IMG/VR virus record: IMGVR_UViG_3300044710_000080
Coordinates: 11,026-75,025 of that record
Reading direction: 5' to 3' (one strand)
From: a virus
DNA length: 64,000 nt
Below the pieces are notes generated by a model. The model saw nothing but the letters and a program-made list of their open reading frames with translations. It was not told the origin of the DNA and did not search any database. The position numbers were made by a program, and so were the translations under genes. This document shows positions 1 to 64,000 of this stretch, piece by piece (within the stretch, counting starts at the first letter, position 1; every line of letters starts with the position of its first letter).

Positions 1-279
1 CGCGTTCGCCCCACCCTGGAGCCGGAAGTAGGGGAGGCCGAATATCGTCTGGTGCTTCGTCGCGTTGCCGTTGCCGTCGACCATGTTCACAAGTGGCGTC
101 ACGTCGACAGTCCCGATCGGCGAGAGGCCGCCCGAGGTCGAGACCGCCATCACCTCGACGGGGATCGCCGTGCGTACTTCCGCGAGCGCCTGACGGATAA
201 GGAACCGTAGAACATTGTAACGGGAACCCGCATCGCCGGGCTGCATGAAACCGTAACCGAATGTGTTGTCTTCGGTCAC
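1..279 (-). CDS. Baseplate spike / Gp138-like protein, N-terminal part (runs off the window start)
   Basis: Own translation from GTG at 279: MTEDNTFGYGFMQPGDAGSRYNVLRFLIRQALAEVRTAIPVEVMAV...GTVDVTPLVNMVDG...IFGLPYFRLQGGANA. This is the typical N-terminus of this spike family, and it lies downstream of the hub gene. Confidence 0.75.
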   Translation of the reverse strand, partial: MTEDNTFGYGFMQPGDAGSRYNVLRFLIRQALAEVRTAIPVEVMAVSTSGGLSPIGTVDVTPLVNMVDGNGNATKHQTIFGLPYFRLQGGANA

Positions 280-386
280 TTCGTGGGTTCCGATGTGGAT
301 TTTACCAAGTCGAACATACGACTTCCATACCACCCGAACACAAACCCGATAATTGCCGAGGTGAAAGCGACTGATGCTATTAGCAT
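276..386 (-). CDS. Small putative membrane protein (36 aa)
   Basis: MLIASVAFTSAIIGFVFGWYGSRMFDLVKSTSEPTK. Its stop overlaps the next GTG (GTGA). AT-richer than the flanks. Confidence 0.4.
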   Translation of the reverse strand: MLIASVAFTSAIIGFVFGWYGSRMFDLVKSTSEPTK

Positions 387-625
387 TGCGTCCTCCGAAT
401 CAATGCATCCTCTTTCTCAAGATAGTCACGAATGACGGGGACTGAGAACCTGTCCATGCAGAGCGCCATTTGGTGGATTATTTCCTTCATCCACTCCTCT
501 TCATTGGGGGCTGCCTTGATAAAGTCCTCAGCTTTGAACTCCATGACTATTTGTTTTTTCTCGTTGAGGATTGATATTTTTGTCTCGACATCCTCAATAT
601 CGAAAATAAGTTTCAATGTGGTCAT
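380..625 (-). CDS. Hypothetical protein, AT-rich insert
   Basis: ATG at 625 overlaps the stop of the hub gene (ATGA); MTTLKLIFDIEDV... Confidence 0.5.
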   Translation of the reverse strand: MTTLKLIFDIEDVETKISILNEKKQIVMEFKAEDFIKAAPNEEEWMKEIIHQMALCMDRFSVPVIRDYLEKEDALIRRTQC

Positions 626-1596
626 TGCTGCACCGGCGTCACGAAGGGTTGCGGGAACGAGGGGTTCCACGTCTCGATCGTCGTCTGCCACTTCCCACGC
701 GGGACGAGCGTGTCGATGTCGTGGTCAATTCCGTAGATGCGCCACGTCCCGCCAGCGGGCTGACTTGGCGCATTATTTGGATTCGGTTGTCCGGTACTAT
801 TGAGGATGCTGCTTTGCACCTGGACATCGCCCATCATGCGCAGCGTCGGATCGAAGACGGTCCGCAGTTTCAGGCCAAACTCTGTGAAGGTCGGGTAGCC
901 GATCATCTGCCCAGCCGGCGGCGGCGCGATGATCGGAGCCGAACCGTTCCGCGCCTTGCCCTTCGGCACCAGGATCACCGTGTTATTGTCGACCGTCCAA
1001 TCGCAGCCAGCGGCCGTCGCACACGCCTGAATCTGACTCCGTGGCGAGCCGTAGAAGTACGGGCTCGAGAGTTTCGCGGAGACGCCGTTGTTCTCGAATG
1101 TGTAATTTGGCATCTGTGCGACGATGCCTTTAATGACTTGCGCGGCATCTGCGGTGCCCTTCACCGATGTAGGCGCGAGCGCCACCACGGACTGATCGCC
1201 CATCGCCTGTGCCGAGACGTGAAAGCCGACGTCGGGCATCTGTGAGAAGTCAGCCCATGCCTGGAGCACCGTGCCGATGAAGACGGTCGGAAGTCCCGCA
1301 TTTGCGTCGCCGGCCTTGAGCGTGACGGTGTTCCCCGCGACGAGTTGGTAGCGGATGCCGAGCGTCGCGAGTTGATTCATCAGCGAGAGCGTCATCCCGT
1401 AGATCGTCATCTCGAGCATGCCGAGACCTGGCGTCGCCATCTTCAGACACTTCGCTGAGATGCGCAGACCGCCCTGACCGACAGAGGTCGCCGCCTGAAG
1501 CGTGACCGAGTTAGTCCCGCTCTCGTTGAACGATTGAATCCGTCCGCCAGGCGTGAGCGTGAACTGTACCTCTATGAGGCGCTGGACGAGGGCCAC
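622..1596 (-). CDS. Baseplate hub protein
   Basis: 324 aa with IYGMTLSLMN, VFIGTV..AWADF..MPDV, FENNGV, GYPTF motifs; position in the tail operon. Confidence 0.75.
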   Translation of the reverse strand: MALVQRLIEVQFTLTPGGRIQSFNESGTNSVTLQAATSVGQGGLRISAKCLKMATPGLGMLEMTIYGMTLSLMNQLATLGIRYQLVAGNTVTLKAGDANAGLPTVFIGTVLQAWADFSQMPDVGFHVSAQAMGDQSVVALAPTSVKGTADAAQVIKGIVAQMPNYTFENNGVSAKLSSPYFYGSPRSQIQACATAAGCDWTVDNNTVILVPKGKARNGSAPIIAPPPAGQMIGYPTFTEFGLKLRTVFDPTLRMMGDVQVQSSILNSTGQPNPNNAPSQPAGGTWRIYGIDHDIDTLVPRGKWQTTIETWNPSFPQPFVTPVQQ

Positions 1597-1597
1597 G

Positions 1598-1936
1598 TCA
1601 CGCCTCCTCCGCGAAGAGCTTCTGCGTCAGTGCGGCGAGGTCGGCAGGAAAGAGATAGGCGAGCGAATATCGCGCCCCGAGTCCCGTGTAGTACGGGTTT
1701 AACGATCCTTGATTATCGAGGAAGACCAAGTCCCCGACGAAGCCGAGATAGAGTTGCCGCACGATCAAATTGAGATTCAAACAAATCGCGCCGGTGATGA
1801 TCTGCGTCCCGGCGACGGACAAATCCAAAAACAGCCCATAAAATTTCTGATAGATCGCGATCTGACAATCCTGCCCGTTGAGTTGGACGCCGACGGTCTG
1901 CGAGGGGAGGGCCTGTACAGGCACAATGAGGGGCAT
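1598..1936 (-). CDS. Small baseplate (plug-type) protein
   Basis: VPVQALPSQTVGVQLNGQDC..IYQK..GLFLDL..LGFVGDLVFLD..GLGARY; synteny. Confidence 0.65.
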   Translation of the reverse strand: MPLIVPVQALPSQTVGVQLNGQDCQIAIYQKFYGLFLDLSVAGTQIITGAICLNLNLIVRQLYLGFVGDLVFLDNQGSLNPYYTGLGARYSLAYLFPADLAALTQKLFAEEA

Positions 1937-1937
1937 G

Positions 1938-2534
1938 TCACGTCGCCCCCTGGAGTTCGGTCGTCTGCTGCGGGGTCGCCGCCTGCGGCTGGACCTGGCC
2001 GACGGCCTGCGGGTTGGAGCTCGACGGCGATTGCGTGAAGGTCTGCGTCGCGCTCACCCGTACTTGGATGAGCCATACATCGACAACCATCAGGCCGAGC
2101 CCGCGTGCCGCCTCCCGGTGGTAATCGTAGTGCCCAACGTTGACGCTCTGGTAAATTACCTCCGGGGTGACGACGTCGTAGAGGTTCAAGTCGCCCGCAA
2201 TCGCGGCAATCGAATTGAGAAGCGCCTGCCGGTTCGCAGCCGAGCCTCCCGCGGAGAACCTCACCCGCGCCTCGAAGGGCGTCTGCACCTTGTCGTAGGA
2301 TTCGAACGCGCCCATCTCGACCGGGTAGTTCGAGATCGTCCATTCCTGCTTGAAGTCGAGCGCGACGACCGAGTCGGCGACAATCACCGGTACGCCGCTG
2401 AGGAAGATGCCCCACTGCGGCGCGAGCAGGCCGCCGAGCAAGGTGACGGCATCCGCCGCGAGCAGCGAGATCGTGCTCGTCGCGAAGGACGAGAGCGGGG
2501 GCACCCCAGGAACATTCGGCACATTTGCCATCAC
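1938..2534 (-). CDS. Baseplate / tail-tube initiator (Dit-like) protein
   Basis: ISNYPVEMGAFESYDKVQTPF, LYDVVTPE motifs; directly downstream of the tape measure. Confidence 0.65.
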   Translation of the reverse strand: MMANVPNVPGVPPLSSFATSTISLLAADAVTLLGGLLAPQWGIFLSGVPVIVADSVVALDFKQEWTISNYPVEMGAFESYDKVQTPFEARVRFSAGGSAANRQALLNSIAAIAGDLNLYDVVTPEVIYQSVNVGHYDYHREAARGLGLMVVDVWLIQVRVSATQTFTQSPSSSNPQAVGQVQPQAATPQQTTELQGAT

Positions 2535-4027
2535 TGCATCCCGGTATTCGCCATCGCCGCCACCGCAGCATCACGGAACGCGCCCTGGAACGTGTCGGTT
2601 GCGACGCCGGAGAGATCGGCTGCCGTCGAGGTGACGTTGATGTTCCCGATGGTGACGGTCGAGCCTGCGCCGCCTCGAGCGCCGCCCTTGCCGATACCGG
2701 CGAACTGCGCTCCTTTCCATCCATGCCACGGTCCCCAGCCGCCAGAGGCCGCCTGATCGAGCGCGAAGTCGATCTGTTGGTGCACCGTCGAGGGGTCGCG
2801 CGCGTCGAGGCCGGTCTGCCGCGTGAAGACGTCGCCGAGCCCGGAGGTCGCCATGCCGCCACCGGCAATCCCGCCGTAGTGGAGTTGAAACGGCCCGAAG
2901 GAGGAACCGCGGTCGCCAACATAACTGTAAAGACCTTCACTGCGGGCAACAGCAAGCGCAATCTGCGGATCAATTCCTCGCGCTGTTGCGGCCTTCCTAA
3001 TATACGCTTCGACCCCATGGGCGTCATAGCCGGCACCACCGGATGGCCATGAAGATGATGCCGTAGGAGTGAATCCGAAGCGACTCCCGCCGCCGCCGAA
3101 CATCCAGCGCCACGCATCGCCGACCGTTGGCGTCATCAGCATGTTTCCAAAGTTCGTCGTCAGGTCTCCAACTGTTTCATTCTCACGCCGATTGAGGAAT
3201 CCGGTTACGTCCCACTTCGAGAAAAACGCCGTCAAATCATCGAAAAGCTTCTGGAGTTTCGGCGATGCCCAGTCGGCCATGATGCGGCCGATGTTCCGCG
3301 CGGCTCCCTCCATCAACGCCCATGACTTCTGCATTTCCGCAGCATGTCGCGCCTGCTCCGCAGTGAGTACGCCGATCGCTCGCGCCTGCTGCAGTCGCTC
3401 ATTGAGGCCAGCCCCGCCGAGCGAGACGAGATCGAGCCCGGACCTACCGGCACCGATCATCGACATGAACTCGGCGAGCCGCGCCGGCTCCATTCCCGCC
3501 CGCCGCTCAGCGATCATTCGGAAGATTGCGTCCGGGCTCATGCCGAGCACATTGACGCCGGGAAGTAGCGACCGCAACGCGCCTATTGCTGGCGCCGGCA
3601 GGCCCATCTGAAATCGCGTCATCTCGGAGCGGAGATTCTGGAACGACTGCCTGATTTCGCCCTCGGCTGCTCCGACCGTGCGCGCGGCGTTCTCCCACTG
3701 CGAGAGAACTTCGACCGGCATTTCAAGATAGCGTGCCGTGCGGCCGGCGGCCGAATCAACCTGCGCAAAACTGGTGAGTATCCTCTCGATGCCGAGGCCG
3801 CCGAGGAAGATCGACGCTAGTTTGAGCGCCTGCGTCTGGAGCATCTGAATGGATTCTCCGCCCCGCTTTGCCAATGCCTCCCACTCGGTTGCGCCCTTCT
3901 GCGCCGCCTCGCGCGTCTTCGCGATCGAGGATTCGGCCTCGCGCTGGCCCGCGTGCCATTTCGTGGGGTCCAAGCCTAGTTCGACCACAAGCGCGTCGAT
4001 CACGGTCGGAATCGTCGCCTCCCTCAA
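2531..4027 (-). CDS. Tape measure protein with C-terminal lysozyme/lytic transglycosylase-like domain
   Basis: N-terminal IDALVVELGLD, helical body, and C-terminal ARGIDPQIALAVARSEG...SFGPFQL..QIDFAL..GWGPW; follows the chaperone genes. Confidence 0.75.
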   Translation of the reverse strand: MREATIPTVIDALVVELGLDPTKWHAGQREAESSIAKTREAAQKGATEWEALAKRGGESIQMLQTQALKLASIFLGGLGIERILTSFAQVDSAAGRTARYLEMPVEVLSQWENAARTVGAAEGEIRQSFQNLRSEMTRFQMGLPAPAIGALRSLLPGVNVLGMSPDAIFRMIAERRAGMEPARLAEFMSMIGAGRSGLDLVSLGGAGLNERLQQARAIGVLTAEQARHAAEMQKSWALMEGAARNIGRIMADWASPKLQKLFDDLTAFFSKWDVTGFLNRRENETVGDLTTNFGNMLMTPTVGDAWRWMFGGGGSRFGFTPTASSSWPSGGAGYDAHGVEAYIRKAATARGIDPQIALAVARSEGLYSYVGDRGSSFGPFQLHYGGIAGGGMATSGLGDVFTRQTGLDARDPSTVHQQIDFALDQAASGGWGPWHGWKGAQFAGIGKGGARGGAGSTVTIGNINVTSTAADLSGVATDTFQGAFRDAAVAAMANTGMQ

Positions 4028-4161
4028 TCCTCATCACGCTGACTCAGAAGCTTTTCATTTTGCGCATCGACCACCACGATCTCGATCAGATCGTATAAGT
4101 CTTCCGTCGAATAGACCGTGTCGAGCTCATGCAGCGTCGCCTTCCCGGTCGAGACGATCAT
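4024..4161 (-). CDS. Tail assembly chaperone extension (second ORF of a frameshifted pair)
   Basis: MIVSTGKATLHELDTVYSTEDLYDLIEIVVVDAQNE; open in the -1 frame back to the slippery heptamer at 4251-4257. Confidence 0.7.
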   Translation of the reverse strand: MIVSTGKATLHELDTVYSTEDLYDLIEIVVVDAQNEKLLSQRDED

Positions 4162-4673
4162 TCCGATTGATTGCTCGACGTTTGGGTATTCAACGAGGTC
4201 ACCGTGGCCGACGCTATCTCCGCCAATTTCGAGACGACGTCGGCCGGCGTAAAACCCACATGCAACACGAAAACCTCGTTTCTCAACTTGAGCCGGGTCG
4301 TGATTTCCTCAATGTCATCGCCCTCCTGGCCGAGATCGACGAGGGCGCGCGCAATTTCGGGATGCGCTTGATTCGGCATCACTTTCACACACGTCATCAT
4401 CTCGTCTATCAGCGGATCCGCGTCCTCTGAGCGCATCGAGCCGAGCATCTTGATCCCGACGAAAAGAACGCCGATCACGCCGAGGCGCATGATTTCTGGG
4501 GGAACCTCGACGCCAGCGCGACCTAGCGCGGTGAAGAACTTCACTCCCCACTTCTCCGCTGGACGCGAAGCCATCTCGGTCAAAAGAAAGCACTTACCAT
4601 GATCGCGGTTGTAGTCCGGCGCTTTCTCGTCCGCGCTCCCGTCCGTGATCTGGACGATTTTCGTTTTCCGCAT
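4158..4673 (-). CDS. Tail assembly chaperone
   Basis: RDHGKCFLLTEM..AEKW..DDIEEITTRLKLRNEVFVLHVGF; lies between the tube and tape measure genes. Confidence 0.75.
   Translation of the reverse strand: MRKTKIVQITDGSADEKAPDYNRDHGKCFLLTEMASRPAEKWGVKFFTALGRAGVEVPPEIMRLGVIGVLFVGIKMLGSMRSEDADPLIDEMMTCVKVMPNQAHPEIARALVDLGQEGDDIEEITTRLKLRNEVFVLHVGFTPADVVSKLAEIASATVTSLNTQTSSNQSE
4251..4257 (-). promoter_or_regulatory. Programmed -1 ribosomal frameshift site G GGT TTT
   Basis: X XXY YYZ heptamer in the correct phase within the chaperone ORF; the -1 frame joins the downstream ORF. Confidence 0.7.
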
Positions 4674-4677
4674 CGCA

Positions 4678-5109
4678 TCACGCCGCCGCCGGGAGGATCG
4701 ACTGCCAGGTGATGCCGAACTGCTGCGGTTGAAGCAGCCGCTTCGCGTCGGGCGTCGGCTTGTAGCGCCGCAACACGCCTTTCGTCATCGCCCACTTCTT
4801 GCCGATCGGCTTGAGGATCGTCACCCCCTGCGCGTAGAACAAATCCTGGATTTGCTGCTGCGTCGCCCACCAAGTATCGAAGATGAACGTCGAGGGCGAA
4901 TCCGCCTGCAGCCGGAAGTTCTGCTCCACCGGCACATAGACGAAGCCGGCCGAGAGGACGCCATCGACGCCCATCATCACCTCGGCCGATTCCAGTTCGT
5001 TCGTGGTGAAGACATCGTCCACCGCGAAGCCTTGGAGCTGCTGCGGCGAGGAGAAGAGGCCGGGGATCATGATAGTGACAATTGCGGTGGCACCCGTGAT
5101 CGAGGCCAT
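4678..5109 (-). CDS. Tail tube protein
   Basis: 143 aa, LQGFAVDD..MGVDG.LSAGF..LQADSPS; downstream of the sheath. Confidence 0.75.
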   Translation of the reverse strand: MASITGATAIVTIMIPGLFSSPQQLQGFAVDDVFTTNELESAEVMMGVDGVLSAGFVYVPVEQNFRLQADSPSTFIFDTWWATQQQIQDLFYAQGVTILKPIGKKWAMTKGVLRRYKPTPDAKRLLQPQQFGITWQSILPAAA

Positions 5110-5136
5110 TTGTTTGCTCCTTTCCTATCTGTCGAC

Positions 5137-6927
5137 CTATTGCAACTCGATCGACGAAAGCTGAATGGCTTGCACCGACTGGCCATCACAATACCAGAAG
5201 GCGACCGGGGGCGATTGTCGCGCCGCGCGGACCTGGGGTGACGCCGGAAGCGTTTGTAAATACCACCCGCGTTGCTGGAGGGTCGGCGCAACGTTCGCCC
5301 CCGCCTGGTTGTTGACATTTGCGGTCTGCGCTGCCGAGAGCGTCACGCCGGCGCGGATCGCCCCGAAGTTCACCCCCGCATTGATCGGTCCGGTGAGCGA
5401 TGCCTCGATCAGAGAATTGCCCGACGGGTTGTAGGGGATCGAGCCGACGCTCACGAGCAGATTGAGCAGCGCGAGCTGGAATTGATTGTTGAGCCAGATC
5501 TGGTCGACGAAGCTGTCGATCCAGGAGAACGGCCCCGAGATCGAACCGGGCGCGAAGAAGATGAAATTCTGCGCCGCCGTGCCGACCGCCGCATAGCAGT
5601 TGTAGCCGTTCGCAACTAGATTCTGATATGCGAGTTGCGCCGTCACCCCCGCGACAAGACCGGACTGCGAACGGCCTTGGAGTGTCTGCCGCCCATTCGG
5701 CTGCTCGAAGTCGATCGAGGCGATGGCACCGCACACGAAAGCGGCGAGGTTCTGGTCGGACGGCTCGTAGACGAGCACAGTCCCCGAGTAGTTCGATCCG
5801 TTCGGCCCGACCAGATAGCCCATGCTGTTCGTCGCCGGCACCGTGGTCGTCGGGTTGATGTCGGTGTCCCAGCAGACGAAGACGTAGCGGTTGTTCTGCC
5901 CGTTCGCCCACGCTGCGAAGGCAAGTTTTTGCGTCGCCGGCGTCACCCCGCCGTCAGGATCAAATCCGAGCATGAAAGTCGCCCAGTTCTGAGTGATCTG
6001 GACGATTGCGTTCATGAAGGCTGCCGGCGTGGCCGCCGCGGCACCCTGCGAGAGCACCGCCCCGGTGAGCGAGGTCAGCTGCAGCGCAGCCGATGCGCCA
6101 GTCCCGCCGGCAAGCGTCCCGGTTGCAAACGCCGAAGTCGAGGGCGCCCCGGTTATCCCTGAGGTGATGATGAAGGCCCCGGAGACCGAATCGTAAGTCA
6201 CGACCACCGGCGTCGGCTCGAGCGTGATCGGTGACGACGACATGGTCTGGTTGACGCTGACCCCGTAGGTGCCCGTCCCGCCGGCCGTGCCGGTGATCTG
6301 CGAGAGAACCACAGTGCTCGCCGCGACCCCGGTGCCGATCACAGTCTGCCCGATGGCGATGTTGTTCCCGGAGATGCCGGTCACCGTCATCGTCCCGCCG
6401 GTGATGGTGGCGGTCCCGGTCGCCAGGATGATCGGGTTGCCGTTGAGTCCGGTCTGGATCAGCGCCGCAGCCGCCGAGAAACTCGCCGCGCCGGAAAGGA
6501 CGATCGAGGAGGCGACGCGCGCGTAGCCATCCATCGTCACCGAGAGCGAGCCGGAGAGGGCCTGCAGCTGCGCCAACGTGAGCGCCGCGACGCTCGCCCC
6601 GCGCAAATAGGCCGCGGCCGCCGAGGTATTGTATTGGGCGAATAGGACCGAGCCGGGTTTCACCAGCGAATTGTCGAAGCCGCCGAAGTAGCCGCTGCCG
6701 AGCCCGGAGCCGCCGCCTGCGATCTGCGCCTCCTTCGAGGAAGCACCGAAGAAACTCGCCACCGAGGCCGCAGAACCGAAGGCCTGGACCGTCGGGGTGT
6801 TCGTGCCCGAGAGCGGAACCCGCGTGCTGGTCGTCAGGATCAGCCCGATCAGGTCGAGCTCTGCCCCGCCCGCGCTGATGACGCTCGGCGTGACGTTGAC
6901 AAAGGTGGAGGCCGGGATCGTGGTCAT
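5137..6927 (-). CDS. Tail sheath protein (DUF3383 family) with an inserted beta module
   Basis: IPAS.FVNVTPSVISAGG, YFGGFDNS, AAYLRG, QNWATF, WIDSFVDQIWLNNQFQ, SIPYN..G, FWYCDGQSVQ. Confidence 0.85.
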   Translation of the reverse strand: MTTIPASTFVNVTPSVISAGGAELDLIGLILTTSTRVPLSGTNTPTVQAFGSAASVASFFGASSKEAQIAGGGSGLGSGYFGGFDNSLVKPGSVLFAQYNTSAAAAYLRGASVAALTLAQLQALSGSLSVTMDGYARVASSIVLSGAASFSAAAALIQTGLNGNPIILATGTATITGGTMTVTGISGNNIAIGQTVIGTGVAASTVVLSQITGTAGGTGTYGVSVNQTMSSSPITLEPTPVVVTYDSVSGAFIITSGITGAPSTSAFATGTLAGGTGASAALQLTSLTGAVLSQGAAAATPAAFMNAIVQITQNWATFMLGFDPDGGVTPATQKLAFAAWANGQNNRYVFVCWDTDINPTTTVPATNSMGYLVGPNGSNYSGTVLVYEPSDQNLAAFVCGAIASIDFEQPNGRQTLQGRSQSGLVAGVTAQLAYQNLVANGYNCYAAVGTAAQNFIFFAPGSISGPFSWIDSFVDQIWLNNQFQLALLNLLVSVGSIPYNPSGNSLIEASLTGPINAGVNFGAIRAGVTLSAAQTANVNNQAGANVAPTLQQRGWYLQTLPASPQVRAARQSPPVAFWYCDGQSVQAIQLSSIELQ

Positions 6928-7004
6928 GTGATCTCCTCGGCCAAGGCTGGCCATAGGTTGCTACTTGGCTTAAGATGCCGCTGCACTGGGGATCGAAAAC
7001 TGCC

Positions 7005-7649
7005 ATGATTACTAAGACTTGCACCGATTGCGGCGCCACCAAACCACTTGATCTTTTCAGCAAGCGGAATCGATCGAAGGATGGGAAAAGATCTTACTGC
7101 AAGGACTGCGGCGCACGACAAACAAGAGACTGGGTCAGCCGGAATAAGGAGAAAAAACGCAAAGCAGACGCAGATTACAACATTAAAAATCATGCGAAGG
7201 TCAAGGCTACAAGATTGAAGTGGCTGGAGAAACATCCAAACTACAATCGCGATTATTACATACGCAACTTCGATAAAGATCGGGAGGCGGCCATTGAGCG
7301 AGCTCGACTCTATCGGAAAGCCAATCCTGGTAAAATCAATGCATGGTCGGCTGCCCGTCATGCTCGCGAACTTCGCGCTACGCCACCGTGGGTCGACCAT
7401 AAAGCGATTCAATCTTTTTACATTGAGGCAGCCCGCCTGACCCGGGAGACCGGCATCAAGCATCATGTCGACCACATTTATCCTCTCAAATCGAAGGTGA
7501 TGTGCGGCCTGCACTGCCAATTCAACTTGCAGATTCTCACCGCGAAGGAGAACCGATCCAAGTCCAATGTGCGATGGCCCGGTCATGGTATTTCTATCAG
7601 CGAGACATTGGCGGCGTCGGCAAATTGCAGAGGAAGCAATACTGCCTGA
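7005..7649 (+). CDS. HNH homing endonuclease with N-terminal Zn ribbon
   Basis: [47 protein letters not shown]; antisense to the tail operon and AT-richer. Confidence 0.85.
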
Positions 7650-8320
7650 TTCGCTTGCATATGAGCTTCAACAACCCATCTCGTTTCCCACTGCTGCTCC
7701 GCATTGATGAATGGAATCTGCTTTGGGTCGTCCGCGTGGAGTGGTGTCACGCCCACGATGGGATTTCCTCCGCCGTCGAGCGCGGCCGCGAAGGCGTCAA
7801 CCCCGAACTGATCCCGGAACAAGGTCGTGATGATCTGGGCGTTGTCGGAACTGCCAGGTCCGTGCACGTCGAGCTGGAAGACGGCGTCGACCGGCTGGAG
7901 GAATGATTCGGCCCCGCACGACATGGTCTGGCTCGGCGACGTCTGGCTCGGAGCGACCAGGTACGTGCCCGTCCCGCCCGGAGTGCCGGTGAGTTGATTC
8001 GTGATCGTGGAGTTCACCGCGACCCCGGTGCCGAAGAGCGTTGCCCCGCTGCCGATGGTCCCGAGCCGCAGCGCGGAAACTGTCATCGTCGTCCCGGCGA
8101 TCGAGGCCGTGAAGGCTACGTCCGCGTAGGAATCGACGTTGGTCTCGATGCGGTCGCGGCGGAGCGGCCAGAAGACGACGAAGTCAGAAAACTGCGGCTC
8201 GGCAACCCGATTTGCCTGCCCAGCGACGATTTGACCAGCGGAAAATTGCGGGAGGGCGCTAAGGAGGAAGGCCCGAAGGGCGGTCTGCACGTTTGACGAC
8301 GTCGGAGCGACCGCGGTCAT
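7583..8320 (-). CDS. Neck / tail terminator protein with an inserted beta module
   Basis: [41 protein letters not shown]; upstream of the sheath. Confidence 0.75.
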
Positions 8321-8411
8321 CCCCGGTTCCTGCCTGCGCTGAGGTGTGCGCGCACCTTACAGGCAAGAAGCCGTGCTTTACTACCGCACCAATTAGTGAC
8401 AGATGGCTACG

Positions 8412-8798
8412 TTATTTGTAGATGGAGGCGCTTATCACCCCAGAGGACGAAATGATCGAGAAGTTCGAAAGCGTCCCCGCGTACCAGATGCAGAATGGCT
8501 GTCCGGCGATGGCGCCGAGCGGAATGCCGGTGGTCCCGACTGCGGCCGTCCCGTCGTCACGCCAATAAGCGGCCGCCGATGTGCAGACCCATGCGTACTT
8601 GCCGGCAGGGCATGAGGCCCCGAGCGTCGCCGCCGAGGAAGGCGAAAACTGGCAGAAGCCGACCGGGACCACGGTGATGCCGGGCGAGCCGACTTGGGCA
8701 CGCGCGTCGTGAGTAGCTTCGCCGAAGAAAAAGCAAAGCATCGCCATGACCGCGACGAACCCGGGCATGAAGAAAAAGCTCCTCGTGATTCGCCTCAT
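8412..8798 (-). CDS. Small protein with N-terminal signal/TM segment and a WRDDGT beta domain
   Basis: Hydrophobic N-terminus ending ..ARAQ; YWRDDGTA..TTGIPL..WYAG.LS. Confidence 0.5.
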   Translation of the reverse strand: MRRITRSFFFMPGFVAVMAMLCFFFGEATHDARAQVGSPGITVVPVGFCQFSPSSAATLGASCPAGKYAWVCTSAAAYWRDDGTAAVGTTGIPLGAIAGQPFCIWYAGTLSNFSIISSSGVISASIYK

Positions 8799-8817
8799 CT
8801 TGATTTCCTTCTCGTTT

Positions 8818-9192
8818 TCAAGAGCCATCCTGGAGGACCGCGACGATCGAACACCAATCCGGCCACTGCTCAATGACCCGCGCCGTAAGATACACGTTCC
8901 CGTCGGAGAGCGTCAGGAGATCGCCGCCCTTACTCGAGACCCGGATGATCGCGTCAACCTCGCCGTTGAGGTAAATCTTGCGCATCGAGCCCTGGAGATT
9001 GAGGCCCTCGATCTGGCGCAGGTCGCGGTTCGAAAGGTCTTGGACTTGGGCGGTGACGGTCACAGGCGCCGCATAGGATGGGGTAGGGGTTCCGTCCAGC
9101 GCAATCGTCGAGCCTGTGCTAGTCCGTAGCGTCGCCGCCTGCATGGGGTTGACGGCGGAGATCGGTCCCGAAACGATTCCGTGCAGGTTCAC
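8818..9192 (-). CDS. Head closure / stopper protein
   Basis: MNLHGIV..I.AVNP..AQVQ.L..DL..IEGLNLQG..R.IYL.G...R...GGD..V.EQWPDWC. Confidence 0.75.
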   Translation of the reverse strand: MNLHGIVSGPISAVNPMQAATLRTSTGSTIALDGTPTPSYAAPVTVTAQVQDLSNRDLRQIEGLNLQGSMRKIYLNGEVDAIIRVSSKGGDLLTLSDGNVYLTARVIEQWPDWCSIVAVLQDGS

Positions 9193-9377
9193 GCGGCCTC
9201 CTTGCTGCAATGCAACCAATTTTCAATAGACCGCTCTGGATAGCCCGTAAGATTGGCGATGTCTGTCGTATCGAATTTGGCCTCCCGGAACCATAGCCGC
9301 ACGCGAAACGGCATATCGACCCGCGGCACGTAGAGCGGCTTGAAATTCCTGGAGACAGGAAGATGCACCCAAGCCAT
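9189..9377 (-). CDS. Small HTH-like protein
   Basis: FDTTDIANLTGYPERSIENWL. Confidence 0.4.
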   Translation of the reverse strand: MAWVHLPVSRNFKPLYVPRVDMPFRVRLWFREAKFDTTDIANLTGYPERSIENWLHCSKEAA

Positions 9378-9385
9378 TGCCGCTC

Positions 9386-10903
9386 TCACTCGGCGGCGAC
9401 CGGCTCCCGGTGCCGCCTGCGAATCACCGTCCGCGTCATCGCCTCGATCTCGGCGCGCCCGCGCTCCCCGAACTTCCTCCCCACCATAGCAAGATAGGAC
9501 GGCTCGGTGAAGTATGCAGCGAAGGCGTTGTCCCGGAAGTCGAGGATCTCCCGCGAGGTCAAGGCGGCGGTCGGCAATGGGACGGCGTCGAAGCTGTGCT
9601 GCGAGTAACCGGACCACGTCTCCGGCAGTGGCAGGCCCTTGGCAACCGCCTCTGCGTAGAGTGGCGAGCCGGGATAGGCCATCGCGCAATAGAAGTTCGC
9701 GAACTCGCACTGCAGCTCCTCGGCGAGGTCATAGGTCTGATTCATCGTTTCCAGCGTATCGTCCGGGAGCCCGAAGATGAAGTTCCCGATGACGTTGATC
9801 CCGGCCGCCTGGATCGCGCGCACCGTCTCGACAATGTCATCGGACTTGAGCGCCTTCTTCGCCCCGTCGCGGACGTGCTTCGATCCTGACTCGATCCCGA
9901 GTGCGAGCCAGCGGATGCCAGCGGCGCGCATCTTGGCGAGTGTGTGCGGTTTGACGGTATCGACGCGGGCATACGCCCAGATGTTGAGGTCGCGCGCGAA
10001 TGTAAGCCGAGTGAGGCGCTCGCAGATTTCGCCATAGTGCCGTTCGTTGAGAACGAACATTTCATCGACGATCTTGAAAGTGCGCACGCCGTGAGTCCGG
10101 TAGAGCATTTCGACTTCGGCGCAGACCGCGAGCGGCGAGCGCATCCGATAGCGGTTCGTCTGGAACGGCGCGTTGATGCAGCAGAATGAGCATTTGTACG
10201 GGCACCCGAGCGTCGTGTAGATCGAGGCGTAGGGCTTCCGTTTCTCTGGCTCCCCGAGCGTTTGCCAGTTGTGAGCGCGATAGCGATTGACCGGGAGCAT
10301 ATCCCACACGTCGCCGTGCAGTTGCGATAGGTCCTCGATCAGCGGCGCTGATGGGTTGATGATGACCTGCCCTGGCTTCGGGCCGCGCCAGACGAGGCCA
10401 GGAATATCGGCCAGATCAGATCGAGTGAGAACGTACTCATTTTCTTCATTCGATTTGAATAGATGTAGCAGTTCTTCGATCGTGACCGGCCCCTCGCCGA
10501 CGCAAGTATAATCGACCGTCTCCTCGACCATCGTCCGCTCTGGCAGCGCCGAGACATGGCCGCCGATCAGGATCACCGGGACGCGGCAAACCTGCTTGAT
10601 GGCGCGGGCGACAGCGCCGGCTCCCGTCATCTGTTGCGTGCTCGCGCTCGGCTGGTGCCCATAGGCGACAATCGCGCAGAGTCGCGGCTTCCAGAGCGCG
10701 ACAAGGGAACCCACGTCATGCGGGTCATCCTCGGTCGCCTCCATGTCGAGAATCTTGACCGAATAGCCCCGGTCCCGAACGTATCCCGCAATCAGGCGGC
10801 AAAAGAGCGGCGGCTCGATTGCGGTGAGGTTGCTGCCGAGCGCGCCGTAGATTTCCCGGCCAGCGCTGGGGTGGATCAGGAGGAGGTCGAGTTTGTCGGT
10901 CAT
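9386..10903 (-). CDS. Cobalamin-binding radical SAM enzyme (class B methyltransferase-like)
   Basis: N-terminal B12-binding domain (GGHVSALP, GEG), CxxxCxxC (GCPYKCSFC), LGIESG, FIFGLP, PGSPLY. Confidence 0.9.
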   Translation of the reverse strand: MTDKLDLLLIHPSAGREIYGALGSNLTAIEPPLFCRLIAGYVRDRGYSVKILDMEATEDDPHDVGSLVALWKPRLCAIVAYGHQPSASTQQMTGAGAVARAIKQVCRVPVILIGGHVSALPERTMVEETVDYTCVGEGPVTIEELLHLFKSNEENEYVLTRSDLADIPGLVWRGPKPGQVIINPSAPLIEDLSQLHGDVWDMLPVNRYRAHNWQTLGEPEKRKPYASIYTTLGCPYKCSFCCINAPFQTNRYRMRSPLAVCAEVEMLYRTHGVRTFKIVDEMFVLNERHYGEICERLTRLTFARDLNIWAYARVDTVKPHTLAKMRAAGIRWLALGIESGSKHVRDGAKKALKSDDIVETVRAIQAAGINVIGNFIFGLPDDTLETMNQTYDLAEELQCEFANFYCAMAYPGSPLYAEAVAKGLPLPETWSGYSQHSFDAVPLPTAALTSREILDFRDNAFAAYFTEPSYLAMVGRKFGERGRAEIEAMTRTVIRRRHREPVAAE

Positions 10904-11148
10904 CGGACTTCGCGCCCTTCCGCATCACGGAAAATTGCTGGGTAAGAGTCGTTGCCTTCCGGCCAGCATTCGGGACATGGAATCTCGACGGTGGCAGCGC
11001 CTTGGGGATCGGTCGGCGCCCTATCAAAATTGGTCGTTGCTCCACAGCCTGGGCATGTCGCCTTTAACGGGATCACGATTTCTGCCCTGCTGCGGTCAAA
11101 TCCGCAGGCGCGGTCGACCATCAGTTCGATTGGGGAAAGCGTCCTCAT
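10900..11148 (-). CDS. Small Zn-ribbon protein
   Basis: CPGC...CPEC; ATGA coupling on both sides. Confidence 0.5.
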   Translation of the reverse strand: MRTLSPIELMVDRACGFDRSRAEIVIPLKATCPGCGATTNFDRAPTDPQGAATVEIPCPECWPEGNDSYPAIFRDAEGREVR

Positions 11149-11486
11149 GGCACCATCGCCCTCGACTCTTCCCCCGCCGCGCGCTCGACGTCGGCGTCGT
11201 CGTGGTGGGTGGAGAACTCGAAGATGACAGAGTCGCGCAGGCCAGCGAAGCGGTGCCAGGTGCCGGATTCAATATCGACCGAGTCTCCCGGCTGCATGAT
11301 ATGGATAGCGCCGTTCAATTCCATGCGAACTTGGCCGGACTGGAGGTAGAACGTCTCATGCTTCACCGGGTGCCGGTGCAGGCTGCACTGGAAGCCCTTC
11401 CGCAGAACCAGCATCTTGCCGCAGTAGGACTCGTTGTTGACTATCCAGCGTTCCTCGCCCCAGACCTTTTTGACGATCTTCAGCAT
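11145..11486 (-). CDS. Cupin (mannose-6-phosphate isomerase-like C-terminal domain)
   Basis: K.WG.E..I.N...YCGK.L...G..CSLHRH..K.ETFY..SG...G.WHRF..EFST. Confidence 0.8.
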   Translation of the reverse strand: MLKIVKKVWGEERWIVNNESYCGKMLVLRKGFQCSLHRHPVKHETFYLQSGQVRMELNGAIHIMQPGDSVDIESGTWHRFAGLRDSVIFEFSTHHDDADVERAAGEESRAMVP

Positions 11487-11663
11487 CCGGGCTTCCTCAG
11501 GTCGGGCGGCCAAAGCCAGAGTGAGATGCGATGCCATGCTCGGCGCCACCATTGCGGCGGCCCTTCAGCATCGAGCGGCTCTAGTGTTCCGGTCTTGAAT
11601 TTCACTGATCGCGGGTCGCCGGGAAAGTTGCCGAAATAGGCTCTCGCGGCGGCGATCTCTTCC

Positions 11664-12602
11664 TCAGACGTTCCCATTTTGCCCTCGGGGCAGCATCCGC
11701 AGTCCGACTATAAGCTCACGGATGCCGTCGTCCAAGGAGAACTGAGGCCGCCAGCGGGTCGCCTCGATCCGGGCGTTGCTGACCACATAATTCCGCTGGT
11801 CGACATCGGCCCCGACCGGAGCATCGAGGAACGTGAATCCCGGGACGTGCACGGCGATCCGCTCGCACAGCTCGCGCTTGCTGATGTTCGCGTCGGAGAG
11901 CCCGACATTGTAGGGCTTGTCCCGCATCGCCTCGAAGTTCTCGATCCCGTAGGCGAACGCCGCCGCCGCGTCCCGGACGTGCAGGTAGTTCCGCTTGAAG
12001 TGGCTCTCGTAAAGCACGACGGCCCGGTCGGTCATCGCCCGGTGCACGAAGTCGTTCACCAAGAGGTCGAGCCGCATCCTCGGCGACATGCCGAACAGCG
12101 TGGCCAGCCGGAAGCTGATCGCGTTGCCCCGCCCCAGCACAGCCTCCTCGGCGCGCACCTTGGTGACCCCGTAGTGGCTGATCGGGCGGAGCGGCGAGTC
12201 CTCGGTGCACTCGACTCCGGGTTCCCCGATGCCATAGCCGCTGTTCGTGATCGGGATGAGCACGCGCTGGCTGATCGACATGCGGTCGAGCGTGTTGCGG
12301 ATCGCCTCAGTGTTCGTGCTGTGGGCCCCGATGCGGTCGGCCTCGCAGAGCGGTGCGCCGACGAGCGCGGCGAGCGGAATGAACACATCAGCATTCTTGA
12401 GCAATGGCTCGACTACCCGCATGTCCCGGCAGTCACCCCGCACCACGTCGAACGCCTGGTTCGCGCAGAGTGCATTGAGAGGCATCTGGTTCCAGAGGAA
12501 ATTATCGATCACCGTGACGTGGTGCCCTTCCGAAAGCAGGACGCGGACGAGGACACTGCCCAAATATCCCGCCCCCCCGGAGCAAAGCACACGAAATCCC
12601 AT
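11664..12602 (-). CDS. NAD-dependent nucleotide-sugar epimerase/dehydratase/reductase (extended SDR)
   Basis: GGAGYLG, LAALVGAPLC, YGVTK (YxxxK), RLATLFGMSPRMRLDLLVN, DQRNY. Confidence 0.9.
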   Translation of the reverse strand: MGFRVLCSGGAGYLGSVLVRVLLSEGHHVTVIDNFLWNQMPLNALCANQAFDVVRGDCRDMRVVEPLLKNADVFIPLAALVGAPLCEADRIGAHSTNTEAIRNTLDRMSISQRVLIPITNSGYGIGEPGVECTEDSPLRPISHYGVTKVRAEEAVLGRGNAISFRLATLFGMSPRMRLDLLVNDFVHRAMTDRAVVLYESHFKRNYLHVRDAAAAFAYGIENFEAMRDKPYNVGLSDANISKRELCERIAVHVPGFTFLDAPVGADVDQRNYVVSNARIEATRWRPQFSLDDGIRELIVGLRMLPRGQNGNV

Positions 12603-12838
12603 CACGGAATCTCCTTCGCGAGAATGCCGAGCAGGCTCTTCGCCAGAATCTCGGCATCCTGCCGACCCATGATGACGGCGGTGTGGAAGATGTTCCCCTC
12701 CTCCGTCCCAAAGCCCTCGCCGAAAGTGATTCGGACAACCTCCTTCGTCGCACCGACGGTGTGGGTGTTCGTGTAGATCGGCCGCACTGCGCCCCAAGAC
12801 GGACGCGACGCGACGTGGCTCCCGCCGTTCCCGTTCAT
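12602..12838 (-). CDS. Hypothetical protein
   Basis: ORF coupled to the SDR gene. Confidence 0.45.
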   Translation of the reverse strand: MNGNGGSHVASRPSWGAVRPIYTNTHTVGATKEVVRITFGEGFGTEEGNIFHTAVIMGRQDAEILAKSLLGILAKEIP

Positions 12839-12842
12839 AGAC

Positions 12843-12989
12843 TCACCAGAACTTCACGATGAAGTGGATTATGACCCAAGCCACGCCGACCCAGAATGAG
12901 ACAAATCCGATGCAAAAACCCCAGATGATGATTACGGCAGCGAGATCCTTGGGGACCACCTTCTCGGTGAATGGGAATGCGCGCCTCAT
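12843..12989 (-). CDS. Small membrane protein (48 aa)
   Basis: One long hydrophobic segment; ATG overlaps the upstream stop. Confidence 0.45.
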   Translation of the reverse strand: MRRAFPFTEKVVPKDLAAVIIIWGFCIGFVSFWVGVAWVIIHFIVKFW

Positions 12990-14110
12990 AGCGTCCTCCG
13001 GATTACCTCGGCCAGCCGCTTGATTAGGTCTGGCGCTGACCAGGGGGGATTCCCGCAGAACATTCCTGTGACGTGGATTAGATCGGCCTTGGGCGTGGGC
13101 TGGTTCGCCCATGGAAGCCCATAGGGAGATTTTGTAAAGCTCCCGCCAGTCGGAAGGCGGCAGTCGATCGAGGCCGCCCGGAGGGCTCCTACTAGCCGCC
13201 GGCGGGCCTCCTGGCCGGCATCCACGGTGAAGTGGAGCGAAAATGGGCTCGGGCTGCCGTTCCAGGGCGGGAAGGTGACCGGGAGGCTCGCCGCCAGTCG
13301 CCGGAACAGGGCGTCATTTTCTCGCCGTGCCTTGATGAAGCCGGGGAGCTTGCGCAGTTGCTCGCGGGCGACCGCGGCGCGGATTTCGTCGGAGCGGACG
13401 TTGAATCCGAAAATTTCAAATCGGTATTCGTCCTCGAACCGCTCCGCAGGCTGAACGTCGCGCAGCCAGCCGTGCGCTCTCAGCATCCGGCAGAGCCGAT
13501 TGCATTCGTCGTCGTCGGTCAGCACCGCGCCGCCCTCGATGGCTGATACCTGATGGCTGAAGAAAAAGGATTCTGTCGCCATCAGCCCGAAGGCACCCGT
13601 CGTCTTGCCATTCGTCGAGGCCCCAAGCGATTCGCAGTCGTCGTTGAGGAAGTAGGCGTCGAGCACCCCGGCCACCGTGTTCAGCGTCCCGAGCTGTGCC
13701 GGATTGCCGAGTATCGAGCAGCCGACCACGAGCCGGATACCGGCCGGATCCTCTAATCCGAACGGGTCGGCGTTCCAGCCGTCGTCCACATCCATCAGGA
13801 CAAGATCGAGGCCGTGCTGCACGAGCGGGGCGTAAGTCGTCGCCCACGCGATCGCCGGCACCAGCGCCTTGTCCCCCCGCTTGAGCGGCTTCTCGGCGCG
13901 ATGGAACAGCGCCGCCGTCGCCACGAGGTTCGCGCTCGAACCCGAGTTGACCATCACGCAATGCCGGCGGCCGTGGTAGTCCGCGAGTTCCCGCTCGAAT
14001 GCCGCGACCTCGGGACCGGCGGTCAACCGCCCGGACGCGAGCACGCGCTCGATGGCCGCGCGCTCCTCGGTAGACCACGCGGAAAATGCTGTCGGATGGT
14101 CATAGGTCAT
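12986..14110 (-). CDS. DegT/DnrJ-fold PLP enzyme, His-type (ColD/RfbH-like NDP-4-keto-6-deoxyhexose 3-dehydratase)
   Basis: VNSGSSANL, DCESLGA, and SFFFSHQVSAIEGG, where His replaces the Schiff-base Lys; LRAHGW.R. Confidence 0.8.
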   Translation of the reverse strand: MTYDHPTAFSAWSTEERAAIERVLASGRLTAGPEVAAFERELADYHGRRHCVMVNSGSSANLVATAALFHRAEKPLKRGDKALVPAIAWATTYAPLVQHGLDLVLMDVDDGWNADPFGLEDPAGIRLVVGCSILGNPAQLGTLNTVAGVLDAYFLNDDCESLGASTNGKTTGAFGLMATESFFFSHQVSAIEGGAVLTDDDECNRLCRMLRAHGWLRDVQPAERFEDEYRFEIFGFNVRSDEIRAAVAREQLRKLPGFIKARRENDALFRRLAASLPVTFPPWNGSPSPFSLHFTVDAGQEARRRLVGALRAASIDCRLPTGGSFTKSPYGLPWANQPTPKADLIHVTGMFCGNPPWSAPDLIKRLAEVIRRTL

Positions 14111-14638
14111 TTTGTGGCCACCCATCGCCATCGTCCGTTACGGCGCGGCTGAGCACCTCCCATCGATGGCCTATACAAACCGGGACGCCCCTTCCGATGA
14201 CGATGCCAGGCGGAAGTCGGCCACCATGTGCCGCGAACGCGGATCATGCTCATGCGAATGATTCGCTCAACAGAGTCTCGTTCGCCCGCCGACTGATATG
14301 GCGAAGAGCAACTTCGGCTCCCGTGCCGACCTTCGCATGGGGCAATTCTTCATCGGCCAGATCGGCCACGAATTGGAGCGCCTTCCGCAATCGGCTTACC
14401 TCCGCTTGGTATTTTTCCACGCGGGTAACTGCGGAATCTTTGCTGAACCGTTCGACTTCGTTCTCAGTAGTCATAGTCAAGCCCTCCGTGTCCATTTGCT
14501 TCGTCGCACTTGCGCAGCAACCAGCGCCAGAACCATCGCGGCCGGCGGTCGTTCCAGTCCATGCGCTCGGCCAAATCCCATAACCGCTTGAAACGCGCAT
14601 TACGGACGTTGTGGTCAGGTAGCGCGATTCCGTCTCGA

Positions 14639-15157
14639 TTAGGCATAGAGTTCCGTCCTCTCGATCAGCAGCGTGCTCCCCTCCCGCTGCAGCGCCTTCC
14701 CGTACTCCGGCACGATCCGGTCGGCGGAATCAAGCCGGACGACCTCGACGGTTTGCAGCATTGAGCAGAATGCTTCAGTGAAGTCCCCGAGGTGTTGCGG
14801 GCCGGGATCGAGCGGCACCGGAGTTGCGATTGCCGTTCTCACGATAACGCGCGGCCGCCACGTCGAGTATCGCGGCAGGGCGTCGAGATGCAATACGAGT
14901 TGCGACATGGCGAGCAGCAGGAAGTTGACCCGCGGATAGCACGTCACCGGGATCAGCCCCGTCAGCGACATGCCCGTCGCCATTCCGAGCTGAGCATCCT
15001 CCATGACGGGAAGCTCAAGCAGCTTCTCAGGCGCAATGCCGCGGAACGTTTTCGCCATAGCCGTGCCTTCCGTCATGGCCTGGCCCATGAAGATCGACCT
15101 CGGCTCTTCGGCAATCATCAGCATCGCCGCCCGCAGTGCATCGAAGTAAACGCTCAT
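14639..15157 (-). CDS. ThDP-dependent E1-beta / transketolase pyrimidine-binding subunit
   Basis: FMGQ, ELPVMEDAQLGMATG, YPR.NFLL.A..QLV, PGPQH. Confidence 0.85.
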   Translation of the reverse strand: MSVYFDALRAAMLMIAEEPRSIFMGQAMTEGTAMAKTFRGIAPEKLLELPVMEDAQLGMATGMSLTGLIPVTCYPRVNFLLLAMSQLVLHLDALPRYSTWRPRVIVRTAIATPVPLDPGPQHLGDFTEAFCSMLQTVEVVRLDSADRIVPEYGKALQREGSTLLIERTELYA

Positions 15158-15252
15158 TCCTCGTCCTCCTCATGGGGCGCGTAGATTCCCCAGAGCACGA
15201 GCATGACGCTCCCGACCGCGAGCACCCCGACGATGGCGAGAACCCCGTACAT
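15154..15252 (-). CDS. Tiny membrane protein (32 aa) between the two ThDP subunits
   Basis: MYGVLAIVGVLAVGSVMLVLWGIYAPYEEDEE; overlapping start/stop at both ends. Confidence 0.4.
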   Translation of the reverse strand: MYGVLAIVGVLAVGSVMLVLWGIYAPHEEDEE

Positions 15253-15854
15253 TAGAAGTCCACACGCTTGCCGGCGCCCGAATGTGGAAATGGTAAAACG
15301 TACTCATAACGCCGAGTTAAACGCGCATCCGACCCTTCGCATCCATCGTCCCAAGTCTTTCGCGTATCGGTGCAAACGCTCAAACCGTTATCTTCGACGA
15401 CGAACGTGATCGGCAGGCAATGCCCGCGCGCATAGTTCCAGCATTCGTGATAGATGCCCGTGCGACTTGTCATGTCCCCGAGAAAGGCCCAACAGCGCTC
15501 ATCCTTCCCCGCTCGCTTGATCGCCCATGCGATCCCGAGCGCGATGGGCAGAACCCCGCCGACGATGGCGGATGAGATCACCCGACGCGCGGGAAAATTC
15601 AACGCAATCGAATGGCCTTTCAAAATCGCGGCCCGCAGTTCCTCTGGCGGCACGCCCTTGAGCAAACAGTGGTAGTGCGACCTCCAAGAAACTGCGCACC
15701 AGTCCTGTTCACGCACGTCGGCGAAGATGTCCAGCAAGGCCTGCTCATTGCCGCCGGCCAGATGTATGGGGGACCGGATGCGTGCCGCATTGAAGTCAGC
15801 AGCCACGGATTCCTCAAACGCGCGGAGAGATTCGACAGTGTGGTTCGTGATCAT
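15252..15854 (-). CDS. ThDP-dependent E1-alpha-like subunit
   Basis: PIHL.GGNE, WRSHYH.LLKG, SSAIVGG, ThDP motif GDM...G..HE..NYA...LPI.FVVEDN. Confidence 0.85.
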   Translation of the reverse strand: MITNHTVESLRAFEESVAADFNAARIRSPIHLAGGNEQALLDIFADVREQDWCAVSWRSHYHCLLKGVPPEELRAAILKGHSIALNFPARRVISSAIVGGVLPIALGIAWAIKRAGKDERCWAFLGDMTSRTGIYHECWNYARGHCLPITFVVEDNGLSVCTDTRKTWDDGCEGSDARLTRRYEYVLPFPHSGAGKRVDF

Positions 15855-16585
15855 TCGCCGAACACATTCCAATTGCCAAACTCTTCGATGAGGTCTGCGG
15901 AGAAGCAATCAATTTTATGATCGGACCGACCACCATCGAAAGCGGCGAGAGCATTCTTCCCGGTCGCGCGGACGCCGTTAACGGCGTGGGTCGCCTTCAA
16001 CCGTCGAAGCTGAACGGCGTCCGGTTCATCCGAGTTCCCATCTCGTATGCGCGTTTCGTTCTGCCAGATGTAGGCGTTGGCAAGTTGAATCACGACGATT
16101 GCCTTAATCTGCTCGGCGCGAAGCGGCGGACGTTCCGCGAGGATCAGATCAATGTCGTGCATGATGAGTTTCAGCTCGGCGCGGTAGTCATCGCGGTGCT
16201 CATCGATGAAAATTTCCTTCTGGAGCACGATGGTGAGGCGGTCGACGAGGTCGCTCAATGTCGGCAAATACTTGCGCTCGTTACCTGGAAACATCGGGCG
16301 CGCCAGAAGGGAACCGAATCCCCATTTGCCGGATGCGTAGGCTTCCCGCGTCTCGGGATCGAACTTGACGCCTTGGGCTTCCAGCGCCTCAAGAATGAGC
16401 TTCTGATGCGCGGGAGAATTTTGCGGCACGTAGGTTCCCCCGTCCGCGCACCGTATCGGGCCGGGCGCCCCACCTCGTTCGTGCTCGTCGAATCGGAGGC
16501 CGCAGCGGGCGCAGATCGGGACCATACTGGAGGGGGAGAGGGGGATGTCGGGGCCGTGGTCGTCGCGGCCGTGCTGGTCGGTCAT
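15851..16585 (-). CDS. Hypothetical protein (N-terminal Cys motif, C-terminal helical domain)
   Basis: CARC..H..C; RKYLPTLSDLVDRLTIV..KE..N..IW..E..IR; coupled to E1-alpha. Confidence 0.55.
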   Translation of the reverse strand: MTDQHGRDDHGPDIPLSPSSMVPICARCGLRFDEHERGGAPGPIRCADGGTYVPQNSPAHQKLILEALEAQGVKFDPETREAYASGKWGFGSLLARPMFPGNERKYLPTLSDLVDRLTIVLQKEIFIDEHRDDYRAELKLIMHDIDLILAERPPLRAEQIKAIVVIQLANAYIWQNETRIRDGNSDEPDAVQLRRLKATHAVNGVRATGKNALAAFDGGRSDHKIDCFSADLIEEFGNWNVFGE

Positions 16586-16854
16586 GTTTATCGCCGTTTC
16601 CTTGCGGGCACTTCTTCCGCTGGAGGCTTCACAAGAAGTTGGCGAGCATGCTCACTGAGCGGCTTCAAGTCGGGCCGGACCTTCATCAGCGCGCTTATGA
16701 GTTCGTCGATTTCTTCGCGCGTACAGATTGATCCGCCAAGCACCACAGCGGGGCCGACAGATGTTTCCCCACCTGGATGCACAAGATTTACCATTTGGGT
16801 ATGGATGATGTAAGGCATAATGAATCTCCCGGCCGGTTCAGGTTGCCCAATCCG

Positions 16855-16882
16855 ACTATAGGGAAAATTGTCCCGGTGTCTA
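16855..16882 (-). promoter_or_regulatory. Promoter with operator in the spacer, upstream of the sugar-biosynthesis block
   Basis: TAGACA-CCGGGACAATTTTCCC(16)-TATAGT. Confidence 0.65.
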
Positions 16883-17212
16883 GTGGGTAGTGACCGTAGC
16901 GGCCTCGGGCTTGACGCCCATACGGTTTTTCTGGGCGGCCTCAACGGCGAGGGCGCGGACGCGGCCGAGCGTGGCCTCGAAACCGGATTCGGCCCATCCC
17001 GGCTTCTGGCGCATGTCGTCCACGATTTCGGCGAAGATGAGCGCGTCGGGCGGGCGCAGGGCGAGCGACCTTCCAGCGATGCTCTGGTAGACCCTCCATC
17101 CGGTGCCGTGGTCGTAGTGGATGCCGACCTGCAACGCCGACCCCGGCGGGGCGGTCGAGATGTGCAGGAGCCAGCCCTTGATCTGGAGGAGGCGCTTGCG
17201 CTTGCCGCTCAT

Positions 17213-17548
17213 TCAGGTCAGGCCTTCGATCTTCCCGTTCGTGACGTGGAAGTGCGCGTTGCATCCGCCGGTGAGTTGGACCGAACTTGAGCCAGCAACC
17301 AGCGTCAGGTCGTCGATCCCGGTCCCGGTCAGGTTCCAGCGCCCCGGTTGCGGCGACACGTCCTGCGGGACTGAGGGCGACCAGCAAATGACCGAATGCA
17401 CGCCGATCCCATCTGGATGCCCGAGAAAGCACTTCGGGCAAAGGAACATCACGCCGTCCGCACCCGCAATCACGTCGCCCACATCTTGAAATGTGTGATG
17501 GCTTTCCAGTTTGAGGAACTTCGCCTCTAGCTCGCGGAGTGTCGTCAT
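17213..17548 (-). CDS. DUF6527-like Cys/His metal-binding protein
   Basis: FLCPKC..H...W...G...LTL..S......C.AHF.V.NG.I. Confidence 0.55.
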   Translation of the reverse strand: MTTLRELEAKFLKLESHHTFQDVGDVIAGADGVMFLCPKCFLGHPDGIGVHSVICWSPSVPQDVSPQPGRWNLTGTGIDDLTLVAGSSSVQLTGGCNAHFHVTNGKIEGLT

Positions 17549-18483
17549 GCCGCCACCGCCTTCTTCACCCGCGCCGGGTCGAGCACCCCGATATGGTCCA
17601 GCGCCCGCCCGACGCAGACCTCGGGCGGGAACTTCGCCTTGAACTTCTCGAATTGCGAGGCCCACACCCCGCGCCAGGCCGCCCGCACCAGCAGGCATTG
17701 GCTGTAGAAGCCCTCGATCGTGTCGGAGAATCGCACAACTTCATCCCATGGCTTCGACAGCAAATGCGGCTCCGCGACCACCGGGCGCCCAAGGCAGAGC
17801 GCCGTGTTACATCGGGACGACGATACAAGGCCCATCGATTCGAACTTCCTCACCTGGATGATGACCTTCGCCCGCCGCATCGTCTCGTCGCGTTCCTGCT
17901 GCGTCGCGAAGTCGACCACCAGCCGCACCGCCTTCTCCGTCCCCACCCGCTTCGCCAGCCGCTTCAAGATCGAGTGCCGCCGCGGTGTGAGCGACCCGTA
18001 GAACCCGAACTCGTAGTCCGGCTCCTTGTCGGTGATGCGCACCAGCGTCGGCGCATACCCGAGCTCGATCGGCGCCGCCGGCGCGAATTGCCCGTACCAC
18101 TTCGTCACATGCTCGCCTGGCACCAGATGCAGGATCCCCTCGCAATACTTCGCCGCATCCGGGAACCGCTCCTGCCGGTAGACCATCTCCCGCTGCGTGC
18201 CCTGGTTGAAGCCCCGTTCGCTCGGCTCCTCCGTCGCCAGGATGATCCAGCGCGCGCCTTGCTGCGCCGCATTCGCTACCAGATTAACGCTGTCCTTCGT
18301 GAAGCCTTCGACAATGACGTTGATGCCATCGGCCCCGCTGACAAGTTTGGTATTTGAGGCATCCCATACTGCTTTGTGGCCCAAGGCATTGATTTGATGG
18401 CCGAAAATTGCAATTACGTCCTCAAGAGAACGCTGTCCTACTTCACTGTGGTTACCTAAAAAAAAGCAAAATTGTTGGCCCAT
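17545..18483 (-). CDS. Glycosyltransferase-like protein (GT-B / CgeB-like C-terminus)
   Basis: FGFYGSLTPRR..IL, RD..M..AKVII, SSSRC..AL..G.PVVAE. Confidence 0.6.
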   Translation of the reverse strand: MGQQFCFFLGNHSEVGQRSLEDVIAIFGHQINALGHKAVWDASNTKLVSGADGINVIVEGFTKDSVNLVANAAQQGARWIILATEEPSERGFNQGTQREMVYRQERFPDAAKYCEGILHLVPGEHVTKWYGQFAPAAPIELGYAPTLVRITDKEPDYEFGFYGSLTPRRHSILKRLAKRVGTEKAVRLVVDFATQQERDETMRRAKVIIQVRKFESMGLVSSSRCNTALCLGRPVVAEPHLLSKPWDEVVRFSDTIEGFYSQCLLVRAAWRGVWASQFEKFKAKFPPEVCVGRALDHIGVLDPARVKKAVAA

Positions 18484-18926
18484 TATTTCACCTCGAAAGC
18501 AATAGCATTGATGGTTTCTGAGGTGTGAATCCATGGCTTGTCAAACCCTTTGCGGGCTATCGTCGATGCCTTCAACGGTGGGCTCGTGATCGTCGCCACT
18601 GATTCGCGAAGCTCGCCGCTGATCTGCTCACCGACCATGGCCATTGCGGGCTTGGCGTCGAAGTCGGTTTGTTTGAGAGCGGCGGCGACGGCCTCGCCCC
18701 ACTTCGGGGATTTGGCGGCGATCATGTTGCGAAAGGCGGGCCTGGGCGGCTGGCCGCGCGAGGGCACGCCGTACTCGGTGAGAGCGGCGCGGAGGGGAAT
18801 CGACATGCCGTCTGAGCCCGTGGCTCCTTCGAGCCATCCGACCCGGAGGTTTGCGGGCGTGGTGATGTGCTGCGCGAGCTCGTTCAGCTTTTGCCGCAAT
18901 TTCTCTCCCCCGCTGATGGTCGCCAT
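18483..18926 (-). CDS. Neck / virion morphogenesis protein (HK97 gp10-like)
   Basis: LRVGWLEGAT, EYG....PPRP.FR, PPL..STIARKGFDKP; a structural gene stranded inside the glycosylation island. Confidence 0.75.
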   Translation of the reverse strand: MATISGGEKLRQKLNELAQHITTPANLRVGWLEGATGSDGMSIPLRAALTEYGVPSRGQPPRPAFRNMIAAKSPKWGEAVAAALKQTDFDAKPAMAMVGEQISGELRESVATITSPPLKASTIARKGFDKPWIHTSETINAIAFEVK

Positions 18927-19361
18927 TTTCAAAACCCCTGGATACCGAGCAAGTGTAGCAGACCGCAGAGGAAGGCGATGTAGAGAACTTGCCCGAAGGT
19001 GAGGTCGAAGAGGAAGATGGCGTCGCTCATCGGGGCATCCGTCCGGCTTTTCTTCCCCGCGTGCCGGACAACGCGGTTACAAACCTGCGGCGTGAGACAA
19101 GTCCAAGGACGCACGGCATCGCTAGATGCTCTCCGCAGGACCGGAAGCTAATTGCGCCTCCACCATAGCCTGATGCCAGGGCGCAAGTCATGATAGGGGC
19201 AGTGGGGTTCATCCTCCAAGACCTCAAACTGTTGGCGCCAGAACTCCATCGCCGCGCGCACGAAAGATACCCGATAAAGAACCGATCGATTACGCGACCG
19301 CGCCATGCGCCTTGTGATAATCTTGTGTGTTGCCGCCAAATTTATCATCCGAATGACTCGC

Positions 19362-20540
19362 TCATCGCAGCCACGGCAGCGCCCCTTCCGCCTCCTCCAG
19401 AGTCTCGTATCGGACAATGCCCGGCCGGTTGCGGTGCGATGGCGTTGCGAGGTCGAGCGAGCCGAGCCGGTGCGGCACCACGTAGACCCCGCCATCGTAG
19501 GAGACAAGGTTCATTGAGCCGACGGTGGCGAGGAGTTGGGGATTCGTCGGGGGCGCGAAGATGGCCCCTCCCGGCTTCTCCGTCGGGAGGGGCGCGGTTT
19601 TATCGTCGGACCCCTGAGGGCTCGTTCGTAGTCCTCCATGCTGCACCACCTCGCTTCCCTGCTGGAGGCCAATTCGCTCGAAGACTGAGGTCCAGAACGG
19701 CCGCGCGGCGTGCCGCTCGAGCATCTTGCCCCGCATCCGCTCCGCCATTTCGCGGTCGGCGTCGCCACGGGAAGGGGCGGCCCGGATGATCTGCTCTGCG
19801 TGGTCGTCGGAGCCATACTCGAGGAAATCGACCCCGGGCTCGAACCACGTCCGCGCCGGCGAGTCACTCGGCTCGAGCAGGCAGGCCCCGGCGAGCGAGG
19901 CCTCGACGAACCGGCCTTTGACGTGCCGCTTCTGGCCGGTGCCGGTCCGAGCGTCGTTGATGACGATCCGGCAACCCGAATAGAAGGCGCAGACCTCCGG
20001 GTAGGAAACCCATGCCCCCGGGTTGAGCCATACGAGGCCGCTAGATGCGAGTCGCTGCAGGATGGGGGTCCTAGCACCCCCACCCCCGCAAAAACCCGCC
20101 AGCGTGCCCCGCTGGGGCCAGGGGAGGGGGTTAAACATGCCGGGATCGACCGGGGTGAGCGCCACAAGGCCGAAACGGGCGATCGGGTTCTCCCGGGATC
20201 CGTCGATTGCGACCTGGAGGCGGAACGCCCCGGCGCGATCGTATTCCTCGAGGAGCGGCCACCAGGGCGGGTCGGCGGCGTCGGAGCAGATGTGCACCAT
20301 CGGCGCCACCCCGTTCGCCCGCCAGAGGGCGTCCGTCGTCGGGATCGGGCACCCGTCCTGGTGCGGCATGCAGGCGCCGATGTAGACGATGACATCCGGG
20401 CGGTGCTGCTCGGCGATAGCGCCAACATCGGCGCCGAAGACGTCATACCGGACGACCGCAGTATCGGGGACAACCGCCGTGAACGAGCGGACGAGTTTTT
20501 CAGTGTCGGGCGTTCTTGTAGTGAGGCAAAGGCCCTTCAT
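19362..20540 (-). CDS. Glycosyltransferase (CgeB/Glyco_trans_1_2-like) with C-terminal extension
   Basis: C-terminal Y..FY..CRIVIN..HVKGRFVEA.LAGACLLE..WFEPGVDFLEY; paralog of 21521-22546. Confidence 0.7.
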   Translation of the reverse strand: MKGLCLTTRTPDTEKLVRSFTAVVPDTAVVRYDVFGADVGAIAEQHRPDVIVYIGACMPHQDGCPIPTTDALWRANGVAPMVHICSDAADPPWWPLLEEYDRAGAFRLQVAIDGSRENPIARFGLVALTPVDPGMFNPLPWPQRGTLAGFCGGGGARTPILQRLASSGLVWLNPGAWVSYPEVCAFYSGCRIVINDARTGTGQKRHVKGRFVEASLAGACLLEPSDSPARTWFEPGVDFLEYGSDDHAEQIIRAAPSRGDADREMAERMRGKMLERHAARPFWTSVFERIGLQQGSEVVQHGGLRTSPQGSDDKTAPLPTEKPGGAIFAPPTNPQLLATVGSMNLVSYDGGVYVVPHRLGSLDLATPSHRNRPGIVRYETLEEAEGALPWLR

Positions 20541-20972
20541 GATTTTGCTGCTCGTGTGCGAAGGATGATGTTCAATCCTTCATCTGAGCACGCACGTTCC
20601 GTGAGATCGTTGTAAAGTACCGCCGCCTCATACTGCGATTTGCAGACGACGGTGAAGTGAACCTCACTCAAAATCATCGAAATCCGTCCAGCCTGAAATG
20701 AGAATGGTTCGCTCATGCCGTCACCTTTATTGCGGGTGGAGGTGGACGAGGCCGAGACCGCAGCGACCGATCTACCCAGAGACGCCCCGGTTCTAAGATC
20801 AGGAAACCGGGTATAGGCCGAGCCGTAGGCCCTCTCACTTCGCTGAGACGACATTCGCGCATGAGCCCTTTCCGGACCAATGCTTCCCCCGTCTGCCAAT
20901 TGTCAGGCCAACGGTCAATCCACCCCCGCGGTTCGCGAGCAGCGAAATGCAGCATCTCGCGTTGAGGTGCGC

Positions 20973-21524
20973 TCAACCGCATAGCTCTGCAAACCGTTTG
21001 AATGGCACGCCGCCGGGTTCGCGATATTCAGCCCACGGCCAGCGGCGCAGTATCGATTCGTCCTGAGCTCTGAGTATCGCGGTACGCTCGCCGTCCGGAG
21101 CGAGTGCGAAAATCCACCGATCCTTGACGCTCTCCTGCTGGCCCTCAGACCATGCGCCGTTGCCAGTAGGCGGTGGACGAAGGCGATGCCAAGTCGGCGC
21201 CCACCACCAATTGCAGGCCCGGTAAAGCGTCCCGGTATGGCCTACCGATGGGTCCGAATAGCTGACGATGGTCGTCGCATCCGGCCGGATGGCGCGCAAC
21301 GCGCGCACGAACGCCGCCCATTGTCGGCTGCCGTCGTTGCGGATTCCGCGGATAAGGCACCAGCGCACCAGCTCGAGCCAGTGGCCGGGAAGCCGACGCG
21401 CAGTCGGCGATGCAATCACGATGGCGCCGAACTCGTCCCTCCACGCAACACCGCGATCAACTGCGCCGAGATAGTGGTTCTCGGCGAGCAGTCCAGCGAT
21501 TGATCGGCAAGAAGTCCAAGTCAT
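20973..21524 (-). CDS. mom: Mom-like (GNAT-fold) DNA adenine modification protein
   Basis: NHYLG, LELVRW, IVSYSDP..GHTG.LYRACNW, as in Mu Mom-family proteins. Confidence 0.7.
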   Translation of the reverse strand: MTWTSCRSIAGLLAENHYLGAVDRGVAWRDEFGAIVIASPTARRLPGHWLELVRWCLIRGIRNDGSRQWAAFVRALRAIRPDATTIVSYSDPSVGHTGTLYRACNWWWAPTWHRLRPPPTGNGAWSEGQQESVKDRWIFALAPDGERTAILRAQDESILRRWPWAEYREPGGVPFKRFAELCG

Positions 21525-22546
21525 GCCAGCACCTTCATCCCGATCCGCTCCAGCACCTTACCCCAGAACGCGGAGGGGGAGTGGCGCTCGATGACCTTGC
21601 GGCGGAGCGAGAGCGCCATTTTCTGCGCCTCTTCTGGATTCCCTTCAAGCCATTCCAAGCCGCGTCGAATATCGGAGATTCCTTGATCCGGCCCTTGATA
21701 GCAGCGGTAATCTTTGCCCATCTCAAACCACTGACAAGTGGGCGACATTTCATTCTCGAAGAGCACCGCCCCCGCGAGCGCCGTCTCTATCACCCGCGCC
21801 TTGACGTGCATCCGGTCCCCGCTCCCGGTCGCGGCGTGGTTCCAGACGCAACGGCAGGAAGAGAGGAAATCGCGATAGCCGGCTTGGCTCGGGTCGGTGT
21901 GGTCGCGGTCGCTGATCGTCAGCAGGCCGGCGCCGAGGAGCGAACGGATCGCCGGCGTGCGCGGGTGCAGATAGCCGCCCGGGGGCGGGTCGCCGAGCTG
22001 GTAACTGCCGCGGAAGCCGAGCCGCACCGGCCGCTCCGCCCACGGCCGCGGCGGATCCGGAAACCCGGCGGGGTCGATCGGGCAGAGCCCCGTCATGCCG
22101 AACTCGCCAATCGGCCCATCCCTCACGCCGTCGATGTTGACCTGGAGCGCGAAGCAGCCCGCATCCTGATAGCGCCGCAGCTGCGGCCACCAGTCGGCCT
22201 CCGACCCATCGCAGCACAGGTGCACGAACGGGTGCCGTCGGCCTATCTCGCGGAGCACATCGACATTCGGCATCAGCGCCCCGCCAGCATCGCAGCAGCC
22301 GATCATGAGCACCCAATCCGGCCCCTGCGAATCCACAAGGGCCGGGAGGCGCTCGAAATAGCGATGGTCGGGCAGAACCTCGATCCCCTCTGCGGAGAAT
22401 TGCCGCCGGTGCTGCTCGTAATCCCCCGCGTTGTGCACGTTCATGAGGTCATAGACGATGGGCTTGACCTCGTGCCCGAGGCCGCGCAACGGCTCGTAGA
22501 TCGGCGGGCAGCTGGTGGAGAATGTCCGGAGGACCGTTACGCGCAT
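21521..22546 (-). CDS. Glycosyltransferase (CgeB/Glyco_trans_1_2-like)
   Basis: GFRGS, Y.DFL..CR.VWN, HVKARVIE..LAGAVL.E..WFE.GKDY. Confidence 0.7.
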   Translation of the reverse strand: MRVTVLRTFSTSCPPIYEPLRGLGHEVKPIVYDLMNVHNAGDYEQHRRQFSAEGIEVLPDHRYFERLPALVDSQGPDWVLMIGCCDAGGALMPNVDVLREIGRRHPFVHLCCDGSEADWWPQLRRYQDAGCFALQVNIDGVRDGPIGEFGMTGLCPIDPAGFPDPPRPWAERPVRLGFRGSYQLGDPPPGGYLHPRTPAIRSLLGAGLLTISDRDHTDPSQAGYRDFLSSCRCVWNHAATGSGDRMHVKARVIETALAGAVLFENEMSPTCQWFEMGKDYRCYQGPDQGISDIRRGLEWLEGNPEEAQKMALSLRRKVIERHSPSAFWGKVLERIGMKVLA

Positions 22547-22815
22547 CAGCCTGTCCCCGCCCGTTCATGTTCGGGCGCGCCTTGCTCGCCGCCCCACGTT
22601 GGACGCACGCCGGTTTCCTGTTCGATGATGTCGCCGACGGCATCGCGCATTATGTCCATAAACGCTTGCTTGCGAACCGGATGATCGCGCACGAACGCCA
22701 TCGCGATCGATCCGAGCCAAAGCGCCCCCTCCATAGTATCTGGCATCGCGTAGTAGGCGTTCCAGTTGTTGCCCTCTACGCGCAACGAAAGACGACCAAT
22801 CTGCTGTTTTTTCAT
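22546..22815 (-). CDS. Hypothetical phage protein
   Basis: IGRLSLRVEG..WNAYYA.P.TMEGA..LGSI; coupled to its neighbours. Confidence 0.55.
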   Translation of the reverse strand: MKKQQIGRLSLRVEGNNWNAYYAMPDTMEGALWLGSIAMAFVRDHPVRKQAFMDIMRDAVGDIIEQETGVRPTWGGEQGAPEHERAGTG

Positions 22816-23588
22816 TGCGGCTTCCCCTTCCAGATCGTCCGCGCCCCGGCCGGCAGCATGTCGAGCGGGACATCAACGTTGAACCCGCGCAGACTCGTCA
22901 CGTCATAGCCCGCCCCGTACCGATTCGCCCACCGGGAGAGGAAGAGGGCCATGTCGGCCGCCGTCGTATGGGCTTCCCCAATCCAGTCAGCACCGCCGCT
23001 CAATACTGGCATCTTCCGAGCGTCGTCGGCCAGTACCCGCACCAGCGGCTCGCGCGACCACTCACACCGCCCGCCCGCGCTCCATACCCGCATCCCGAGA
23101 TCGCAGTCCGCGAAGCCGACCCGATAGTCCCCAGTGAGCCAGAGGCCACGCGCAGCGTCGCGTCGGCGCATCAGCGGGAAGTAGGGATAGTAGTTGCCGA
23201 AGACGGTCCCGATTCGCAGCGTAAAGGCTTGGCGCAGCCCGAGGCAGAATGGCGATGGCGGGCCGCCTCGGTCTGCAAACGCGAACTCCCGCGCGAGAAA
23301 ATTGTCGAGCGCAATCTCATCCCATCCCGGCACGAACTCGTGGTCGTCGACCCAGGCGAGGACGAAGTCACCAGTCGTCTTTCGCAGCGCAGCCTCATGC
23401 GCGGCATTAGCGCCTTCCGAGTCGCCCTCCTTTATCCAGACGACGCGGACGCGCCGGTCGAACTTGAGTGCCGGCTCGTAAGGGGAAACGACGATGATCT
23501 CGACATTGTCGTGCACCGTCGCTCGGATATTGTCGAGCGCGCGCTCCAGCGCGGGCGGGTGCAGGGAAGGGAGGGTGATCGAGATCAT
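22812..23588 (-). CDS. Family 2 (GT-A) glycosyltransferase
   Basis: ISITLPS, EIIVV, G...A...A....GD.V...VDD metal motif, ADCDLGMR. Confidence 0.75.
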   Translation of the reverse strand: MISITLPSLHPPALERALDNIRATVHDNVEIIVVSPYEPALKFDRRVRVVWIKEGDSEGANAAHEAALRKTTGDFVLAWVDDHEFVPGWDEIALDNFLAREFAFADRGGPPSPFCLGLRQAFTLRIGTVFGNYYPYFPLMRRRDAARGLWLTGDYRVGFADCDLGMRVWSAGGRCEWSREPLVRVLADDARKMPVLSGGADWIGEAHTTAADMALFLSRWANRYGAGYDVTSLRGFNVDVPLDMLPAGARTIWKGKPQ

Positions 23589-23759
23589 CGCTCAGCCCAG
23601 CGTCGGAGGTCCGGGCAGAATGCCTATTTCTTCGAGCCATATGGTGAAGGCCAAAAGGCCAAAGCTGCAGAGCAATATGCTACCCACGAATAGAATGGAG
23701 AACAGCAGCGGATGGGCATCTTGAAAGCAGATCATGAGATTTAACCTCCTGATCCGCCG

Positions 23760-23788
23760 ATCATAAGGGAAAATCGTCCCCGTGTCTA
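23760..23788 (-). promoter_or_regulatory. Promoter with operator in the spacer, upstream of the glycosyltransferase block
   Basis: TAGACA-CGGGGACGATTTTCCCT(17)-TATGAT. Confidence 0.75.
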
Positions 23789-24247
23789 GTAGCCCGGCCA
23801 ACTCCCGCCAGGCCATGCCCCCCGCCAGCCGGCACCGCCCCAACCACGGCGGGGCGGGAGGTATCGAAACGTCCTGTAGACCTTCGTCAAAGCCCAGAAC
23901 GATGCACCATACTGCGTTTGAATCCAGAACGCCTCGGTATCCGTGATCTGGCTGGAATACTCGGCGCTGACATGGACCGAGCCTTCGGCGGCATCGCTGA
24001 TGCGGCCGACGAGCCCTGGTGCGGGTTGGCCGGTCGATGTCGGCGCGAATATCTTCGCGAAGTGCGCGGTCGCGAAATAGAGCGCCTGCTGGGCAAGCGC
24101 CGTGCTGGTGACCGGGCCGGTCCCGTCGTTCTTGAAGAAGTTGGTCGCCATCCCGAAGTAGAGCAGGACTTGCGGCGACGTCAGATAGGCGAACTCAGGG
24201 AAGGCCGCTTGCCACGCGACGGGGTCGAAGTTGATGATGACGCCCAT
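23786..24247 (-). CDS. Head-tail adaptor (DUF4054)
   Basis: FD..AW...FPEF, AH.A, VGRIS.A.EGSV.VS, QT.YG..FW. Confidence 0.85.
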   Translation of the reverse strand: MGVIINFDPVAWQAAFPEFAYLTSPQVLLYFGMATNFFKNDGTGPVTSTALAQQALYFATAHFAKIFAPTSTGQPAPGLVGRISDAAEGSVHVSAEYSSQITDTEAFWIQTQYGASFWALTKVYRTFRYLPPRRGWGGAGWRGAWPGGSWPGY

Positions 24248-24260
24248 GCGGAAAGTTCCG

Positions 24261-25040
24261 CTAATTCATGGCATTTATTTCAAACAGATTCATGGAGATG
24301 TCGCCCGGGAGCGTCCCAGGATTTCCTGTAACGCAGATGATGATCGGCGCGCTCTCCGTCGCCGTGAGCGCCGTGGGTGCCAACAGAGGCGACACCGATC
24401 CCGCGACCTGCGCCTGCTGGTGGATGCCCATCTGGGTATTGGATCCAGCGATACCGTATTTGAAAATTTCGGCCTGAACGGACCACCCGCTCCCGTTCGT
24501 AAGCACGCTCCCCGTATCGGCGACGAGCGTGCCCCCGTTGACGACCTGACCGATGACGGCCGCAACCGGGTTGAAGATGATCTTGACGCGCTTGCTGTTC
24601 GTATTGCCGCCGAACGAACCCTGACAGGTGATGCATACACCACGGCCGGCGATGTCGAACGAGTTGCCGGGGATCGTATAGACGCCGAGCACGTAGTCGT
24701 TGCCACTGCCGCCGCAGGTCACACCCGCGCTGATCGAACGAAAGATATTCCCTTCGGCCGCAATCTGGGTGCCACCACTGCCAAACCCCGTGGCTTCATT
24801 GGGGGGGCCGTTGCCGCCGTTGGCGAAATCCGCGCCGACATACTGCCATGAGGCCGCGCCGGTCGCGGCAGAACGGCAAAGCCAAGTCCGCAGCGCGCCG
24901 GCGGCCGTGTTGATCCACATCGAACCGGGCTGGTAGCCCTGCGTGTTGTCGTTCGTCAGCCCGGGATCGGTGATGGCCGACCCGTTGTGCACGAACGGAC
25001 CAACGGCACCGCCAACGAGGCGGTCGAGGGTCGAGGGCAT
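24261..25040 (-). CDS. Putative head fibre / decoration protein
   Basis: DPG..ND...GY..GS.WIN......WLC..A..GAASW motif followed by a beta-rich domain; located in the head operon. Confidence 0.5.
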   Translation of the reverse strand: MPSTLDRLVGGAVGPFVHNGSAITDPGLTNDNTQGYQPGSMWINTAAGALRTWLCRSAATGAASWQYVGADFANGGNGPPNEATGFGSGGTQIAAEGNIFRSISAGVTCGGSGNDYVLGVYTIPGNSFDIAGRGVCITCQGSFGGNTNSKRVKIIFNPVAAVIGQVVNGGTLVADTGSVLTNGSGWSVQAEIFKYGIAGSNTQMGIHQQAQVAGSVSPLLAPTALTATESAPIIICVTGNPGTLPGDISMNLFEINAMN

Positions 25041-25069
25041 GGGCGTCTCCTGCTTCTCGGCGCGTCAGA

Positions 25070-25573
25070 TCAGGCGGCCGTGCCTTCCTTCTGGATCGAG
25101 AGCCCCGGCGCGCGCGGCACCCGGTCGTCGCTCGCCACCATGCGCGGCGAACCGTCGGCGCTGCGCACCGTCTTCATGCTCATGTCGAGCGGCTCGAGCC
25201 CGGACTTGACCTTCGCGTGCTCCTTCGCCGCCGCCTGCGCCCGCTCGGGCGATTCATAGGCGAACAGCAGCTTGTTCTTGAGCAGATGCGAGTCCGCGTT
25301 CTGCTCCTTCCACAGCTTCCAGTCCTCGATCGGAACGTTCGGCGTCAGCGCGTAGCCGGCGACGACGAGGCACTTTGGCTCCTCGCCGAACACCTTCTGC
25401 GGGCCGTAGATTTCGATGACCTTGCCGGGGATCGGGTCCGCGCGCTTCTCGGTGCGCAGGCCGCCGCCGAGAACAGGGACCGTGACTTCCCTCGTCTCAA
25501 ACAGCCGGAGCGTCAGGCCCGGGGGGTGCTTGCACGCCACCGTCACCGTCTTTGCGCTCTTGTCGTCCGCCAT
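25070..25573 (-). CDS. Conserved head-associated protein
   Basis: TVTVACK.P.GL.L, GYALT.NVP...W..W, SGLEPLD; usual position after the capsid gene. Confidence 0.6.
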   Translation of the reverse strand: MADDKSAKTVTVACKHPPGLTLRLFETREVTVPVLGGGLRTEKRADPIPGKVIEIYGPQKVFGEEPKCLVVAGYALTPNVPIEDWKLWKEQNADSHLLKNKLLFAYESPERAQAAAKEHAKVKSGLEPLDMSMKTVRSADGSPRMVASDDRVPRAPGLSIQKEGTAA

Positions 25574-25735
25574 CGGGAGCTCCTTTTGCTCGTTCCTTGC
25601 TGCCCAACCAGTCGATGACCTTCGCGTGCCACCGCTGCGGCAGACCGCCCGACACCATCAGCGTGCGGACCTGATTCTCGCCCAACTCCTCGAGCCGGGC
25701 GACGACATCGACCTCTTGCGTGGCGACGAGCGGCA

Positions 25736-26839
25736 TCAGATCCCGATCATCGACGAGATACAGACCGGCATACGGACGACCGCACCGAATGTTCCCCCAG
25801 TTTGCTTCTGTCTAAAGGCGGACATCGCACGAATGATGGGATGCGCGCGCATGCGCTCGTTGAAGGCGCAGTAGCCGGTGTCCTGGCCTTCGAGCGTGCG
25901 CGCGATCAGCTGCGCGAAGTTGCCGCCTGCAACGCCTTGCGGGTTCGTCGAGGAAAGCACGCCGTACTGGATCGCGCTCTCGACGGTGAGCCCGGGGAAG
26001 TTCTTCTTCAGCAAGTCGGAGACGTTGACGTTGAAGGAGTTCGTCGCGGTCAGCGCGCCCTCGGAGATCGGCGAGAGTGCGAGCACCATCTTCGTCTCGC
26101 GATCGACAAGGCCCGCCGTCTGGTTGACCAGCTGCAGGAACATCGCCTCGATGTCGAGGAAGATTTCGTTCGCGGTCGCATTGACCGCGGTGCCGACCGT
26201 CCAGGCCGTGCCGCCGGCCGCCTTCGTACCGGGGGTCAGGGAGGCCGTGAGCGACGGATCGTTGAGCAGGCCGTAGTTCTGCAGCCCCTTCACCCCGAAC
26301 GCATAGGTGAGGTTCTGGAACTTGTTCATCACGGTCGCGGCGGCCTTGTCGACCTCCGAGACCCAGTTGATGCGGCCGAGGCCGGCGCGCTCGAGTTGGA
26401 GCTCGCCGTACTCCTTGACCACCTGGTAGAGGTAGGCTTGGCGCTGGGGCCAGTTCATGTTCACGCCAGCGACGCCGTTCTCGTTCCAGTCGCCGTAGGA
26501 CGAGACCTCGCCGGTGTGCTCGACAGTCGGGAACATCACGGTCTGGTCGAGCCAAGTCCCCTTGCGGACCTCGCCGTAGATTTCCGCGATCTTGTTCGGC
26601 GCGAACAGGATCTCGTAAACCGCCGGGTCGATCAGAGTCGTCAGGAACGCCGGGATGCCGGCATTCGGCGACGTAGTCAGCGTCGGCTGCGCGTCCAGCG
26701 CGAGGGTGTAGTCCCTGCGGAACGGTTCGGGCACATAGCCGAACGGTTCCGCGCCATCGACGAAGCTGATCCCTGCCTCGAAGTAACCGGCCCTGTCGGC
26801 ATGCCAGGCCGCCCGAGCTTCCTGCAGCGTTCCGTACAT
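25736..26839 (-). CDS. Major capsid protein (DUF2184 family)
   Basis: ALDAQP.L.T.PNAGIPA.LTT.IDP, GE..KG.W, SYGD, QRQ.Y..Q...YG.L, YGLLNDP.L, QK.TGGT.GA. Confidence 0.9.
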   Translation of the reverse strand: MYGTLQEARAAWHADRAGYFEAGISFVDGAEPFGYVPEPFRRDYTLALDAQPTLTTSPNAGIPAFLTTLIDPAVYEILFAPNKIAEIYGEVRKGTWLDQTVMFPTVEHTGEVSSYGDWNENGVAGVNMNWPQRQAYLYQVVKEYGELQLERAGLGRINWVSEVDKAAATVMNKFQNLTYAFGVKGLQNYGLLNDPSLTASLTPGTKAAGGTAWTVGTAVNATANEIFLDIEAMFLQLVNQTAGLVDRETKMVLALSPISEGALTATNSFNVNVSDLLKKNFPGLTVESAIQYGVLSSTNPQGVAGGNFAQLIARTLEGQDTGYCAFNERMRAHPIIRAMSAFRQKQTGGTFGAVVRMPVCISSMIGI

Positions 26840-26884
26840 TTTCGGTGCTCCTATGGGTCCTGGTGGCCTCTACCCTGCCGCGCC

Positions 26885-27826
26885 CTAGCCGAGCGCGACC
26901 GCGCTGATCTTCACGAGCTCACCCGCGAGCCCCTCCGACATGGCGATCCACTTCGTCTCGACGTTGAGGTTCGAGCCGATCGGGGAGGACGACATATTCT
27001 GCGCGGGCGTGACGATGTAGGTGCCGGTGCTCCCGGCTCCCGTGCCCAAGGCGACAATCTGCGTGTTCGCCGCGACCCCCGAGCCGGTGACGACGTCTCC
27101 GACCCCGAAGCCGGCGGTCGTGATCGCCGTGACGTTGAGCAGGCCCCAGGTCTCGGTCAGCAGCGCCGAGGCGACGGTCTGCTCGCCGAAATTCAGCAGG
27201 TACGTCCCGGTGCCGCCGATCGAGCCGGTGAGTTGCGAGACGATGGCCGTGTTCGTGATGACGCCGGTGCCGCCAGTGATGAGGCCGCCGATGACCAGCG
27301 TGCCCGTCGCGACGTTCGTCACCGTCATGACGTTGCCAGTGATCGAGGCGTTGAAGGTCGCCGTCGTCGAGGCGATCGTCCCGGTGCCGAGCGCGCCGCC
27401 GATGGGCGAACCGGTCGCCGCGAAGTTCGCCGCCCCGTTCGAGAAGGCCGCATAGGCCTTCTGCCCGATGAGCGCCGTGGTCGTGCCCTCGTTCTTGACC
27501 CAAAAGTCGCCGGTCGAGAACAGCGTGATCGGGAACCCCTGCGGAACCAGCATCGAGGATTCCGCGAGATAGGTCGTGATGAGCGCCTGCTGCTCGCGGT
27601 GCACGAAGCCGGTGACCGGCCCGGTGCCGGTGTTGCTCACGCTCGTCGGCGCGCCGACATCATCGAGCGGTGCGACCGCCCAGGCGAAGCGCCCGACCGT
27701 GACGCCATTCGGCCCCGCGACGAGGCCGCCCGCGCCGGCGAGAACCGAGTTGCGGGGATTGGAACTGGCGAAATCGCCCGCCACTGCTACGGCAGGCTGG
27801 ACCCCGACCTGCGTTTGAAACGGCAT
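26885..27826 (-). CDS. Capsid cement / decoration protein with two inserted beta modules
   Basis: FQ..V..QPA.AVAGDFAS.NPR, VGRFAW, GFVHREQQALIT, GDFW, ETKW...S....GELVKIS. Confidence 0.8.
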   Translation of the reverse strand: MPFQTQVGVQPAVAVAGDFASSNPRNSVLAGAGGLVAGPNGVTVGRFAWAVAPLDDVGAPTSVSNTGTGPVTGFVHREQQALITTYLAESSMLVPQGFPITLFSTGDFWVKNEGTTTALIGQKAYAAFSNGAANFAATGSPIGGALGTGTIASTTATFNASITGNVMTVTNVATGTLVIGGLITGGTGVITNTAIVSQLTGSIGGTGTYLLNFGEQTVASALLTETWGLLNVTAITTAGFGVGDVVTGSGVAANTQIVALGTGAGSTGTYIVTPAQNMSSSPIGSNLNVETKWIAMSEGLAGELVKISAVALG

Positions 27827-27863
27827 GGTGTGCTCTCCTTGCGGGTGTGGGGGCGATTCTCGG

Positions 27864-29459
27864 TCAGGCGTGCCGGATGCGCGCCGCGTTCGGGTGGCGC
27901 TTGGCGAAGTCGTTCACCGCAGCCGTATCGACGGCGATCGTCTGTTCCGCGCCGCGGCGGTTCGGCTTCGGCGCGATGTCGAACATCGCCTCGTAGGCGG
28001 CTGCCGGGACCTTCGCGAGCACATCGTCCTTCACGCCGAGCATCCCCAGGGCGGTCTTGAAGACTTCGGGGGCGCTGTCGTGCGCAATCGCCAGCTTGCC
28101 GAAGAACGGCTCGACCTTGATCTCGGCGGCGCGGACCTCGCGCATCTGCTGCATGGTCGCCTTGCGGGTGTCTTCCGAGTTCTTGCGCAGCGCGGCATCC
28201 ATCGCGGTTTTCGTGACCATGTTCTTGTCCTGCGCTCCGCCGGTGTTCGGTTTGCTTTTGAACGGTGGGGGCTCGTCCTTACCGGCCGTGCGCTCTTTCT
28301 CGAGCCGCGCGGCCTTCTCTTCTTCGGTCTCCTCGGACTCTTCCTCGTCCTTGCCGGCGGCCGGATGCATCAGCTTCACGGCCTCCTCGATCGAGGCGTC
28401 GTCCATGCCCTTGCCCTTGAGGAACTCGCGCATCGGCCCTTCGTCGACCGTCGGCTGCTCCTCTTCGGGCTCTTCGTCCTTCTCGACGAACTCCTTGCCG
28501 ACCTTCTCGGGAATACCGAGCGTCGAGCTGCCATGCGCTGCGGCTTCCATCGCCTTGTGCTGCGGCTCGGAGACCGACTCGTCCCCCTGCTCGCCGCCCA
28601 TGTCCTCGAGCGCGTCGAGCATGTCGACGACGTGGCCGATCTTGGCGTCCTTCGCGAGCGGGACCTTCTTGGGATCCTTGAGGAAGGCCAGAATCTTCGG
28701 CTTCTCGTCTTTGAAGTTCTTGCGCGTCAGGTCCTTGAACAGCGGCAGGATGTCGATCTTCGCATCCTTGGCGAGGACCGGACCGAGCGCATGCGCGGTG
28801 AGTTGCAGAGCGCGGGCGGCAAAGCGGGTTGCGGGCATCTTCAGGTTCTCCTTCGAGTCGCCGACCACGACGTCCGGGCCGGCCCTGCCTTCCTCAACTA
28901 CTGCAGCGTGATTCACGACGATATCGCGCATCACTCCGTCATACGGCTCGCCCTCGTAATCGCCCGGCGTCATATCCGCGCGATAGTGGTAGCCCATCGA
29001 GATTTCTTTCTGCTCGCCGGAATCGATCGCCTCGATGGCGACCCCACTCCAGACGACCAGGCTGTTGTCGAGATACGGCGCGTTGAAGATGCCGTCGGTG
29101 CCCGTCGAGCCGATGACGAACTTCTTGACCTTGGCGTCGTAGTCTGGCGCCGTGACGGGGACGTGCTCGCTGAGCACAGGCTGATTGTTCGATGTCGCCG
29201 CTGCTTTGGCGAGTTCCTGCGGATCGCGCAGCAGCTGATAGACCTTCTTCGGATCGAGCCCGAGCTTCTCCCAATCCGGAATCTCCTCCCCGACGTAGGG
29301 ACAGATATTCGCCTTGCTGATGTGGGTGATTGCGACGTGGAGCCGACCGTCCTTGTCGATAGTGCGGGCCGAACCCCGGTCCAGCGCGATGACGTTGGCG
29401 GCCACTCGTGACCGGCCGGCCGCCTCGTCCATCGCTAGATTGTTCCACGGGATTGGCAA
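27864..29459 (-). CDS. Prohead protease / scaffold (DUF2213)
   Basis: DGRLHV...ISKA.ICPY.G.EIP, LR.P.EL.KAA.T, EISMGY.Y..DMT.G..YDG.MRDI..NH.A.V..GRAG.DV.V.DS; acidic C-terminal scaffold. Confidence 0.85.
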   Translation of the reverse strand: MPIPWNNLAMDEAAGRSRVAANVIALDRGSARTIDKDGRLHVAITHISKANICPYVGEEIPDWEKLGLDPKKVYQLLRDPQELAKAAATSNNQPVLSEHVPVTAPDYDAKVKKFVIGSTGTDGIFNAPYLDNSLVVWSGVAIEAIDSGEQKEISMGYHYRADMTPGDYEGEPYDGVMRDIVVNHAAVVEEGRAGPDVVVGDSKENLKMPATRFAARALQLTAHALGPVLAKDAKIDILPLFKDLTRKNFKDEKPKILAFLKDPKKVPLAKDAKIGHVVDMLDALEDMGGEQGDESVSEPQHKAMEAAAHGSSTLGIPEKVGKEFVEKDEEPEEEQPTVDEGPMREFLKGKGMDDASIEEAVKLMHPAAGKDEEESEETEEEKAARLEKERTAGKDEPPPFKSKPNTGGAQDKNMVTKTAMDAALRKNSEDTRKATMQQMREVRAAEIKVEPFFGKLAIAHDSAPEVFKTALGMLGVKDDVLAKVPAAAYEAMFDIAPKPNRRGAEQTIAVDTAAVNDFAKRHPNAARIRHA

Positions 29460-29510
29460 CTCGCCACTTCCTAGGTCGGAAGTGCGGAACCTACATGCAT
29501 CTAGTGGGCT

Positions 29511-29539
29511 TTGACTACGGGACTAACTAGTGCTAGATG
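29511..29539 (+). promoter_or_regulatory. Putative sigma70 promoter
   Basis: TTGACT-17-TAGATG upstream of AAGGAG and ATG 29568. Confidence 0.45.
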
Positions 29540-29567
29540 GTGCGGCACTCCAAGGAGACCCCCGATA

Positions 29568-29915
29568 ATGGATGATGTTGCATATCGAGCAAAGTTGATC
29601 GCGTCAGGCGTCATCCCGGATCGGCTTGAAGAACTCTCTGGTCACCAATTGGATTGCGTCGGCAACATTGTCGATGTTTATCGGACGACGATGCGCAAGC
29701 AAAATCCGGCGCGGTTCGAGATTCTTCAAGCCGCAGCCTTCATCGACTCCGTCGCGAATCGTGAGCCTTGGTATTACCGCAGTGCTCTCAGGCAAGGACC
29801 GGCGGTGAAAGATTGGGATCGGTGGGAGTGGGGCACCGCCCGCGGCAATCGGAATCTATCTCTAATGATTGGATGTCTCGGTGTAGTGCTGATCTTGATT
29901 GGCATCTGCTCATGA
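29568..29915 (+). CDS. Hypothetical protein with C-terminal TM helix
   Basis: RBS AAGGAG; ends LSLMIGCLGVVLILIGICS. Confidence 0.5.
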   Translation: MDDVAYRAKLIASGVIPDRLEELSGHQLDCVGNIVDVYRTTMRKQNPARFEILQAAAFIDSVANREPWYYRSALRQGPAVKDWDRWEWGTARGNRNLSLMIGCLGVVLILIGICS

Positions 29916-30067
29916 AAACCCGCACCACCATCTACCTCCCGCCCTCCCTCAAGAAACTCATCGAGGACAGCGCGGACGAAAAGGGCCAGACGCTCTCCAT
30001 GTGGATCGAGCGAGCATGCCGCGCCGCACTCACGCCGGCGGAAGAGAAACAAGCGCAGCCCGTTTGA
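29912..30067 (+). CDS. Ribbon-helix-helix (CopG/Arc-like) regulator
   Basis: MKTRTTIYLPPSLKKLIEDSADEKGQTLSMWIERAC; ATGA overlap. Confidence 0.7.
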   Translation: MKTRTTIYLPPSLKKLIEDSADEKGQTLSMWIERACRAALTPAEEKQAQPV

Positions 30068-30211
30068 GCCGCGCCCGGTCGGCCTCGGCGCGCCAGCATT
30101 TGCCGCAGAGATCGTGATCCGGCTTCGGGGAGCGAACCCGATACCGCCCGCGCTTGGAGCGCACAGCGCGCACCGGCCGTCCACATTGCGAGCATGCGCA
30201 GCAGCGGCGCT

Positions 30212-31219
30212 TTAGGCCCGCAGTCCTGGGATGATCGAGCGGCTCACGCATCGGCAGTTTATCGCCTGTCCGGGGTAGAGGAATCTCTTCTCTGCTGGGT
30301 CGTACCAGCCGGTCGCAATGTCATAGGGCTTCCCGCTATTGGCAACATGCGTCGGCCGCGGCTCCTTCCCTCCCCCGGAATGTTGCCAGATGGCTTGAGT
30401 GATTCCTAACTCCTTTTGCCGTGCAGCCGTCATTGTCGCGGTCGCGAGATTATTTTGTGAACGAGCAATGAGTGCTGCCCGCCGCTTCGTCACCCCGAAT
30501 TGATCCTGCAACTCTTTCGATAGCGCACCGAGGTCGCGGCCGGCCTGAACTGAGCGTAACACCGCGCCCTGAACCTGCGTGAGGTATTGGGCCGGAATCG
30601 AACGGATGAGTTCAACCTGCTGCTGGATCGTGGCGTCGAGGACATCGCGCATCGCTGGCGTTAATTGAAATTTGACCGAGAATCCGGCATCCTGCAGGAT
30701 CGCCCGCAGGTTCGCGTCCGACCGATCCTTCATGGCGGTTGCGAAGTATTCCGCCAGCCGAGGGGCGGCGGCGTTAAAGTTCGCCTGCCAGCGCGCGGCG
30801 ACCCGCTCCATCGCAACCTTGAGCCCAGTCGCTGGGGTGACGAGATAGGCCATTGCCGCGTGGCCAGCCTCGGTGAGTTCGTAATTTAGCGCGCCCGAGG
30901 CCTGGCGCCGCAGGATGACGAACCCTTCCCGCTCCAAGTTGTCCAGGATGGCCTTTGCCGGGCTTGCGGGGTGCCTGGGTGCGGTTTGGCGCCCCTCTGC
31001 TACCCGCATGAGGTATTCGATTTCGGCCTCTGTAGGTTCGTAGGGGAGGTCGTCACGGGCGAGGACGGGAGGGTCGCGCCGCCACGCCGCGGTCGCCCAG
31101 TAGCAGAACGATTCATGCATCCGCGCGATGAGGCCCGTGAGTTTCCCCCGCATCAACGCCTCGAGCCCCGCGTTAGCGTGGACGGGGCGGAGCGATTTCT
31201 GTTTCGGGAGACGAGCCAT
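30212..31219 (-). CDS. MuF-like minor head (head morphogenesis) protein with an internal winged-helix-like insertion
   Basis: LI.SIP.QYL..V, RA.LIAR.Q, W.HS.GG..PR.TH, PGQ.INCRC. Confidence 0.85.
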   Translation of the reverse strand: MARLPKQKSLRPVHANAGLEALMRGKLTGLIARMHESFCYWATAAWRRDPPVLARDDLPYEPTEAEIEYLMRVAEGRQTAPRHPASPAKAILDNLEREGFVILRRQASGALNYELTEAGHAAMAYLVTPATGLKVAMERVAARWQANFNAAAPRLAEYFATAMKDRSDANLRAILQDAGFSVKFQLTPAMRDVLDATIQQQVELIRSIPAQYLTQVQGAVLRSVQAGRDLGALSKELQDQFGVTKRRAALIARSQNNLATATMTAARQKELGITQAIWQHSGGGKEPRPTHVANSGKPYDIATGWYDPAEKRFLYPGQAINCRCVSRSIIPGLRA

Positions 31220-31235
31220 TAGGCAACCGACTGGT

Positions 31236-31844
31236 TTACAACTGCACCACAATTGAAATCAGCAAATCTCGGAACTCGACCGGAGTCCGCAAGCGCTGAT
31301 TCTTGGAGAGACGTTGGCAGGCGCCCGTCTTGATCGCCCGCGCTCGTTCCTCCTTAGAGTGGAATCCATCCTCTAATCTTACAAAATCTCCCGGCGCCGG
31401 CCCCCAATGCAATTCGGGAGGATCGATGCCGCAAGCATAGAGCCATGTCGCCTTGCGAGCTCGATGCCCATACCATCCCTGCTCGACGCAGCATGTCCAA
31501 CCTGGCGCGAGCAAGCCGGCCGGCACCCATCCGCCTCCACGGGGCGGCGCATTGATTCCAAAATGCCGCCAAGCGTGGCTACCTTCCGGGTGTTCCAGAA
31601 TGCCGCCCCATGCCCTCACGGCCGCGAATGCTGCAGCAAAACAGCCGTCATCGTCCCCCAGCTTGAGACGCGGGAATGTCAATGGCGAGCCTCCCCAATA
31701 GCGGCCCCATCGTTCGCATGGCGGGTGCGCAACCACGGGATGATGCCCGGCATAGGTCCGCGCGTCTCGGTCTTTCCCCCACGGGTCAACGTTTGCCAGA
31801 CCGAAGTAGGGACCATCCTTTTCGACAAAGAGCGCGGCGATCAT
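31236..31844 (-). CDS. C5-cytosine-methyltransferase-like protein (divergent phage family)
   Basis: VVAHPPC (PC catalytic motif), LEHP (ENV-like), Q..YGH.ARK.TWL, R..TP..F. Confidence 0.55.
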   Translation of the reverse strand: MIAALFVEKDGPYFGLANVDPWGKDRDARTYAGHHPVVAHPPCERWGRYWGGSPLTFPRLKLGDDDGCFAAAFAAVRAWGGILEHPEGSHAWRHFGINAPPRGGGWVPAGLLAPGWTCCVEQGWYGHRARKATWLYACGIDPPELHWGPAPGDFVRLEDGFHSKEERARAIKTGACQRLSKNQRLRTPVEFRDLLISIVVQL

Positions 31845-31860
31845 CGTTGTAAACCGACTG

Positions 31861-34173
31861 TTAACGACGCCTGTAGACGGACACGGTGCCATTTGGGTGT
31901 GGCACATATTTGCTTTCGATCTTGCCGTCTGACACAAGGTTCTCCAATGCGTGCCGAACGGACGTAGATCCCCAGCAATTCATTCTGCTCCATATGCACC
32001 GCGCAGTTTCCCACTGACGGTTCACAGCAGAGAAGGTATCGTCTCGCACGGTCATTGTATATGGAGGGTTAGCGATTCACAATTCTCACGGGGCGATGGG
32101 ATCGAGCCGCGTCCGCTAGAATGCGCTGCCATTTCTTTGGCCGATGAGGCCCCGCCGCGCCGACATTCGGCTGTGGGTCATTGCGCGTGCCCTTCATAGT
32201 CGCGTGAGCGCGCTGTTTTCCGGGGCGATTGCCCTCGATGAATTTCGGAATTCTAGATGGGAACCCCATATCACATTCTCCCGTTCGTTGCTAACTTGGA
32301 GTTACCGACATTCGTCATTCCACATCGCCTCGTCCGAGGCGGCGATCAATTGGTTGAATGTCAGTCCTCTCGACCTCCCCGTTTTATCGGCACGCCCATT
32401 TGCGAAGCCATGTCGATAGCTTTCGGAGCGATTCGCGGACGGCTCTGGTGTGTCAAGATCAAAACCGTCCATGTACCCTTGGACCATTTCGTCATTGGCT
32501 GGCCGTCCGAATGGCATGATGACCTCGTTGCTAATCTTGGATTACCGATTCCTGTTTTCCCAAAACCTATCAAGCCATAGGGGGCCGTCTGGTTCATAGC
32601 GGAGCGGTTGATCCTGCATCCTCTTCCAAGTTTCGTTAGCCCACCTGACGATCTTTCCTTGTCTGCGGACCCATGACTCGCTGCGCACTATTCGTTGTGC
32701 CAATTCTGCGAGACTAAGACGCTTGACGATTTCAGTATTTTCGTCAGACATAAAAGTCACCCCGTTGCTAATTGCCCATTTCCACTCAGAATCCTTCCTT
32801 GCGGAAGTGGCAAACTGCGCAGCGCCCCTCAGTCGTTTCAGTCACTCCACCACAGTTCTGGCATCCAGTAAACTTCCGCTTTGGCAGACGTTCCTTAGCA
32901 ATCCTCCTAGCGAGTTTTTCCAGAATTTCTTTCATGTTCATGCCGGTAATCGCTTACTTGCGCGGCCTAAGCCAGTTGGGGATTTCACTCATCTGATTGC
33001 TCCGCTGTATCCTGCTCATTTGCCGCGGCCGCCCGGCGCTAGAAACGAAGGCATTGGCATTGCCGCCATCATCGCCGTGATGTGCTTCGCCAACGGTTCC
33101 TGCGCATCAATGTAGACGCGACGGATCAACGACGATAGTTCCGCATGGAAAGTTGCCTTGTCGTAATCGTCAGGAGGAGCCCAACGCTTGAAGAATGCCT
33201 CCGTCATGGCCTCGAAGATCATTTGATCCTTGGCCTCTTTTACCTTACCCATCATCGCGAGTTGAGTTGCCGTGTTCACTTTTAGCCTCCCGTGGTTATG
33301 TTGTCATTTACGATGTGCGCGGTTCTGCTGTCAGAAGAACGGCCATCAAACGGTAGGTTCCAATGAGGTCCAGATATTTCATGCCGGCGGCCATGGCCTC
33401 ATATGGAGCATCCCGCTCAAGCTGCTCGGCTACGCCGCCAACGCAGGACCATGCATCTTCTGGATCGGTGAGCCCCATCTGTCGGCAATGATCCAATGCG
33501 GCGGTGCGCCTATAAAGGGGAATCGGCTTCCCCATCGCGTCGAAGCCGTCGCCCGAACCAACCTTGGTCAGTCGCCTTGGCTTTTTCTGTCCAAGAAATT
33601 CGGCCATGTTCACTTCCCCTGCGTGGCTAAGCTGTCGTTACCGACTAAGGCCTCTTTGATTTCTCGCCAATGTGGCCACGTACGACCTATGCAACTCTTT
33701 CCTTGGCAGTGGTCGCAGTCGCATCCCTTCCGATATTCCCATCTGTAGCCCGGTCGTTTCTTCGGCGGCCTATGTGGGTTAACCATTGTTTACACCGAGC
33801 ACTCAGCGGAACCGGGCCAATGTCTTATGGCTCAAGGCGGTCGGGATTTGGAACAGGCACGGCCACCCCGACACTTTGCCCCGTGCGTCTACCTCCGGTT
33901 CCGCTCAGTGCTCCGTTGTAAAAGGGCCATGTACGACGCTCGCGCTTCGATCATGCGCCCCGCGCGTGAGGCGGGCCACGTTGTTCGGGCCACGCAAGCG
34001 GCTGTGCCCGTTTCCTCGCCATAGGTCCGCAACCAGAATGCCCGGTGAGCCTCCAAAGCCATGGCCTCGATCAGTTCCTCGCTTGGCGCCCCTGCCGCCT
34101 CGGCGGCGTACTCAAGTGCCTTTTCGTAGTTCCATCTGCCGTTCGACATTCCTAAACGGGCATCATGAAACAT
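31861..34173 (-). other. Run of short hypothetical ORFs (60-100 aa)
   Basis: Closely packed minus-strand ORFs with no recognised motifs. Confidence 0.4.
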
Positions 34174-34204
34174 GGCATGCCTATCCGGTTTTCACCCATA
34201 GCCG

Positions 34205-34555
34205 CTACATCTTGGTCCCGTAGCCGATTTCGGCGGACTTCGCGTTGAACACTTCGACGGCAGCATCGGCGACGCTAAACCCATGCGCTTGGCAAAGAAG
34301 ATCAAGGTACACGAACACGTCGCCAAGTTCCTTGCGAAGCTTCGCTTGAAGCTGTTCGGGGCTTTCTTTGTTGCCTGGGATGCCATCGCGGATGCGATTG
34401 AGCTTTTTCGCGACGTTTGCGGCCTCGCCCAACTCGCCCATGACGGCGACGAACCAGTCCGACGTGCTCCAATCGGCAAGCTTGTGGTTGAAGCCGAGCG
34501 GGCTTTCGCAGCGGTCCCGATTGGCTTGGCTGAACTGTCCGAACGTCATGGGCAT
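34205..34555 (-). CDS. mazG: MazG-like nucleotide pyrophosphohydrolase
   Basis: GELGEAAN..KK..R...L..ELGDV..Y. Confidence 0.8.
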   Translation of the reverse strand: MPMTFGQFSQANRDRCESPLGFNHKLADWSTSDWFVAVMGELGEAANVAKKLNRIRDGIPGNKESPEQLQAKLRKELGDVFVYLDLLCQAHGFSVADAAVEVFNAKSAEIGYGTKM

Positions 34556-35109
34556 CGTCTACTCCTAGTCGCTGTGGGCGTTAACCGGATAGGCATGAAA
34601 CATGGAATACAGAGGGTGGCCCTGCGGCGGCCATCTTTTCTCGTCGTGAAAATCAAAATGCGGCAGCCATGCCCCTGCCGGCTCGGAAGCTGACAGGGGC
34701 GGGGTTTTATCGAGTGTCCCGAAGGAATGTTGCATCACCTCACTTTCTGCCGGCGCCGCGGGAGGCCGCAGGGCGCGGATGGCGGCGGCGATACGGCTTG
34801 ACGCGCCGACTTGGCCCGCGAGAATGTGCGTGCCAACTTCGTCGTCTTGTGCAGACGCCTCACAGGCCGCGCGTTCTTCGTCGGCCACCTGTGCCACCGC
34901 CTCGATCCCCGCCGCGAAGCCCTGCTGCCACTGGATAGTGCGGCCAATTTCGGCAGCGACAGCTTCACCCGCTGGTGTCAAGGGCAGCGTTGTTGCCCCG
35001 GCGGCCTGCGCTGCGGCGAGCGCGGCGCGCAGAGCCTTGTCAACGCTCGGATTGGCGTACCAGGACTCGTTGTAAGCCTTGCGTGCCAATTCAAATTGCG
35101 CGTCCGTGA

Positions 35110-35746
35110 TCATGACTGCACCTTGGGCAGAGTAGACGTGAGCAGCACTAATTCCGACACGCCTTCCTGATAATGGAAAATCTTAGAGACCGCCCGCCAA
35201 CGATGGCCATCCCATTGTTGCAATACGTTTTCGACCCAACGGGTTTCGCCAACATAGGGCTTCATGGCTGCACCTTGGGGAACAGGGCGAGCCACAAACG
35301 CCGCATCCACGGATAGCACCGACACCGCTTCTGACCGTAATATCGACAGGCGAGGTTACGACAAATGTGTGGTTCGCTCATGGCTGCACCTTGGGGAACT
35401 TGGCGATGACGGCGCGAGCCTGTTCAAAGCGCCGGCAGTTTTTGTCGGTGCATGGCGGCCGTTCTGGATGATCGTCCATGACGCATGTCGGGACGCCGGG
35501 GCCGTGGTCTGATTGGCAAATGGCCCGCGCCACCTCTTCCTCCGTCGGCCGGGCGCGGAGGCGGGCGATCTCGGCGGCCAACGTATTGACTGCCTTCACG
35601 GTGTCGTCAGCGTCCACGGTCCCGTCGTCGATTTCCTTGCCGTCCACGTCGCCGACGAATTGCTCAAGCGCGTCGAGGCTGGCCTTGACGTTTACGGGGA
35701 GCGTGCTCCAATCCGAGAAGGTTGTCATGGGTGCACCTTGGGGAAC
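35110..35746 (-). repeat. Four copies of an 18-22 bp gene-junction repeat (GTTC)CCCAAGGTGCA(G/C)(C/T)CATGA
   Basis: Copies at 35110-35127, 35262-35283, 35378-35399 and 35725-35746. Each contains the SD and the overlapping ATG/TGA. Confidence 0.85.
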
Positions 35747-35904
35747 AAGGCGATGACGCGTTGCGCCACTCCTGACTTGTATGAAGCTACCCGACATGCG
35801 CCTTTGATTACACTCTGTGGATGTTGGCAACCCAGCGGGCAGCAGATCGCCCTCGCCACCTCTTCCTCCGTCGGGCGGGCGCGGAGACGGGCGATCTCGG
35901 CGGC
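35528..35904. repeat. 51-bp direct repeat encoding AAEIARLRARPTEEEVA in two adjacent ORFs
   Basis: 35528-35578 and 35854-35904, two mismatches. Confidence 0.85.
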
Positions 35905-36075
35905 TGACTCGGTACGATCAGCTTCGATGGCATCTGCGATAGCTTCCGCAACGACGACCTGCTGGCTGACCAGCATACCCTTGTGTCGGACATTCGATGT
36001 CCAGGCAAATTTATTTACAATCTCGGTGGCGATCAATTCGGGAGATTTCATCGTATCCTCGATGGTCATCAGGTA

Positions 36076-36852
36076 TTACCGACTCGCGAAAAGGCCGAGT
36101 GCGCCATTTTGCGCCGCGTACCAGTTCCGCATGTACCGCGACCGATACGCGATGGTGCATGACGGCTCGCCATTGGCTTGACGCTCTCGCCGAGCTGCAA
36201 AGTCCCACGCTTGACTGTCGATAGAGAAGATGCGTGGGTGGCCGGCGAGGGCCGAGATTGCTGATCCCTTCACGCCGAATAGGTGTAGACGAACGTGCGG
36301 CGGGAGTTCCTTTTCAAGCTGGGTGATCACGCGAAGGATTCCGGCCGGGCCGGTTAGCGCACGGCGGCAGACCGAGCCGACGCCAACGAGCGCCGGGAGG
36401 TCGGGGATCATATCGGCACAGCGCAGATAGTCGTCGGGAAACCAGCCCTGAAGCACAGGCATGGGCGGCGGAACGCCAAGATCATCCGCGACCTGCCGCG
36501 CCCAATCAAGTTTGAACGCTGTCCGCGTGACACGCTCTAAGACCTCCGCGCGGTTGCCGGCGATCTCAGGTTCGCAACAGTAATCCGGCGCAGCCCACCA
36601 TGTCGGACGCATCCGGCCGGCAAGGCGCACATAGTCGCCCAAGGTCCAGCGGTAGCCCCAGTAGCGGAACATCGCGACAAACCCGGCGCTATCGAGCGCC
36701 ACATCAGCGTCACCAAAAACCGCCCCGTTTGGCAGGCCAAACCGGCCGCCGCGCCAAAAAGCATTCGCACTCACCAGGATCGGCGCACCCAATTCCTTCG
36801 CGACCGCAGAGAAGCGGCGGAAGGAGGATGGAATGCCGAGGCGAATCAACAC
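36076..36852 (-). CDS. dpdA: DpdA / tRNA-guanine transglycosylase-like protein (putative 7-deazaguanine DNA insertion enzyme)
   Basis: LDSAGF, DYCCEP, PVLQGW, GVGSVCRR, LHLFGVKG, SIDSQAW: the TGT-fold motif order with both acidic catalytic positions. Confidence 0.7.
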   Translation of the reverse strand: MLIRLGIPSSFRRFSAVAKELGAPILVSANAFWRGGRFGLPNGAVFGDADVALDSAGFVAMFRYWGYRWTLGDYVRLAGRMRPTWWAAPDYCCEPEIAGNRAEVLERVTRTAFKLDWARQVADDLGVPPPMPVLQGWFPDDYLRCADMIPDLPALVGVGSVCRRALTGPAGILRVITQLEKELPPHVRLHLFGVKGSAISALAGHPRIFSIDSQAWDFAARRERQANGEPSCTIAYRSRYMRNWYAAQNGALGLFASR

Positions 36853-36855
36853 AGG

Positions 36856-37080
36856 CTACCAGCCTATGTAGGTGCGGACGTTCGCCGCGTTCGGCGGCGA
36901 AACTATGTGCGCAGCCTCAAGATAACCCATGATCCGCATGGCATGGCTGTACGGGATTTGCATCTTCCGTTGAAGATAGGAAGTTGAGGGTTTTTCCTTC
37001 ACGAAGGCGGTTGCGGCTGCAATCTCAGCCTCGGTCAGGTCGGCGCCAGCATAGATTTCGTCGCGGCCTGGAAGTGACAT
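36856..37080 (-). CDS. Stand-alone FtsK gamma (winged-helix) domain protein
   Basis: A..FV...PSTSYLQRK.QI.Y..A.RIM..LE...IVSP......R. Confidence 0.75.
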   Translation of the reverse strand: MSLPGRDEIYAGADLTEAEIAAATAFVKEKPSTSYLQRKMQIPYSHAMRIMGYLEAAHIVSPPNAANVRTYIGW

Positions 37081-37167
37081 GCCTCGCCTCCACGTCGTTG
37101 ATTTACGCGGGTGGTATCTCGACACATGGAAAAATTCGATGGCCATTCGTTGTACACTCACCGTTAA

Positions 37168-37196
37168 CGCTTAAGGGAAAATCGTCCCCGCGTCAA
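37168..37196 (-). promoter_or_regulatory. Promoter with operator in the spacer, upstream of the FtsK-gamma/DpdA/MazG/MTase block
   Basis: TTGACG-CGGGGACGATTTTCCCT(17)-TAAGCG. Confidence 0.7.
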
Positions 37197-38935
37197 GCTT
37201 CCCCGCCGGCCTCCTTCTCGGGATCGCCTTCCTTGCCAGCCTGCGGCTGCGGCCGCCCGCCCACAGGCTCAAGGCCCTCTTCTTCCTCCTCGAGCAGTTC
37301 GGGCACGTCCTCGACATCAATGCCGCTGTACGGAGTATCCGGATCATTCGCGATCCGCTTACGAACCTCGATCGGGTGCAGGACCCCCGAATCAATCAGC
37401 GCGACATCGGTCTCGGTTTCAGCCTTCCGCGTCTCCGCCTCACTCTTCTCGTCGAGTGACCACAGCGGTTCGAACGCGAACGTCAGGTCCGGGTCAACCT
37501 TGCCGAATACGGAAAGCTGCGAGAACCGGAAGATCGTGGTCAATGACGGCCGGAAGAACTTCTCCTGGTAGGCGAGAATGTGGTCGTAGAAAATTCGAAT
37601 CTCTGGTTCTGCGGTGGCGTTCAATCCATGTGGCGATATGCCCAACAGCTTGACGAGCGGGATGCGGGATACCGCGGCCATATGCTCCTGTGCCTGGGCT
37701 TGGAGGTTGTCGAGCGTGCCGAGCGGGACAGCCACATTCCAGAACTCCTCGCCGGCGCCCTCCGCTCCTTGCTGGAGGAGCATGAGGCCCTGATTGTCGC
37801 GAAACTTGTTGAATAATTCGACCCGCTTGAAAAGTTCGTCCCCATCGCCCTGCAGGCTCGTTTGCAAATCGGTCTTCACCCCAACTGTCGAGAAGTTGTT
37901 GATGAGGTCGTTCACGTTCGCCACGGTGCGCAGCCAGCGATTTACGTACGGCATCGCCATCTGCACCATCGACAGGCCGCCGAAGGCATAGGCTGGCTTG
38001 AGCAGATCCGGCACGGGCCGCCCGACTAGCGTGAGCAGCCGCGTCGCGTGCATCGGCCGCGCCATCACAAACCACTCTCGCGGCTTGTACCAATCGGGCG
38101 CGATCGGATTCGAGGAGTTATAGTTCGTCGGGTAGGCCCAGACCGGCTCGACATTCACAAGCCGCCGAATCGGAGTTTCAGGCGAAACCTTCGCCGTGCT
38201 GGTCCGGTCGGCCCCATTGCCAATTGGCTTGACCAGCTCCTCCCGGTCCTCCCAGGTGTTCTCGTCACCGGTCTCGATGTAGATGTGCGAGCGGCCGAAC
38301 TCACCGTCGTGGATGGCCGAAAGCTGGAAGACGTCGCGAGTCCCGAGATTCTCCATGAACTCGGTCACCGCTTTGACCTCGTCCTCCTTACCTTTGTCAT
38401 CGCTCTTGCTCTGGACCTTGATCCACTTCCGGGTCATCTCCTCGGCGATCGTCTCGACGATCACGCGGTATTCCGCCCGTTGCATCAGCTCGGCGAGGAA
38501 TGTGTAACCGAGGAAGTGCATCCCCTGGCCGAAGGCGCCGGAGTGGAAGCCGAACGCGCCTGGCCCGAACGAGAACGGGTCAGCCGTGATGATGGTCTGG
38601 TCCTGCGCCCCGGCCCACGCATTGAGCTTCGTCAGGGCGGCGTCCTGGCCGATCTGGAGGCCCTTCGCGGGAACCGCCGCATCCGGGAAGTCGGGGAACG
38701 TGAAGGGGCTGACATGCGGCAGGCGGGAGGCTCGAGCAGCCGCCGCAGCGAGCCCCTGTCGGGGGAAACTCAGCTTGAGCGCATTACCAGCCGGCTTCGC
38801 CTCGACTGCTGGCTTGCCTTCCGCTGAAGGCACAACCGTCAAATGGCTTGGCTTTTCTCCCGTGCGGAACCGAGAGGACCGTCGATCGCCGCCATGGCCA
38901 TTCGCCATCGAGTCGTCCTTGATCTTGAAATTCAA
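37193..38935 (-). CDS. Portal protein (DUF1073 family)
   Basis: F.GY..LAEL.QR.EYR...E..A.EMTRKW, EP.W.YP..YN..NP, H.TRL...RPVPDLLKPAY.FGGLS, IPLVKLLGI.P.GLNA. Confidence 0.9.
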   Translation of the reverse strand: MNFKIKDDSMANGHGGDRRSSRFRTGEKPSHLTVVPSAEGKPAVEAKPAGNALKLSFPRQGLAAAAARASRLPHVSPFTFPDFPDAAVPAKGLQIGQDAALTKLNAWAGAQDQTIITADPFSFGPGAFGFHSGAFGQGMHFLGYTFLAELMQRAEYRVIVETIAEEMTRKWIKVQSKSDDKGKEDEVKAVTEFMENLGTRDVFQLSAIHDGEFGRSHIYIETGDENTWEDREELVKPIGNGADRTSTAKVSPETPIRRLVNVEPVWAYPTNYNSSNPIAPDWYKPREWFVMARPMHATRLLTLVGRPVPDLLKPAYAFGGLSMVQMAMPYVNRWLRTVANVNDLINNFSTVGVKTDLQTSLQGDGDELFKRVELFNKFRDNQGLMLLQQGAEGAGEEFWNVAVPLGTLDNLQAQAQEHMAAVSRIPLVKLLGISPHGLNATAEPEIRIFYDHILAYQEKFFRPSLTTIFRFSQLSVFGKVDPDLTFAFEPLWSLDEKSEAETRKAETETDVALIDSGVLHPIEVRKRIANDPDTPYSGIDVEDVPELLEEEEEGLEPVGGRPQPQAGKEGDPEKEAGGEA

Positions 38936-38967
38936 GTTTCAAGGGTACGCTTGAACTTGAACCGCCG

Positions 38968-40218
38968 TCAATGCCGCGCCCGCACCATCGCCCCGGCCCG
39001 GCGCAGGACGGTGTCCGAGATTACAAGCGGCTGGCGGGCGTGGCCCTTATGGAGATGGGCCAGCGCGAGTGCGCAGACGCAGTCGTCGTGGAACCCGTCT
39101 GGGGCGCTGTAGGACACTCCGCTCCCGCGCCGATATTGGTATTCGAACTGCTCGAGCTCGGCAACGATCGGCCCATCCGGATAGGTCGTACCGCCGCTCT
39201 GGATCACCACGGCGAGATTCTCCATGAGCTTCTGCTTCGAGGCCAGGGTGAACCCGTAGCCCTGGTAGTTCGGCCGCCCCTTCTGCAGCAGCTCGACGAT
39301 TGGATCGCCGACGCCCGTCGAGTCGACCAGCGCCGGCGTGGTGCCGACCGCTTGGCGGATCCGGTTCATCGTATCGTCCCACGGCAGCTGGAACCGTAGG
39401 AACCGGCAGACATAGCCGGCAACGTCGAGCCCGATCAGCACCGTCCAGTCAACATGCTTGGCAAGGTCGATGCCCCAGACCACCGGCGGCTTGGCCGAGA
39501 GCGCGTGCACGCACCGCCGGATCGCCTCAAGGCCGAACGGGTTGCCCTCGTCGTCGGACGGCTCGGCGAGGTAGAGCTCACGGAAGACCCGGTCCGGGAG
39601 CATCCGGCGGGCATCGTCGATTTCCTCCTGCTCGAGCACCCCGGCCGCTACCGCGTCCGCCGCCACGATCTTGTGGTAACCCATCGCCGGGTCACCGGCC
39701 TGGGCCCGGCGGGCGAGCATGTACGCCCACGAGCGCCTGCCTTTGACATTTCCGATGATCCGAATCGGCCCCCTAGTTGCAGTAAGGGTCGATCGAACGG
39801 CGTGCCACGCATCTTCTTTTGTGCGGCTGGCCTCATCCATCACAGCGGCATAGACATCCTCTCCGAACAAACTATCTGGCTTGTCCGCACTCTTGAACCA
39901 GATCACAGTTCCGTTCAAAAGCGTGAGGGTTTTCAAACTCATATGAGGTGCGCACATTCCGCGCGGGAATGCGCGCAGAGAACGCCGAAAGGCAATATCC
40001 GCTTGGCCGCTCACAGGAGCGACCCACCAGTAATTCTGCCCTTCCAGACCCGCGAGAGCCTGTTCGATCAGCCACGCGATACTTCCTGAGGTCTTGCCGC
40101 TCTTAGTTGAAGCTTCAATAATTGAATATCGATGCGCGTCAAAGATGGCCGCGCGTTGTTTTGGATAAAGGTAGGGGCGCTCGTATTCGAGCACATGTTC
40201 TTCGATGGCGCCGGTCAT
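38968..40218 (-). CDS. terL: Terminase large subunit
   Basis: Walker A ASTKSGKT, Walker B VMDEA, nuclease GIDLAK..DWT and HDDCV.ALAL. Confidence 0.9.
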   Translation of the reverse strand: MTGAIEEHVLEYERPYLYPKQRAAIFDAHRYSIIEASTKSGKTSGSIAWLIEQALAGLEGQNYWWVAPVSGQADIAFRRSLRAFPRGMCAPHMSLKTLTLLNGTVIWFKSADKPDSLFGEDVYAAVMDEASRTKEDAWHAVRSTLTATRGPIRIIGNVKGRRSWAYMLARRAQAGDPAMGYHKIVAADAVAAGVLEQEEIDDARRMLPDRVFRELYLAEPSDDEGNPFGLEAIRRCVHALSAKPPVVWGIDLAKHVDWTVLIGLDVAGYVCRFLRFQLPWDDTMNRIRQAVGTTPALVDSTGVGDPIVELLQKGRPNYQGYGFTLASKQKLMENLAVVIQSGGTTYPDGPIVAELEQFEYQYRRGSGVSYSAPDGFHDDCVCALALAHLHKGHARQPLVISDTVLRRAGAMVRARH

Positions 40219-40886
40219 CGCCCAGCCGCCCAGCGAGCAGCCTGAGACACGCTCATCTGCGCCTTCGTTTCCGCCGAATGCCGCTTTCCTAAGTTTGCGA
40301 GCCGGAGCTTTTGCCTAGTTTCATCCGATACGGGAATGCCTGCTCGATTGGCCGACATCTTCGCGCGGGCCTCTGCAGTATGCCGTTTGCCAAGGCGTGA
40401 GGCCGCCATTTTGCGGCAAGCTTCTTCGGATAATGATCGTCCAAGAAGTGCGTCCCTGATCTTCGCGCGCGTCTCTTGAGACGGAGATGTTCCAAGCATT
40501 CGCTCGCGCATAGCCTGCCGTTGCTCTGCGCTGAGTTTTTTGCCTTTATTGCCGCGAGAGATTTTTAGGCGCGTCTCGGCCGAATGAGTGCCCGCCAAGC
40601 CCCCGGCACGAAGATTGTATCCCGCAGGCGCGGCGGTTCCCAAAAGCTCGATGAATGCTATCTCGGCCGCGTCCAAGGAGGCTCGATCTGCCGCCTCATA
40701 TAGGACCGAGAACTCGAATGCATCGACGCCATACTTCTTGAGCGCGGCCGCCAATGCTTTGCATCGAGATCGCTCTAGCCGCGTTCGATGCTGGCTAAAT
40801 CGCTGCTCGGCATTCTGGGTAGTCTGCCCGACGTAGCCCTTTCCGTTGACCCGGTTGCGAGCCAGATAGACGACGCCATAGGCCAC
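40215..40886 (-). CDS. GIY-YIG homing endonuclease with NUMOD3 repeats
   Basis: GVVY...N.VNGK.YVGQT, GYN, repeated HSAETR.K.S / G..HT.E.R.KMS. Confidence 0.9.
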   Translation of the reverse strand: MAYGVVYLARNRVNGKGYVGQTTQNAEQRFSQHRTRLERSRCKALAAALKKYGVDAFEFSVLYEAADRASLDAAEIAFIELLGTAAPAGYNLRAGGLAGTHSAETRLKISRGNKGKKLSAEQRQAMRERMLGTSPSQETRAKIRDALLGRSLSEEACRKMAASRLGKRHTAEARAKMSANRAGIPVSDETRQKLRLANLGKRHSAETKAQMSVSQAARWAAGR

Positions 40887-40888
40887 AG

Positions 40889-41419
40889 TCAGACCTCTCC
40901 GCTATCGGATTCGGCTGAAGGCTCAATCGGCTGGACTTCGATGACCCGGGGAGGCGTGGCACCGTTGCCCTCGATCATCCCTCGTCCCCCATCGAAAACC
41001 TTGAGCGTGAACTTCTTTACGCGCTCGCCAGGCTGCTGCTCGGGCGCAGGCGCCACGACAATGGCCCGGAACTTCGGGCTCTGGAAATCCGCCGCCTTGT
41101 ATTCGATCTGCGAGGCTTTGAGCATCACCTCGGCGTAAAGACTCATCCAATCCTTGAGGTCGTTCCAGGCCGACGCCGGCGCGCTTTCCGCAATGGCCGC
41201 CCGCTGGAACCGCGCCACAATGCCCTTGACGATGCCGAGCAGTTCCTTGGCTTCGGGAATCAGGGCGGCGAGCTCGTCTTTTGCGAGGGGGGAGAACTCA
41301 GCGTGGCGGGCGCGCTCCTTGAGTTCCTCGAGCGCCTTGCGCTCACGCTCGATCGTCAGTTTGTTGCGTCGGCCCAGAGGTCGACCACCAGCGTGCTTTT
41401 TTCGTTCAATTTCGGCCAT
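40889..41419 (-). CDS. Putative terminase small subunit
   Basis: GGRPLGRRNKLT N-terminus; position upstream of terL. Confidence 0.55.
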   Translation of the reverse strand: MAEIERKKHAGGRPLGRRNKLTIERERKALEELKERARHAEFSPLAKDELAALIPEAKELLGIVKGIVARFQRAAIAESAPASAWNDLKDWMSLYAEVMLKASQIEYKAADFQSPKFRAIVVAPAPEQQPGERVKKFTLKVFDGGRGMIEGNGATPPRVIEVQPIEPSAESDSGEV

Positions 41420-41429
41420 TTCTAGTTTT

Positions 41430-41879
41430 CTATCCGAAAACTGAGTTTTTTGCTACCTTCGTCGCGGCCTGTTGCAATACCGCCGACCGATGCAAGCGCA
41501 ATCCGTCGCGGATGGCCTCGATCGCCACTTCTTCGGGCGCCGCGCGACCTCGCAAGGCGAGCAAGCGAACCTCGGCATCGAGATCGGGAGGAAGATCGAG
41601 CATTATCCGGCCGACAGGTTCGACGATGGTGAGTGAGCGGGCTTGGCCTTTGAGGCGAACGACGTGTCCGCGCTCTTCCAAGGCGCAAACCATTCTGAAC
41701 ACTGTGCTTCTAGACCGGACTTTGAGTTTGCGCGCGATTTCATCGAACGAAGGTGCAACGCCATTTTGGGCAACATAGTACCGGACAAAGTCGAGGCAAA
41801 GCCGTTGGCCTGTAGTCAAAGCCATGGGCTCGGGCCGGGAGAGCGGATACAGGCGGCGACGATGATGCGCGTATGTCAT
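41430..41879 (-). CDS. LexA-type winged-helix regulator without peptidase domain, with an RHH-like C-terminus
   Basis: LT..Q...LDFV..Y...NG.APSFDEIA..L...SRSTV.R....LEERG.V.R....AR. Confidence 0.75.
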   Translation of the reverse strand: MTYAHHRRRLYPLSRPEPMALTTGQRLCLDFVRYYVAQNGVAPSFDEIARKLKVRSRSTVFRMVCALEERGHVVRLKGQARSLTIVEPVGRIMLDLPPDLDAEVRLLALRGRAAPEEVAIEAIRDGLRLHRSAVLQQAATKVAKNSVFG

Positions 41880-41887
41880 GGACGCTT

Positions 41888-41916
41888 ATCCTATCGGGAA
41901 AATTCTCCCCGCGCTA
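41888..41916 (-). promoter_or_regulatory. Promoter with operator upstream of the LexA-like/terminase operon
   Basis: TAGCGC-GGGGAGAATTTTCCCGA(17)-TAGGAT. Confidence 0.55.
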
Positions 41917-42457
41917 GTGGACAAGGGCGCATGGGTATGGTGAAGTCGCCTGTGGACAAGTGGAGTATGGCATGATTTCCTCCGCGCAGCGCGACGTGCT
42001 GATCGACCACCTCGACGGGCCGTGCGCGGTGGTGCTGCCGGGGACGGGAATCGCGCGGGGCGACGCGGCGGTCGCGATCGGGCGGCGCTGGCAGACGACT
42101 TCCCGGCTCCTGATGGCGGGATACCTGCGGGGCGACCCGGGCGGGGCGGCGCGGCCGCGGCGCACGGTGATGACCTTCGCCGGCCGCGCGGTGCTCGCCC
42201 AGGCGCTCGCCGCGATGGCGGAGATCCTGGTCGCCGCGGGGTACGGGCTGGAACCGCCGGCGGGATGGCCAGAGGTCGAGCTTAAGCCTTCCTTAACCCT
42301 CCCCCGGCTATCCTTCCGGGGCCATGAAGACGCGCCCTCCACATAGGATTCCGTGCGGCTGCTGGACGGATTGCCGGGCGATTTGCGCCGACCATGCGCC
42401 GGACTGTGGCAGGAAAGTCGCACCCCGCACAATCTTCGTGATACCCGAAGATTCCTC

Positions 42458-42486
42458 TTGCATTTGGGGACGATTTTCCCTACTTT
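42458..42486 (+). promoter_or_regulatory. Promoter with operator upstream of the 42.6-44.3 kb operon
   Basis: TTGCAT-TTGGGGACGATTTTCCC(17)-TACTTT. Confidence 0.7.
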
Positions 42487-42975
42487 CGATCCTGCGCCCG
42501 GCTGGTTTCCGTTCGGGCTCAAGTGCGCAAACAAAAAGTTGTCTGAGGCGCGCGCGAAAAGAGACGCAACATGACCGCGATCATTGGCCGCCGCATCGCC
42601 CCTGAACTGATCATCATCAACGGAGAACCGTGCACCAAAACGATCGCCCGCAAAGCTGCAACATGCGTCACGTCGCGTAAACCGATCAAGCCCGGTGATT
42701 TGGTCTATCGGCCGCTCGGAAATTCGAGCACGCGCTCGGCTCGATACTTAGCTTCGGAAATCGAGGCTATCGAAACGCAGGGAGCCAATCCATGACCCTC
42801 GCCTATCCCCTGCTCGGACCAGCCATCCCGTCCGCATCGAGTTCGCGACCGAGGAGTTCTTCTCGACCGACCTCAAGCGACTCCGGGTCGAGGAGAACGC
42901 CATCGTCGGCCGGACGTACTTCCTGAAACGCGGCCGCATCGTCGCGGTCGCAATCCCAACCGAAGGAGAACGAGC

Positions 42976-43620
42976 ATGAGCCTGATCCCCTACGCCGGTT
43001 CGCCCGCACTGAATGCGGCCAAGGCGGACGACTTGACCATCCCGGATTACCTCAAGCGCAGCCCGGACGACCCGCCTTCCGCAATCAAGGCGCCTGCGAA
43101 GCCGGCCGAGGCGACCACCACCAAGGCTCTCCAGGACGAGGCCAAGACCGCCAAGTCGCGCGGCCGGATCGCCAAGATGAAGGCGAAGCAGAACGGCGAA
43201 CTCGCGAAGATGCCCCTCACCGGGAAGGCCGCGCTCGAGGCCATCAACGCGGCAGACCCGAAGCCGGGCAAGCTCCCCGTCCCGCCCCCGAGCGCCAAGC
43301 AGGACCGCGCCAAGGCGAAGGACAAGCCGAAACCGGCGCCGAAGGACAAGCCAGCGGGCCAGCGCAAGCCACCGGCTGCGAAAAAGGCGGCGAAAGCACC
43401 CAAGGCGCCCAAATCGGCAAACCGCACCAGCGAGCCCCGCTCGGGCTCCAAGACGGCAATGGCCGCCGACCTCATCCGCCGCTCGGGCGGTTGCACCACG
43501 GCCGACATCCTTAAGGCGACCGGCTGGCCGGCGGTGTCGGTCCCGGCGATCGCCCGCGCGTCGGGCATCAAGCTCGCGAAGGAAAAGGACGGGTCGGTGA
43601 CCCGCTACCGGGCGGAGTGA
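42976..43620 (+). CDS. DUF3489-like protein with Lys/Ala/Pro-rich linker
   Basis: C-terminal GSKTA....L..R..G.T..DI..ATGW...SV; RBS AAGGAG. Confidence 0.7.
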   Translation: MSLIPYAGSPALNAAKADDLTIPDYLKRSPDDPPSAIKAPAKPAEATTTKALQDEAKTAKSRGRIAKMKAKQNGELAKMPLTGKAALEAINAADPKPGKLPVPPPSAKQDRAKAKDKPKPAPKDKPAGQRKPPAAKKAAKAPKAPKSANRTSEPRSGSKTAMAADLIRRSGGCTTADILKATGWPAVSVPAIARASGIKLAKEKDGSVTRYRAE

Positions 43621-44276
43621 TGGGCAACAAGGGCACGTTCGATCTACCTCGCACGCCGAGCCAATCCACGCGCGGCGCCCGCAATGCCTATCGGGCGATA
43701 TGGGGCCGGGATTGGCCCCATGACGACGATTACTTGCGTATCCTCGCAAATGAGGTCGACCAGAAAAACCCGCAAGGCAGCGGCAAGCGGTGCGACCACC
43801 TGCTGATGCGGATGCGCGAGAATCACGTCTTCGAAGAGAGCGCCTGATGAGCACCGGACGACGAATCAGCCGCAAGGGCCGCGCGCCCAAGACGACCCTG
43901 CAGTCCTTGCGGTATTCCTACGCGGTGGCGAACCGGCAAGCCTCCGACCTGATCCGGGCATTCCGCGACAATCCGATGGCCCTGCTCGACCTGCAGGGTG
44001 AGATCGAGCGCGGAGCCGACCGCGCGAACGCTATCGCCATGCGCGCCAACAGCAAGGCGAACCGGAGTTGAGGATGGGCCGCGGCGAATCCATTCTCGCT
44101 TTCGTGCGGCACCGTCTCGACGAAGGGACGGCGTCGCCCGAGGCGATCTGGCGGGAGGCGCAAGCCGCGTTCCCGCACCGTTGCGTGTCCTGGGGCTACG
44201 TCGCGCAAATCCGCCTGGACTGGATCGACGCCAATATCGCTCGGCAGCGGCTCGCCGAACTGGACGCCGACCACCG

Positions 44277-45698
44277 TTAGGCTTTTGCCGGGGCAGAGGG
44301 CGCCGTACGCGGCGCCCTTTTTCGTGGGGCCTTCGGTGCCCCTGGCGCCCAGCCAGGGCCGCCTTGCGCCACGCGCTCGCGGACGGCCGCGAACCCATCG
44401 GCGAAGGAGCCCGCCGCATCGGCCTGCCCGTCGTACCGGGCGGTCTGGACCTCGGCGAAGGTCTGGCCGGTCGCCTCAAGGATCGGGGTCTTGCCGGTGA
44501 GCTTGGCCCAGCGCTCGACCGCGACGTCGCAATAGATCGGGTCGATTTCGATTGTCAGTGCCCGCCGCTTCGTCATCTCGGCGGCGATGATCGTGGTCCC
44601 GCTGCCGACGAAGGGATCATACACGGCCTCGCCCGGCCGGGAGTTGTTCAGGATCGGGCACTTCATGCACTCGATAGGCTTTTGGGTGCCGTGGCCGGTC
44701 TCGCTTTTGGCGTGCTCAATTTCCCAAGCCGTGTCTTGATCGCGCGCACCGGACCAGTGCGCTGTCTTGCCTTTGCGGACGGCGTACCAGCAGGGCTCGT
44801 GCCGATAATGGTAGTTCCCGCGCCCGATGACGTGACGCGGCTTAACCCAAATGATTTGCTGACGAATCTCGAAGCCTGCAGCCTCAAGCGCGCCGCCGGT
44901 TTCGAGCTGCCTGGAGCCCGGCGGGCTCCAGGCATAGACGACATCACCCGGGAACAGCGCCCATGCGGCCGACCAATCGGCCTGATCGTCATTCTGCACC
45001 CGCCCTACGGCGCGATCGCCGTAGGGTTTCCCGTTCGCGCGGTCGGCGCGATTGCGCCAGTCCGGATCGTAATCCACGCCGTACGGCGGATCGGTCACCA
45101 TCAGGTGCGGCTTCGCGCCCGCAAGGCACGCCGCTACGTCAGATTTGGACGTAGCATCGCCGCACAGAATCCGGTGGTCGCCGCAGACCCACAGGTCGCC
45201 CCGCCGCGTCACCGGATTGACCGGCGGCTCCGGGGCGACCTCGGCCTCGGGATCTGGCTCCGTCGCCATGAATTGGACGAGATGGTACTCATCGAATCCG
45301 AGCAGCGGCATGTCGTAGCCGAGATGGGCGAGTTCGGTGAGTTCGGTTTTCAGGAGCGGGGCACTCCAGTCTGAAAGTAAACTTAGGGAGTTGTCTTTTA
45401 GGCGAACGCTTTTCTTCTTCAATTCGGTCCAGCCGCGCGCAACGCAAACCGGATATTTGGCAAATCCATTCTTGAGCGCAGCAAGCCGGCGGCCATGGCC
45501 GTAAATGATGACGCCAGCCTCGTCGACCAGGATCGGCGCCGTGACGCCCTCGTCCAGCATCGACCGCGCTATGAGGTCAACTTGTTCGGGAGGGTGAAGG
45601 CGCGGATTGTTTTCGTACGGCACAATCCGCTTGATCGGCCACAGCTCGACCTTTGACGCAGGCCACGAAGCCTCAATCCCGTTTCGCTTCGCCATCAC
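44277..45698 (-). CDS. ParB-like N-terminal domain fused to N6A/N4C DNA methyltransferase
   Basis: PY..NPR.H...Q...IA.S, PIL.D....II.GHGR..AA; DPPY; HGTQKP; DPF.GSGTT. Confidence 0.9.
   Translation of the reverse strand: MMAKRNGIEASWPASKVELWPIKRIVPYENNPRLHPPEQVDLIARSMLDEGVTAPILVDEAGVIIYGHGRRLAALKNGFAKYPVCVARGWTELKKKSVRLKDNSLSLLSDWSAPLLKTELTELAHLGYDMPLLGFDEYHLVQFMATEPDPEAEVAPEPPVNPVTRRGDLWVCGDHRILCGDATSKSDVAACLAGAKPHLMVTDPPYGVDYDPDWRNRADRANGKPYGDRAVGRVQNDDQADWSAAWALFPGDVVYAWSPPGSRQLETGGALEAAGFEIRQQIIWVKPRHVIGRGNYHYRHEPCWYAVRKGKTAHWSGARDQDTAWEIEHAKSETGHGTQKPIECMKCPILNNSRPGEAVYDPFVGSGTTIIAAEMTKRRALTIEIDPIYCDVAVERWAKLTGKTPILEATGQTFAEVQTARYDGQADAAGSFADGFAAVRERVAQGGPGWAPGAPKAPRKRAPRTAPSAPAKA
44297..44322 (+). 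terminator. Intrinsic terminator of the plus-strand operon
   Basis: AGGGCGCCG-TACG-CGGCGCCCT followed by TTTT. Confidence 0.6.
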
Positions 45699-46532
45699 GC
45701 CTCCTTCGGCCAGGCCACGCAGACGATGATTCGCGGCGGCTCGCGTTCAACCCATTCGACGCGCTGAAACTTCACGGGCTCGCGAACGCCGGGGACGAAT
45801 ACCTCAACGCCCGCGACGGCCCCATATTGCCCACGCACGTCCTTGCGCGGCTCGTAGGCCAACACAGCATCCCACGTTTCGCCCGAGATCGAGCGGTACC
45901 GGCAGGCGTCACCGCGACTCGCCACGGGCGCGCTCCTCGAGCTGGCGGACGACATAGGCAAGCGAGGCGGCGAGGCGGCCATTGTCTTCGATGGTCCGCA
46001 GATTCGCCCCACCCAGCGGGAGAGTCGGCGAGGGCGCCGCCGTAGGATTTCGGACGGTCTGAGCATCCTGGACGGCTTTTTCCTGCGCAATGCCGAGGCA
46101 CGCGAAACAATCGAGCGAGCCTCGATGCAACCCCGCAGGAAATTCATCCCGCGATTTGACGCGGCCACAACTCTGGCATCGTCTTGTCAGATACGCCGTC
46201 ACAGCGTCGTCTCCTGCTCGGGCCGCGCCGCAGGCGGGGCGAAGTCGTAAGATCCGTCTGTGACTGTAGCGCGCGTCTTCAAAATATCGACATGGGTTCT
46301 CAAAAGGCATCTCCAACAAGCACAATCCGCCGGATGCTGATCGATGACGATGTCGAGAACCTCATGTTGCTCCATGCCGTTCGCGCGCAGGCATATCGCA
46401 ATTTCCTGAAATGCCAGTTTGTCGTAGCGATAGAAATACCTGAGCACGCGAACATGATCAAACGCGGCTTCCGGCCCATGCACCAGAATAGCAATCAGCA
46501 CTCGCTCGATCCGCACGCGCCGCTTGCGTTCG

Positions 46533-48032
46533 TCACGCATGGGTTTCATTTGCTTTCTTGCTCTTGTGCCATGCGATGTTGCGGGAGCGTATCCACGAGA
46601 TTGTAGGCGCCGACATCATCTCAGCTGGCGCGACGTGCTCAAAATCGCGTGGTGGCCAATTGCCGAACTTTTCTTTGAACTTAAAGGCCGCCCATCCCGG
46701 CTTGTATCCGTGCTCCGCAGAATATGCTTTCAGTTCAGCAAAGAACTGCAAGCGCTGCATGGGCGACCAATCTTCGGGACGGCGCCGCTTGCCGTTCAGC
46801 TTGTGGCCGCCAGTCACCTCGACGAGCTCGCCATCCTGCTCATAAACGTTGCTCACCGGCTCTGGCTTGAACCCGCAATTTGGGCAGATGCGAACGCCAG
46901 CCGGTTTCAGAAAAGCGCATTTTTTGCATTCTTTCGGCAACCGAACGCGCGGCTTTGCCTTGCGCTGCGGCTTGCCGTCATCGAGGTGTTCATGGTGAAC
47001 ATCGGTCACGAACCCGATCCGTTGCGTCGTATCGGAATGGTCGAGGATCAGCGCGGCATCCTTGCCGACCGCTGTTCGCAGAGCGCGCCCGACAATCTGC
47101 ACGTAAAGCATTTCTGATTTCGTCGGCCGTGCCATGATGAGGCATCGGACATCCCAATCGATCCCCGTCGTTAAGGTCTGAATGTTTGAAACGATCTGAT
47201 AGTCCCCGTTGTGGAATTTTCGTTTGATGTCGCGGCGCTCGTCGGCTGGCGTCTCCGCATCCTGATAGCCGCAGGTAATTCCGGCTTGCTGGAATCTTTC
47301 CTGAATTGACTTCGCATGCGCCTTGTCCACTCCGAAGCAAAGCGTTTTGTCCTTGCCCCACTTCTCCTGCCAGGTCCGCACGATGTCGGCCGTAAGCGTT
47401 CCGCCTTGCATGGCCTCGCTCAACTCGCCTTCGTGATAATCGCCAGCAACCGTACGAACCGCCGATAGGTCGGGATGCCCCGTCGCAAAGACTCGGAATG
47501 GCGACAAGTATCCGCGCTTAATCAGGTCGTCAGTCGTCGCCGCAACCAACAAGCTCTCGAAATACTTGCCGAGCCCGCGCGTCCAGGGAGTAGCCGATAG
47601 CCCAATGAACGGGATTGCTTTCCACGCCTCATCAGCCAGCCATCGCTTGTGTGTTTCGTGTAGTCGGTGGCATTCGTCGAAGATTACCGTCTTCGCTTCC
47701 GGCCATGCGCCGCGGGATTGGATAGTCTGGATGCTGCAGACCTGAACCGGGCGCGACCAGTCAGTTCGTTCGTGATTCGCCTGGATCACCCCTACGTCCC
47801 GGATTTCCTCATCCCAGAAGCTTTCGAGCGTCTGGTCGATCAGGCTGATTGCCGGAACCACGAACGCCGTTCGGTTCCCCTTCCGCATCGCGCCATCCAC
47901 AATCGCAGCGGCGATCTTCGTCTTTCCAGATCCGGTCGCCGCTTGCACCACCATCCGTTTCACCCCGGCTTTAACCGTCGCCCGGATGTTGTCCATCGCC
48001 TCGACTTGGTACGGACGCAACTCGCTCAGCAT
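46533..48032 (-). CDS. Superfamily II helicase (YejH/RadD-like) with Zn finger
   Basis: LRPYQ, ATGSGKT, DECH, LSATP, QIVGRALR, CKKC..CPNC. Confidence 0.9.
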   Translation of the reverse strand: MLSELRPYQVEAMDNIRATVKAGVKRMVVQAATGSGKTKIAAAIVDGAMRKGNRTAFVVPAISLIDQTLESFWDEEIRDVGVIQANHERTDWSRPVQVCSIQTIQSRGAWPEAKTVIFDECHRLHETHKRWLADEAWKAIPFIGLSATPWTRGLGKYFESLLVAATTDDLIKRGYLSPFRVFATGHPDLSAVRTVAGDYHEGELSEAMQGGTLTADIVRTWQEKWGKDKTLCFGVDKAHAKSIQERFQQAGITCGYQDAETPADERRDIKRKFHNGDYQIVSNIQTLTTGIDWDVRCLIMARPTKSEMLYVQIVGRALRTAVGKDAALILDHSDTTQRIGFVTDVHHEHLDDGKPQRKAKPRVRLPKECKKCAFLKPAGVRICPNCGFKPEPVSNVYEQDGELVEVTGGHKLNGKRRRPEDWSPMQRLQFFAELKAYSAEHGYKPGWAAFKFKEKFGNWPPRDFEHVAPAEMMSAPTISWIRSRNIAWHKSKKANETHA

Positions 48033-48175
48033 GACCGCCCTCCCGTCCTAGTCACAGTACTACCTCTCCTCTTTCCCTTGTTTCCTTCCTGGAAGCCCAT
48101 CGGACTATCCTACCCTCTCCCCTAACAGACACAGTCACACGCGCGTGTGTGTGCTTTAGCTCAGCAATTGCTAAA

Positions 48176-48511
48176 CTAATGCTCAGCATTTGCATGTCCG
48201 TTGCTGCGCCTTTGCATGGCGTTTGCTCGGCGTTTGCTGGATATGTCGGCGGCTTTTGCAAGCTCAGCCTCAATTCTGGAATGCTTCCAGTCGGCATCAA
48301 AAAAGGCTGCCACTACGGCCCTATTCGATTTCCATTGAGGAGGTGTCATGCAGGCTATTCGGGCGAGCGGCTCGTCATCGAGCGGCAGGCCGCCCGTCGT
48401 CCAATAGTGCATGATTAGAAGAAGATATGCGCCGTGTTGAGCTGCGCTCAAATGGGCCGTGTCCGCCCTATAATCGGCGACGTATAACGGCATCCATGGG
48501 CGGGTCGACAT
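48176..48511 (-). CDS. YdaU/DUF1376-like replication protein (short)
   Basis: PWMPLYVADY.ADT.HL...QHGAYLLL.MHYW..G.LP.D...LARIA, H.RI..EL. Confidence 0.8.
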   Translation of the reverse strand: MSTRPWMPLYVADYRADTAHLSAAQHGAYLLLIMHYWTTGGLPLDDEPLARIACMTPPQWKSNRAVVAAFFDADWKHSRIEAELAKAADISSKRRANAMQRRSNGHANAEH

Positions 48512-48620
48512 TGATCCCCTCGGTGCAGTCGAGGCCACCGACCAGGCGGACCGTCAGACTGCACCTGACGGCCCGCGCTGGCGGTAATGGCAGGGAGCTA
48601 CCCCGCGCGGCAACGTAACT

Positions 48621-48649
48621 ATACTATCGGCGCGTTAGTTCCAATGCAA
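48621..48649 (-). promoter_or_regulatory. Putative sigma70 promoter of the replication gene
   Basis: TTGCAT-17-TAGTAT. Confidence 0.55.
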
Positions 48650-48713
48650 GCCTAAGCCGGATTCGGGGACGGGTTCCAGCCGCTACGGGTTGATTGCCGA
48701 GGAGGCGAAGGCG

Positions 48714-49421
48714 CTAGAGCTTGGGCGTCCAGCCGGGGCCGCCCGCCGCAACCCGCTCCCGTACCGCAGCATAGGCATCGTTGAATGAGCCTTCCGTGTC
48801 GGCGGTGGGGTCATAGGGCGCGCTGAACTTTCCGACTTGGTCGCCTCTGACCGTCCAGCCGGCGCGCTCGGCTCGACCGAACAGCTCGAGGCGTGGTCCG
48901 GCGACCAGCCGCTCGATCCGGTCATGCACGCAGTCCGGCTTGCGGGAGTGCTCGCGTCGCGGCTCGATGACGCCCATGCGGACGTCGCGGTGCAGCCGCT
49001 TCGGCTTGCCGCGCGTGGCGAGGAGGCACGGCTCCGTGTTCGCACGGGTCCAGTAACCCATGCCGCAGAGCGCATCGGCATCGTCGCGGAACATGTCGAT
49101 CTGGCTGGCATGCGCCTTCATCCAATCGAAGCCACAGGTCTTGTACTCAAAGCCCCATGCCTCGATCACGCGCAGCGCGTCGAGCAGCAGCGGCCATGAA
49201 ATCCAAAGGAAGAGCGCGCAATCATCAGCCGCGACGGAAGCGACCGGAAGTGCGCAGATTTCCTCAATCGTCATCGTCTTGTAGTGCACGGCGGACGAGG
49301 TGCTTGTGCCAGACGAATTTCGTTTTTTGATGGCCGTCGCCTTGTTCCAGGTGCGGAAGCGCCACGGCGGATCTGCCAGAATGCAGGCGAAGTGCCGTGC
49401 CGGAAGGCTATCAAGCAGCAT
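48714..49421 (-). CDS. MT-A70 family adenine methyltransferase
   Basis: ILADPPW, HY.TM...EI..LPV, LFLW, AWGF.YKT, G.GYWTR.N.E, HSRKP, LELFGR. Confidence 0.9.
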   Translation of the reverse strand: MLLDSLPARHFACILADPPWRFRTWNKATAIKKRNSSGTSTSSAVHYKTMTIEEICALPVASVAADDCALFLWISWPLLLDALRVIEAWGFEYKTCGFDWMKAHASQIDMFRDDADALCGMGYWTRANTEPCLLATRGKPKRLHRDVRMGVIEPRREHSRKPDCVHDRIERLVAGPRLELFGRAERAGWTVRGDQVGKFSAPYDPTADTEGSFNDAYAAVRERVAAGGPGWTPKL

Positions 49422-49998
49422 CGAACGCCCCCACTGCCTTGACCTCGATCCGCATCATCGGCTCCTCGCCGTACCGCTTCTCGATTGTCGCCCGGACGAC
49501 CTGAGAATCGTTGTGGAAAACTATCTCGGCCAGCCCATCCAACGCGGATTTTCCTAGGTTGTCGAGGTCGGGGCGCCCTGTCGGCCGCACCACGCCGGCG
49601 AGCGCCGCATCCCGCTTTTTCCCGCTCCAGGACGCCGGCACGCCCATCACGGCCACGATCGCGACCTCGAGCGGGCCGTCAAGCGGGGGCCGGGCTCCCA
49701 TCGCCATCTTGCCGGCGATCGCCAGGGCGCGCTCGTATGCCCTGGTTTCCTGGGGGGTATAGACGGCGATGAACTGCTGCCCGCCGCGGCCGGTAGCGAT
49801 CCTGGAGCGGGGACGGCCCTTTCCTCGAGGTTCCCCGGGCAGCACGACGACGATGGTTTGCCCGGAATCTCCCGTGCTCCGGGCCGGCACGTAAGGGCGA
49901 CCGGGAGAGGGGGGTAAGTCCTTCCGGTCGCTGGAGACCACCTTGCCGCCCCGCTTAGCCTGGTGGGCGGCCAGATCCGCCTCAGTCCAGCGCGTCAC
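49411..49998 (-). CDS. rusA: RusA family Holliday junction resolvase
   Basis: PGEP.GKGRPR, YTP..T..YE, PDLDNL.K..LDGL..IV..ND.QVV..K.Y. Confidence 0.85.
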   Translation of the reverse strand: MTRWTEADLAAHQAKRGGKVVSSDRKDLPPSPGRPYVPARSTGDSGQTIVVVLPGEPRGKGRPRSRIATGRGGQQFIAVYTPQETRAYERALAIAGKMAMGARPPLDGPLEVAIVAVMGVPASWSGKKRDAALAGVVRPTGRPDLDNLGKSALDGLAEIVFHNDSQVVRATIEKRYGEEPMMRIEVKAVGAFDAA

Positions 49999-50400
49999 TC
50001 CGCGGCGACCGACGTCGGCTTCGGGAAGGCGGCCACAGTGCCCTTGGGGCGGTCACTGGCTTCGCCATCCTCGTCCTCGCCACCCTTCTCGCCCTCGAAA
50101 TTCATGGGCTGTACGGCCTCCGCACGGCCCTGCAGGCCGGAAATGTCGAGGTAGTGGTCGAAGGTGTCGAGGTAATGCCGCAGTTCCTCGGGTTCCATCC
50201 GGTCGAGCGCGACCATCTGCCGGAATACCTTCTTGTGCAGATGGTGCTTTTCGGCCGCAGTCTTGATCGCATCCGCCAGAGCGGACGTAATCTCCTTCGC
50301 GTCGGCCTTGGCCGTCCGCGCTTGTCCCATCAGGGACTTGAGTCTGTTTTGGGAAATCGAGAGAATCGTTTCGGCCGGTTTCGCCCTTCTTCTTCGCCAC
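49995..50400 (-). CDS. GapR/DUF2312-like DNA-binding protein with an apparent frameshift near the start
   Basis: RLKSL......K.I...L.D..K.A......K.FRQ.V.L.RM..EE....L...D.YL..SG. Strong SD plus GTG at 50400 is out of frame by one base. Confidence 0.5.
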
Positions 50401-50892
50401 GTTCGTCCTCCTCGGTTGCCTCAATGGAAATCGTGCGCCGCCTCATCGTCGACCCGGATCGCGTCGAGCATCGACTTCACCAGAATGCCGGGCGGCGCGC
50501 CGGTCGCGCGCACCAGCTCGGCGAGCCACGCCCGCAGCGGCCCGTCGATCGGCACCGGCAGGTAGTCCTCGTCTTCGAAGTCGAGCGGGATGCCCATGGC
50601 GCGGGGGAGTAATAGATTCGCGGAATCTGCGGAAGCGGGTAGGATGGTTGTCCCCATCAGTTTACCCCTGGAACATCTGCCGGTTCGACGATAAAGGCCG
50701 GCCCTTTCTGCGGGCATTCGATCCAGCCGCCGAAGAGGCCGTCCCCGTAGGACTTATCGACACTGCACCATCGCAACTCGCCTTGGCGGTCGCGCCCCCA
50801 AGAAACCCGCTTGAGCGTAAATCCATCCCAGCAGGACGCGATGATCCAGCGCCCATCTTTCGGTGCCGTTTCCCATGGCTCCCAGCGCATCG

Positions 50893-51162
50893 TCATTCCT
50901 GCGGGTTCCGCCCCATGAAGACCGGCCGCGTCGCCGGCCACCGAGCATCTTCCGGCCACTTAGCCCGGATTGAGGCAAGCATGGTTTCGAGCTTGTCGGC
51001 GCCGATCGACGGCCAGTCGTCCCGCTTCGGGCTTTTCAGGTCCCGGAAGAATGTCGCGTTGCCGTAAAATTCCTTGCTCGCCTGGGTCAGGCTCTTGCCG
51101 GTCGCGTGGCAGTAGGCCGCGACGATGGCGAGGAGGTTTTCGCGGATGATGCGAGCGCTCAT
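50893..51162 (-). CDS. Cro-like HTH regulator
   Basis: LL....AY..ATG.SL..AS...YGN..FF..L...WP....WP; second gene of the leftward early operon, with an operator over its start. Confidence 0.6.
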   Translation of the reverse strand: MSARIIRENLLAIVAAYCHATGKSLTQASKEFYGNATFFRDLKSPKRDDWPSIGADKLETMLASIRAKWPEDARWPATRPVFMGRNPQE

Positions 51163-51177
51163 AGAAAATCGTCCCGC
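51163..51177 (-). promoter_or_regulatory. Operator-like site abutting the cro-like start codon
   Basis: GCGGGACGATTTTCT-ATG. Confidence 0.55.
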
Positions 51178-51555
51178 AGTTCCATCATACCATCGGGCTT
51201 GATGACCGCGACGGCATTGTCCCATCTCGGCGCGGCTTCTGTCATGAACCGGGCATCCTTTTCGCGCAGGACATAGACATCCTCGCCCTGCTCGCGGGCC
51301 AAGCGCGCCAGTTCGGAAGCATCTGCGGTAAGGTCAAGATCGCCGAACCAGATTTTGCCCTTTGACCGGATGAGGACATTGGCATTGAAAACGCAGATAT
51401 GCCCCTTCGGGGCTGTCTTGGAACTCGAAATCATCCGACCGGGACTGGTAAAGTCAATTGGCATGACGCACCTCCGCTTGGGGATTTGTATCCCTCTCGG
51501 CCCTTCGCGTCTAGCCCTTGGGGTGGCCGTCAACAGAATAGCAGGCGGTGGGGCC

Positions 51556-51584
51556 TAGACAGCGGGACGATTTTCCCCTAGTCT
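51556..51584 (+). promoter_or_regulatory. Promoter with operator upstream of the recombination operon
   Basis: TAGACA-GCGGGACGATTTTCCCC(17)-TAGTCT. Confidence 0.75.
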
Positions 51585-51681
51585 CGATCCTGCGTCGGAG
51601 CCGAACAGGGCCGCACGAATCCCTTCTGGCTCCTCCGCCGCGCCCGCCCTCCCGGCGAGCCCGAACCGAAAGGAGCCGAGA

Positions 51682-52167
51682 ATGCCCCTCCCCGAAGGAT
51701 ACCTGCCCCGCGAGGGCGACGTGCTGGTCCTGCACGGGACCGTGAAATTCGACTATGACCCCGGCGAAGAAAAGGTCTGGATCAGGCTGATGGATCATTG
51801 GGAGGACGACCGTATTCCGATCTCCTCCGTCGTTGGCGTTCACTGCCGAAAATGGGAGCAGGGCGAGCAGGTCCGGCATCGCAACGTCGAGCACTGCTTC
51901 GGCGAGATCGTCGCGACGTGCGACGACATGGTGTGGGTCAAGCTCGCCGCAGACTCCAAGCGCGGGAAGAAGTTCAGCGCCGGCCAGCTCGCGACCTTCC
52001 ATTGCAACGAGCTAGAACCGGACGAGCAGGCCGAAATCCTCGCCGACGCGCGCCGCGAGAAGCGCGAGATGGAACTGGGCGGACTGCTCGCCGAGCCGCC
52101 GACTCAGACCGAGTCGGTAGCCGAATTGCGCGAGGAAGCCGCACGGGCGATGGGAGACGACGAATGA
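51682..52167 (+). CDS. Hypothetical protein
   Basis: RBS AAGGAG; first ORF after the promoter. Confidence 0.6.
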   Translation: MPLPEGYLPREGDVLVLHGTVKFDYDPGEEKVWIRLMDHWEDDRIPISSVVGVHCRKWEQGEQVRHRNVEHCFGEIVATCDDMVWVKLAADSKRGKKFSAGQLATFHCNELEPDEQAEILADARREKREMELGGLLAEPPTQTESVAELREEAARAMGDDE

Positions 52168-53042
52168 CCGACGCCCAGAACCCCCGCGCGGTCATCGGCG
52201 ACAACGTCAGTCTGGACCACGGCGCCCAAGTCGCGGCCGCCCTCGCCCGCGACTACGCCGCCACCGCCCAGGCCGTCACCGCCGCACTCGACAAGGCCCG
52301 CGACCTCCCTACGAAAGTCGAATCCGAGGGGGACGCGCTGGCCGTCGGGGCGGTCATCAAGGAGCTGCGCGACCTCGACAAGCGGGTCGAAGGCCTGCGC
52401 ATCTCGGAAAAGGCGCCCTACCTCGCCGCAGAGACGGCCGTGGATGGCTTTTTCTTCGGGTTGAGAGAGAAACTAGCCCGGCGGCAGAAAACCGCACGGC
52501 CGGGCGCCCTGGACGTTCTACAGGCCCGCGTGGACGCCTTCCTCGAGCGGCGGCGCGTCGAGGAAGAGGCCCGCCGGCGACGGGAAGCCGAGGAAGCCGC
52601 CAGAATCGCACGCGAGGCCCAGGAGAGGGCAGCGGCGGAGGCGCGGGCGGCAGAGGAGGCGGAGCGTGCCGCCGCCCGCGCCCGCAACCCGGAGCGGATC
52701 GAGGAGAAGAACGCGGCTGCGCAGGAGGCGAACCGGGCGGCCGACGCCGCCCAGGCCGAGGCGGCGCTCGCCACCGACCGCGCCCAGGAGGCCCACATTG
52801 CCACCTTGGCGAAGCCGGCCGATATGGTCCGGACCAGGGGCGACGGCGTGCTGCTGACCTCCGCGCGCGAGCCCTTCGCCGTCGTGGTCGACCGCGCCCT
52901 CCTCGACAAGGCGGCGCTCTGGCCCTTTTTTACGGACGCCGAAATCGAGAAGGCGCTCCGGGGTTGGGCGAAGTCGACGAATCACGCCAAGCCGATGCCC
53001 GGCGCTGAGGTCGGGCACAGGGCGAAGGGGGTGACGCGATGA
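52164..53042 (+). CDS. Coiled-coil phage protein of the recombination module
   Basis: MTDAQNPRAVIGDN..EKAPYL....VD.FF, long Ala/Glu/Arg helix. Confidence 0.6.
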   Translation: MTDAQNPRAVIGDNVSLDHGAQVAAALARDYAATAQAVTAALDKARDLPTKVESEGDALAVGAVIKELRDLDKRVEGLRISEKAPYLAAETAVDGFFFGLREKLARRQKTARPGALDVLQARVDAFLERRRVEEEARRRREAEEAARIAREAQERAAAEARAAEEAERAAARARNPERIEEKNAAAQEANRAADAAQAEAALATDRAQEAHIATLAKPADMVRTRGDGVLLTSAREPFAVVVDRALLDKAALWPFFTDAEIEKALRGWAKSTNHAKPMPGAEVGHRAKGVTR

Positions 53043-53953
53043 AAAAATGGCTGCAATGGTTGGCAATCACCCTGAAGGCGTCGAAAATCATCGTCGTTTT
53101 CAAGGTCGTTAAGGCCGGGAAAGTGCTCGTCCTAGTCGGCAGCATGGCGGCAAGTATCATCGCCTATGCTTTCGCGACGGGGTCGTGGTCCTTTGGTCTC
53201 GGCCTCGTTGGTCTTCTTCTGGTTCATGAACTTGGGCATGTCGAGGCAGCACGCCGTTGTGGTATCGATGCATCATGGCCTATTTTCATTCCCTTCGTCG
53301 GGGCAGCAATCTTCATCAAAAAGTTTTCTTCGATGCGTTCTGAGGCATTCGTAGCAATAGCCGGTCCGGTTGTCGGGACTGCGGGCGCTCTGATCTTGTT
53401 GATCCCTTATCTTCTTACCGGGGACAAGATATGGGCTGGCCTCGTCTATCTCGGATTGATCCTGAATACTTTTAACATGATCCCCCTCAAGCCGCTTGAT
53501 GGCGGCCGAATGACCGTAATCTGCGGACGATGGTTCCGTGTGATCGGATTTGTACTGCTTGGGGGTCTTTCGATCATCGTTCGAGAGCCGGTGATGCTCT
53601 ATGTTTGGGTGATTGTTCTTTCGGACATCACCTTCCCGCAATGGTGGCGGACTGCGGTTTCCGTTCTTTTGTCTGGTTCCATGATGATATTGATGGCGAC
53701 CGGATTTTCCTCGCAAGTGTGGTGGGCGGATATTTGCGATTGTGTTGTCGTAATCTTCGTGAGTTTCTCCTACTTTGCTACAGAGCAAGGCGTAGCGAAA
53801 GGTGCCCCCGATCCATTCTTAGAAACTTTCGATGATGATGACTCTATCTATTTGCAGGAGCGTGTAGCATGGGCCATTGGGTGGTTGAGCATGTGCTCTT
53901 TTCTAAGTATCGCCCTTTGGTTTGTTCACGATGCGGCGGGGGGCTTTCAGTGA
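53039..53953 (+). CDS. Site-2 protease (M50 intramembrane metalloprotease)
   Basis: LLVHELGH (HExxH), FIPFVGA, AIAGP, N.FNMIP..PLDGGR; multiple TM segments; lower GC. Confidence 0.85.
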   Translation: MKKWLQWLAITLKASKIIVVFKVVKAGKVLVLVGSMAASIIAYAFATGSWSFGLGLVGLLLVHELGHVEAARRCGIDASWPIFIPFVGAAIFIKKFSSMRSEAFVAIAGPVVGTAGALILLIPYLLTGDKIWAGLVYLGLILNTFNMIPLKPLDGGRMTVICGRWFRVIGFVLLGGLSIIVREPVMLYVWVIVLSDITFPQWWRTAVSVLLSGSMMILMATGFSSQVWWADICDCVVVIFVSFSYFATEQGVAKGAPDPFLETFDDDDSIYLQERVAWAIGWLSMCSFLSIALWFVHDAAGGFQ

Positions 53954-54291
53954 CAAAATCCCTCTTCGCCCTCGTCGGCATGAAGCACCGCGGGACCGAG
54001 GCGCTCGTCGCGTCGCTCCCGCAGGGGGAGCCGCTGACATTGGTGCGCGAGCCGATGAATCAGTACGATTCGAACGCGGTCCAGGTGTGGGCACGCGGGC
54101 AGCACGTCGGCTATTGTAAGGCATCGCAGGTTCGACCGCTCGCGCTCTTGATGGACCGTCGAGATCGAGAGCGGAGCCTCGCTGCCTTCGATGAAACATC
54201 GCCGCCGCGCGAGCCGCCATCAAACTATACGCTCGCCGCCCGCCTCGCTATCGACGGCGGCAAGTGGCCAATGATCGAAGTTTCAGAATGA
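53950..54291 (+). CDS. HIRAN domain protein
   Basis: VG..HRG, L.LVREP.N.YD.NAV.V...G..VGY. Confidence 0.8.
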   Translation: MTKSLFALVGMKHRGTEALVASLPQGEPLTLVREPMNQYDSNAVQVWARGQHVGYCKASQVRPLALLMDRRDRERSLAAFDETSPPREPPSNYTLAARLAIDGGKWPMIEVSE

Positions 54292-54478
54292 AGCCCGCAG
54301 AAAATCCGTTGGTCCCGAAGAGCGATCCGCGTTTCGTTCGGGACGATAGTTTGTGGGCGGCGCTCAATGAGGGCCGCGCCGATGCGGACATGCAGCGCGA
54401 CGCTGCCGAATGGATCGAATGGGCGATGGCCCATATCCCGCGCCGAAATGCAGAGCGGCGCCTAGCAGGAGAACCACG

Positions 54479-55495
54479 ATGACGAAGCCCAAGCCGACCG
54501 ACGACGCGGGCCTGTTCGGGGGAAGCGCGGCCGAAAGCCTGCCGTCTTCGCCCTCTCCAGGCTCCCCCGTGGAAGCCTCTGCGGAGCCTGCTGGCAAGCC
54601 CGGGAAGGCGGTTGCGGTACGGAAGGGGGGGAAGGGCGCCGTCGCGCCAGCGGCCGCCTCTGCCCCGCCGCAGGCCCATCCCGACGCCGGCGCGCTCGCC
54701 CTCCTGCAAACCGTCGAGCGCCTCTCGACCAACAAGGACACGAACCCGGCGATCGTGGAAATGCTGCTCAAGGAGATGCGCGATCTCCGGGCCGAGCAGG
54801 CGCGCTCGACGTTCGACGTCCAGATGGCGCTCATGCAGCAACGGCTCCCGGTCGCCCCGCGCAAAGGGAAGATCGAGGTCCGCGCGAAAGACGCCAAGGG
54901 CGACCGCACCGGGAGCATCACTCAATCGACGCCCTACGCGAAGTGGGAGGACGTCGTCGAACTGATAACGCCGGTCCTCGGCGAGCACGGCTTCTCGCTC
55001 CAGTTCAAGACCGGCCTCACCGAGAAGGGGCTTGTCCGCGTGGTCGGCATCCTCGCCGGGCACGGCCACCGGGAGACCAGCGAGATCGAGCTCCAGCACG
55101 ACTCGACGGGATCCAAGAACTCCGTCCAGGCGGTCGCTTCCTCGATCAGCTACGGGAAGCGGCACGTCGCCGGCGCGCTCCTCAATCTCGTTTCGCGCGG
55201 GGAGGATGATGACGGGGCTTCGACTGGCCGCGCGCTTGTGCTCGGCGACCCGATCACCGTCGCCCAGGCCGACCAGATCATCGACCTGCAAGAGGCCGTC
55301 GAGTGCCCGCGCGACAAGTTCCTCGAGCACCTGAACAAGACGCGGCCCAAAAATCACCCCGAGATCGACAAGCTCGCCGATCTCCCGGCGACACGGTTCG
55401 ATGAGGCAATCGCCGCGCTGCGGTCGTTCGAAGCGAATCGCAAAGCGCGCGCCGAGGCGGCGAAGAAGCCGGCGCAGCAGGGGGCGCAGACGTGA
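54479..55495 (+). CDS. erf: ERF family single-strand annealing protein
   Basis: YAKWED....I.PVL..HGF, L...GH, KN.VQA..S..SYGKR...ALLN...GEDDDG. Confidence 0.85.
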   Translation: MTKPKPTDDAGLFGGSAAESLPSSPSPGSPVEASAEPAGKPGKAVAVRKGGKGAVAPAAASAPPQAHPDAGALALLQTVERLSTNKDTNPAIVEMLLKEMRDLRAEQARSTFDVQMALMQQRLPVAPRKGKIEVRAKDAKGDRTGSITQSTPYAKWEDVVELITPVLGEHGFSLQFKTGLTEKGLVRVVGILAGHGHRETSEIELQHDSTGSKNSVQAVASSISYGKRHVAGALLNLVSRGEDDDGASTGRALVLGDPITVAQADQIIDLQEAVECPRDKFLEHLNKTRPKNHPEIDKLADLPATRFDEAIAALRSFEANRKARAEAAKKPAQQGAQT

Positions 55496-55938
55496 GCAAG
55501 CGTCCGGGCGATCCAGGCTACGCGGCTGGCTGGTGCATTCACTATCGCTACAATCGCGACGTAAAGCCCGGCCAGCCCAATACTTGTGAAGCTGGCGTTG
55601 ACTATGCCGCGTGGGACGGCATCAAGCATGCAGGTCGTCCGTGTTTCTTGGACGAGCAGGGACAGAGCAAAGAAGGCGCTGCGGTCTGCCCAAAACTACG
55701 GCGCCCGACACCCGAGGAAATAGCTCTACACGAGCAATGGCTCAATGAGCGCATGAACGTCATGGGCACGGTGATGGTCGGGATCGCGTCGTGGCGCGCG
55801 AAGCACAAGGGCCAATCGGCAGCCGAGATCGTTGAGTGTCCCGCCTGCAAAGGACGGCTCCATCTCTCAATCGCGGCTTACAACGGTCATGTCCACGGGC
55901 ATTGCGAGACAGATGGGTGCGTATCGTGGGCCGAGTAA
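55492..55938 (+). CDS. Cys/His-rich hypothetical protein
   Basis: CIHY, CEAGV, CPAC.G.L....YNGH.HG.C.T.GC..W.E. Confidence 0.6.
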   Translation: MSKRPGDPGYAAGWCIHYRYNRDVKPGQPNTCEAGVDYAAWDGIKHAGRPCFLDEQGQSKEGAAVCPKLRRPTPEEIALHEQWLNERMNVMGTVMVGIASWRAKHKGQSAAEIVECPACKGRLHLSIAAYNGHVHGHCETDGCVSWAE

Positions 55939-56618
55939 CCGCCGCCGCCAGGAAGCCCCCCGAGGACACCGTCGAGGTCTTCGACGAGGTCGAGCAGGGA
56001 TCGCCAGAATGGGCGGCGGTCAGGATGGGAACGATCACGGCGTCGAGGATGAAGGCCGTCATGGCGAACGGCCGGGACGGCGGCGAGTCGAAGATGCGGG
56101 CGACGCTCATGCGTCTGCTCGCCGCCGAGATCATCCACGGCAAGCCGATGGCGACCTTCTCCAACAATTCGATGGCTCGTGGAATCGAGATGGAGCCGTG
56201 GGCGCTGGAGCACTATGCCTTCACCCGCAACGTCGAGGTCGAGCGCGTCGGTTTCGTTCGCAGGACGATCCGCAACCCGCTCGGCGAGGACCTGGTCATC
56301 GGCGCGAGCCCCGACGGACTCGTCGCGAAGAACCGCGTGCTGCAGGTCAAGACGATGCAGCCGGATTTGATCGTCGAGATGCTCGACACCGGCCGACAGC
56401 CGAGCGAACACAAATGGCAGTGCCACGCGGAAATGTGGGTGACCGGACGCGACGAGTGCGACCTAATGATCGGCTACGAGGGATTCCCCATCGCGCCGAC
56501 GTTCTCGTTCAAACGCGATGAGGCCCTGATCGTCGAGATGCGGCGGGAGTGCGAGAAGTTCGCATGGGAACTCCGCAAGCTGATAGAGCGCGTCCGCCAA
56601 AGGGGCGGCCTCAAATGA
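55926..56618 (+). CDS. YqaJ / lambda exonuclease family protein
   Basis: EQGS.EW...R.G.ITAS, M.RG.E.EP.A, GASPDGLV, Q....MWVTGR..CD. Confidence 0.85.
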   Translation: MGRVTAAARKPPEDTVEVFDEVEQGSPEWAAVRMGTITASRMKAVMANGRDGGESKMRATLMRLLAAEIIHGKPMATFSNNSMARGIEMEPWALEHYAFTRNVEVERVGFVRRTIRNPLGEDLVIGASPDGLVAKNRVLQVKTMQPDLIVEMLDTGRQPSEHKWQCHAEMWVTGRDECDLMIGYEGFPIAPTFSFKRDEALIVEMRRECEKFAWELRKLIERVRQRGGLK

Positions 56619-56922
56619 GGGTAGAGATCGCGCCGAGGCTCTATCCGCAGCGGGGAGCAGATGTGAGAATTGGCAATGTCTATGCCAACAATCGGCAGCC
56701 GGCATTTCGTGACTTCCGCGTCGTAATAGGCATCGTCGGACAAGTTAACGGACGCCAACCTTGGAACCGGGTCGTTCTCATTCACGTCGATGGGAAAGGG
56801 GAAGTCGTCGGCGCGAGCCGGCAACCAGAACAATACGTTCGGAATCATTGGGACCTGATTGGTCGCGTGTCCGAAATGCCGGTAATGAAAATCGAATGGC
56901 TTAATGCAAGCGAGAAGGCGGA

Positions 56923-57468
56923 ATGAGAATCCTCCCGGTTTGTTTCATCTGGCAGAACGTCGATGTTGTCGACTCCGACGGCGTCGCCGAGCGCCGCATG
57001 GCGATGGTCCCGCTCAAGCGGTACGGGAACGTCTGCGCGCGGCAGTTCCATGAAAACGAAGAATACGCTCTCGCACCGATCGAGGCCCGAAGTCGGGCTA
57101 GTCATAATTTCTACTTCGCATCGCTCCAGGAGGGTTTCGAGAGTCTCCCAGAGGCGGAGCAACGGTGGCCAACGTCCGAGCATTTCAGGAAGTGGGCACT
57201 TTGCATGGAGGGATTCTGCACCGAAAAGAACTACGACTGCGCGAGCCACGGTCACGCGATGCGGCTGGCCGCGATGATCCGAACGCTCAGCGAGTTCGCC
57301 GTCATCGTGGTCCGGGGGAACATGGTCAAAATCTTCGAGGCCGAATCGCAGTCGGCCGCCTCGATGAATAAGGAACGATTCGAAGACTCGAAGAAAAAAG
57401 TCCTTGATCGGCTCGCCAGCATGATCGGCGTCACGCAAGGCGAGTTGAAGAAGGCGAGGTCCGCATGA
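56923..57468 (+). CDS. NinB/DUF1367-like recombination accessory protein
   Basis: RS..SH..YFA.L......LPE, P.SEH.RKWAL, SQS...M....F..S. Confidence 0.5.
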   Translation: MRILPVCFIWQNVDVVDSDGVAERRMAMVPLKRYGNVCARQFHENEEYALAPIEARSRASHNFYFASLQEGFESLPEAEQRWPTSEHFRKWALCMEGFCTEKNYDCASHGHAMRLAAMIRTLSEFAVIVVRGNMVKIFEAESQSAASMNKERFEDSKKKVLDRLASMIGVTQGELKKARSA

Positions 57469-58580
57469 ACGCCCAGCTCGCCATCCTGATCGCCACGCTG
57501 TCCTGCCAGGACCCCGCGCTCGGCTTCCGGGACTTCTACGCGCAGTTCTACAGCCACCGATGGCCGGGGGCATACGGCGAAAACTTCACCGAGGTCTTCC
57601 GGCGCGAGTCCGATGCTGCAGCCGACTTTCTCGACTACCGAGTCGCGCGGATGGAGAAGTGCAGATGAAGAAACTCGTTGGCATCGCCGAGATCAATGAG
57701 GCCGAATTGGCGGTGCGCATGTGCGAGGCCAGCTACGGATTGCGGCGGCCGGCCCATCTGACGGCAGCGCAGGCTCTCGATGCGATGGACTCGGATTGCC
57801 GCGAAGGCTGGCGACGCTCTGCACAAGCCGCGATGAAATACTGGCGCGAGTGCATCGAGAAAATGCAGAGCGTGCAATGATGCGGCCCCGCCTCACCGTC
57901 GAGCAGCAAATCGCCGTCGTGGAAGAACTCATAGAAGGCTTCCGCTGGGCGCGCCGGCCCGGCTCCGACGACAAGGTGAATCAGACCTATCGCGTCCTCA
58001 AGCAGATCGCCGCCGACCTGCGCGGCCGTATGGCTGATTCAATACCGATTACGGTACGCATGCTGCAGCAACGGATCGACTGCGCTGTCCAATCAAAGCA
58101 TGCACCGGGGCCTATGCAAGGGGTCGCCGAAGAATTGATCGGAAGATGGGCAACCGTTCGGCTGGCGCTTGAACGACTGGCACAAGAAGAGGAGACTGCA
58201 TGACTCTGCTGATCGAGGGCCTGCTGCTGGACCGGCTGGTCCGGGAAGTGGAGCGGAGGAAAGACGCGCAAGCCGCGAACGACGAAGGCGGTCGCAAGTA
58301 TGGCATGATGATCGTCGAACTTGAGGCCGCGAAAGAGAAAATCCTGGACTTGGAGGGCGATGTCAGTGCCTTGCGGCGCGAGCGCGATCAACTCATGCGA
58401 GACAATCGCGCCTGGGATGAGAAAAGCGAGAGGATGTCGCGCGGGCTGGACGCGCTCCGCGAAGCGGCGCAGGCCTATCTGAGCCGGGCGAAGGGGCGAT
58501 CGAAGTCCGGGCTCGCCGCTAGTTTGCTCCACAAGATCGGTGAGGCCGAGAGGCTGTCCGACAGTTTCATCCTGTTTTGA
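57465..58580 (+). other. Run of short coupled hypothetical ORFs
   Basis: ATGA-type overlaps; no recognised motifs. Confidence 0.4.
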
Positions 58581-59071
58581 CGATGCGCCTCTACCGCCCG
58601 CACATTCCCCTCGAGGTCCGCTGCCGCGTCGCGATGCGGCAGAGCGGGGAGATGTTCCCCGACGATATCATCAAGGAATACCGGGGCAGACTCCAAGGAC
58701 TCCTCGATGACCTCCTGCTCGGGTTGCGGATGCTGCTGAGCCCGGAGCGGTCGGACGGCGAGCTCGTCAAACTGCATTTAGATCATGATCCGCCGCTAGC
58801 TGCGCGACCGCGATTTCGCGCCGGGCTCGGCCGGACTCGCTACGAGCCCGACGCCAACGATCCCGAGTTTCTGTTCTACCGGACGAAGGCCGACCACGAC
58901 GTGAAGACGAGAATCAGGGGCGAGCACGGCCAATACCGCGACCTCGCACTAATCAAGCGGGCGCGCAAGAAGGCGAAGAAGGACCGCCGGCCGAAACGGC
59001 GCTGGCCGTCCCGCCCGTTCCCGAAGGTGAAGCGGAAGATCGCGTCGCGCGGATTCAGGAGGCCGAGATGA
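58577..59071 (+). CDS. HNH-like nuclease
   Basis: LDHDPPL..R...P.AND......H..KT, basic tail. Confidence 0.55.
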   Translation: MTMRLYRPHIPLEVRCRVAMRQSGEMFPDDIIKEYRGRLQGLLDDLLLGLRMLLSPERSDGELVKLHLDHDPPLAARPRFRAGLGRTRYEPDANDPEFLFYRTKADHDVKTRIRGEHGQYRDLALIKRARKKAKKDRRPKRRWPSRPFPKVKRKIASRGFRRPR

Positions 59072-59680
59072 ATCAGGATGCCATCAACGATTATCTCGCC
59101 CAACTTGTTTTGATGGGCTACGGGCGCACGCGGGGCGAAGTCCGGGATTATCTGGTTCACCGCGCACTCGATGATTTGCTGCGGACCAAGGTCCTCAATG
59201 CTCGGGGGCGCGTATGATCGACCGCCAGGGCTTGAAAATCCTCATAGAGTGCGACAGTTGCGATGAAGTCTTCGAGGGCGCGGAACGCGAGGAGTTCGCC
59301 GACGTGTGGATGGCGGCGAAGCGCGACGGATGGAAGACGAAGAAGATCGCCGGCGAGTGGTTGCACGGCTGCGCAAGGTGTGGAGTCTGACGATGGCCTA
59401 CTTCAGCAACGGCACCGAGGGCGAGATGTATCACGAGCAGTGGTGCTCCCGCTGTCTGCACGACAACCCCGATGCCGAGCGACTCTGCCCGATCTGGGGA
59501 CTTCATCTGATGCGAAATTACGATGATTGCAACAACGACAATAGCGTCCTGCACGTTTTGATTCCGCGGAGCGCCGATAAACTCTCGAACGAGCGGTGCA
59601 CGATGTTCGTCGAGCGCGGACTCTTGTCTAACTTGGCCATCCAGAAATTCGAGAGCGACAGCACAGAAGGAGAGTGAGCA

Positions 59681-60364
59681 ATGAGTGATTCGACCATCGT
59701 TGCCCCGGGCTTCCTGCGCCGAGGGCCAGCGTCGCACGACGAACCGGAACGCAGGCGCCGTATCGTGACCCCGTGGCGACGGCCTGAGCGAGAGGCCGGC
59801 GACCCGAACACGGCGAGCCCGCAGCGGCTCACCGCGGGCCAGGCGGCCGAGCTCGACGCGCTCGAGCGGCAGCAACTCCCCGCCCGCGTCCAGGCGCCAC
59901 CTCCGCCGGCCGACCCGCTCTCCCCGGAGATCGCCGCCCTCGTCCCCCAGGCGATGGTCGAGAAGGCGAAGGCGTTCCGGGAGGCGACGCTCGCCTCCTA
60001 CCAGAACCGCATCGACAACACGCGGACGAAGTTCGCGGCCGCCCTGGCGCGCGATGAGAAGGCCTACGCCGAGGCCGACCGGGTGACGGCGGCGATGGTC
60101 GAGGTCGCGCTGAAGATGGCGGTCGACACCGCCCGGCACGTCGCCTCGATCAACGACATGGAGGCCGACCTCGCCGCCGCCAGCGACGGCAGTCTGGCGA
60201 GCCTGCGCGCGGTCGCGGAGAAGCATGTGCCGAACGCAGTCACGAGGCCAGCGAACACGGATCCCGCTGGCGATGCCCTGCGCGAACATGGCGTTCCCGC
60301 CGAGGCAATTAAACCGCTCGACAAACTCCATGAGGCAGCCGAAGCGCTCGGCCCGCAGGAATGA
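59681..60364 (+). CDS. Hypothetical helical protein, last gene of the plus-strand operon
   Basis: ORF with RBS GGAG; followed by hairpins. Confidence 0.55.
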   Translation: MSDSTIVAPGFLRRGPASHDEPERRRRIVTPWRRPEREAGDPNTASPQRLTAGQAAELDALERQQLPARVQAPPPPADPLSPEIAALVPQAMVEKAKAFREATLASYQNRIDNTRTKFAAALARDEKAYAEADRVTAAMVEVALKMAVDTARHVASINDMEADLAAASDGSLASLRAVAEKHVPNAVTRPANTDPAGDALREHGVPAEAIKPLDKLHEAAEALGPQE

Positions 60365-60396
60365 AAAAGGCCCGCCGAGTTATCGTTCGGCGGGCC
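60364..60396 (-). terminator. Intrinsic terminator of the leftward lysis-side operon
   Basis: GGCCCGCCGA/TCGGCGGGCC stem followed on the minus strand by TTTTT; a second hairpin lies at 60431-60463. Confidence 0.65.
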
Positions 60397-60699
60397 AGTC
60401 GGGAGTAGGGGCGAAAACCAAAGTCGTCAAACGGCGGCGCGCCGGGTGGAACGCCGCCGCCGTCATTTGTGGGCCGAGTCGCGCCGGAGCGCAAGACTCA
60501 TCAGTACCCTATGAACTGACGCCACCACGATTTTCTAATCGGGACGACCTCGATCATGTTCTCCTTGAGGATGGCGACGATCGGCGTAACACCCTTGTCG
60601 GCGACTATTTGCAACTTGCCAGTCGACGACAGCTTCACGACCTTCACAGCCGAGGCTTTTGTTCTAGGCGTCGGCTTCTTCCTGCGAGGTTTCTTCATG

Positions 60700-60966
60700 T
60701 CAACACCCTGTGCAGATCGACCGAGTCGGTCGATACGATGGCAGGCTTTTCGCCGCCTCGGTGAGACAGCGATCTATGCTTTTGGTCTTGCGGCATTCCA
60801 CGTAGGCCAGCCCGCGCTGCTCGTCCTCGGGGCTTCGAGCGGGCAGCACCGCTCCCGGCTTGATCGCCTCGACCGGCGGTCGTAGGTGCCGGATCACGCG
60901 CCGCGGCGGCTCGACGCAGCCGGCCAGGATCAGAAGCGACAACAGAAGCAGGGCGAGCGCCCTCAT
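60700..60966 (-). CDS. Small Pro-rich lipoprotein (o-spanin-like)
   Basis: MRALALLLLSLLILAGC lipobox. Confidence 0.5.
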   Translation of the reverse strand: MRALALLLLSLLILAGCVEPPRRVIRHLRPPVEAIKPGAVLPARSPEDEQRGLAYVECRKTKSIDRCLTEAAKSLPSYRPTRSICTGC

Positions 60967-61184
60967 GGCCCCGGAGGACTATTCCACCCCGAGAACAGCG
61001 TATCCATGCGGCCGGTCAGAGCCCAGATTGCCGCGCACAAGCCCAGGATGACGAAGCACACCTGAAGGATTTGTTGCGGGACATGGATACCGAGCATTCC
61101 GAGCACCCAGATCATCACATAGTAGGCCAGCACGACGATCGCGATGGCGAGCAGGATGTAGAGGATGCGGACCAGCAGTCTCAT
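60963..61184 (-). CDS. Two-TM small membrane protein (holin-like)
   Basis: Two hydrophobic helices, 73 aa. Confidence 0.45.
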   Translation of the reverse strand: MRLLVRILYILLAIAIVVLAYYVMIWVLGMLGIHVPQQILQVCFVILGLCAAIWALTGRMDTLFSGWNSPPGP

Positions 61185-61333
61185 GGGGACCTCCTGGGCA
61201 CAGAGCCCATCGGTAACGCGATGCCTACCCTATTCGTTTCCGCCCGGCTGTTCAATTATGCTCACTGCATCCAGTTGAGGACGATGTCGACGAAGTCCAT
61301 GATGATCTCGCGGAGCAGGTCGAGCTTGACCGA

Positions 61334-61612
61334 CTATCTTCCATGCATCAGATAGGCGCCGATCGCAACGGCCAACCCGGTCAGAGTCCCGGTCATCGCC
61401 CCGAACATGCCGGCCTTGAGTTTGAGCATGGCGATCTCGACACGCATTGCCCCAATGTCGTTGGTCTTGAGATCGTCGAACTTGTCGTGCAGCGAACCGA
61501 TGTCTTTTTCAATCCGCACGAGTTCACCCAGGACGAGGCGGCGATACTCCGTCCATCCTTCGCCCGACGTACTTGTGACGCCGAGGCCGCTATCTTCGGA
61601 TGGTGGCGACAA
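61334..61612 (-). CDS. Coiled-coil plus C-terminal TM protein (XhlA/holin-like)
   Basis: W.EY.RLVL.EL.R...I..M.VEIAMLK.KAG.FG, then a hydrophobic C-terminus. Confidence 0.5.
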   Translation of the reverse strand: MSPPSEDSGLGVTSTSGEGWTEYRRLVLGELVRIEKDIGSLHDKFDDLKTNDIGAMRVEIAMLKLKAGMFGAMTGTLTGLAVAIGAYLMHGR

Positions 61613-62003
61613 TGACCAAGCCCTTTGTCAGCACGATCGGGTTGAGCACGACTTCGACCCTGATCTCATGCCCATCTTTGTGGGCGCCCATGATCTGCCG
61701 CCCGCGCCCCATTTGCCGCGCTACCGGCTCCTTCGCATAAAGCGCTCGGTAGTGAGCGTGCTGATCACGGAAAGCGGTGGGCATAAGCATTTCGATCCGG
61801 TGATCGAACAACTCGCTACGCGGGAATCCAAATAGCAATTCGGCCTGTTTGTTCGCGAGTTGAATCTTGCCCTCGCTGTTGACCACGATGATCGCGTCGG
61901 TGAAATCCTCGAACAGCTTCATCATGAACTCGGGATCGATGAGGTGCCTCTCAATCTCCCGGAGCTTGTCTAGGTCGTTGGGCGAATGTTCGTCTTCGCT
62001 CAC
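61590..62003 (-). CDS. Stand-alone PAS domain protein (FixL-like)
   Basis: DAIIVVN..G.I.L.N..AE.LFG....EL....IEML.P...R..H..Y...MG.GR...G.HKDG.E..VEV.L. Confidence 0.85.
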   Translation of the reverse strand: MSEDEHSPNDLDKLREIERHLIDPEFMMKLFEDFTDAIIVVNSEGKIQLANKQAELLFGFPRSELFDHRIEMLMPTAFRDQHAHYRALYAKEPVARQMGRGRQIMGAHKDGHEIRVEVVLNPIVLTKGLVIVATIRR

Positions 62004-62017
62004 TTCAGGGACTCCGT

Positions 62018-62434
62018 TTAGGCCTGTCGCCGAGTCCGGCGCACCACGGCGAGATAAAGCGATCCGTGCCGACCGGGAACGATCGGGCTTAGATTGATCT
62101 CGACTTCGAACTCGCGGCCGTTCTTGTGCCGCCCGCTCAGAACCATGCCGACGCCCATCGGACGTACGCGCGGGTCCTGGAAATAAGCGTCGCGATGAGC
62201 GACGTGGCGCTCGCGGACTGCTTCGGGCAAAAGCATCTCGACGGGATGATCGAACAACTCCCGGCGGGCGTAGCCGAACAGCAACTCCGTTTGCTTGTTC
62301 ACAAGCTGGATGCGGGCCTGGTCGTCCACGAGAATGATGGCGTCCGGGAGTTCCTCGAACATGGCGATGGCGATGTCCGGGTCGATGAGGTGCCCGCTCA
62401 ACTCGCGCAACTTGGCGATGTTTTCGTTGGTCAT
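62018..62434 (-). CDS. Stand-alone PAS domain protein (FixL-like), paralog of the adjacent gene
   Basis: PDAIILVD...RI.LVN...E.LFGY...EL...PVEMLLPE..RERH..H...RPMG.G..L.GR.K.G.EF.VEI.LSP. Confidence 0.85.
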   Translation of the reverse strand: MTNENIAKLRELSGHLIDPDIAIAMFEELPDAIILVDDQARIQLVNKQTELLFGYARRELFDHPVEMLLPEAVRERHVAHRDAYFQDPRVRPMGVGMVLSGRHKNGREFEVEINLSPIVPGRHGSLYLAVVRRTRRQA

Positions 62435-62506
62435 CCCGACACCCCGGATCGAGGAGGCGCCCTATTCATGCCATAGGTTGCCGGCCCGCACTAGACGCAA
62501 AATACA

Positions 62507-62541
62507 CGACCGGCCGGAGGGGGGCACCGCCCGGCCGGTCG
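62507..62541 (-). terminator. Hairpin downstream of the porin gene, possible terminator
   Basis: CGACCGGCCGG/CCGGCCGGTCG stem followed by TGTATTTT on the minus strand. Confidence 0.4.
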
Positions 62542-62583
62542 CGGACAAAGGCGGCGTGGGTTAGGCGCCGCCCGGGGATTAGG

Positions 62584-63423
62584 TCAGCGCGGCACCGGGA
62601 AAAGATATGCAATCTTCGCCTGGTAACGCGTGCCGGCATCGACGCCGCCCGAGAACATCGGGGCGCCGCTGGTGCCGCCAATGTTGTTGATGTCGAAGCC
62701 GCGGATCAGCCACGTCACCGACGCCGAAACGTCGACCACGCCGCCCGTTGCCGTCTCCACCAGAGCGCCGGTCGGGCCGGGCTTGCTGTTGAACACCGGC
62801 CACATCGCGCCGAGCTTGAGCATCGGACCGCACGCCACATTGGCGCCGCCCACGGCTCCAACGGTACCGGACATGCCGACGCACTCGCCGCCGCCAGCCA
62901 CGTAGCTCCGCGGCGTCGAGCCGTTCACGTCCACGCCGCCGGGCGCAACCGGGGTGAACGTCGGAAAGGTGACGCCCGAAATCCCCAGGTTCGCCAGCGC
63001 AGTTTGGACGTTGGCGAACTGGCTCGTGGTTCCGCCCAGCCGGAACTCGAGCGTGCCGCTCCACCGGCTCGCCACGCCGATGGACTGATTCGCGACGGTC
63101 TGGCTCGCCGCGATGTTCTGATAGTCGAGGCAGCCCTGGAAGCCGTTCCACTGCGCGGCGTTGCCCCGCATGAAGCCCAAGCAGCCGCCGACCGTGCCGC
63201 CATCGGCCGTGAGCTTGCCGCTGACCAGCTGGTTCGCGAACAGCGCGCTGCTGGTGCTGGAGTTTTGAACGCCAGCCCCGGCCTCGATACCCCAGTAAAA
63301 CCCCGGGGTGGAGAAGAAGTCGACGTACGCCGGTGCCTTGTACGGCGCCGCCGGCAGGTCCGCCGCAAGCGCCGGCGCGCAGAGCGCCGCGGCCGCGACG
63401 GTCGCAAGAATGATTCGCTTCAT
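62584..63423 (-). CDS. Outer-membrane beta-barrel protein (Omp25/RopB-like)
   Basis: Signal peptide MKRIILA..ALA|ADLP..PYKAP, GFYWG...G, amphipathic strands, near-terminal Y.F. Confidence 0.75.
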   Translation of the reverse strand: MKRIILATVAAAALCAPALAADLPAAPYKAPAYVDFFSTPGFYWGIEAGAGVQNSSTSSALFANQLVSGKLTADGGTVGGCLGFMRGNAAQWNGFQGCLDYQNIAASQTVANQSIGVASRWSGTLEFRLGGTTSQFANVQTALANLGISGVTFPTFTPVAPGGVDVNGSTPRSYVAGGGECVGMSGTVGAVGGANVACGPMLKLGAMWPVFNSKPGPTGALVETATGGVVDVSASVTWLIRGFDINNIGGTSGAPMFSGGVDAGTRYQAKIAYLFPVPR

Positions 63424-63682
63424 GTGAGTCCCCTTGTTGAGCGCGCTGCCCTGCGCGCCCGGCAAGCCGAACACCCGCGCGGGCGTCAGCACAAGGGGGC
63501 GGGAACGATTTAGTCGGACCGTGACTTTTCGGCAACAGGCGTGGGCGCGCGCAATCGCACCCATTGACCATTACGAACCTGCCATATTTGGCCCGTCGAA
63601 CCGTATTTGCGCGTCCCTTCGGGATAGGCAGTCGCGCTCGCTCGCGGAGGCCAATCTGGCTGATCGTCGTCGACGAGAGATT

Positions 63683-63886
63683 TCATGGGACCTTGTCGGC
63701 CGCGTCGATCCCCACATTGAGGATATTCCGCACGGCCGCGTCGATTTCGGCCCGGTGCTGTTCGACCGCCTGCTCGGCCTGCCGCTGGGCGAAAATCGGG
63801 ACGTGCCCTTCGGCTTGGCTGATCGCCGCATCGACGAGGGGCTTGGCCGCAGCGCAGGCGGCGTCGAGTTTTGCCTGGGATGCCAT
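63683..63886 (-). CDS. Hypothetical protein
   Basis: RBS GGAGG; 67-aa helical ORF. Confidence 0.5.
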   Translation of the reverse strand: MASQAKLDAACAAAKPLVDAAISQAEGHVPIFAQRQAEQAVEQHRAEIDAAVRNILNVGIDAADKVP

Positions 63887-64000
63887 TGGGGAACCTCCTA
63901 TCGGGCCAGATGGTGCGTTCTAGCGGGCGGGGGCGGCTCGGCTAGCCAAAGCCGCCGAAGCCGAGCCAGCGGGCGGCGCAGGGGCGTCGGCGGCCGCCGC

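Follow-up and report, generated by a model that had tools for sequence, protein, structure and literature searches.

On the minus strand of the window, the 64,000-nucleotide stretch of viral DNA analyzed here, sugar-tailoring enzymes and glycosyltransferases (GTs) fill the space between a DUF4054 head-tail adaptor gene and a head-closure gene, and are split in two halves by a Neck1 gene. In gene order, the features are:

23786-24247, minus strand: DUF4054 head-tail adaptor (PF13262, E = 2e-12), left-hand boundary
23760-23788, minus strand: promoter-like site TAGACA-17-TATGAT, enclosing the dyad GGGAAAATCGTCCC (23767-23780)
22812-23588, minus strand: divergent GT2-like (GT-A) glycosyltransferase, 258 aa (PF00535 22.7 bits, just below the cut-off of 23.3)
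22546-22815, minus strand: 89-aa ORF with one homologue, in related locus L185
21521-22546, minus strand: CgeB-like GT (PF13524), 341 aa (34.6 bits, cut-off 25)
20973-21524, minus strand: Mom-family protein (GNAT-like DNA-modification family), 183 aa (PF25680 46.8 bits, cut-off 27.1)
19362-20540, minus strand: CgeB-like GT (PF13524), 392 aa (46.4 bits, cut-off 25), with a C-terminal extension of ~100 aa
18929-19114, minus strand: uncertain 61-aa ORF with a hydrophobic stretch
18483-18926, minus strand: Neck1/tail-completion protein (phrog_222, E = 5.8e-32), a structural gene stranded within the island
17545-18483, minus strand: GT-B fold glycosyltransferase, 312 aa (clear GT-B fold in a structure model of pLDDT 91.3)
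17213-17548, minus strand: 111-aa CxxC ORF, with homologues elsewhere in related loci L026 and L122
16880-17212, minus strand: 110-aa basic ORF (GC3 0.89), no Pfam or PHROG match
16855-16882, minus strand: promoter-like site TAGACA-16-TATAGT (10/12 consensus match), enclosing the dyad GGGAAAATTGTCCC (16861-16874)
16588-16818, minus strand: 76-aa ORF
15851-16585, minus strand: 244-aa protein with a Cys-rich variable N-terminus and a conserved four-helix domain of ~140 aa
15252-15854, minus strand: minimal E1-alpha-like ThDP PP-domain subunit (E1a), 200 aa (E1_dh, E = 3.8e-16; phrog_34187)
14639-15157, minus strand: minimal E1-beta-like ThDP Pyr-domain subunit (E1b), 172 aa (Transket_pyr, E = 1.9e-8), without the C-terminal domain
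14250-14495, minus strand: 81-aa ORF
12986-14131, minus strand: ColD-like His-type PMP-dependent sugar 3-dehydratase (DegT), 381 aa (PDB 2gms ColD, 231 bits, full length)
12843-12989, minus strand: 48-aa ORF of uncertain reality with one TM-like stretch (Kyte-Doolittle 19-residue maximum 2.39)
12602-12838, minus strand: 78-aa ORF (coding score 29)
11664-12602, minus strand: extended SDR, 312 aa (true start at about M66 of a longer ORF)
11145-11552, minus strand: cupin, 135 aa (Cupin_2, E = 1.2e-12; Lyx_isomer; MannoseP_isomer; phrog_7851)
10900-11148, minus strand: 82-aa zinc-ribbon-like ORF with two CxxC motifs, overlapping its neighbours at both start and stop
9386-10903, minus strand: B12-binding (class B) radical SAM protein (rSAM), 505 aa (Pfam B12-binding 49.9 bits, Radical_SAM 61.6 bits)
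9189-9377, minus strand: 62-aa ORF of uncertain reality (weak coding score, no PHROG match)
8818-9192, minus strand: head-closure/collar-like head protein (phrog_1912, E = 1.4e-35), right-hand boundary

The host of this island is an uncultured E217/XM1-like myophage with a complete 75-kb genome. Among 33 related phage loci with Neck1, DUF4054-Neck1-head closure is the usual gene order, and the head-closure gene, which has a weak Pfam match to E217 gp28, directly follows Neck1 in many relatives. Because the gaps at these junctions measure 6-100 bp in many of the 33 loci, both halves of the island are insertions. The locus is an intact accessory cargo island occupying two insertion hot spots, one between DUF4054 and Neck1 and the other between Neck1 and head closure. 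Gene identities, intactness, catalytic motifs, synteny and distribution were read directly. The original prediction had placed this enzyme set, with its stranded neck gene, between the adaptor and head-closure genes, and every element was recovered at the coordinates it gave. The ORFs are intact; as also predicted, no enzyme contains a TM-grade hydrophobic stretch. No flippase, polymerase, ligase or Gtr-type gene is found among the island ORFs. At least 11 related phages bear the cassette together with these CgeB-like and GT-B GTs in their neck modules, at one or the other junction and always within the head-neck operon, whereas the island is absent from 10 of the 12 complete relatives searched. 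The phage genome also contains temperate-type genes (LexA-like repressor, ERF, RusA) and encodes DpdA and two DNA methyltransferases. Beyond the elements of the original prediction, the island holds the Mom-family gene, the virus-only four-helix protein, the two promoter-like sites and two or three small TM-like ORFs that are doubtful as genes.

The promoter-like site at 23760-23788 would drive the GT half of the island and that at 16855-16882 the sugar-tailoring half. The window holds 8 copies of their dyad against an expectation of 1.8, one of them at 37175, just before ORF 36856-37080 and DpdA. The dyad is the phage's own regulon motif, common to other phage operons.

The tailoring enzymes retain their catalytic signatures. 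The SDR displays the motifs GGAGYLGS (GxxGxxG) and YGVTK (YxxxK), and aligns over its full length (residues 2-305, ~55% identity, E = 1e-101, 343 bits) with PDB 6vo6, which, by the depositor's molecule name, is probably the Campylobacter jejuni GDP-heptose C4-dehydrogenase Cj1427. The SDR reads TNSGYG where 4,6-dehydratases presumably carry a catalytic acid. We propose that it is likely an NDP-heptose C4-dehydrogenase. In the DegT protein, His193 (FSHQ) aligns with the catalytic His188 of ColD, and a histidine stands at the equivalent position in the DegT partner of 74/75 bacterial and 63/63 viral cassettes; the SHQ subtype of the island enzyme is nearest to ColD, whose natural substrate is GDP-4-keto-6-deoxymannose (D-mannose). 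The ThDP motif GDM-X27-N is invariant in the E1-alpha-like subunit, which scores 83.8 bits against PDH E1 alpha TIGR03182, and Glu53 of the E1-beta-like subunit is at least 95% conserved among 158 homologues; both subunits are about half as long as characterized proteins of the AviB/Plm8-9 type. The radical SAM protein has the cluster motif CPYKCSFC (CxxxCxxC), and its top NCBIfam matches are HpnJ and BchE. Since HpnJ, the best of them at 158 bits, scores far under its cut-off, the protein is the equivalog of no named enzyme, and class-B radical SAM enzymes are not all methylases. The cupin, weakly similar to mannose-6-phosphate isomerase and GMP_PMI and present in 11/80 viral cassettes, is possibly a sugar isomerase or epimerase. 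The general chemistry first proposed, with a His-type DegT for C3 deoxygenation, a PDH-E1-like ThDP pair supplying a C2 branch and a step by a class-B radical SAM enzyme, is supported.

All four GT-like proteins are supported as GTs, two by Pfam, one by its GT-B model and one by a GT2 profile. The CgeB-like GTs are paralogues (36% identity, E = 2e-51), and a 54% identical copy of the one at 21521-22546 is found in related loci L021 and L134. The GT2-like family has an invariant D81-D82, and the top PDB matches of its profile (alignment A4) are PglI, GT2 6yv7, DPMS, GalT1 and SpsA; all but the two weakest of its 13 PDB matches (E = 0.5 and 0.93) are glycosyltransferases. The GT-B protein belongs to a large phage family without a Pfam model (544 homologues at E≤1e-3), the best 120 of which share 58-88% identity, none with a Pfam domain, and it adjoins Neck1 in five related loci (L018, L003, L122, L124 and L145). 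Foldseek matches of its model include GlgM, Gtf3, GtfC, SenB, T4 AGT/BGT, mimivirus L138 and a phage HY126 GT, giant-virus GTs being the best viral ones; the fold thus resembles both the protein O-glycosyltransferases Gtf3/GtfC and the T4 DNA glucosyltransferases.

The five-gene core (SDR, His-DegT, E1a, E1b and rSAM) is a widespread cassette of phages and bacteria that is biochemically uncharacterized. Its recurrence is given by 358 viral and 158 bacterial stretches confirmed in an E1a search, and metagenomes hold ~6000 E1a-type proteins, which contradicts the view that such a pathway is giant-virus-like and unexpected in a phage. Tallies of the E1a neighbourhood in 80 bacterial and 80 viral loci place E1b beside it in 78 and 79 (157/160 together), His-DegT nearby in 75 and 61, SDR in 55 of each, and rSAM in 57 and 53, respectively.

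These neighbourhoods also bear on the substrate. Bacterial cassettes are flanked by an HddA-like kinase (66/80), an HddC-like nucleotidyltransferase (56/80) and by GmhA and GmhB. Genes for heptose kinase, guanylyltransferase, isomerase and phosphatase lie beside most of the bacterial cassettes and, among the viral loci, beside 27/80. In Herbaspirillum lusitanum, the cassette is interleaved with GHMP kinase, NTP transferase, SIS and HAD genes; HldE-like and GmhA-like genes accompany E1a/E1b at the same neck junction in a related phage (L005); and in cyanophage S-SM2, a fused E1ab lies amid phosphoheptose isomerases. Given this context and the similarity of the SDR to 6vo6, the substrate is likely host GDP-heptose oxidized by the phage itself, so that the phage would make its own 4-keto intermediate and C6 deoxygenation would be unnecessary. 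This departs from the original prediction, which left the SDR without an assigned role and started from a borrowed host NDP-4-keto-6-deoxyhexose; its claim that a host nucleotide sugar is needed agrees with our whole-genome search, in which no nucleotidyltransferase, SIS, GHMP kinase or other heptose-activation gene was found in the 75 kb. We consider it improbable that GDP-mannose or host GDP-4-keto-6-deoxymannose is instead converted to a branched 3-deoxy- or 3,6-dideoxy-hexose (yersiniose-like), a reading that leaves the acceptor question the same. It would fit the substrate of ColD, the nearest relative of the DegT enzyme, the similarities of the cupin and the missing activation genes; moreover, GDP-mannose is far commoner in hosts than GDP-heptose, and most Gram-negative hosts make ADP-heptose rather than GDP-heptose. 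However, the full-length SDR match with its TNSGYG sequence, the heptose genes flanking the cassette and those of related neck-island phages all argue against it.

Homologues and context, from which the substrate, order of steps, product and acceptor are inferred, suggest a pathway in which the phage SDR would first oxidize host GDP-heptose to a 4-keto intermediate, and the ColD-like enzyme would remove the C3 hydroxyl to give GDP-3-deoxy-4-keto-heptose. Cj1427 and a ColD-like C3-dehydratase perform this conversion in vitro (PMC10680097). The E1 alpha/beta pair would then attach two carbons derived from pyruvate at the C4 carbonyl, as PDH-E1 alpha/beta pairs (Plm8/Plm9, AviB1/B2) do on NDP-4-keto sugars (PMC4802897), and an unactivated carbon would be methylated by the radical SAM enzyme. 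Accessory roles would fall to the cupin and the virus-only four-helix protein; a second SDR or reductase to finish a 4-C-(1-hydroxyethyl) branch is not present. The soluble, phage-specific GTs (GT2-like, two CgeB-like and one GT-B) would assemble the glycan or pass it on to a phage-specific acceptor in the cytoplasm, most probably proteins of the virion late in morphogenesis. We give this reading as a whole, heptose tailoring to a deoxy, C-branched, methylated sugar placed on virion proteins, a probability of about one half. From the earlier interpretation it keeps the gene content, chemistry, host nucleotide sugar and cytoplasmic acceptor, and drops the starting sugar and the likeness to giant viruses.

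The four phage-only GTs probably attach the sugar to the virus particle. A phage-specific acceptor is suggested because the GTs nearly lack counterparts beside bacterial cassettes (CgeB-like in 0/80, GT-B in 2/80) while accompanying the cassette in the neck modules of relatives, and because phage-type promoter-like sites with a genome-wide dyad head both island halves. The fold matches of the GT-B protein to giant-virus GTs, Gtf3 and GtfC fit such an acceptor, and virion proteins are favoured. In mycobacteriophages, virions are known to be glycosylated by GTs of the structural module (Freeman 2023, cited in PMC11256854). It is rather unlikely that the phage instead remodels the host envelope, converting or draining the GDP-heptose pool while its GTs use undecaprenyl-linked intermediates of LPS, capsule or S-layer glycan as acceptors, the virion not being the target; the surface of infected or lysogenic cells would then be altered, for example excluding superinfecting phages or preventing re-adsorption of progeny. 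Such a role is compatible with the location of bacterial cassettes among rml-like genes and GTs in clusters of polysaccharide type, of cyanophage copies in sugar clusters outside structural modules, with the island's own promoter-like sites and with the temperate-type genes. Undecaprenyl-linked glycans of the host are possible acceptors for soluble GTs, and lipid-linked acceptors are common for soluble GT-A and GT-B enzymes. Yet the dyad in these sites is shared with other phage operons, the cassette never leaves the head-neck operon in the relatives, the phage GTs are nearly missing from bacterial loci, and the island has no flippase, polymerase, ligase or Gtr-type gene.

The original prediction had named virion proteins or DNA as acceptor, and the latter is disfavoured here. 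Glycosylation before packaging of a modified base (a DpdA 7-deazaguanine derivative or a Mom-like adenine derivative), making the unusual sugar an anti-restriction armour, seems very improbable, even though the two CgeB-like GTs flank a Mom-family gene, the genome encodes DpdA as well as two DNA methyltransferases, the dyad recurs before DpdA, the GT-B fold also matches T4 AGT/BGT and the phage HY126 GT, and heptosylated 5hmC has been reported in phage DNA (bioRxiv 10.1101/2023.12.21.572611). Known DNA glycosylation always needs a hydroxyl-bearing base from a ThyA homologue or a C5-methyltransferase plus TET (PMC13326640). The complete genome contains neither C5-methyltransferase nor ThyA homologue, and a TET search gave no match, as did its control; without a hydroxylated-base pathway, a DNA acceptor is disfavoured. 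In addition, the cassette travels with virion genes, not with those of replication or modification, and we know of no glycosylated deazaguanine or adenine. The Mom-like gene (phrog_1384, E = 7e-15; weak match to Mom, PDB 8bv8) lies outside the conserved system, since it is absent from every related locus or cassette searched, and is probably independent cargo.

Among the smaller ORFs, that of 82 aa (10900-11148) has no Pfam or PHROG match and was not seen in related loci, where no homologue of the 78-aa ORF (12602-12838) was found either; the 48-aa ORF (12843-12989) gave no relatives. The 111-aa CxxC ORF is a separate cargo piece. The 244-aa protein shows 33 invariant, mostly polar columns in its alignment (A3); comparison of its four-helix model (pLDDT 81.5) with known folds gave no informative match, and it occurs in 37/80 viral and 0/80 bacterial cassette loci.

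The window spans bases 11026-75025 of the complete genome of an uncultured virus, 75,025 bp long with 127-bp direct terminal repeats. The GC content is about 62%, nearly all genes of the first half lie on the minus strand, and the structural genes belong to the type seen in E217/XM1/Pam3 myophages. The sugar and glycosyltransferase island at 9189-23788 (minus strand), which lies between the DUF4054 and head-closure genes and is split by the Neck1 gene, is real, intact and correctly delimited in the original prediction. Every enzyme named there (radical SAM enzyme, cupin, SDR, His-type DegT enzyme, ThDP pair and four glycosyltransferases) was found undamaged. As had been noted, no island enzyme carries a TM-grade hydrophobic segment, and the reported lack of a nucleotidyltransferase extends to the complete genome, which has no NTP-transferase, SIS or GHMP-kinase gene. 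To this inventory we add a Mom-family gene (20973-21524), a 244-aa ORF and dyad-linked promoter-like sites. The main features are as follows.

5137-6954, sheath-like protein, 605 aa
8818-9192, head protein, phrog_1912/E217 gp28-like
9386-10903, minus strand, B12-radical SAM enzyme; PF02310 at 49.9 bits and PF04055 at 61.6 bits, CPYKCSFC at 234-241
11145-11552, cupin
11664-12602, minus strand, extended SDR, 312 aa, start at 'MGFRVLCSGGAGYLGS'; the long ORF is over-extended upstream
12986-14131, minus strand, DegT enzyme, 381 aa; matches ColD (2gms) end to end, 231 bits, residues 8-377
14639-15157, minus strand, ThDP subunit E1b, 172 aa; Transket_pyr only
15252-15854, minus strand, ThDP subunit E1a, 200 aa; E1_dh, and PDH E1 alpha TIGR03182 at 83.8 bits
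15851-16585, minus strand, 244-aa ORF, conserved viral cassette component
18483-18926, Neck1/tail completion protein
23786-24247, DUF4054 adaptor
25736-26839, major capsid protein
26885-27826, cement protein, XM1 gp53/E217 gp24-type
27864-29432, DUF2213 protease/scaffold
30212-31219, Mu-F-like protein
37193-38935, portal protein

Neck gene order was compared in 33 viral loci encoding a Neck1 relative. The usual order in these loci is DUF2213, cement, capsid, a homologue of the gene at 25070, DUF4054, Neck1, head closure, a homologue of the gene at 7583 and sheath. The DUF4054, Neck1 and head-closure genes of such relatives are often just 6-100 bp apart; the window holds about 4.9 kb in the first junction (DUF4054 to Neck1) and about 9.3 kb in the second (Neck1 to head closure). 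Other relatives carry different cargo in these junctions or one gene beyond, and among 12 related records with a completeness of 90% or more, only 2 encode E1a anywhere in the genome. The island is an insertion and is accessory. Phages of the same lineage carry the cassette, by which we mean the five-gene core of SDR, His-type DegT, E1a, E1b and B12 radical SAM, together with the same glycosyltransferase families; in each case this cargo occupies one of the two junctions of the neck module. Among the viral loci fetched for comparison (L-numbers), it follows DUF4054 in L117, L118, L134 (the L021 contig), L138, L155, L189 and L126, and stands between Neck1 and head closure in L122, L124 and L145, where the order is that of the window (Neck1, GT-B glycosyltransferase, 244-aa protein, E1a, E1b, DegT, SDR, radical SAM, head closure); L161 begins inside the GT-B gene and then follows the same order. 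The synteny search suggested with the original prediction found the same enzymes and glycosyltransferase families at alternative junctions within the head-neck operon of at least 11 relatives. Among 50,697 phage records, megablast with the island and tblastn with the GT-B glycosyltransferase gave no match, and no cultured relative is available. A 111-aa CxxC ORF (17213-17548), whose homologues in L026 and L122 occupy unrelated positions, is a small mobile gene outside the cassette.

Of the sigma-70-like sites in the region, the best two (23788-23760 and 16882-16855) each agree with the consensus at 10/12 positions, and both coincide with a dyad, GGGA-N6-TCCC, mostly of the form GGGAAAAT(T/C)GTCCC. 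The window contains 8 copies of the dyad where 1.8 would be expected (16861, 23767, 37175, 41896, 42467 and 51564, and also 16309 and 51481), and two of its copies lie between the hexamers of the island's promoter-like sites. These sites would divide the island into two units, one for glycosyltransferases and one for sugar tailoring, both controlled by the regulon of the phage itself; the dyad looks like the mark of an operator/promoter regulon that extends over the phage genome and takes in the island.

The pathway had been regarded as giant-virus-like and unexpected in a phage of this size, a view that our searches contradict. About 6000 same-size relatives of the 200-aa E1a exist in metagenome protein sets, and a scan with an E1a alignment as query confirmed 358 viral and 158 bacterial-genome stretches, from each of which 80 loci were fetched; scans of the viral and genome collections with the single E1a sequence had returned nothing, so that the alignment query was required. 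The cassette is widespread rather than exceptional, and its recurrence in many phages makes the island a member of a recurrent phage feature rather than a singular oddity. Within 10 kb of E1a, E1b is found in 78/80 bacterial and 79/80 viral loci, a DegT homologue in 75/80 and 61/80, a 6vo6-like SDR in 55/80 and 55/80, and a B12 radical SAM gene in 57/80 and 53/80, respectively. In the literature searched we found no published description of the cassette and no published biochemistry for its conserved core (C4-dehydrogenase, 3-dehydratase, minimal ThDP carboligase and B12 radical SAM). Positions were compared in two of five Nitrospira genomes, and in neither did flagellin adjoin the cassette: in one it lay about 580 kb away, apparently on the same contig, and in the second it seemed to be on a different contig. 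A minimal ThDP enzyme with fused alpha and beta parts and 39% identity to E1a is encoded by the cyanophages S-SM2 and P-TIM68, which are cultured and so offer systems in which such an enzyme could be studied; in Synechococcus phage S-SM2 the fused gene (L035, GU071095.1 149421-150629) is part of a sugar cluster that also holds two phosphoheptose isomerases, a kinase, nucleotidyltransferases and GT11s.

Among the tailoring enzymes it is the SDR that suggests a heptose substrate. The SDR matches PDB 6vo6 with E 1e-101 (343 bits, about 55% identity, residues 2-305), no other entry exceeding 84 bits, and keeps the motifs GGAGYLGS (GxxGxxG) and YGVTK (YxxxK). The depositor name of 6vo6 is 'putative sugar-nucleotide epimerase/dehydratease'; we take 6vo6 and 6vo8 to be Cj1427 of Campylobacter jejuni. 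Enzymes of the Cj1427 type oxidise GDP-heptose at C4 in an alpha-ketoglutarate-dependent reaction, which is predicted here for the phage SDR. In the DegT enzyme, His193 aligns with the catalytic His188 of ColD, where sugar aminotransferases have the Schiff-base Lys. A His occupies this column in 137/138 DegT partners of E1a (74/75 bacterial and 63/63 viral), which are either of a ColD-like 'SHQ' subtype, as in this phage clade, or of an RfbH/E1-like 'AHH' subtype. An SDR of this kind and a His-type PLP/PMP 3-dehydratase are likewise combined in the capsular GDP-heptose modification of C. jejuni, and the bacterial cassettes are similarly flanked by GmhA/HddA/GmhB/HddC-type genes. The C. jejuni pathway differs in ending with epimerases and C4-reductases and in lacking a ThDP carboligase and a B12 radical SAM enzyme, whereas the island has neither a C4-reductase nor an RmlC-type epimerase and the phage has no heptose-activation genes.

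Gene context agrees with this putative heptose assignment. In the bacterial loci an HddA-like gene is found no more than 10 kb from E1a in 66/80 cases and an HddC-like gene in 56/80, so that the SDR is linked to GDP-heptose synthesis genes in its bacterial homologues, though not in the phage itself. In the isolate Herbaspirillum lusitanum the genes run in the order radical SAM, GHMP kinase, SDR, E1a, E1b, His-type DegT, NTP transferase, SIS, 6vo6-like SDR, HAD phosphatase and glycosyltransferase, and the four extra genes (GHMP kinase, NTP transferase, SIS and HAD) are exactly the GmhA/HddA/GmhB/HddC set for GDP-heptose. In Herbaspirillum isolates, prophage-like copies are of the bacterial cassette only. 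Among viral loci, L005 has HldE-like, GmhA-like, CgeB-like glycosyltransferase, SPASM radical SAM and E1a/E1b genes after Neck1, and L017 encodes an FkbM methyltransferase and a TPR-GT9 heptosyltransferase-like protein.

The ThDP pair would supply the branch. E1a keeps the ThDP-binding motif, GDG-X(~27)-N in PDH-E1-type enzymes, as GDM-X27-N, invariant in family alignment A2, and Glu53 of the E1b Pyr domain is conserved in at least 95% of 158 homologues. It is accepted that NDP-4-keto sugars acquire a pyruvate-derived C2 branch at C4 through PDH-E1-type alpha/beta pairs such as Plm8/9 and AviB1/B2, and functionally through YerE (PMC4802897). Like Plm8/Plm9 of paulomycin and AviB1/AviB2 of avilamycin, the island pair consists of separate alpha (PP) and beta (Pyr) proteins with the ThDP motif and catalytic Glu retained, and is encoded beside a sugar 3-dehydratase and a 4-keto-forming SDR. 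Unlike them it is minimal (200 + 172 aa), without about the C-terminal half of E1 alpha and without the E1 beta C-terminal domain: E1a covers positions 12-180 of the 315 in the PDH E1 alpha model, a full-length E1 alpha having about 320-365 aa. Because both subunits have about half the length of a real E1 subunit, we regard the pair as a distinct minimal family that would work like AviB1/B2 and Plm8/9 rather than as a member of theirs. Its sugar is also probably GDP-heptose, against the dTDP/CDP-deoxyhexose of the Plm8/9-AviB1/B2 type, and C2 addition is here a prediction. A phosphonopyruvate or sulfopyruvate decarboxylase was considered for the split pair and rejected, the matches being to E1_dh and Transket_pyr and not to TPP_enzyme_N/C. 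The radical SAM enzyme combines an N-terminal B12-binding domain with a CxxxCxxC core, the hallmarks of class B (cobalamin-dependent) enzymes. Compared with named methylases (GenK, Fom3, HpnP/R, TsrM and others), its NCBIfam matches fall far under the cut-offs (best, HpnJ, 158 against 577) and its PDB matches do not exceed 65 bits; by these scores it is the equivalog of no named enzyme.

We propose a route on the basis of the SDR match to 6vo6, the heptose gene context and the precedent for C2 branching by PDH-E1-type enzymes. Host GDP-heptose would be oxidised to a 4-keto sugar and then converted to a 3-deoxy-4-keto sugar, to which a two-carbon branch would be added at C4, before a final C-methylation. 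Cj1427 and the HS:5 ColD-like C3-dehydratase together yield GDP-3-deoxy-4-keto-heptose (m/z 616.08) in vitro (PMC10680097, in which the Cj1427 structure paper is cited). In our reading close characterised precedent covers the first two steps only, the remaining steps being predicted; no reductase for the two-carbon branch is present. The enzymology originally foreseen was broadly right. The substrate, foreseen as a host NDP-4-keto-6-deoxyhexose, is most likely a GDP-heptose instead, which the phage would oxidise with a Cj1427-type enzyme of its own.

All four glycosyltransferase-like ORFs gained support from fold or profile. The two CgeB-like proteins (19362-20540 and 21521-22546) score 46.4 and 34.6 bits with PF13524 (cut-off 25) and are mutual paralogues (36% identity, E 2e-51). 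The GT2-like protein (22812-23588) reaches 22.7 bits with PF00535 against a gathering score of 23.3, and 4/59 of its homologues carry this domain; profile A4, built from 24 family members, matches PglI (E 9e-5), 6yv7, DPMS, GalT1 and SpsA in the PDB, only the two weakest of its 13 rows (E 0.5 and 0.93) being other than glycosyltransferases, and D81-D82 is invariant in the family. For the GT-B protein (17545-18483), there was no Pfam or PHROG match. It has 544 homologues, with 58-88% identity among the 120 listed; one 76-kb contig among those of the closest homologues encodes both an 85%-identical GT-B protein and a 65%-identical E1a. Its model (pLDDT 91.3) displays two Rossmann-like domains and matches 331 PDB entries at E≤1e-3, with GlgM, Gtf3, GtfC and SenB at the top and T4 AGT/BGT among the others; viral matches include giant-virus glycosyltransferases such as mimivirus L138. 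A role as third CgeB-like paralogue was rejected, as BLASTP detects no similarity to the CgeB-like proteins.

CgeB-like glycosyltransferases accompany 0/80 and the GT-B enzyme 2/80 of the bacterial loci, and this near-absence, together with the position in the neck operon, argues for a phage-specific acceptor. Virion proteins are favoured in our analysis, on weaker and indirect grounds: that position, with glycosyltransferases embedded in the virion structural module, the fold matches (the protein O-glycosyltransferases Gtf3 and GtfC, and giant-virus enzymes) and the mycobacteriophage precedent. In mycobacteriophages (Che8 and cluster F phages), soluble phage glycosyltransferases are likewise linked to virion genes, and cytoplasmic decoration of capsid or tail proteins has been proposed for them (Freeman et al. 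2023, as cited in PMC11256854). The mycobacteriophages differ in using host nucleotide sugars directly, with no sugar-tailoring pathway, and in having actinobacterial hosts; for the island, a virion glycan is a prediction. Remodelling of the host envelope may be an alternative, since soluble glycosyltransferases can act on lipid-linked intermediates and the bacterial cassette copies sit in polysaccharide-type clusters; the rarity of the phage glycosyltransferase families beside those copies is a point against it.

The glycosyltransferases could in principle also act on phage DNA. Heptosyl-5hmC exists in phage DNA (bioRxiv 10.1101/2023.12.21.572611), heptose being a known DNA appendage (also PMC13326640), the GT-B fold matches T4 AGT/BGT as well, and DNA glycosylation clusters (T4 AGT/BGT; 5mYOX- or ThyA-homologue-linked) resemble the island in pairing GT-A and GT-B enzymes with sugar-activating or tailoring genes. 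However, all known DNA glycosylation begins with enzymes that make a hydroxyl-bearing base, either ThyA-family enzymes (dCMP/dUMP hydroxymethylase or 5hoC synthase) or C5-methyltransferases and TET/5mYOX enzymes (PMC13326640; bioRxiv 10.1101/2023.12.21.572611), and the complete genome encodes neither a ThyA-family protein (PF00303) nor a C5-methyltransferase (PF00145), in searches whose positive controls worked. Tet_JBP (PF12851) gave no match in the complete genome, but nor did its positive control. The island also differs from those clusters in lying in the neck module and not beside DNA-metabolism genes, with no hydroxylated-pyrimidine enzyme found (the TET control being silent). Virion proteins are the favoured candidate acceptor.

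A Thr/Gly/Ser/Val-rich module of about 65-75 aa ('...GTGV..N..I..QLTG..GGTGTY.V...', 38-52% identity between copies) is carried by the cement protein (two copies), the sheath-like protein, a 245-aa protein after head closure (7583-8320) and a 487-aa protein upstream of the window (genome 8834-10297). This Thr/Ser/Gly-rich module of about 65 aa, seen in cement, sheath, terminator-like and fibre-like proteins, was dropped as acceptor; it is also present in complete relatives that have no cassette and so is not specifically coupled to the island. The ORF at 24261-25040 encodes a Gly/Ser/Asn-rich protein of 259 aa with no family match, whose homologues (L155:10732, L156:4436, L118:2920, L023, L028-L030) change position, lying inside the sugar cassette in two phages and between Neck1 and head closure in others; its product might serve for decoration or as an acceptor, or the gene might simply be further hot-spot cargo.

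The 244-aa protein is confined to viruses in our sample, being detected by tblastn and HMM in 37/80 viral and 0/80 bacterial loci. Its C-terminal 140 aa or so, with 33 mostly polar invariant columns, are modelled as four long helices (pLDDT 81.5). For this domain Foldseek found nothing in the PDB at E≤1e-3, a wide VIA-align search gave a best Z of 7.4 on helical hairpins, within the noise range for helical bundles, and the ESM atlas returned only DUF6165/DUF4254-like models (TM 0.4-0.5); PDB sequence searches with this protein and with the Mom-like protein were uninformative. Among the 80 viral cassettes (L116-L195), HddA/HddC/GmhA/HldE-like genes accompany 0/37 loci with the four-helix protein against 27/43 without it (Fisher p 2e-10, uncorrected), in cassettes that are otherwise near-identical ('X-SDR-rSAM-E1a-E1b-DegT' versus 'SDR-rSAM-E1a-E1b-HddA-DegT'). 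The two states interleave in an E1a+E1b tree with at least four well-supported switches, and a phylogeny-corrected test of exclusivity has 4 well-supported independent pairs only and is underpowered. This exclusivity is a testable lead on how phages gain access to host sugar-nucleotide pools.

The boldest reading compatible with these data, to which we give a probability of roughly one in four, is that the phage covers its virion with a hitherto undescribed sugar, a heptose that is 3-deoxy, C4-two-carbon-branched and C-methylated and is the product of a five-enzyme pathway common to hundreds of phages and bacteria, and that in phages without heptose-activation genes the four-helix protein replaces them, for example by capturing or redirecting the host heptose-nucleotide supply. 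Should the general interpretation be right, Gram-negative tailed phages would commonly decorate themselves, or another phage-specific target, with an unusual heptose-derived sugar, and virion glycosylation, so far shown for mycobacteriophages, would reach a large environmental phage group, with bearing on phage stability, host recognition and immune recognition. As many bacterial genomes carry the core as well, its elucidation would establish a new surface sugar of bacteria too. The minimal split ThDP enzyme and a class-B radical SAM enzyme putatively acting on a nucleotide sugar are also attractive biocatalysts.

The Mom-family gene between the CgeB-like genes (PF25680, 46.8 bits against 27.1; phrog_1384, E 7e-15) is absent from every related cassette examined and so appears to be cargo of its own that shares the hot spot. 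Together with a DpdA-family gene and two methyltransferases it shows phage DNA modification. The DpdA-family gene (7-deazaguanine DNA transglycosylase, 36076-36852) adjoins a small FtsK-gamma-like protein and lies near a weak MazG-like ORF (ORFs 36856-37080 and 34205-34555); a scan of neighbouring ORFs gave no QueC/D/E-type match, so the host would have to supply any deazaguanine precursor. The N6_N4 DNA methylase (44277-45695) and the MT-A70 methylase (48714-49421) have in common a C-terminal stretch of 34 aa with 68% identity and are otherwise unrelated. A GIY-YIG and NUMOD3 homing-endonuclease-like gene at 40215-40886, between the Pfam-less ORFs 38968-40218 and 40889-41419, may represent the insertion of an endonuclease into the terminase genes or next to them.
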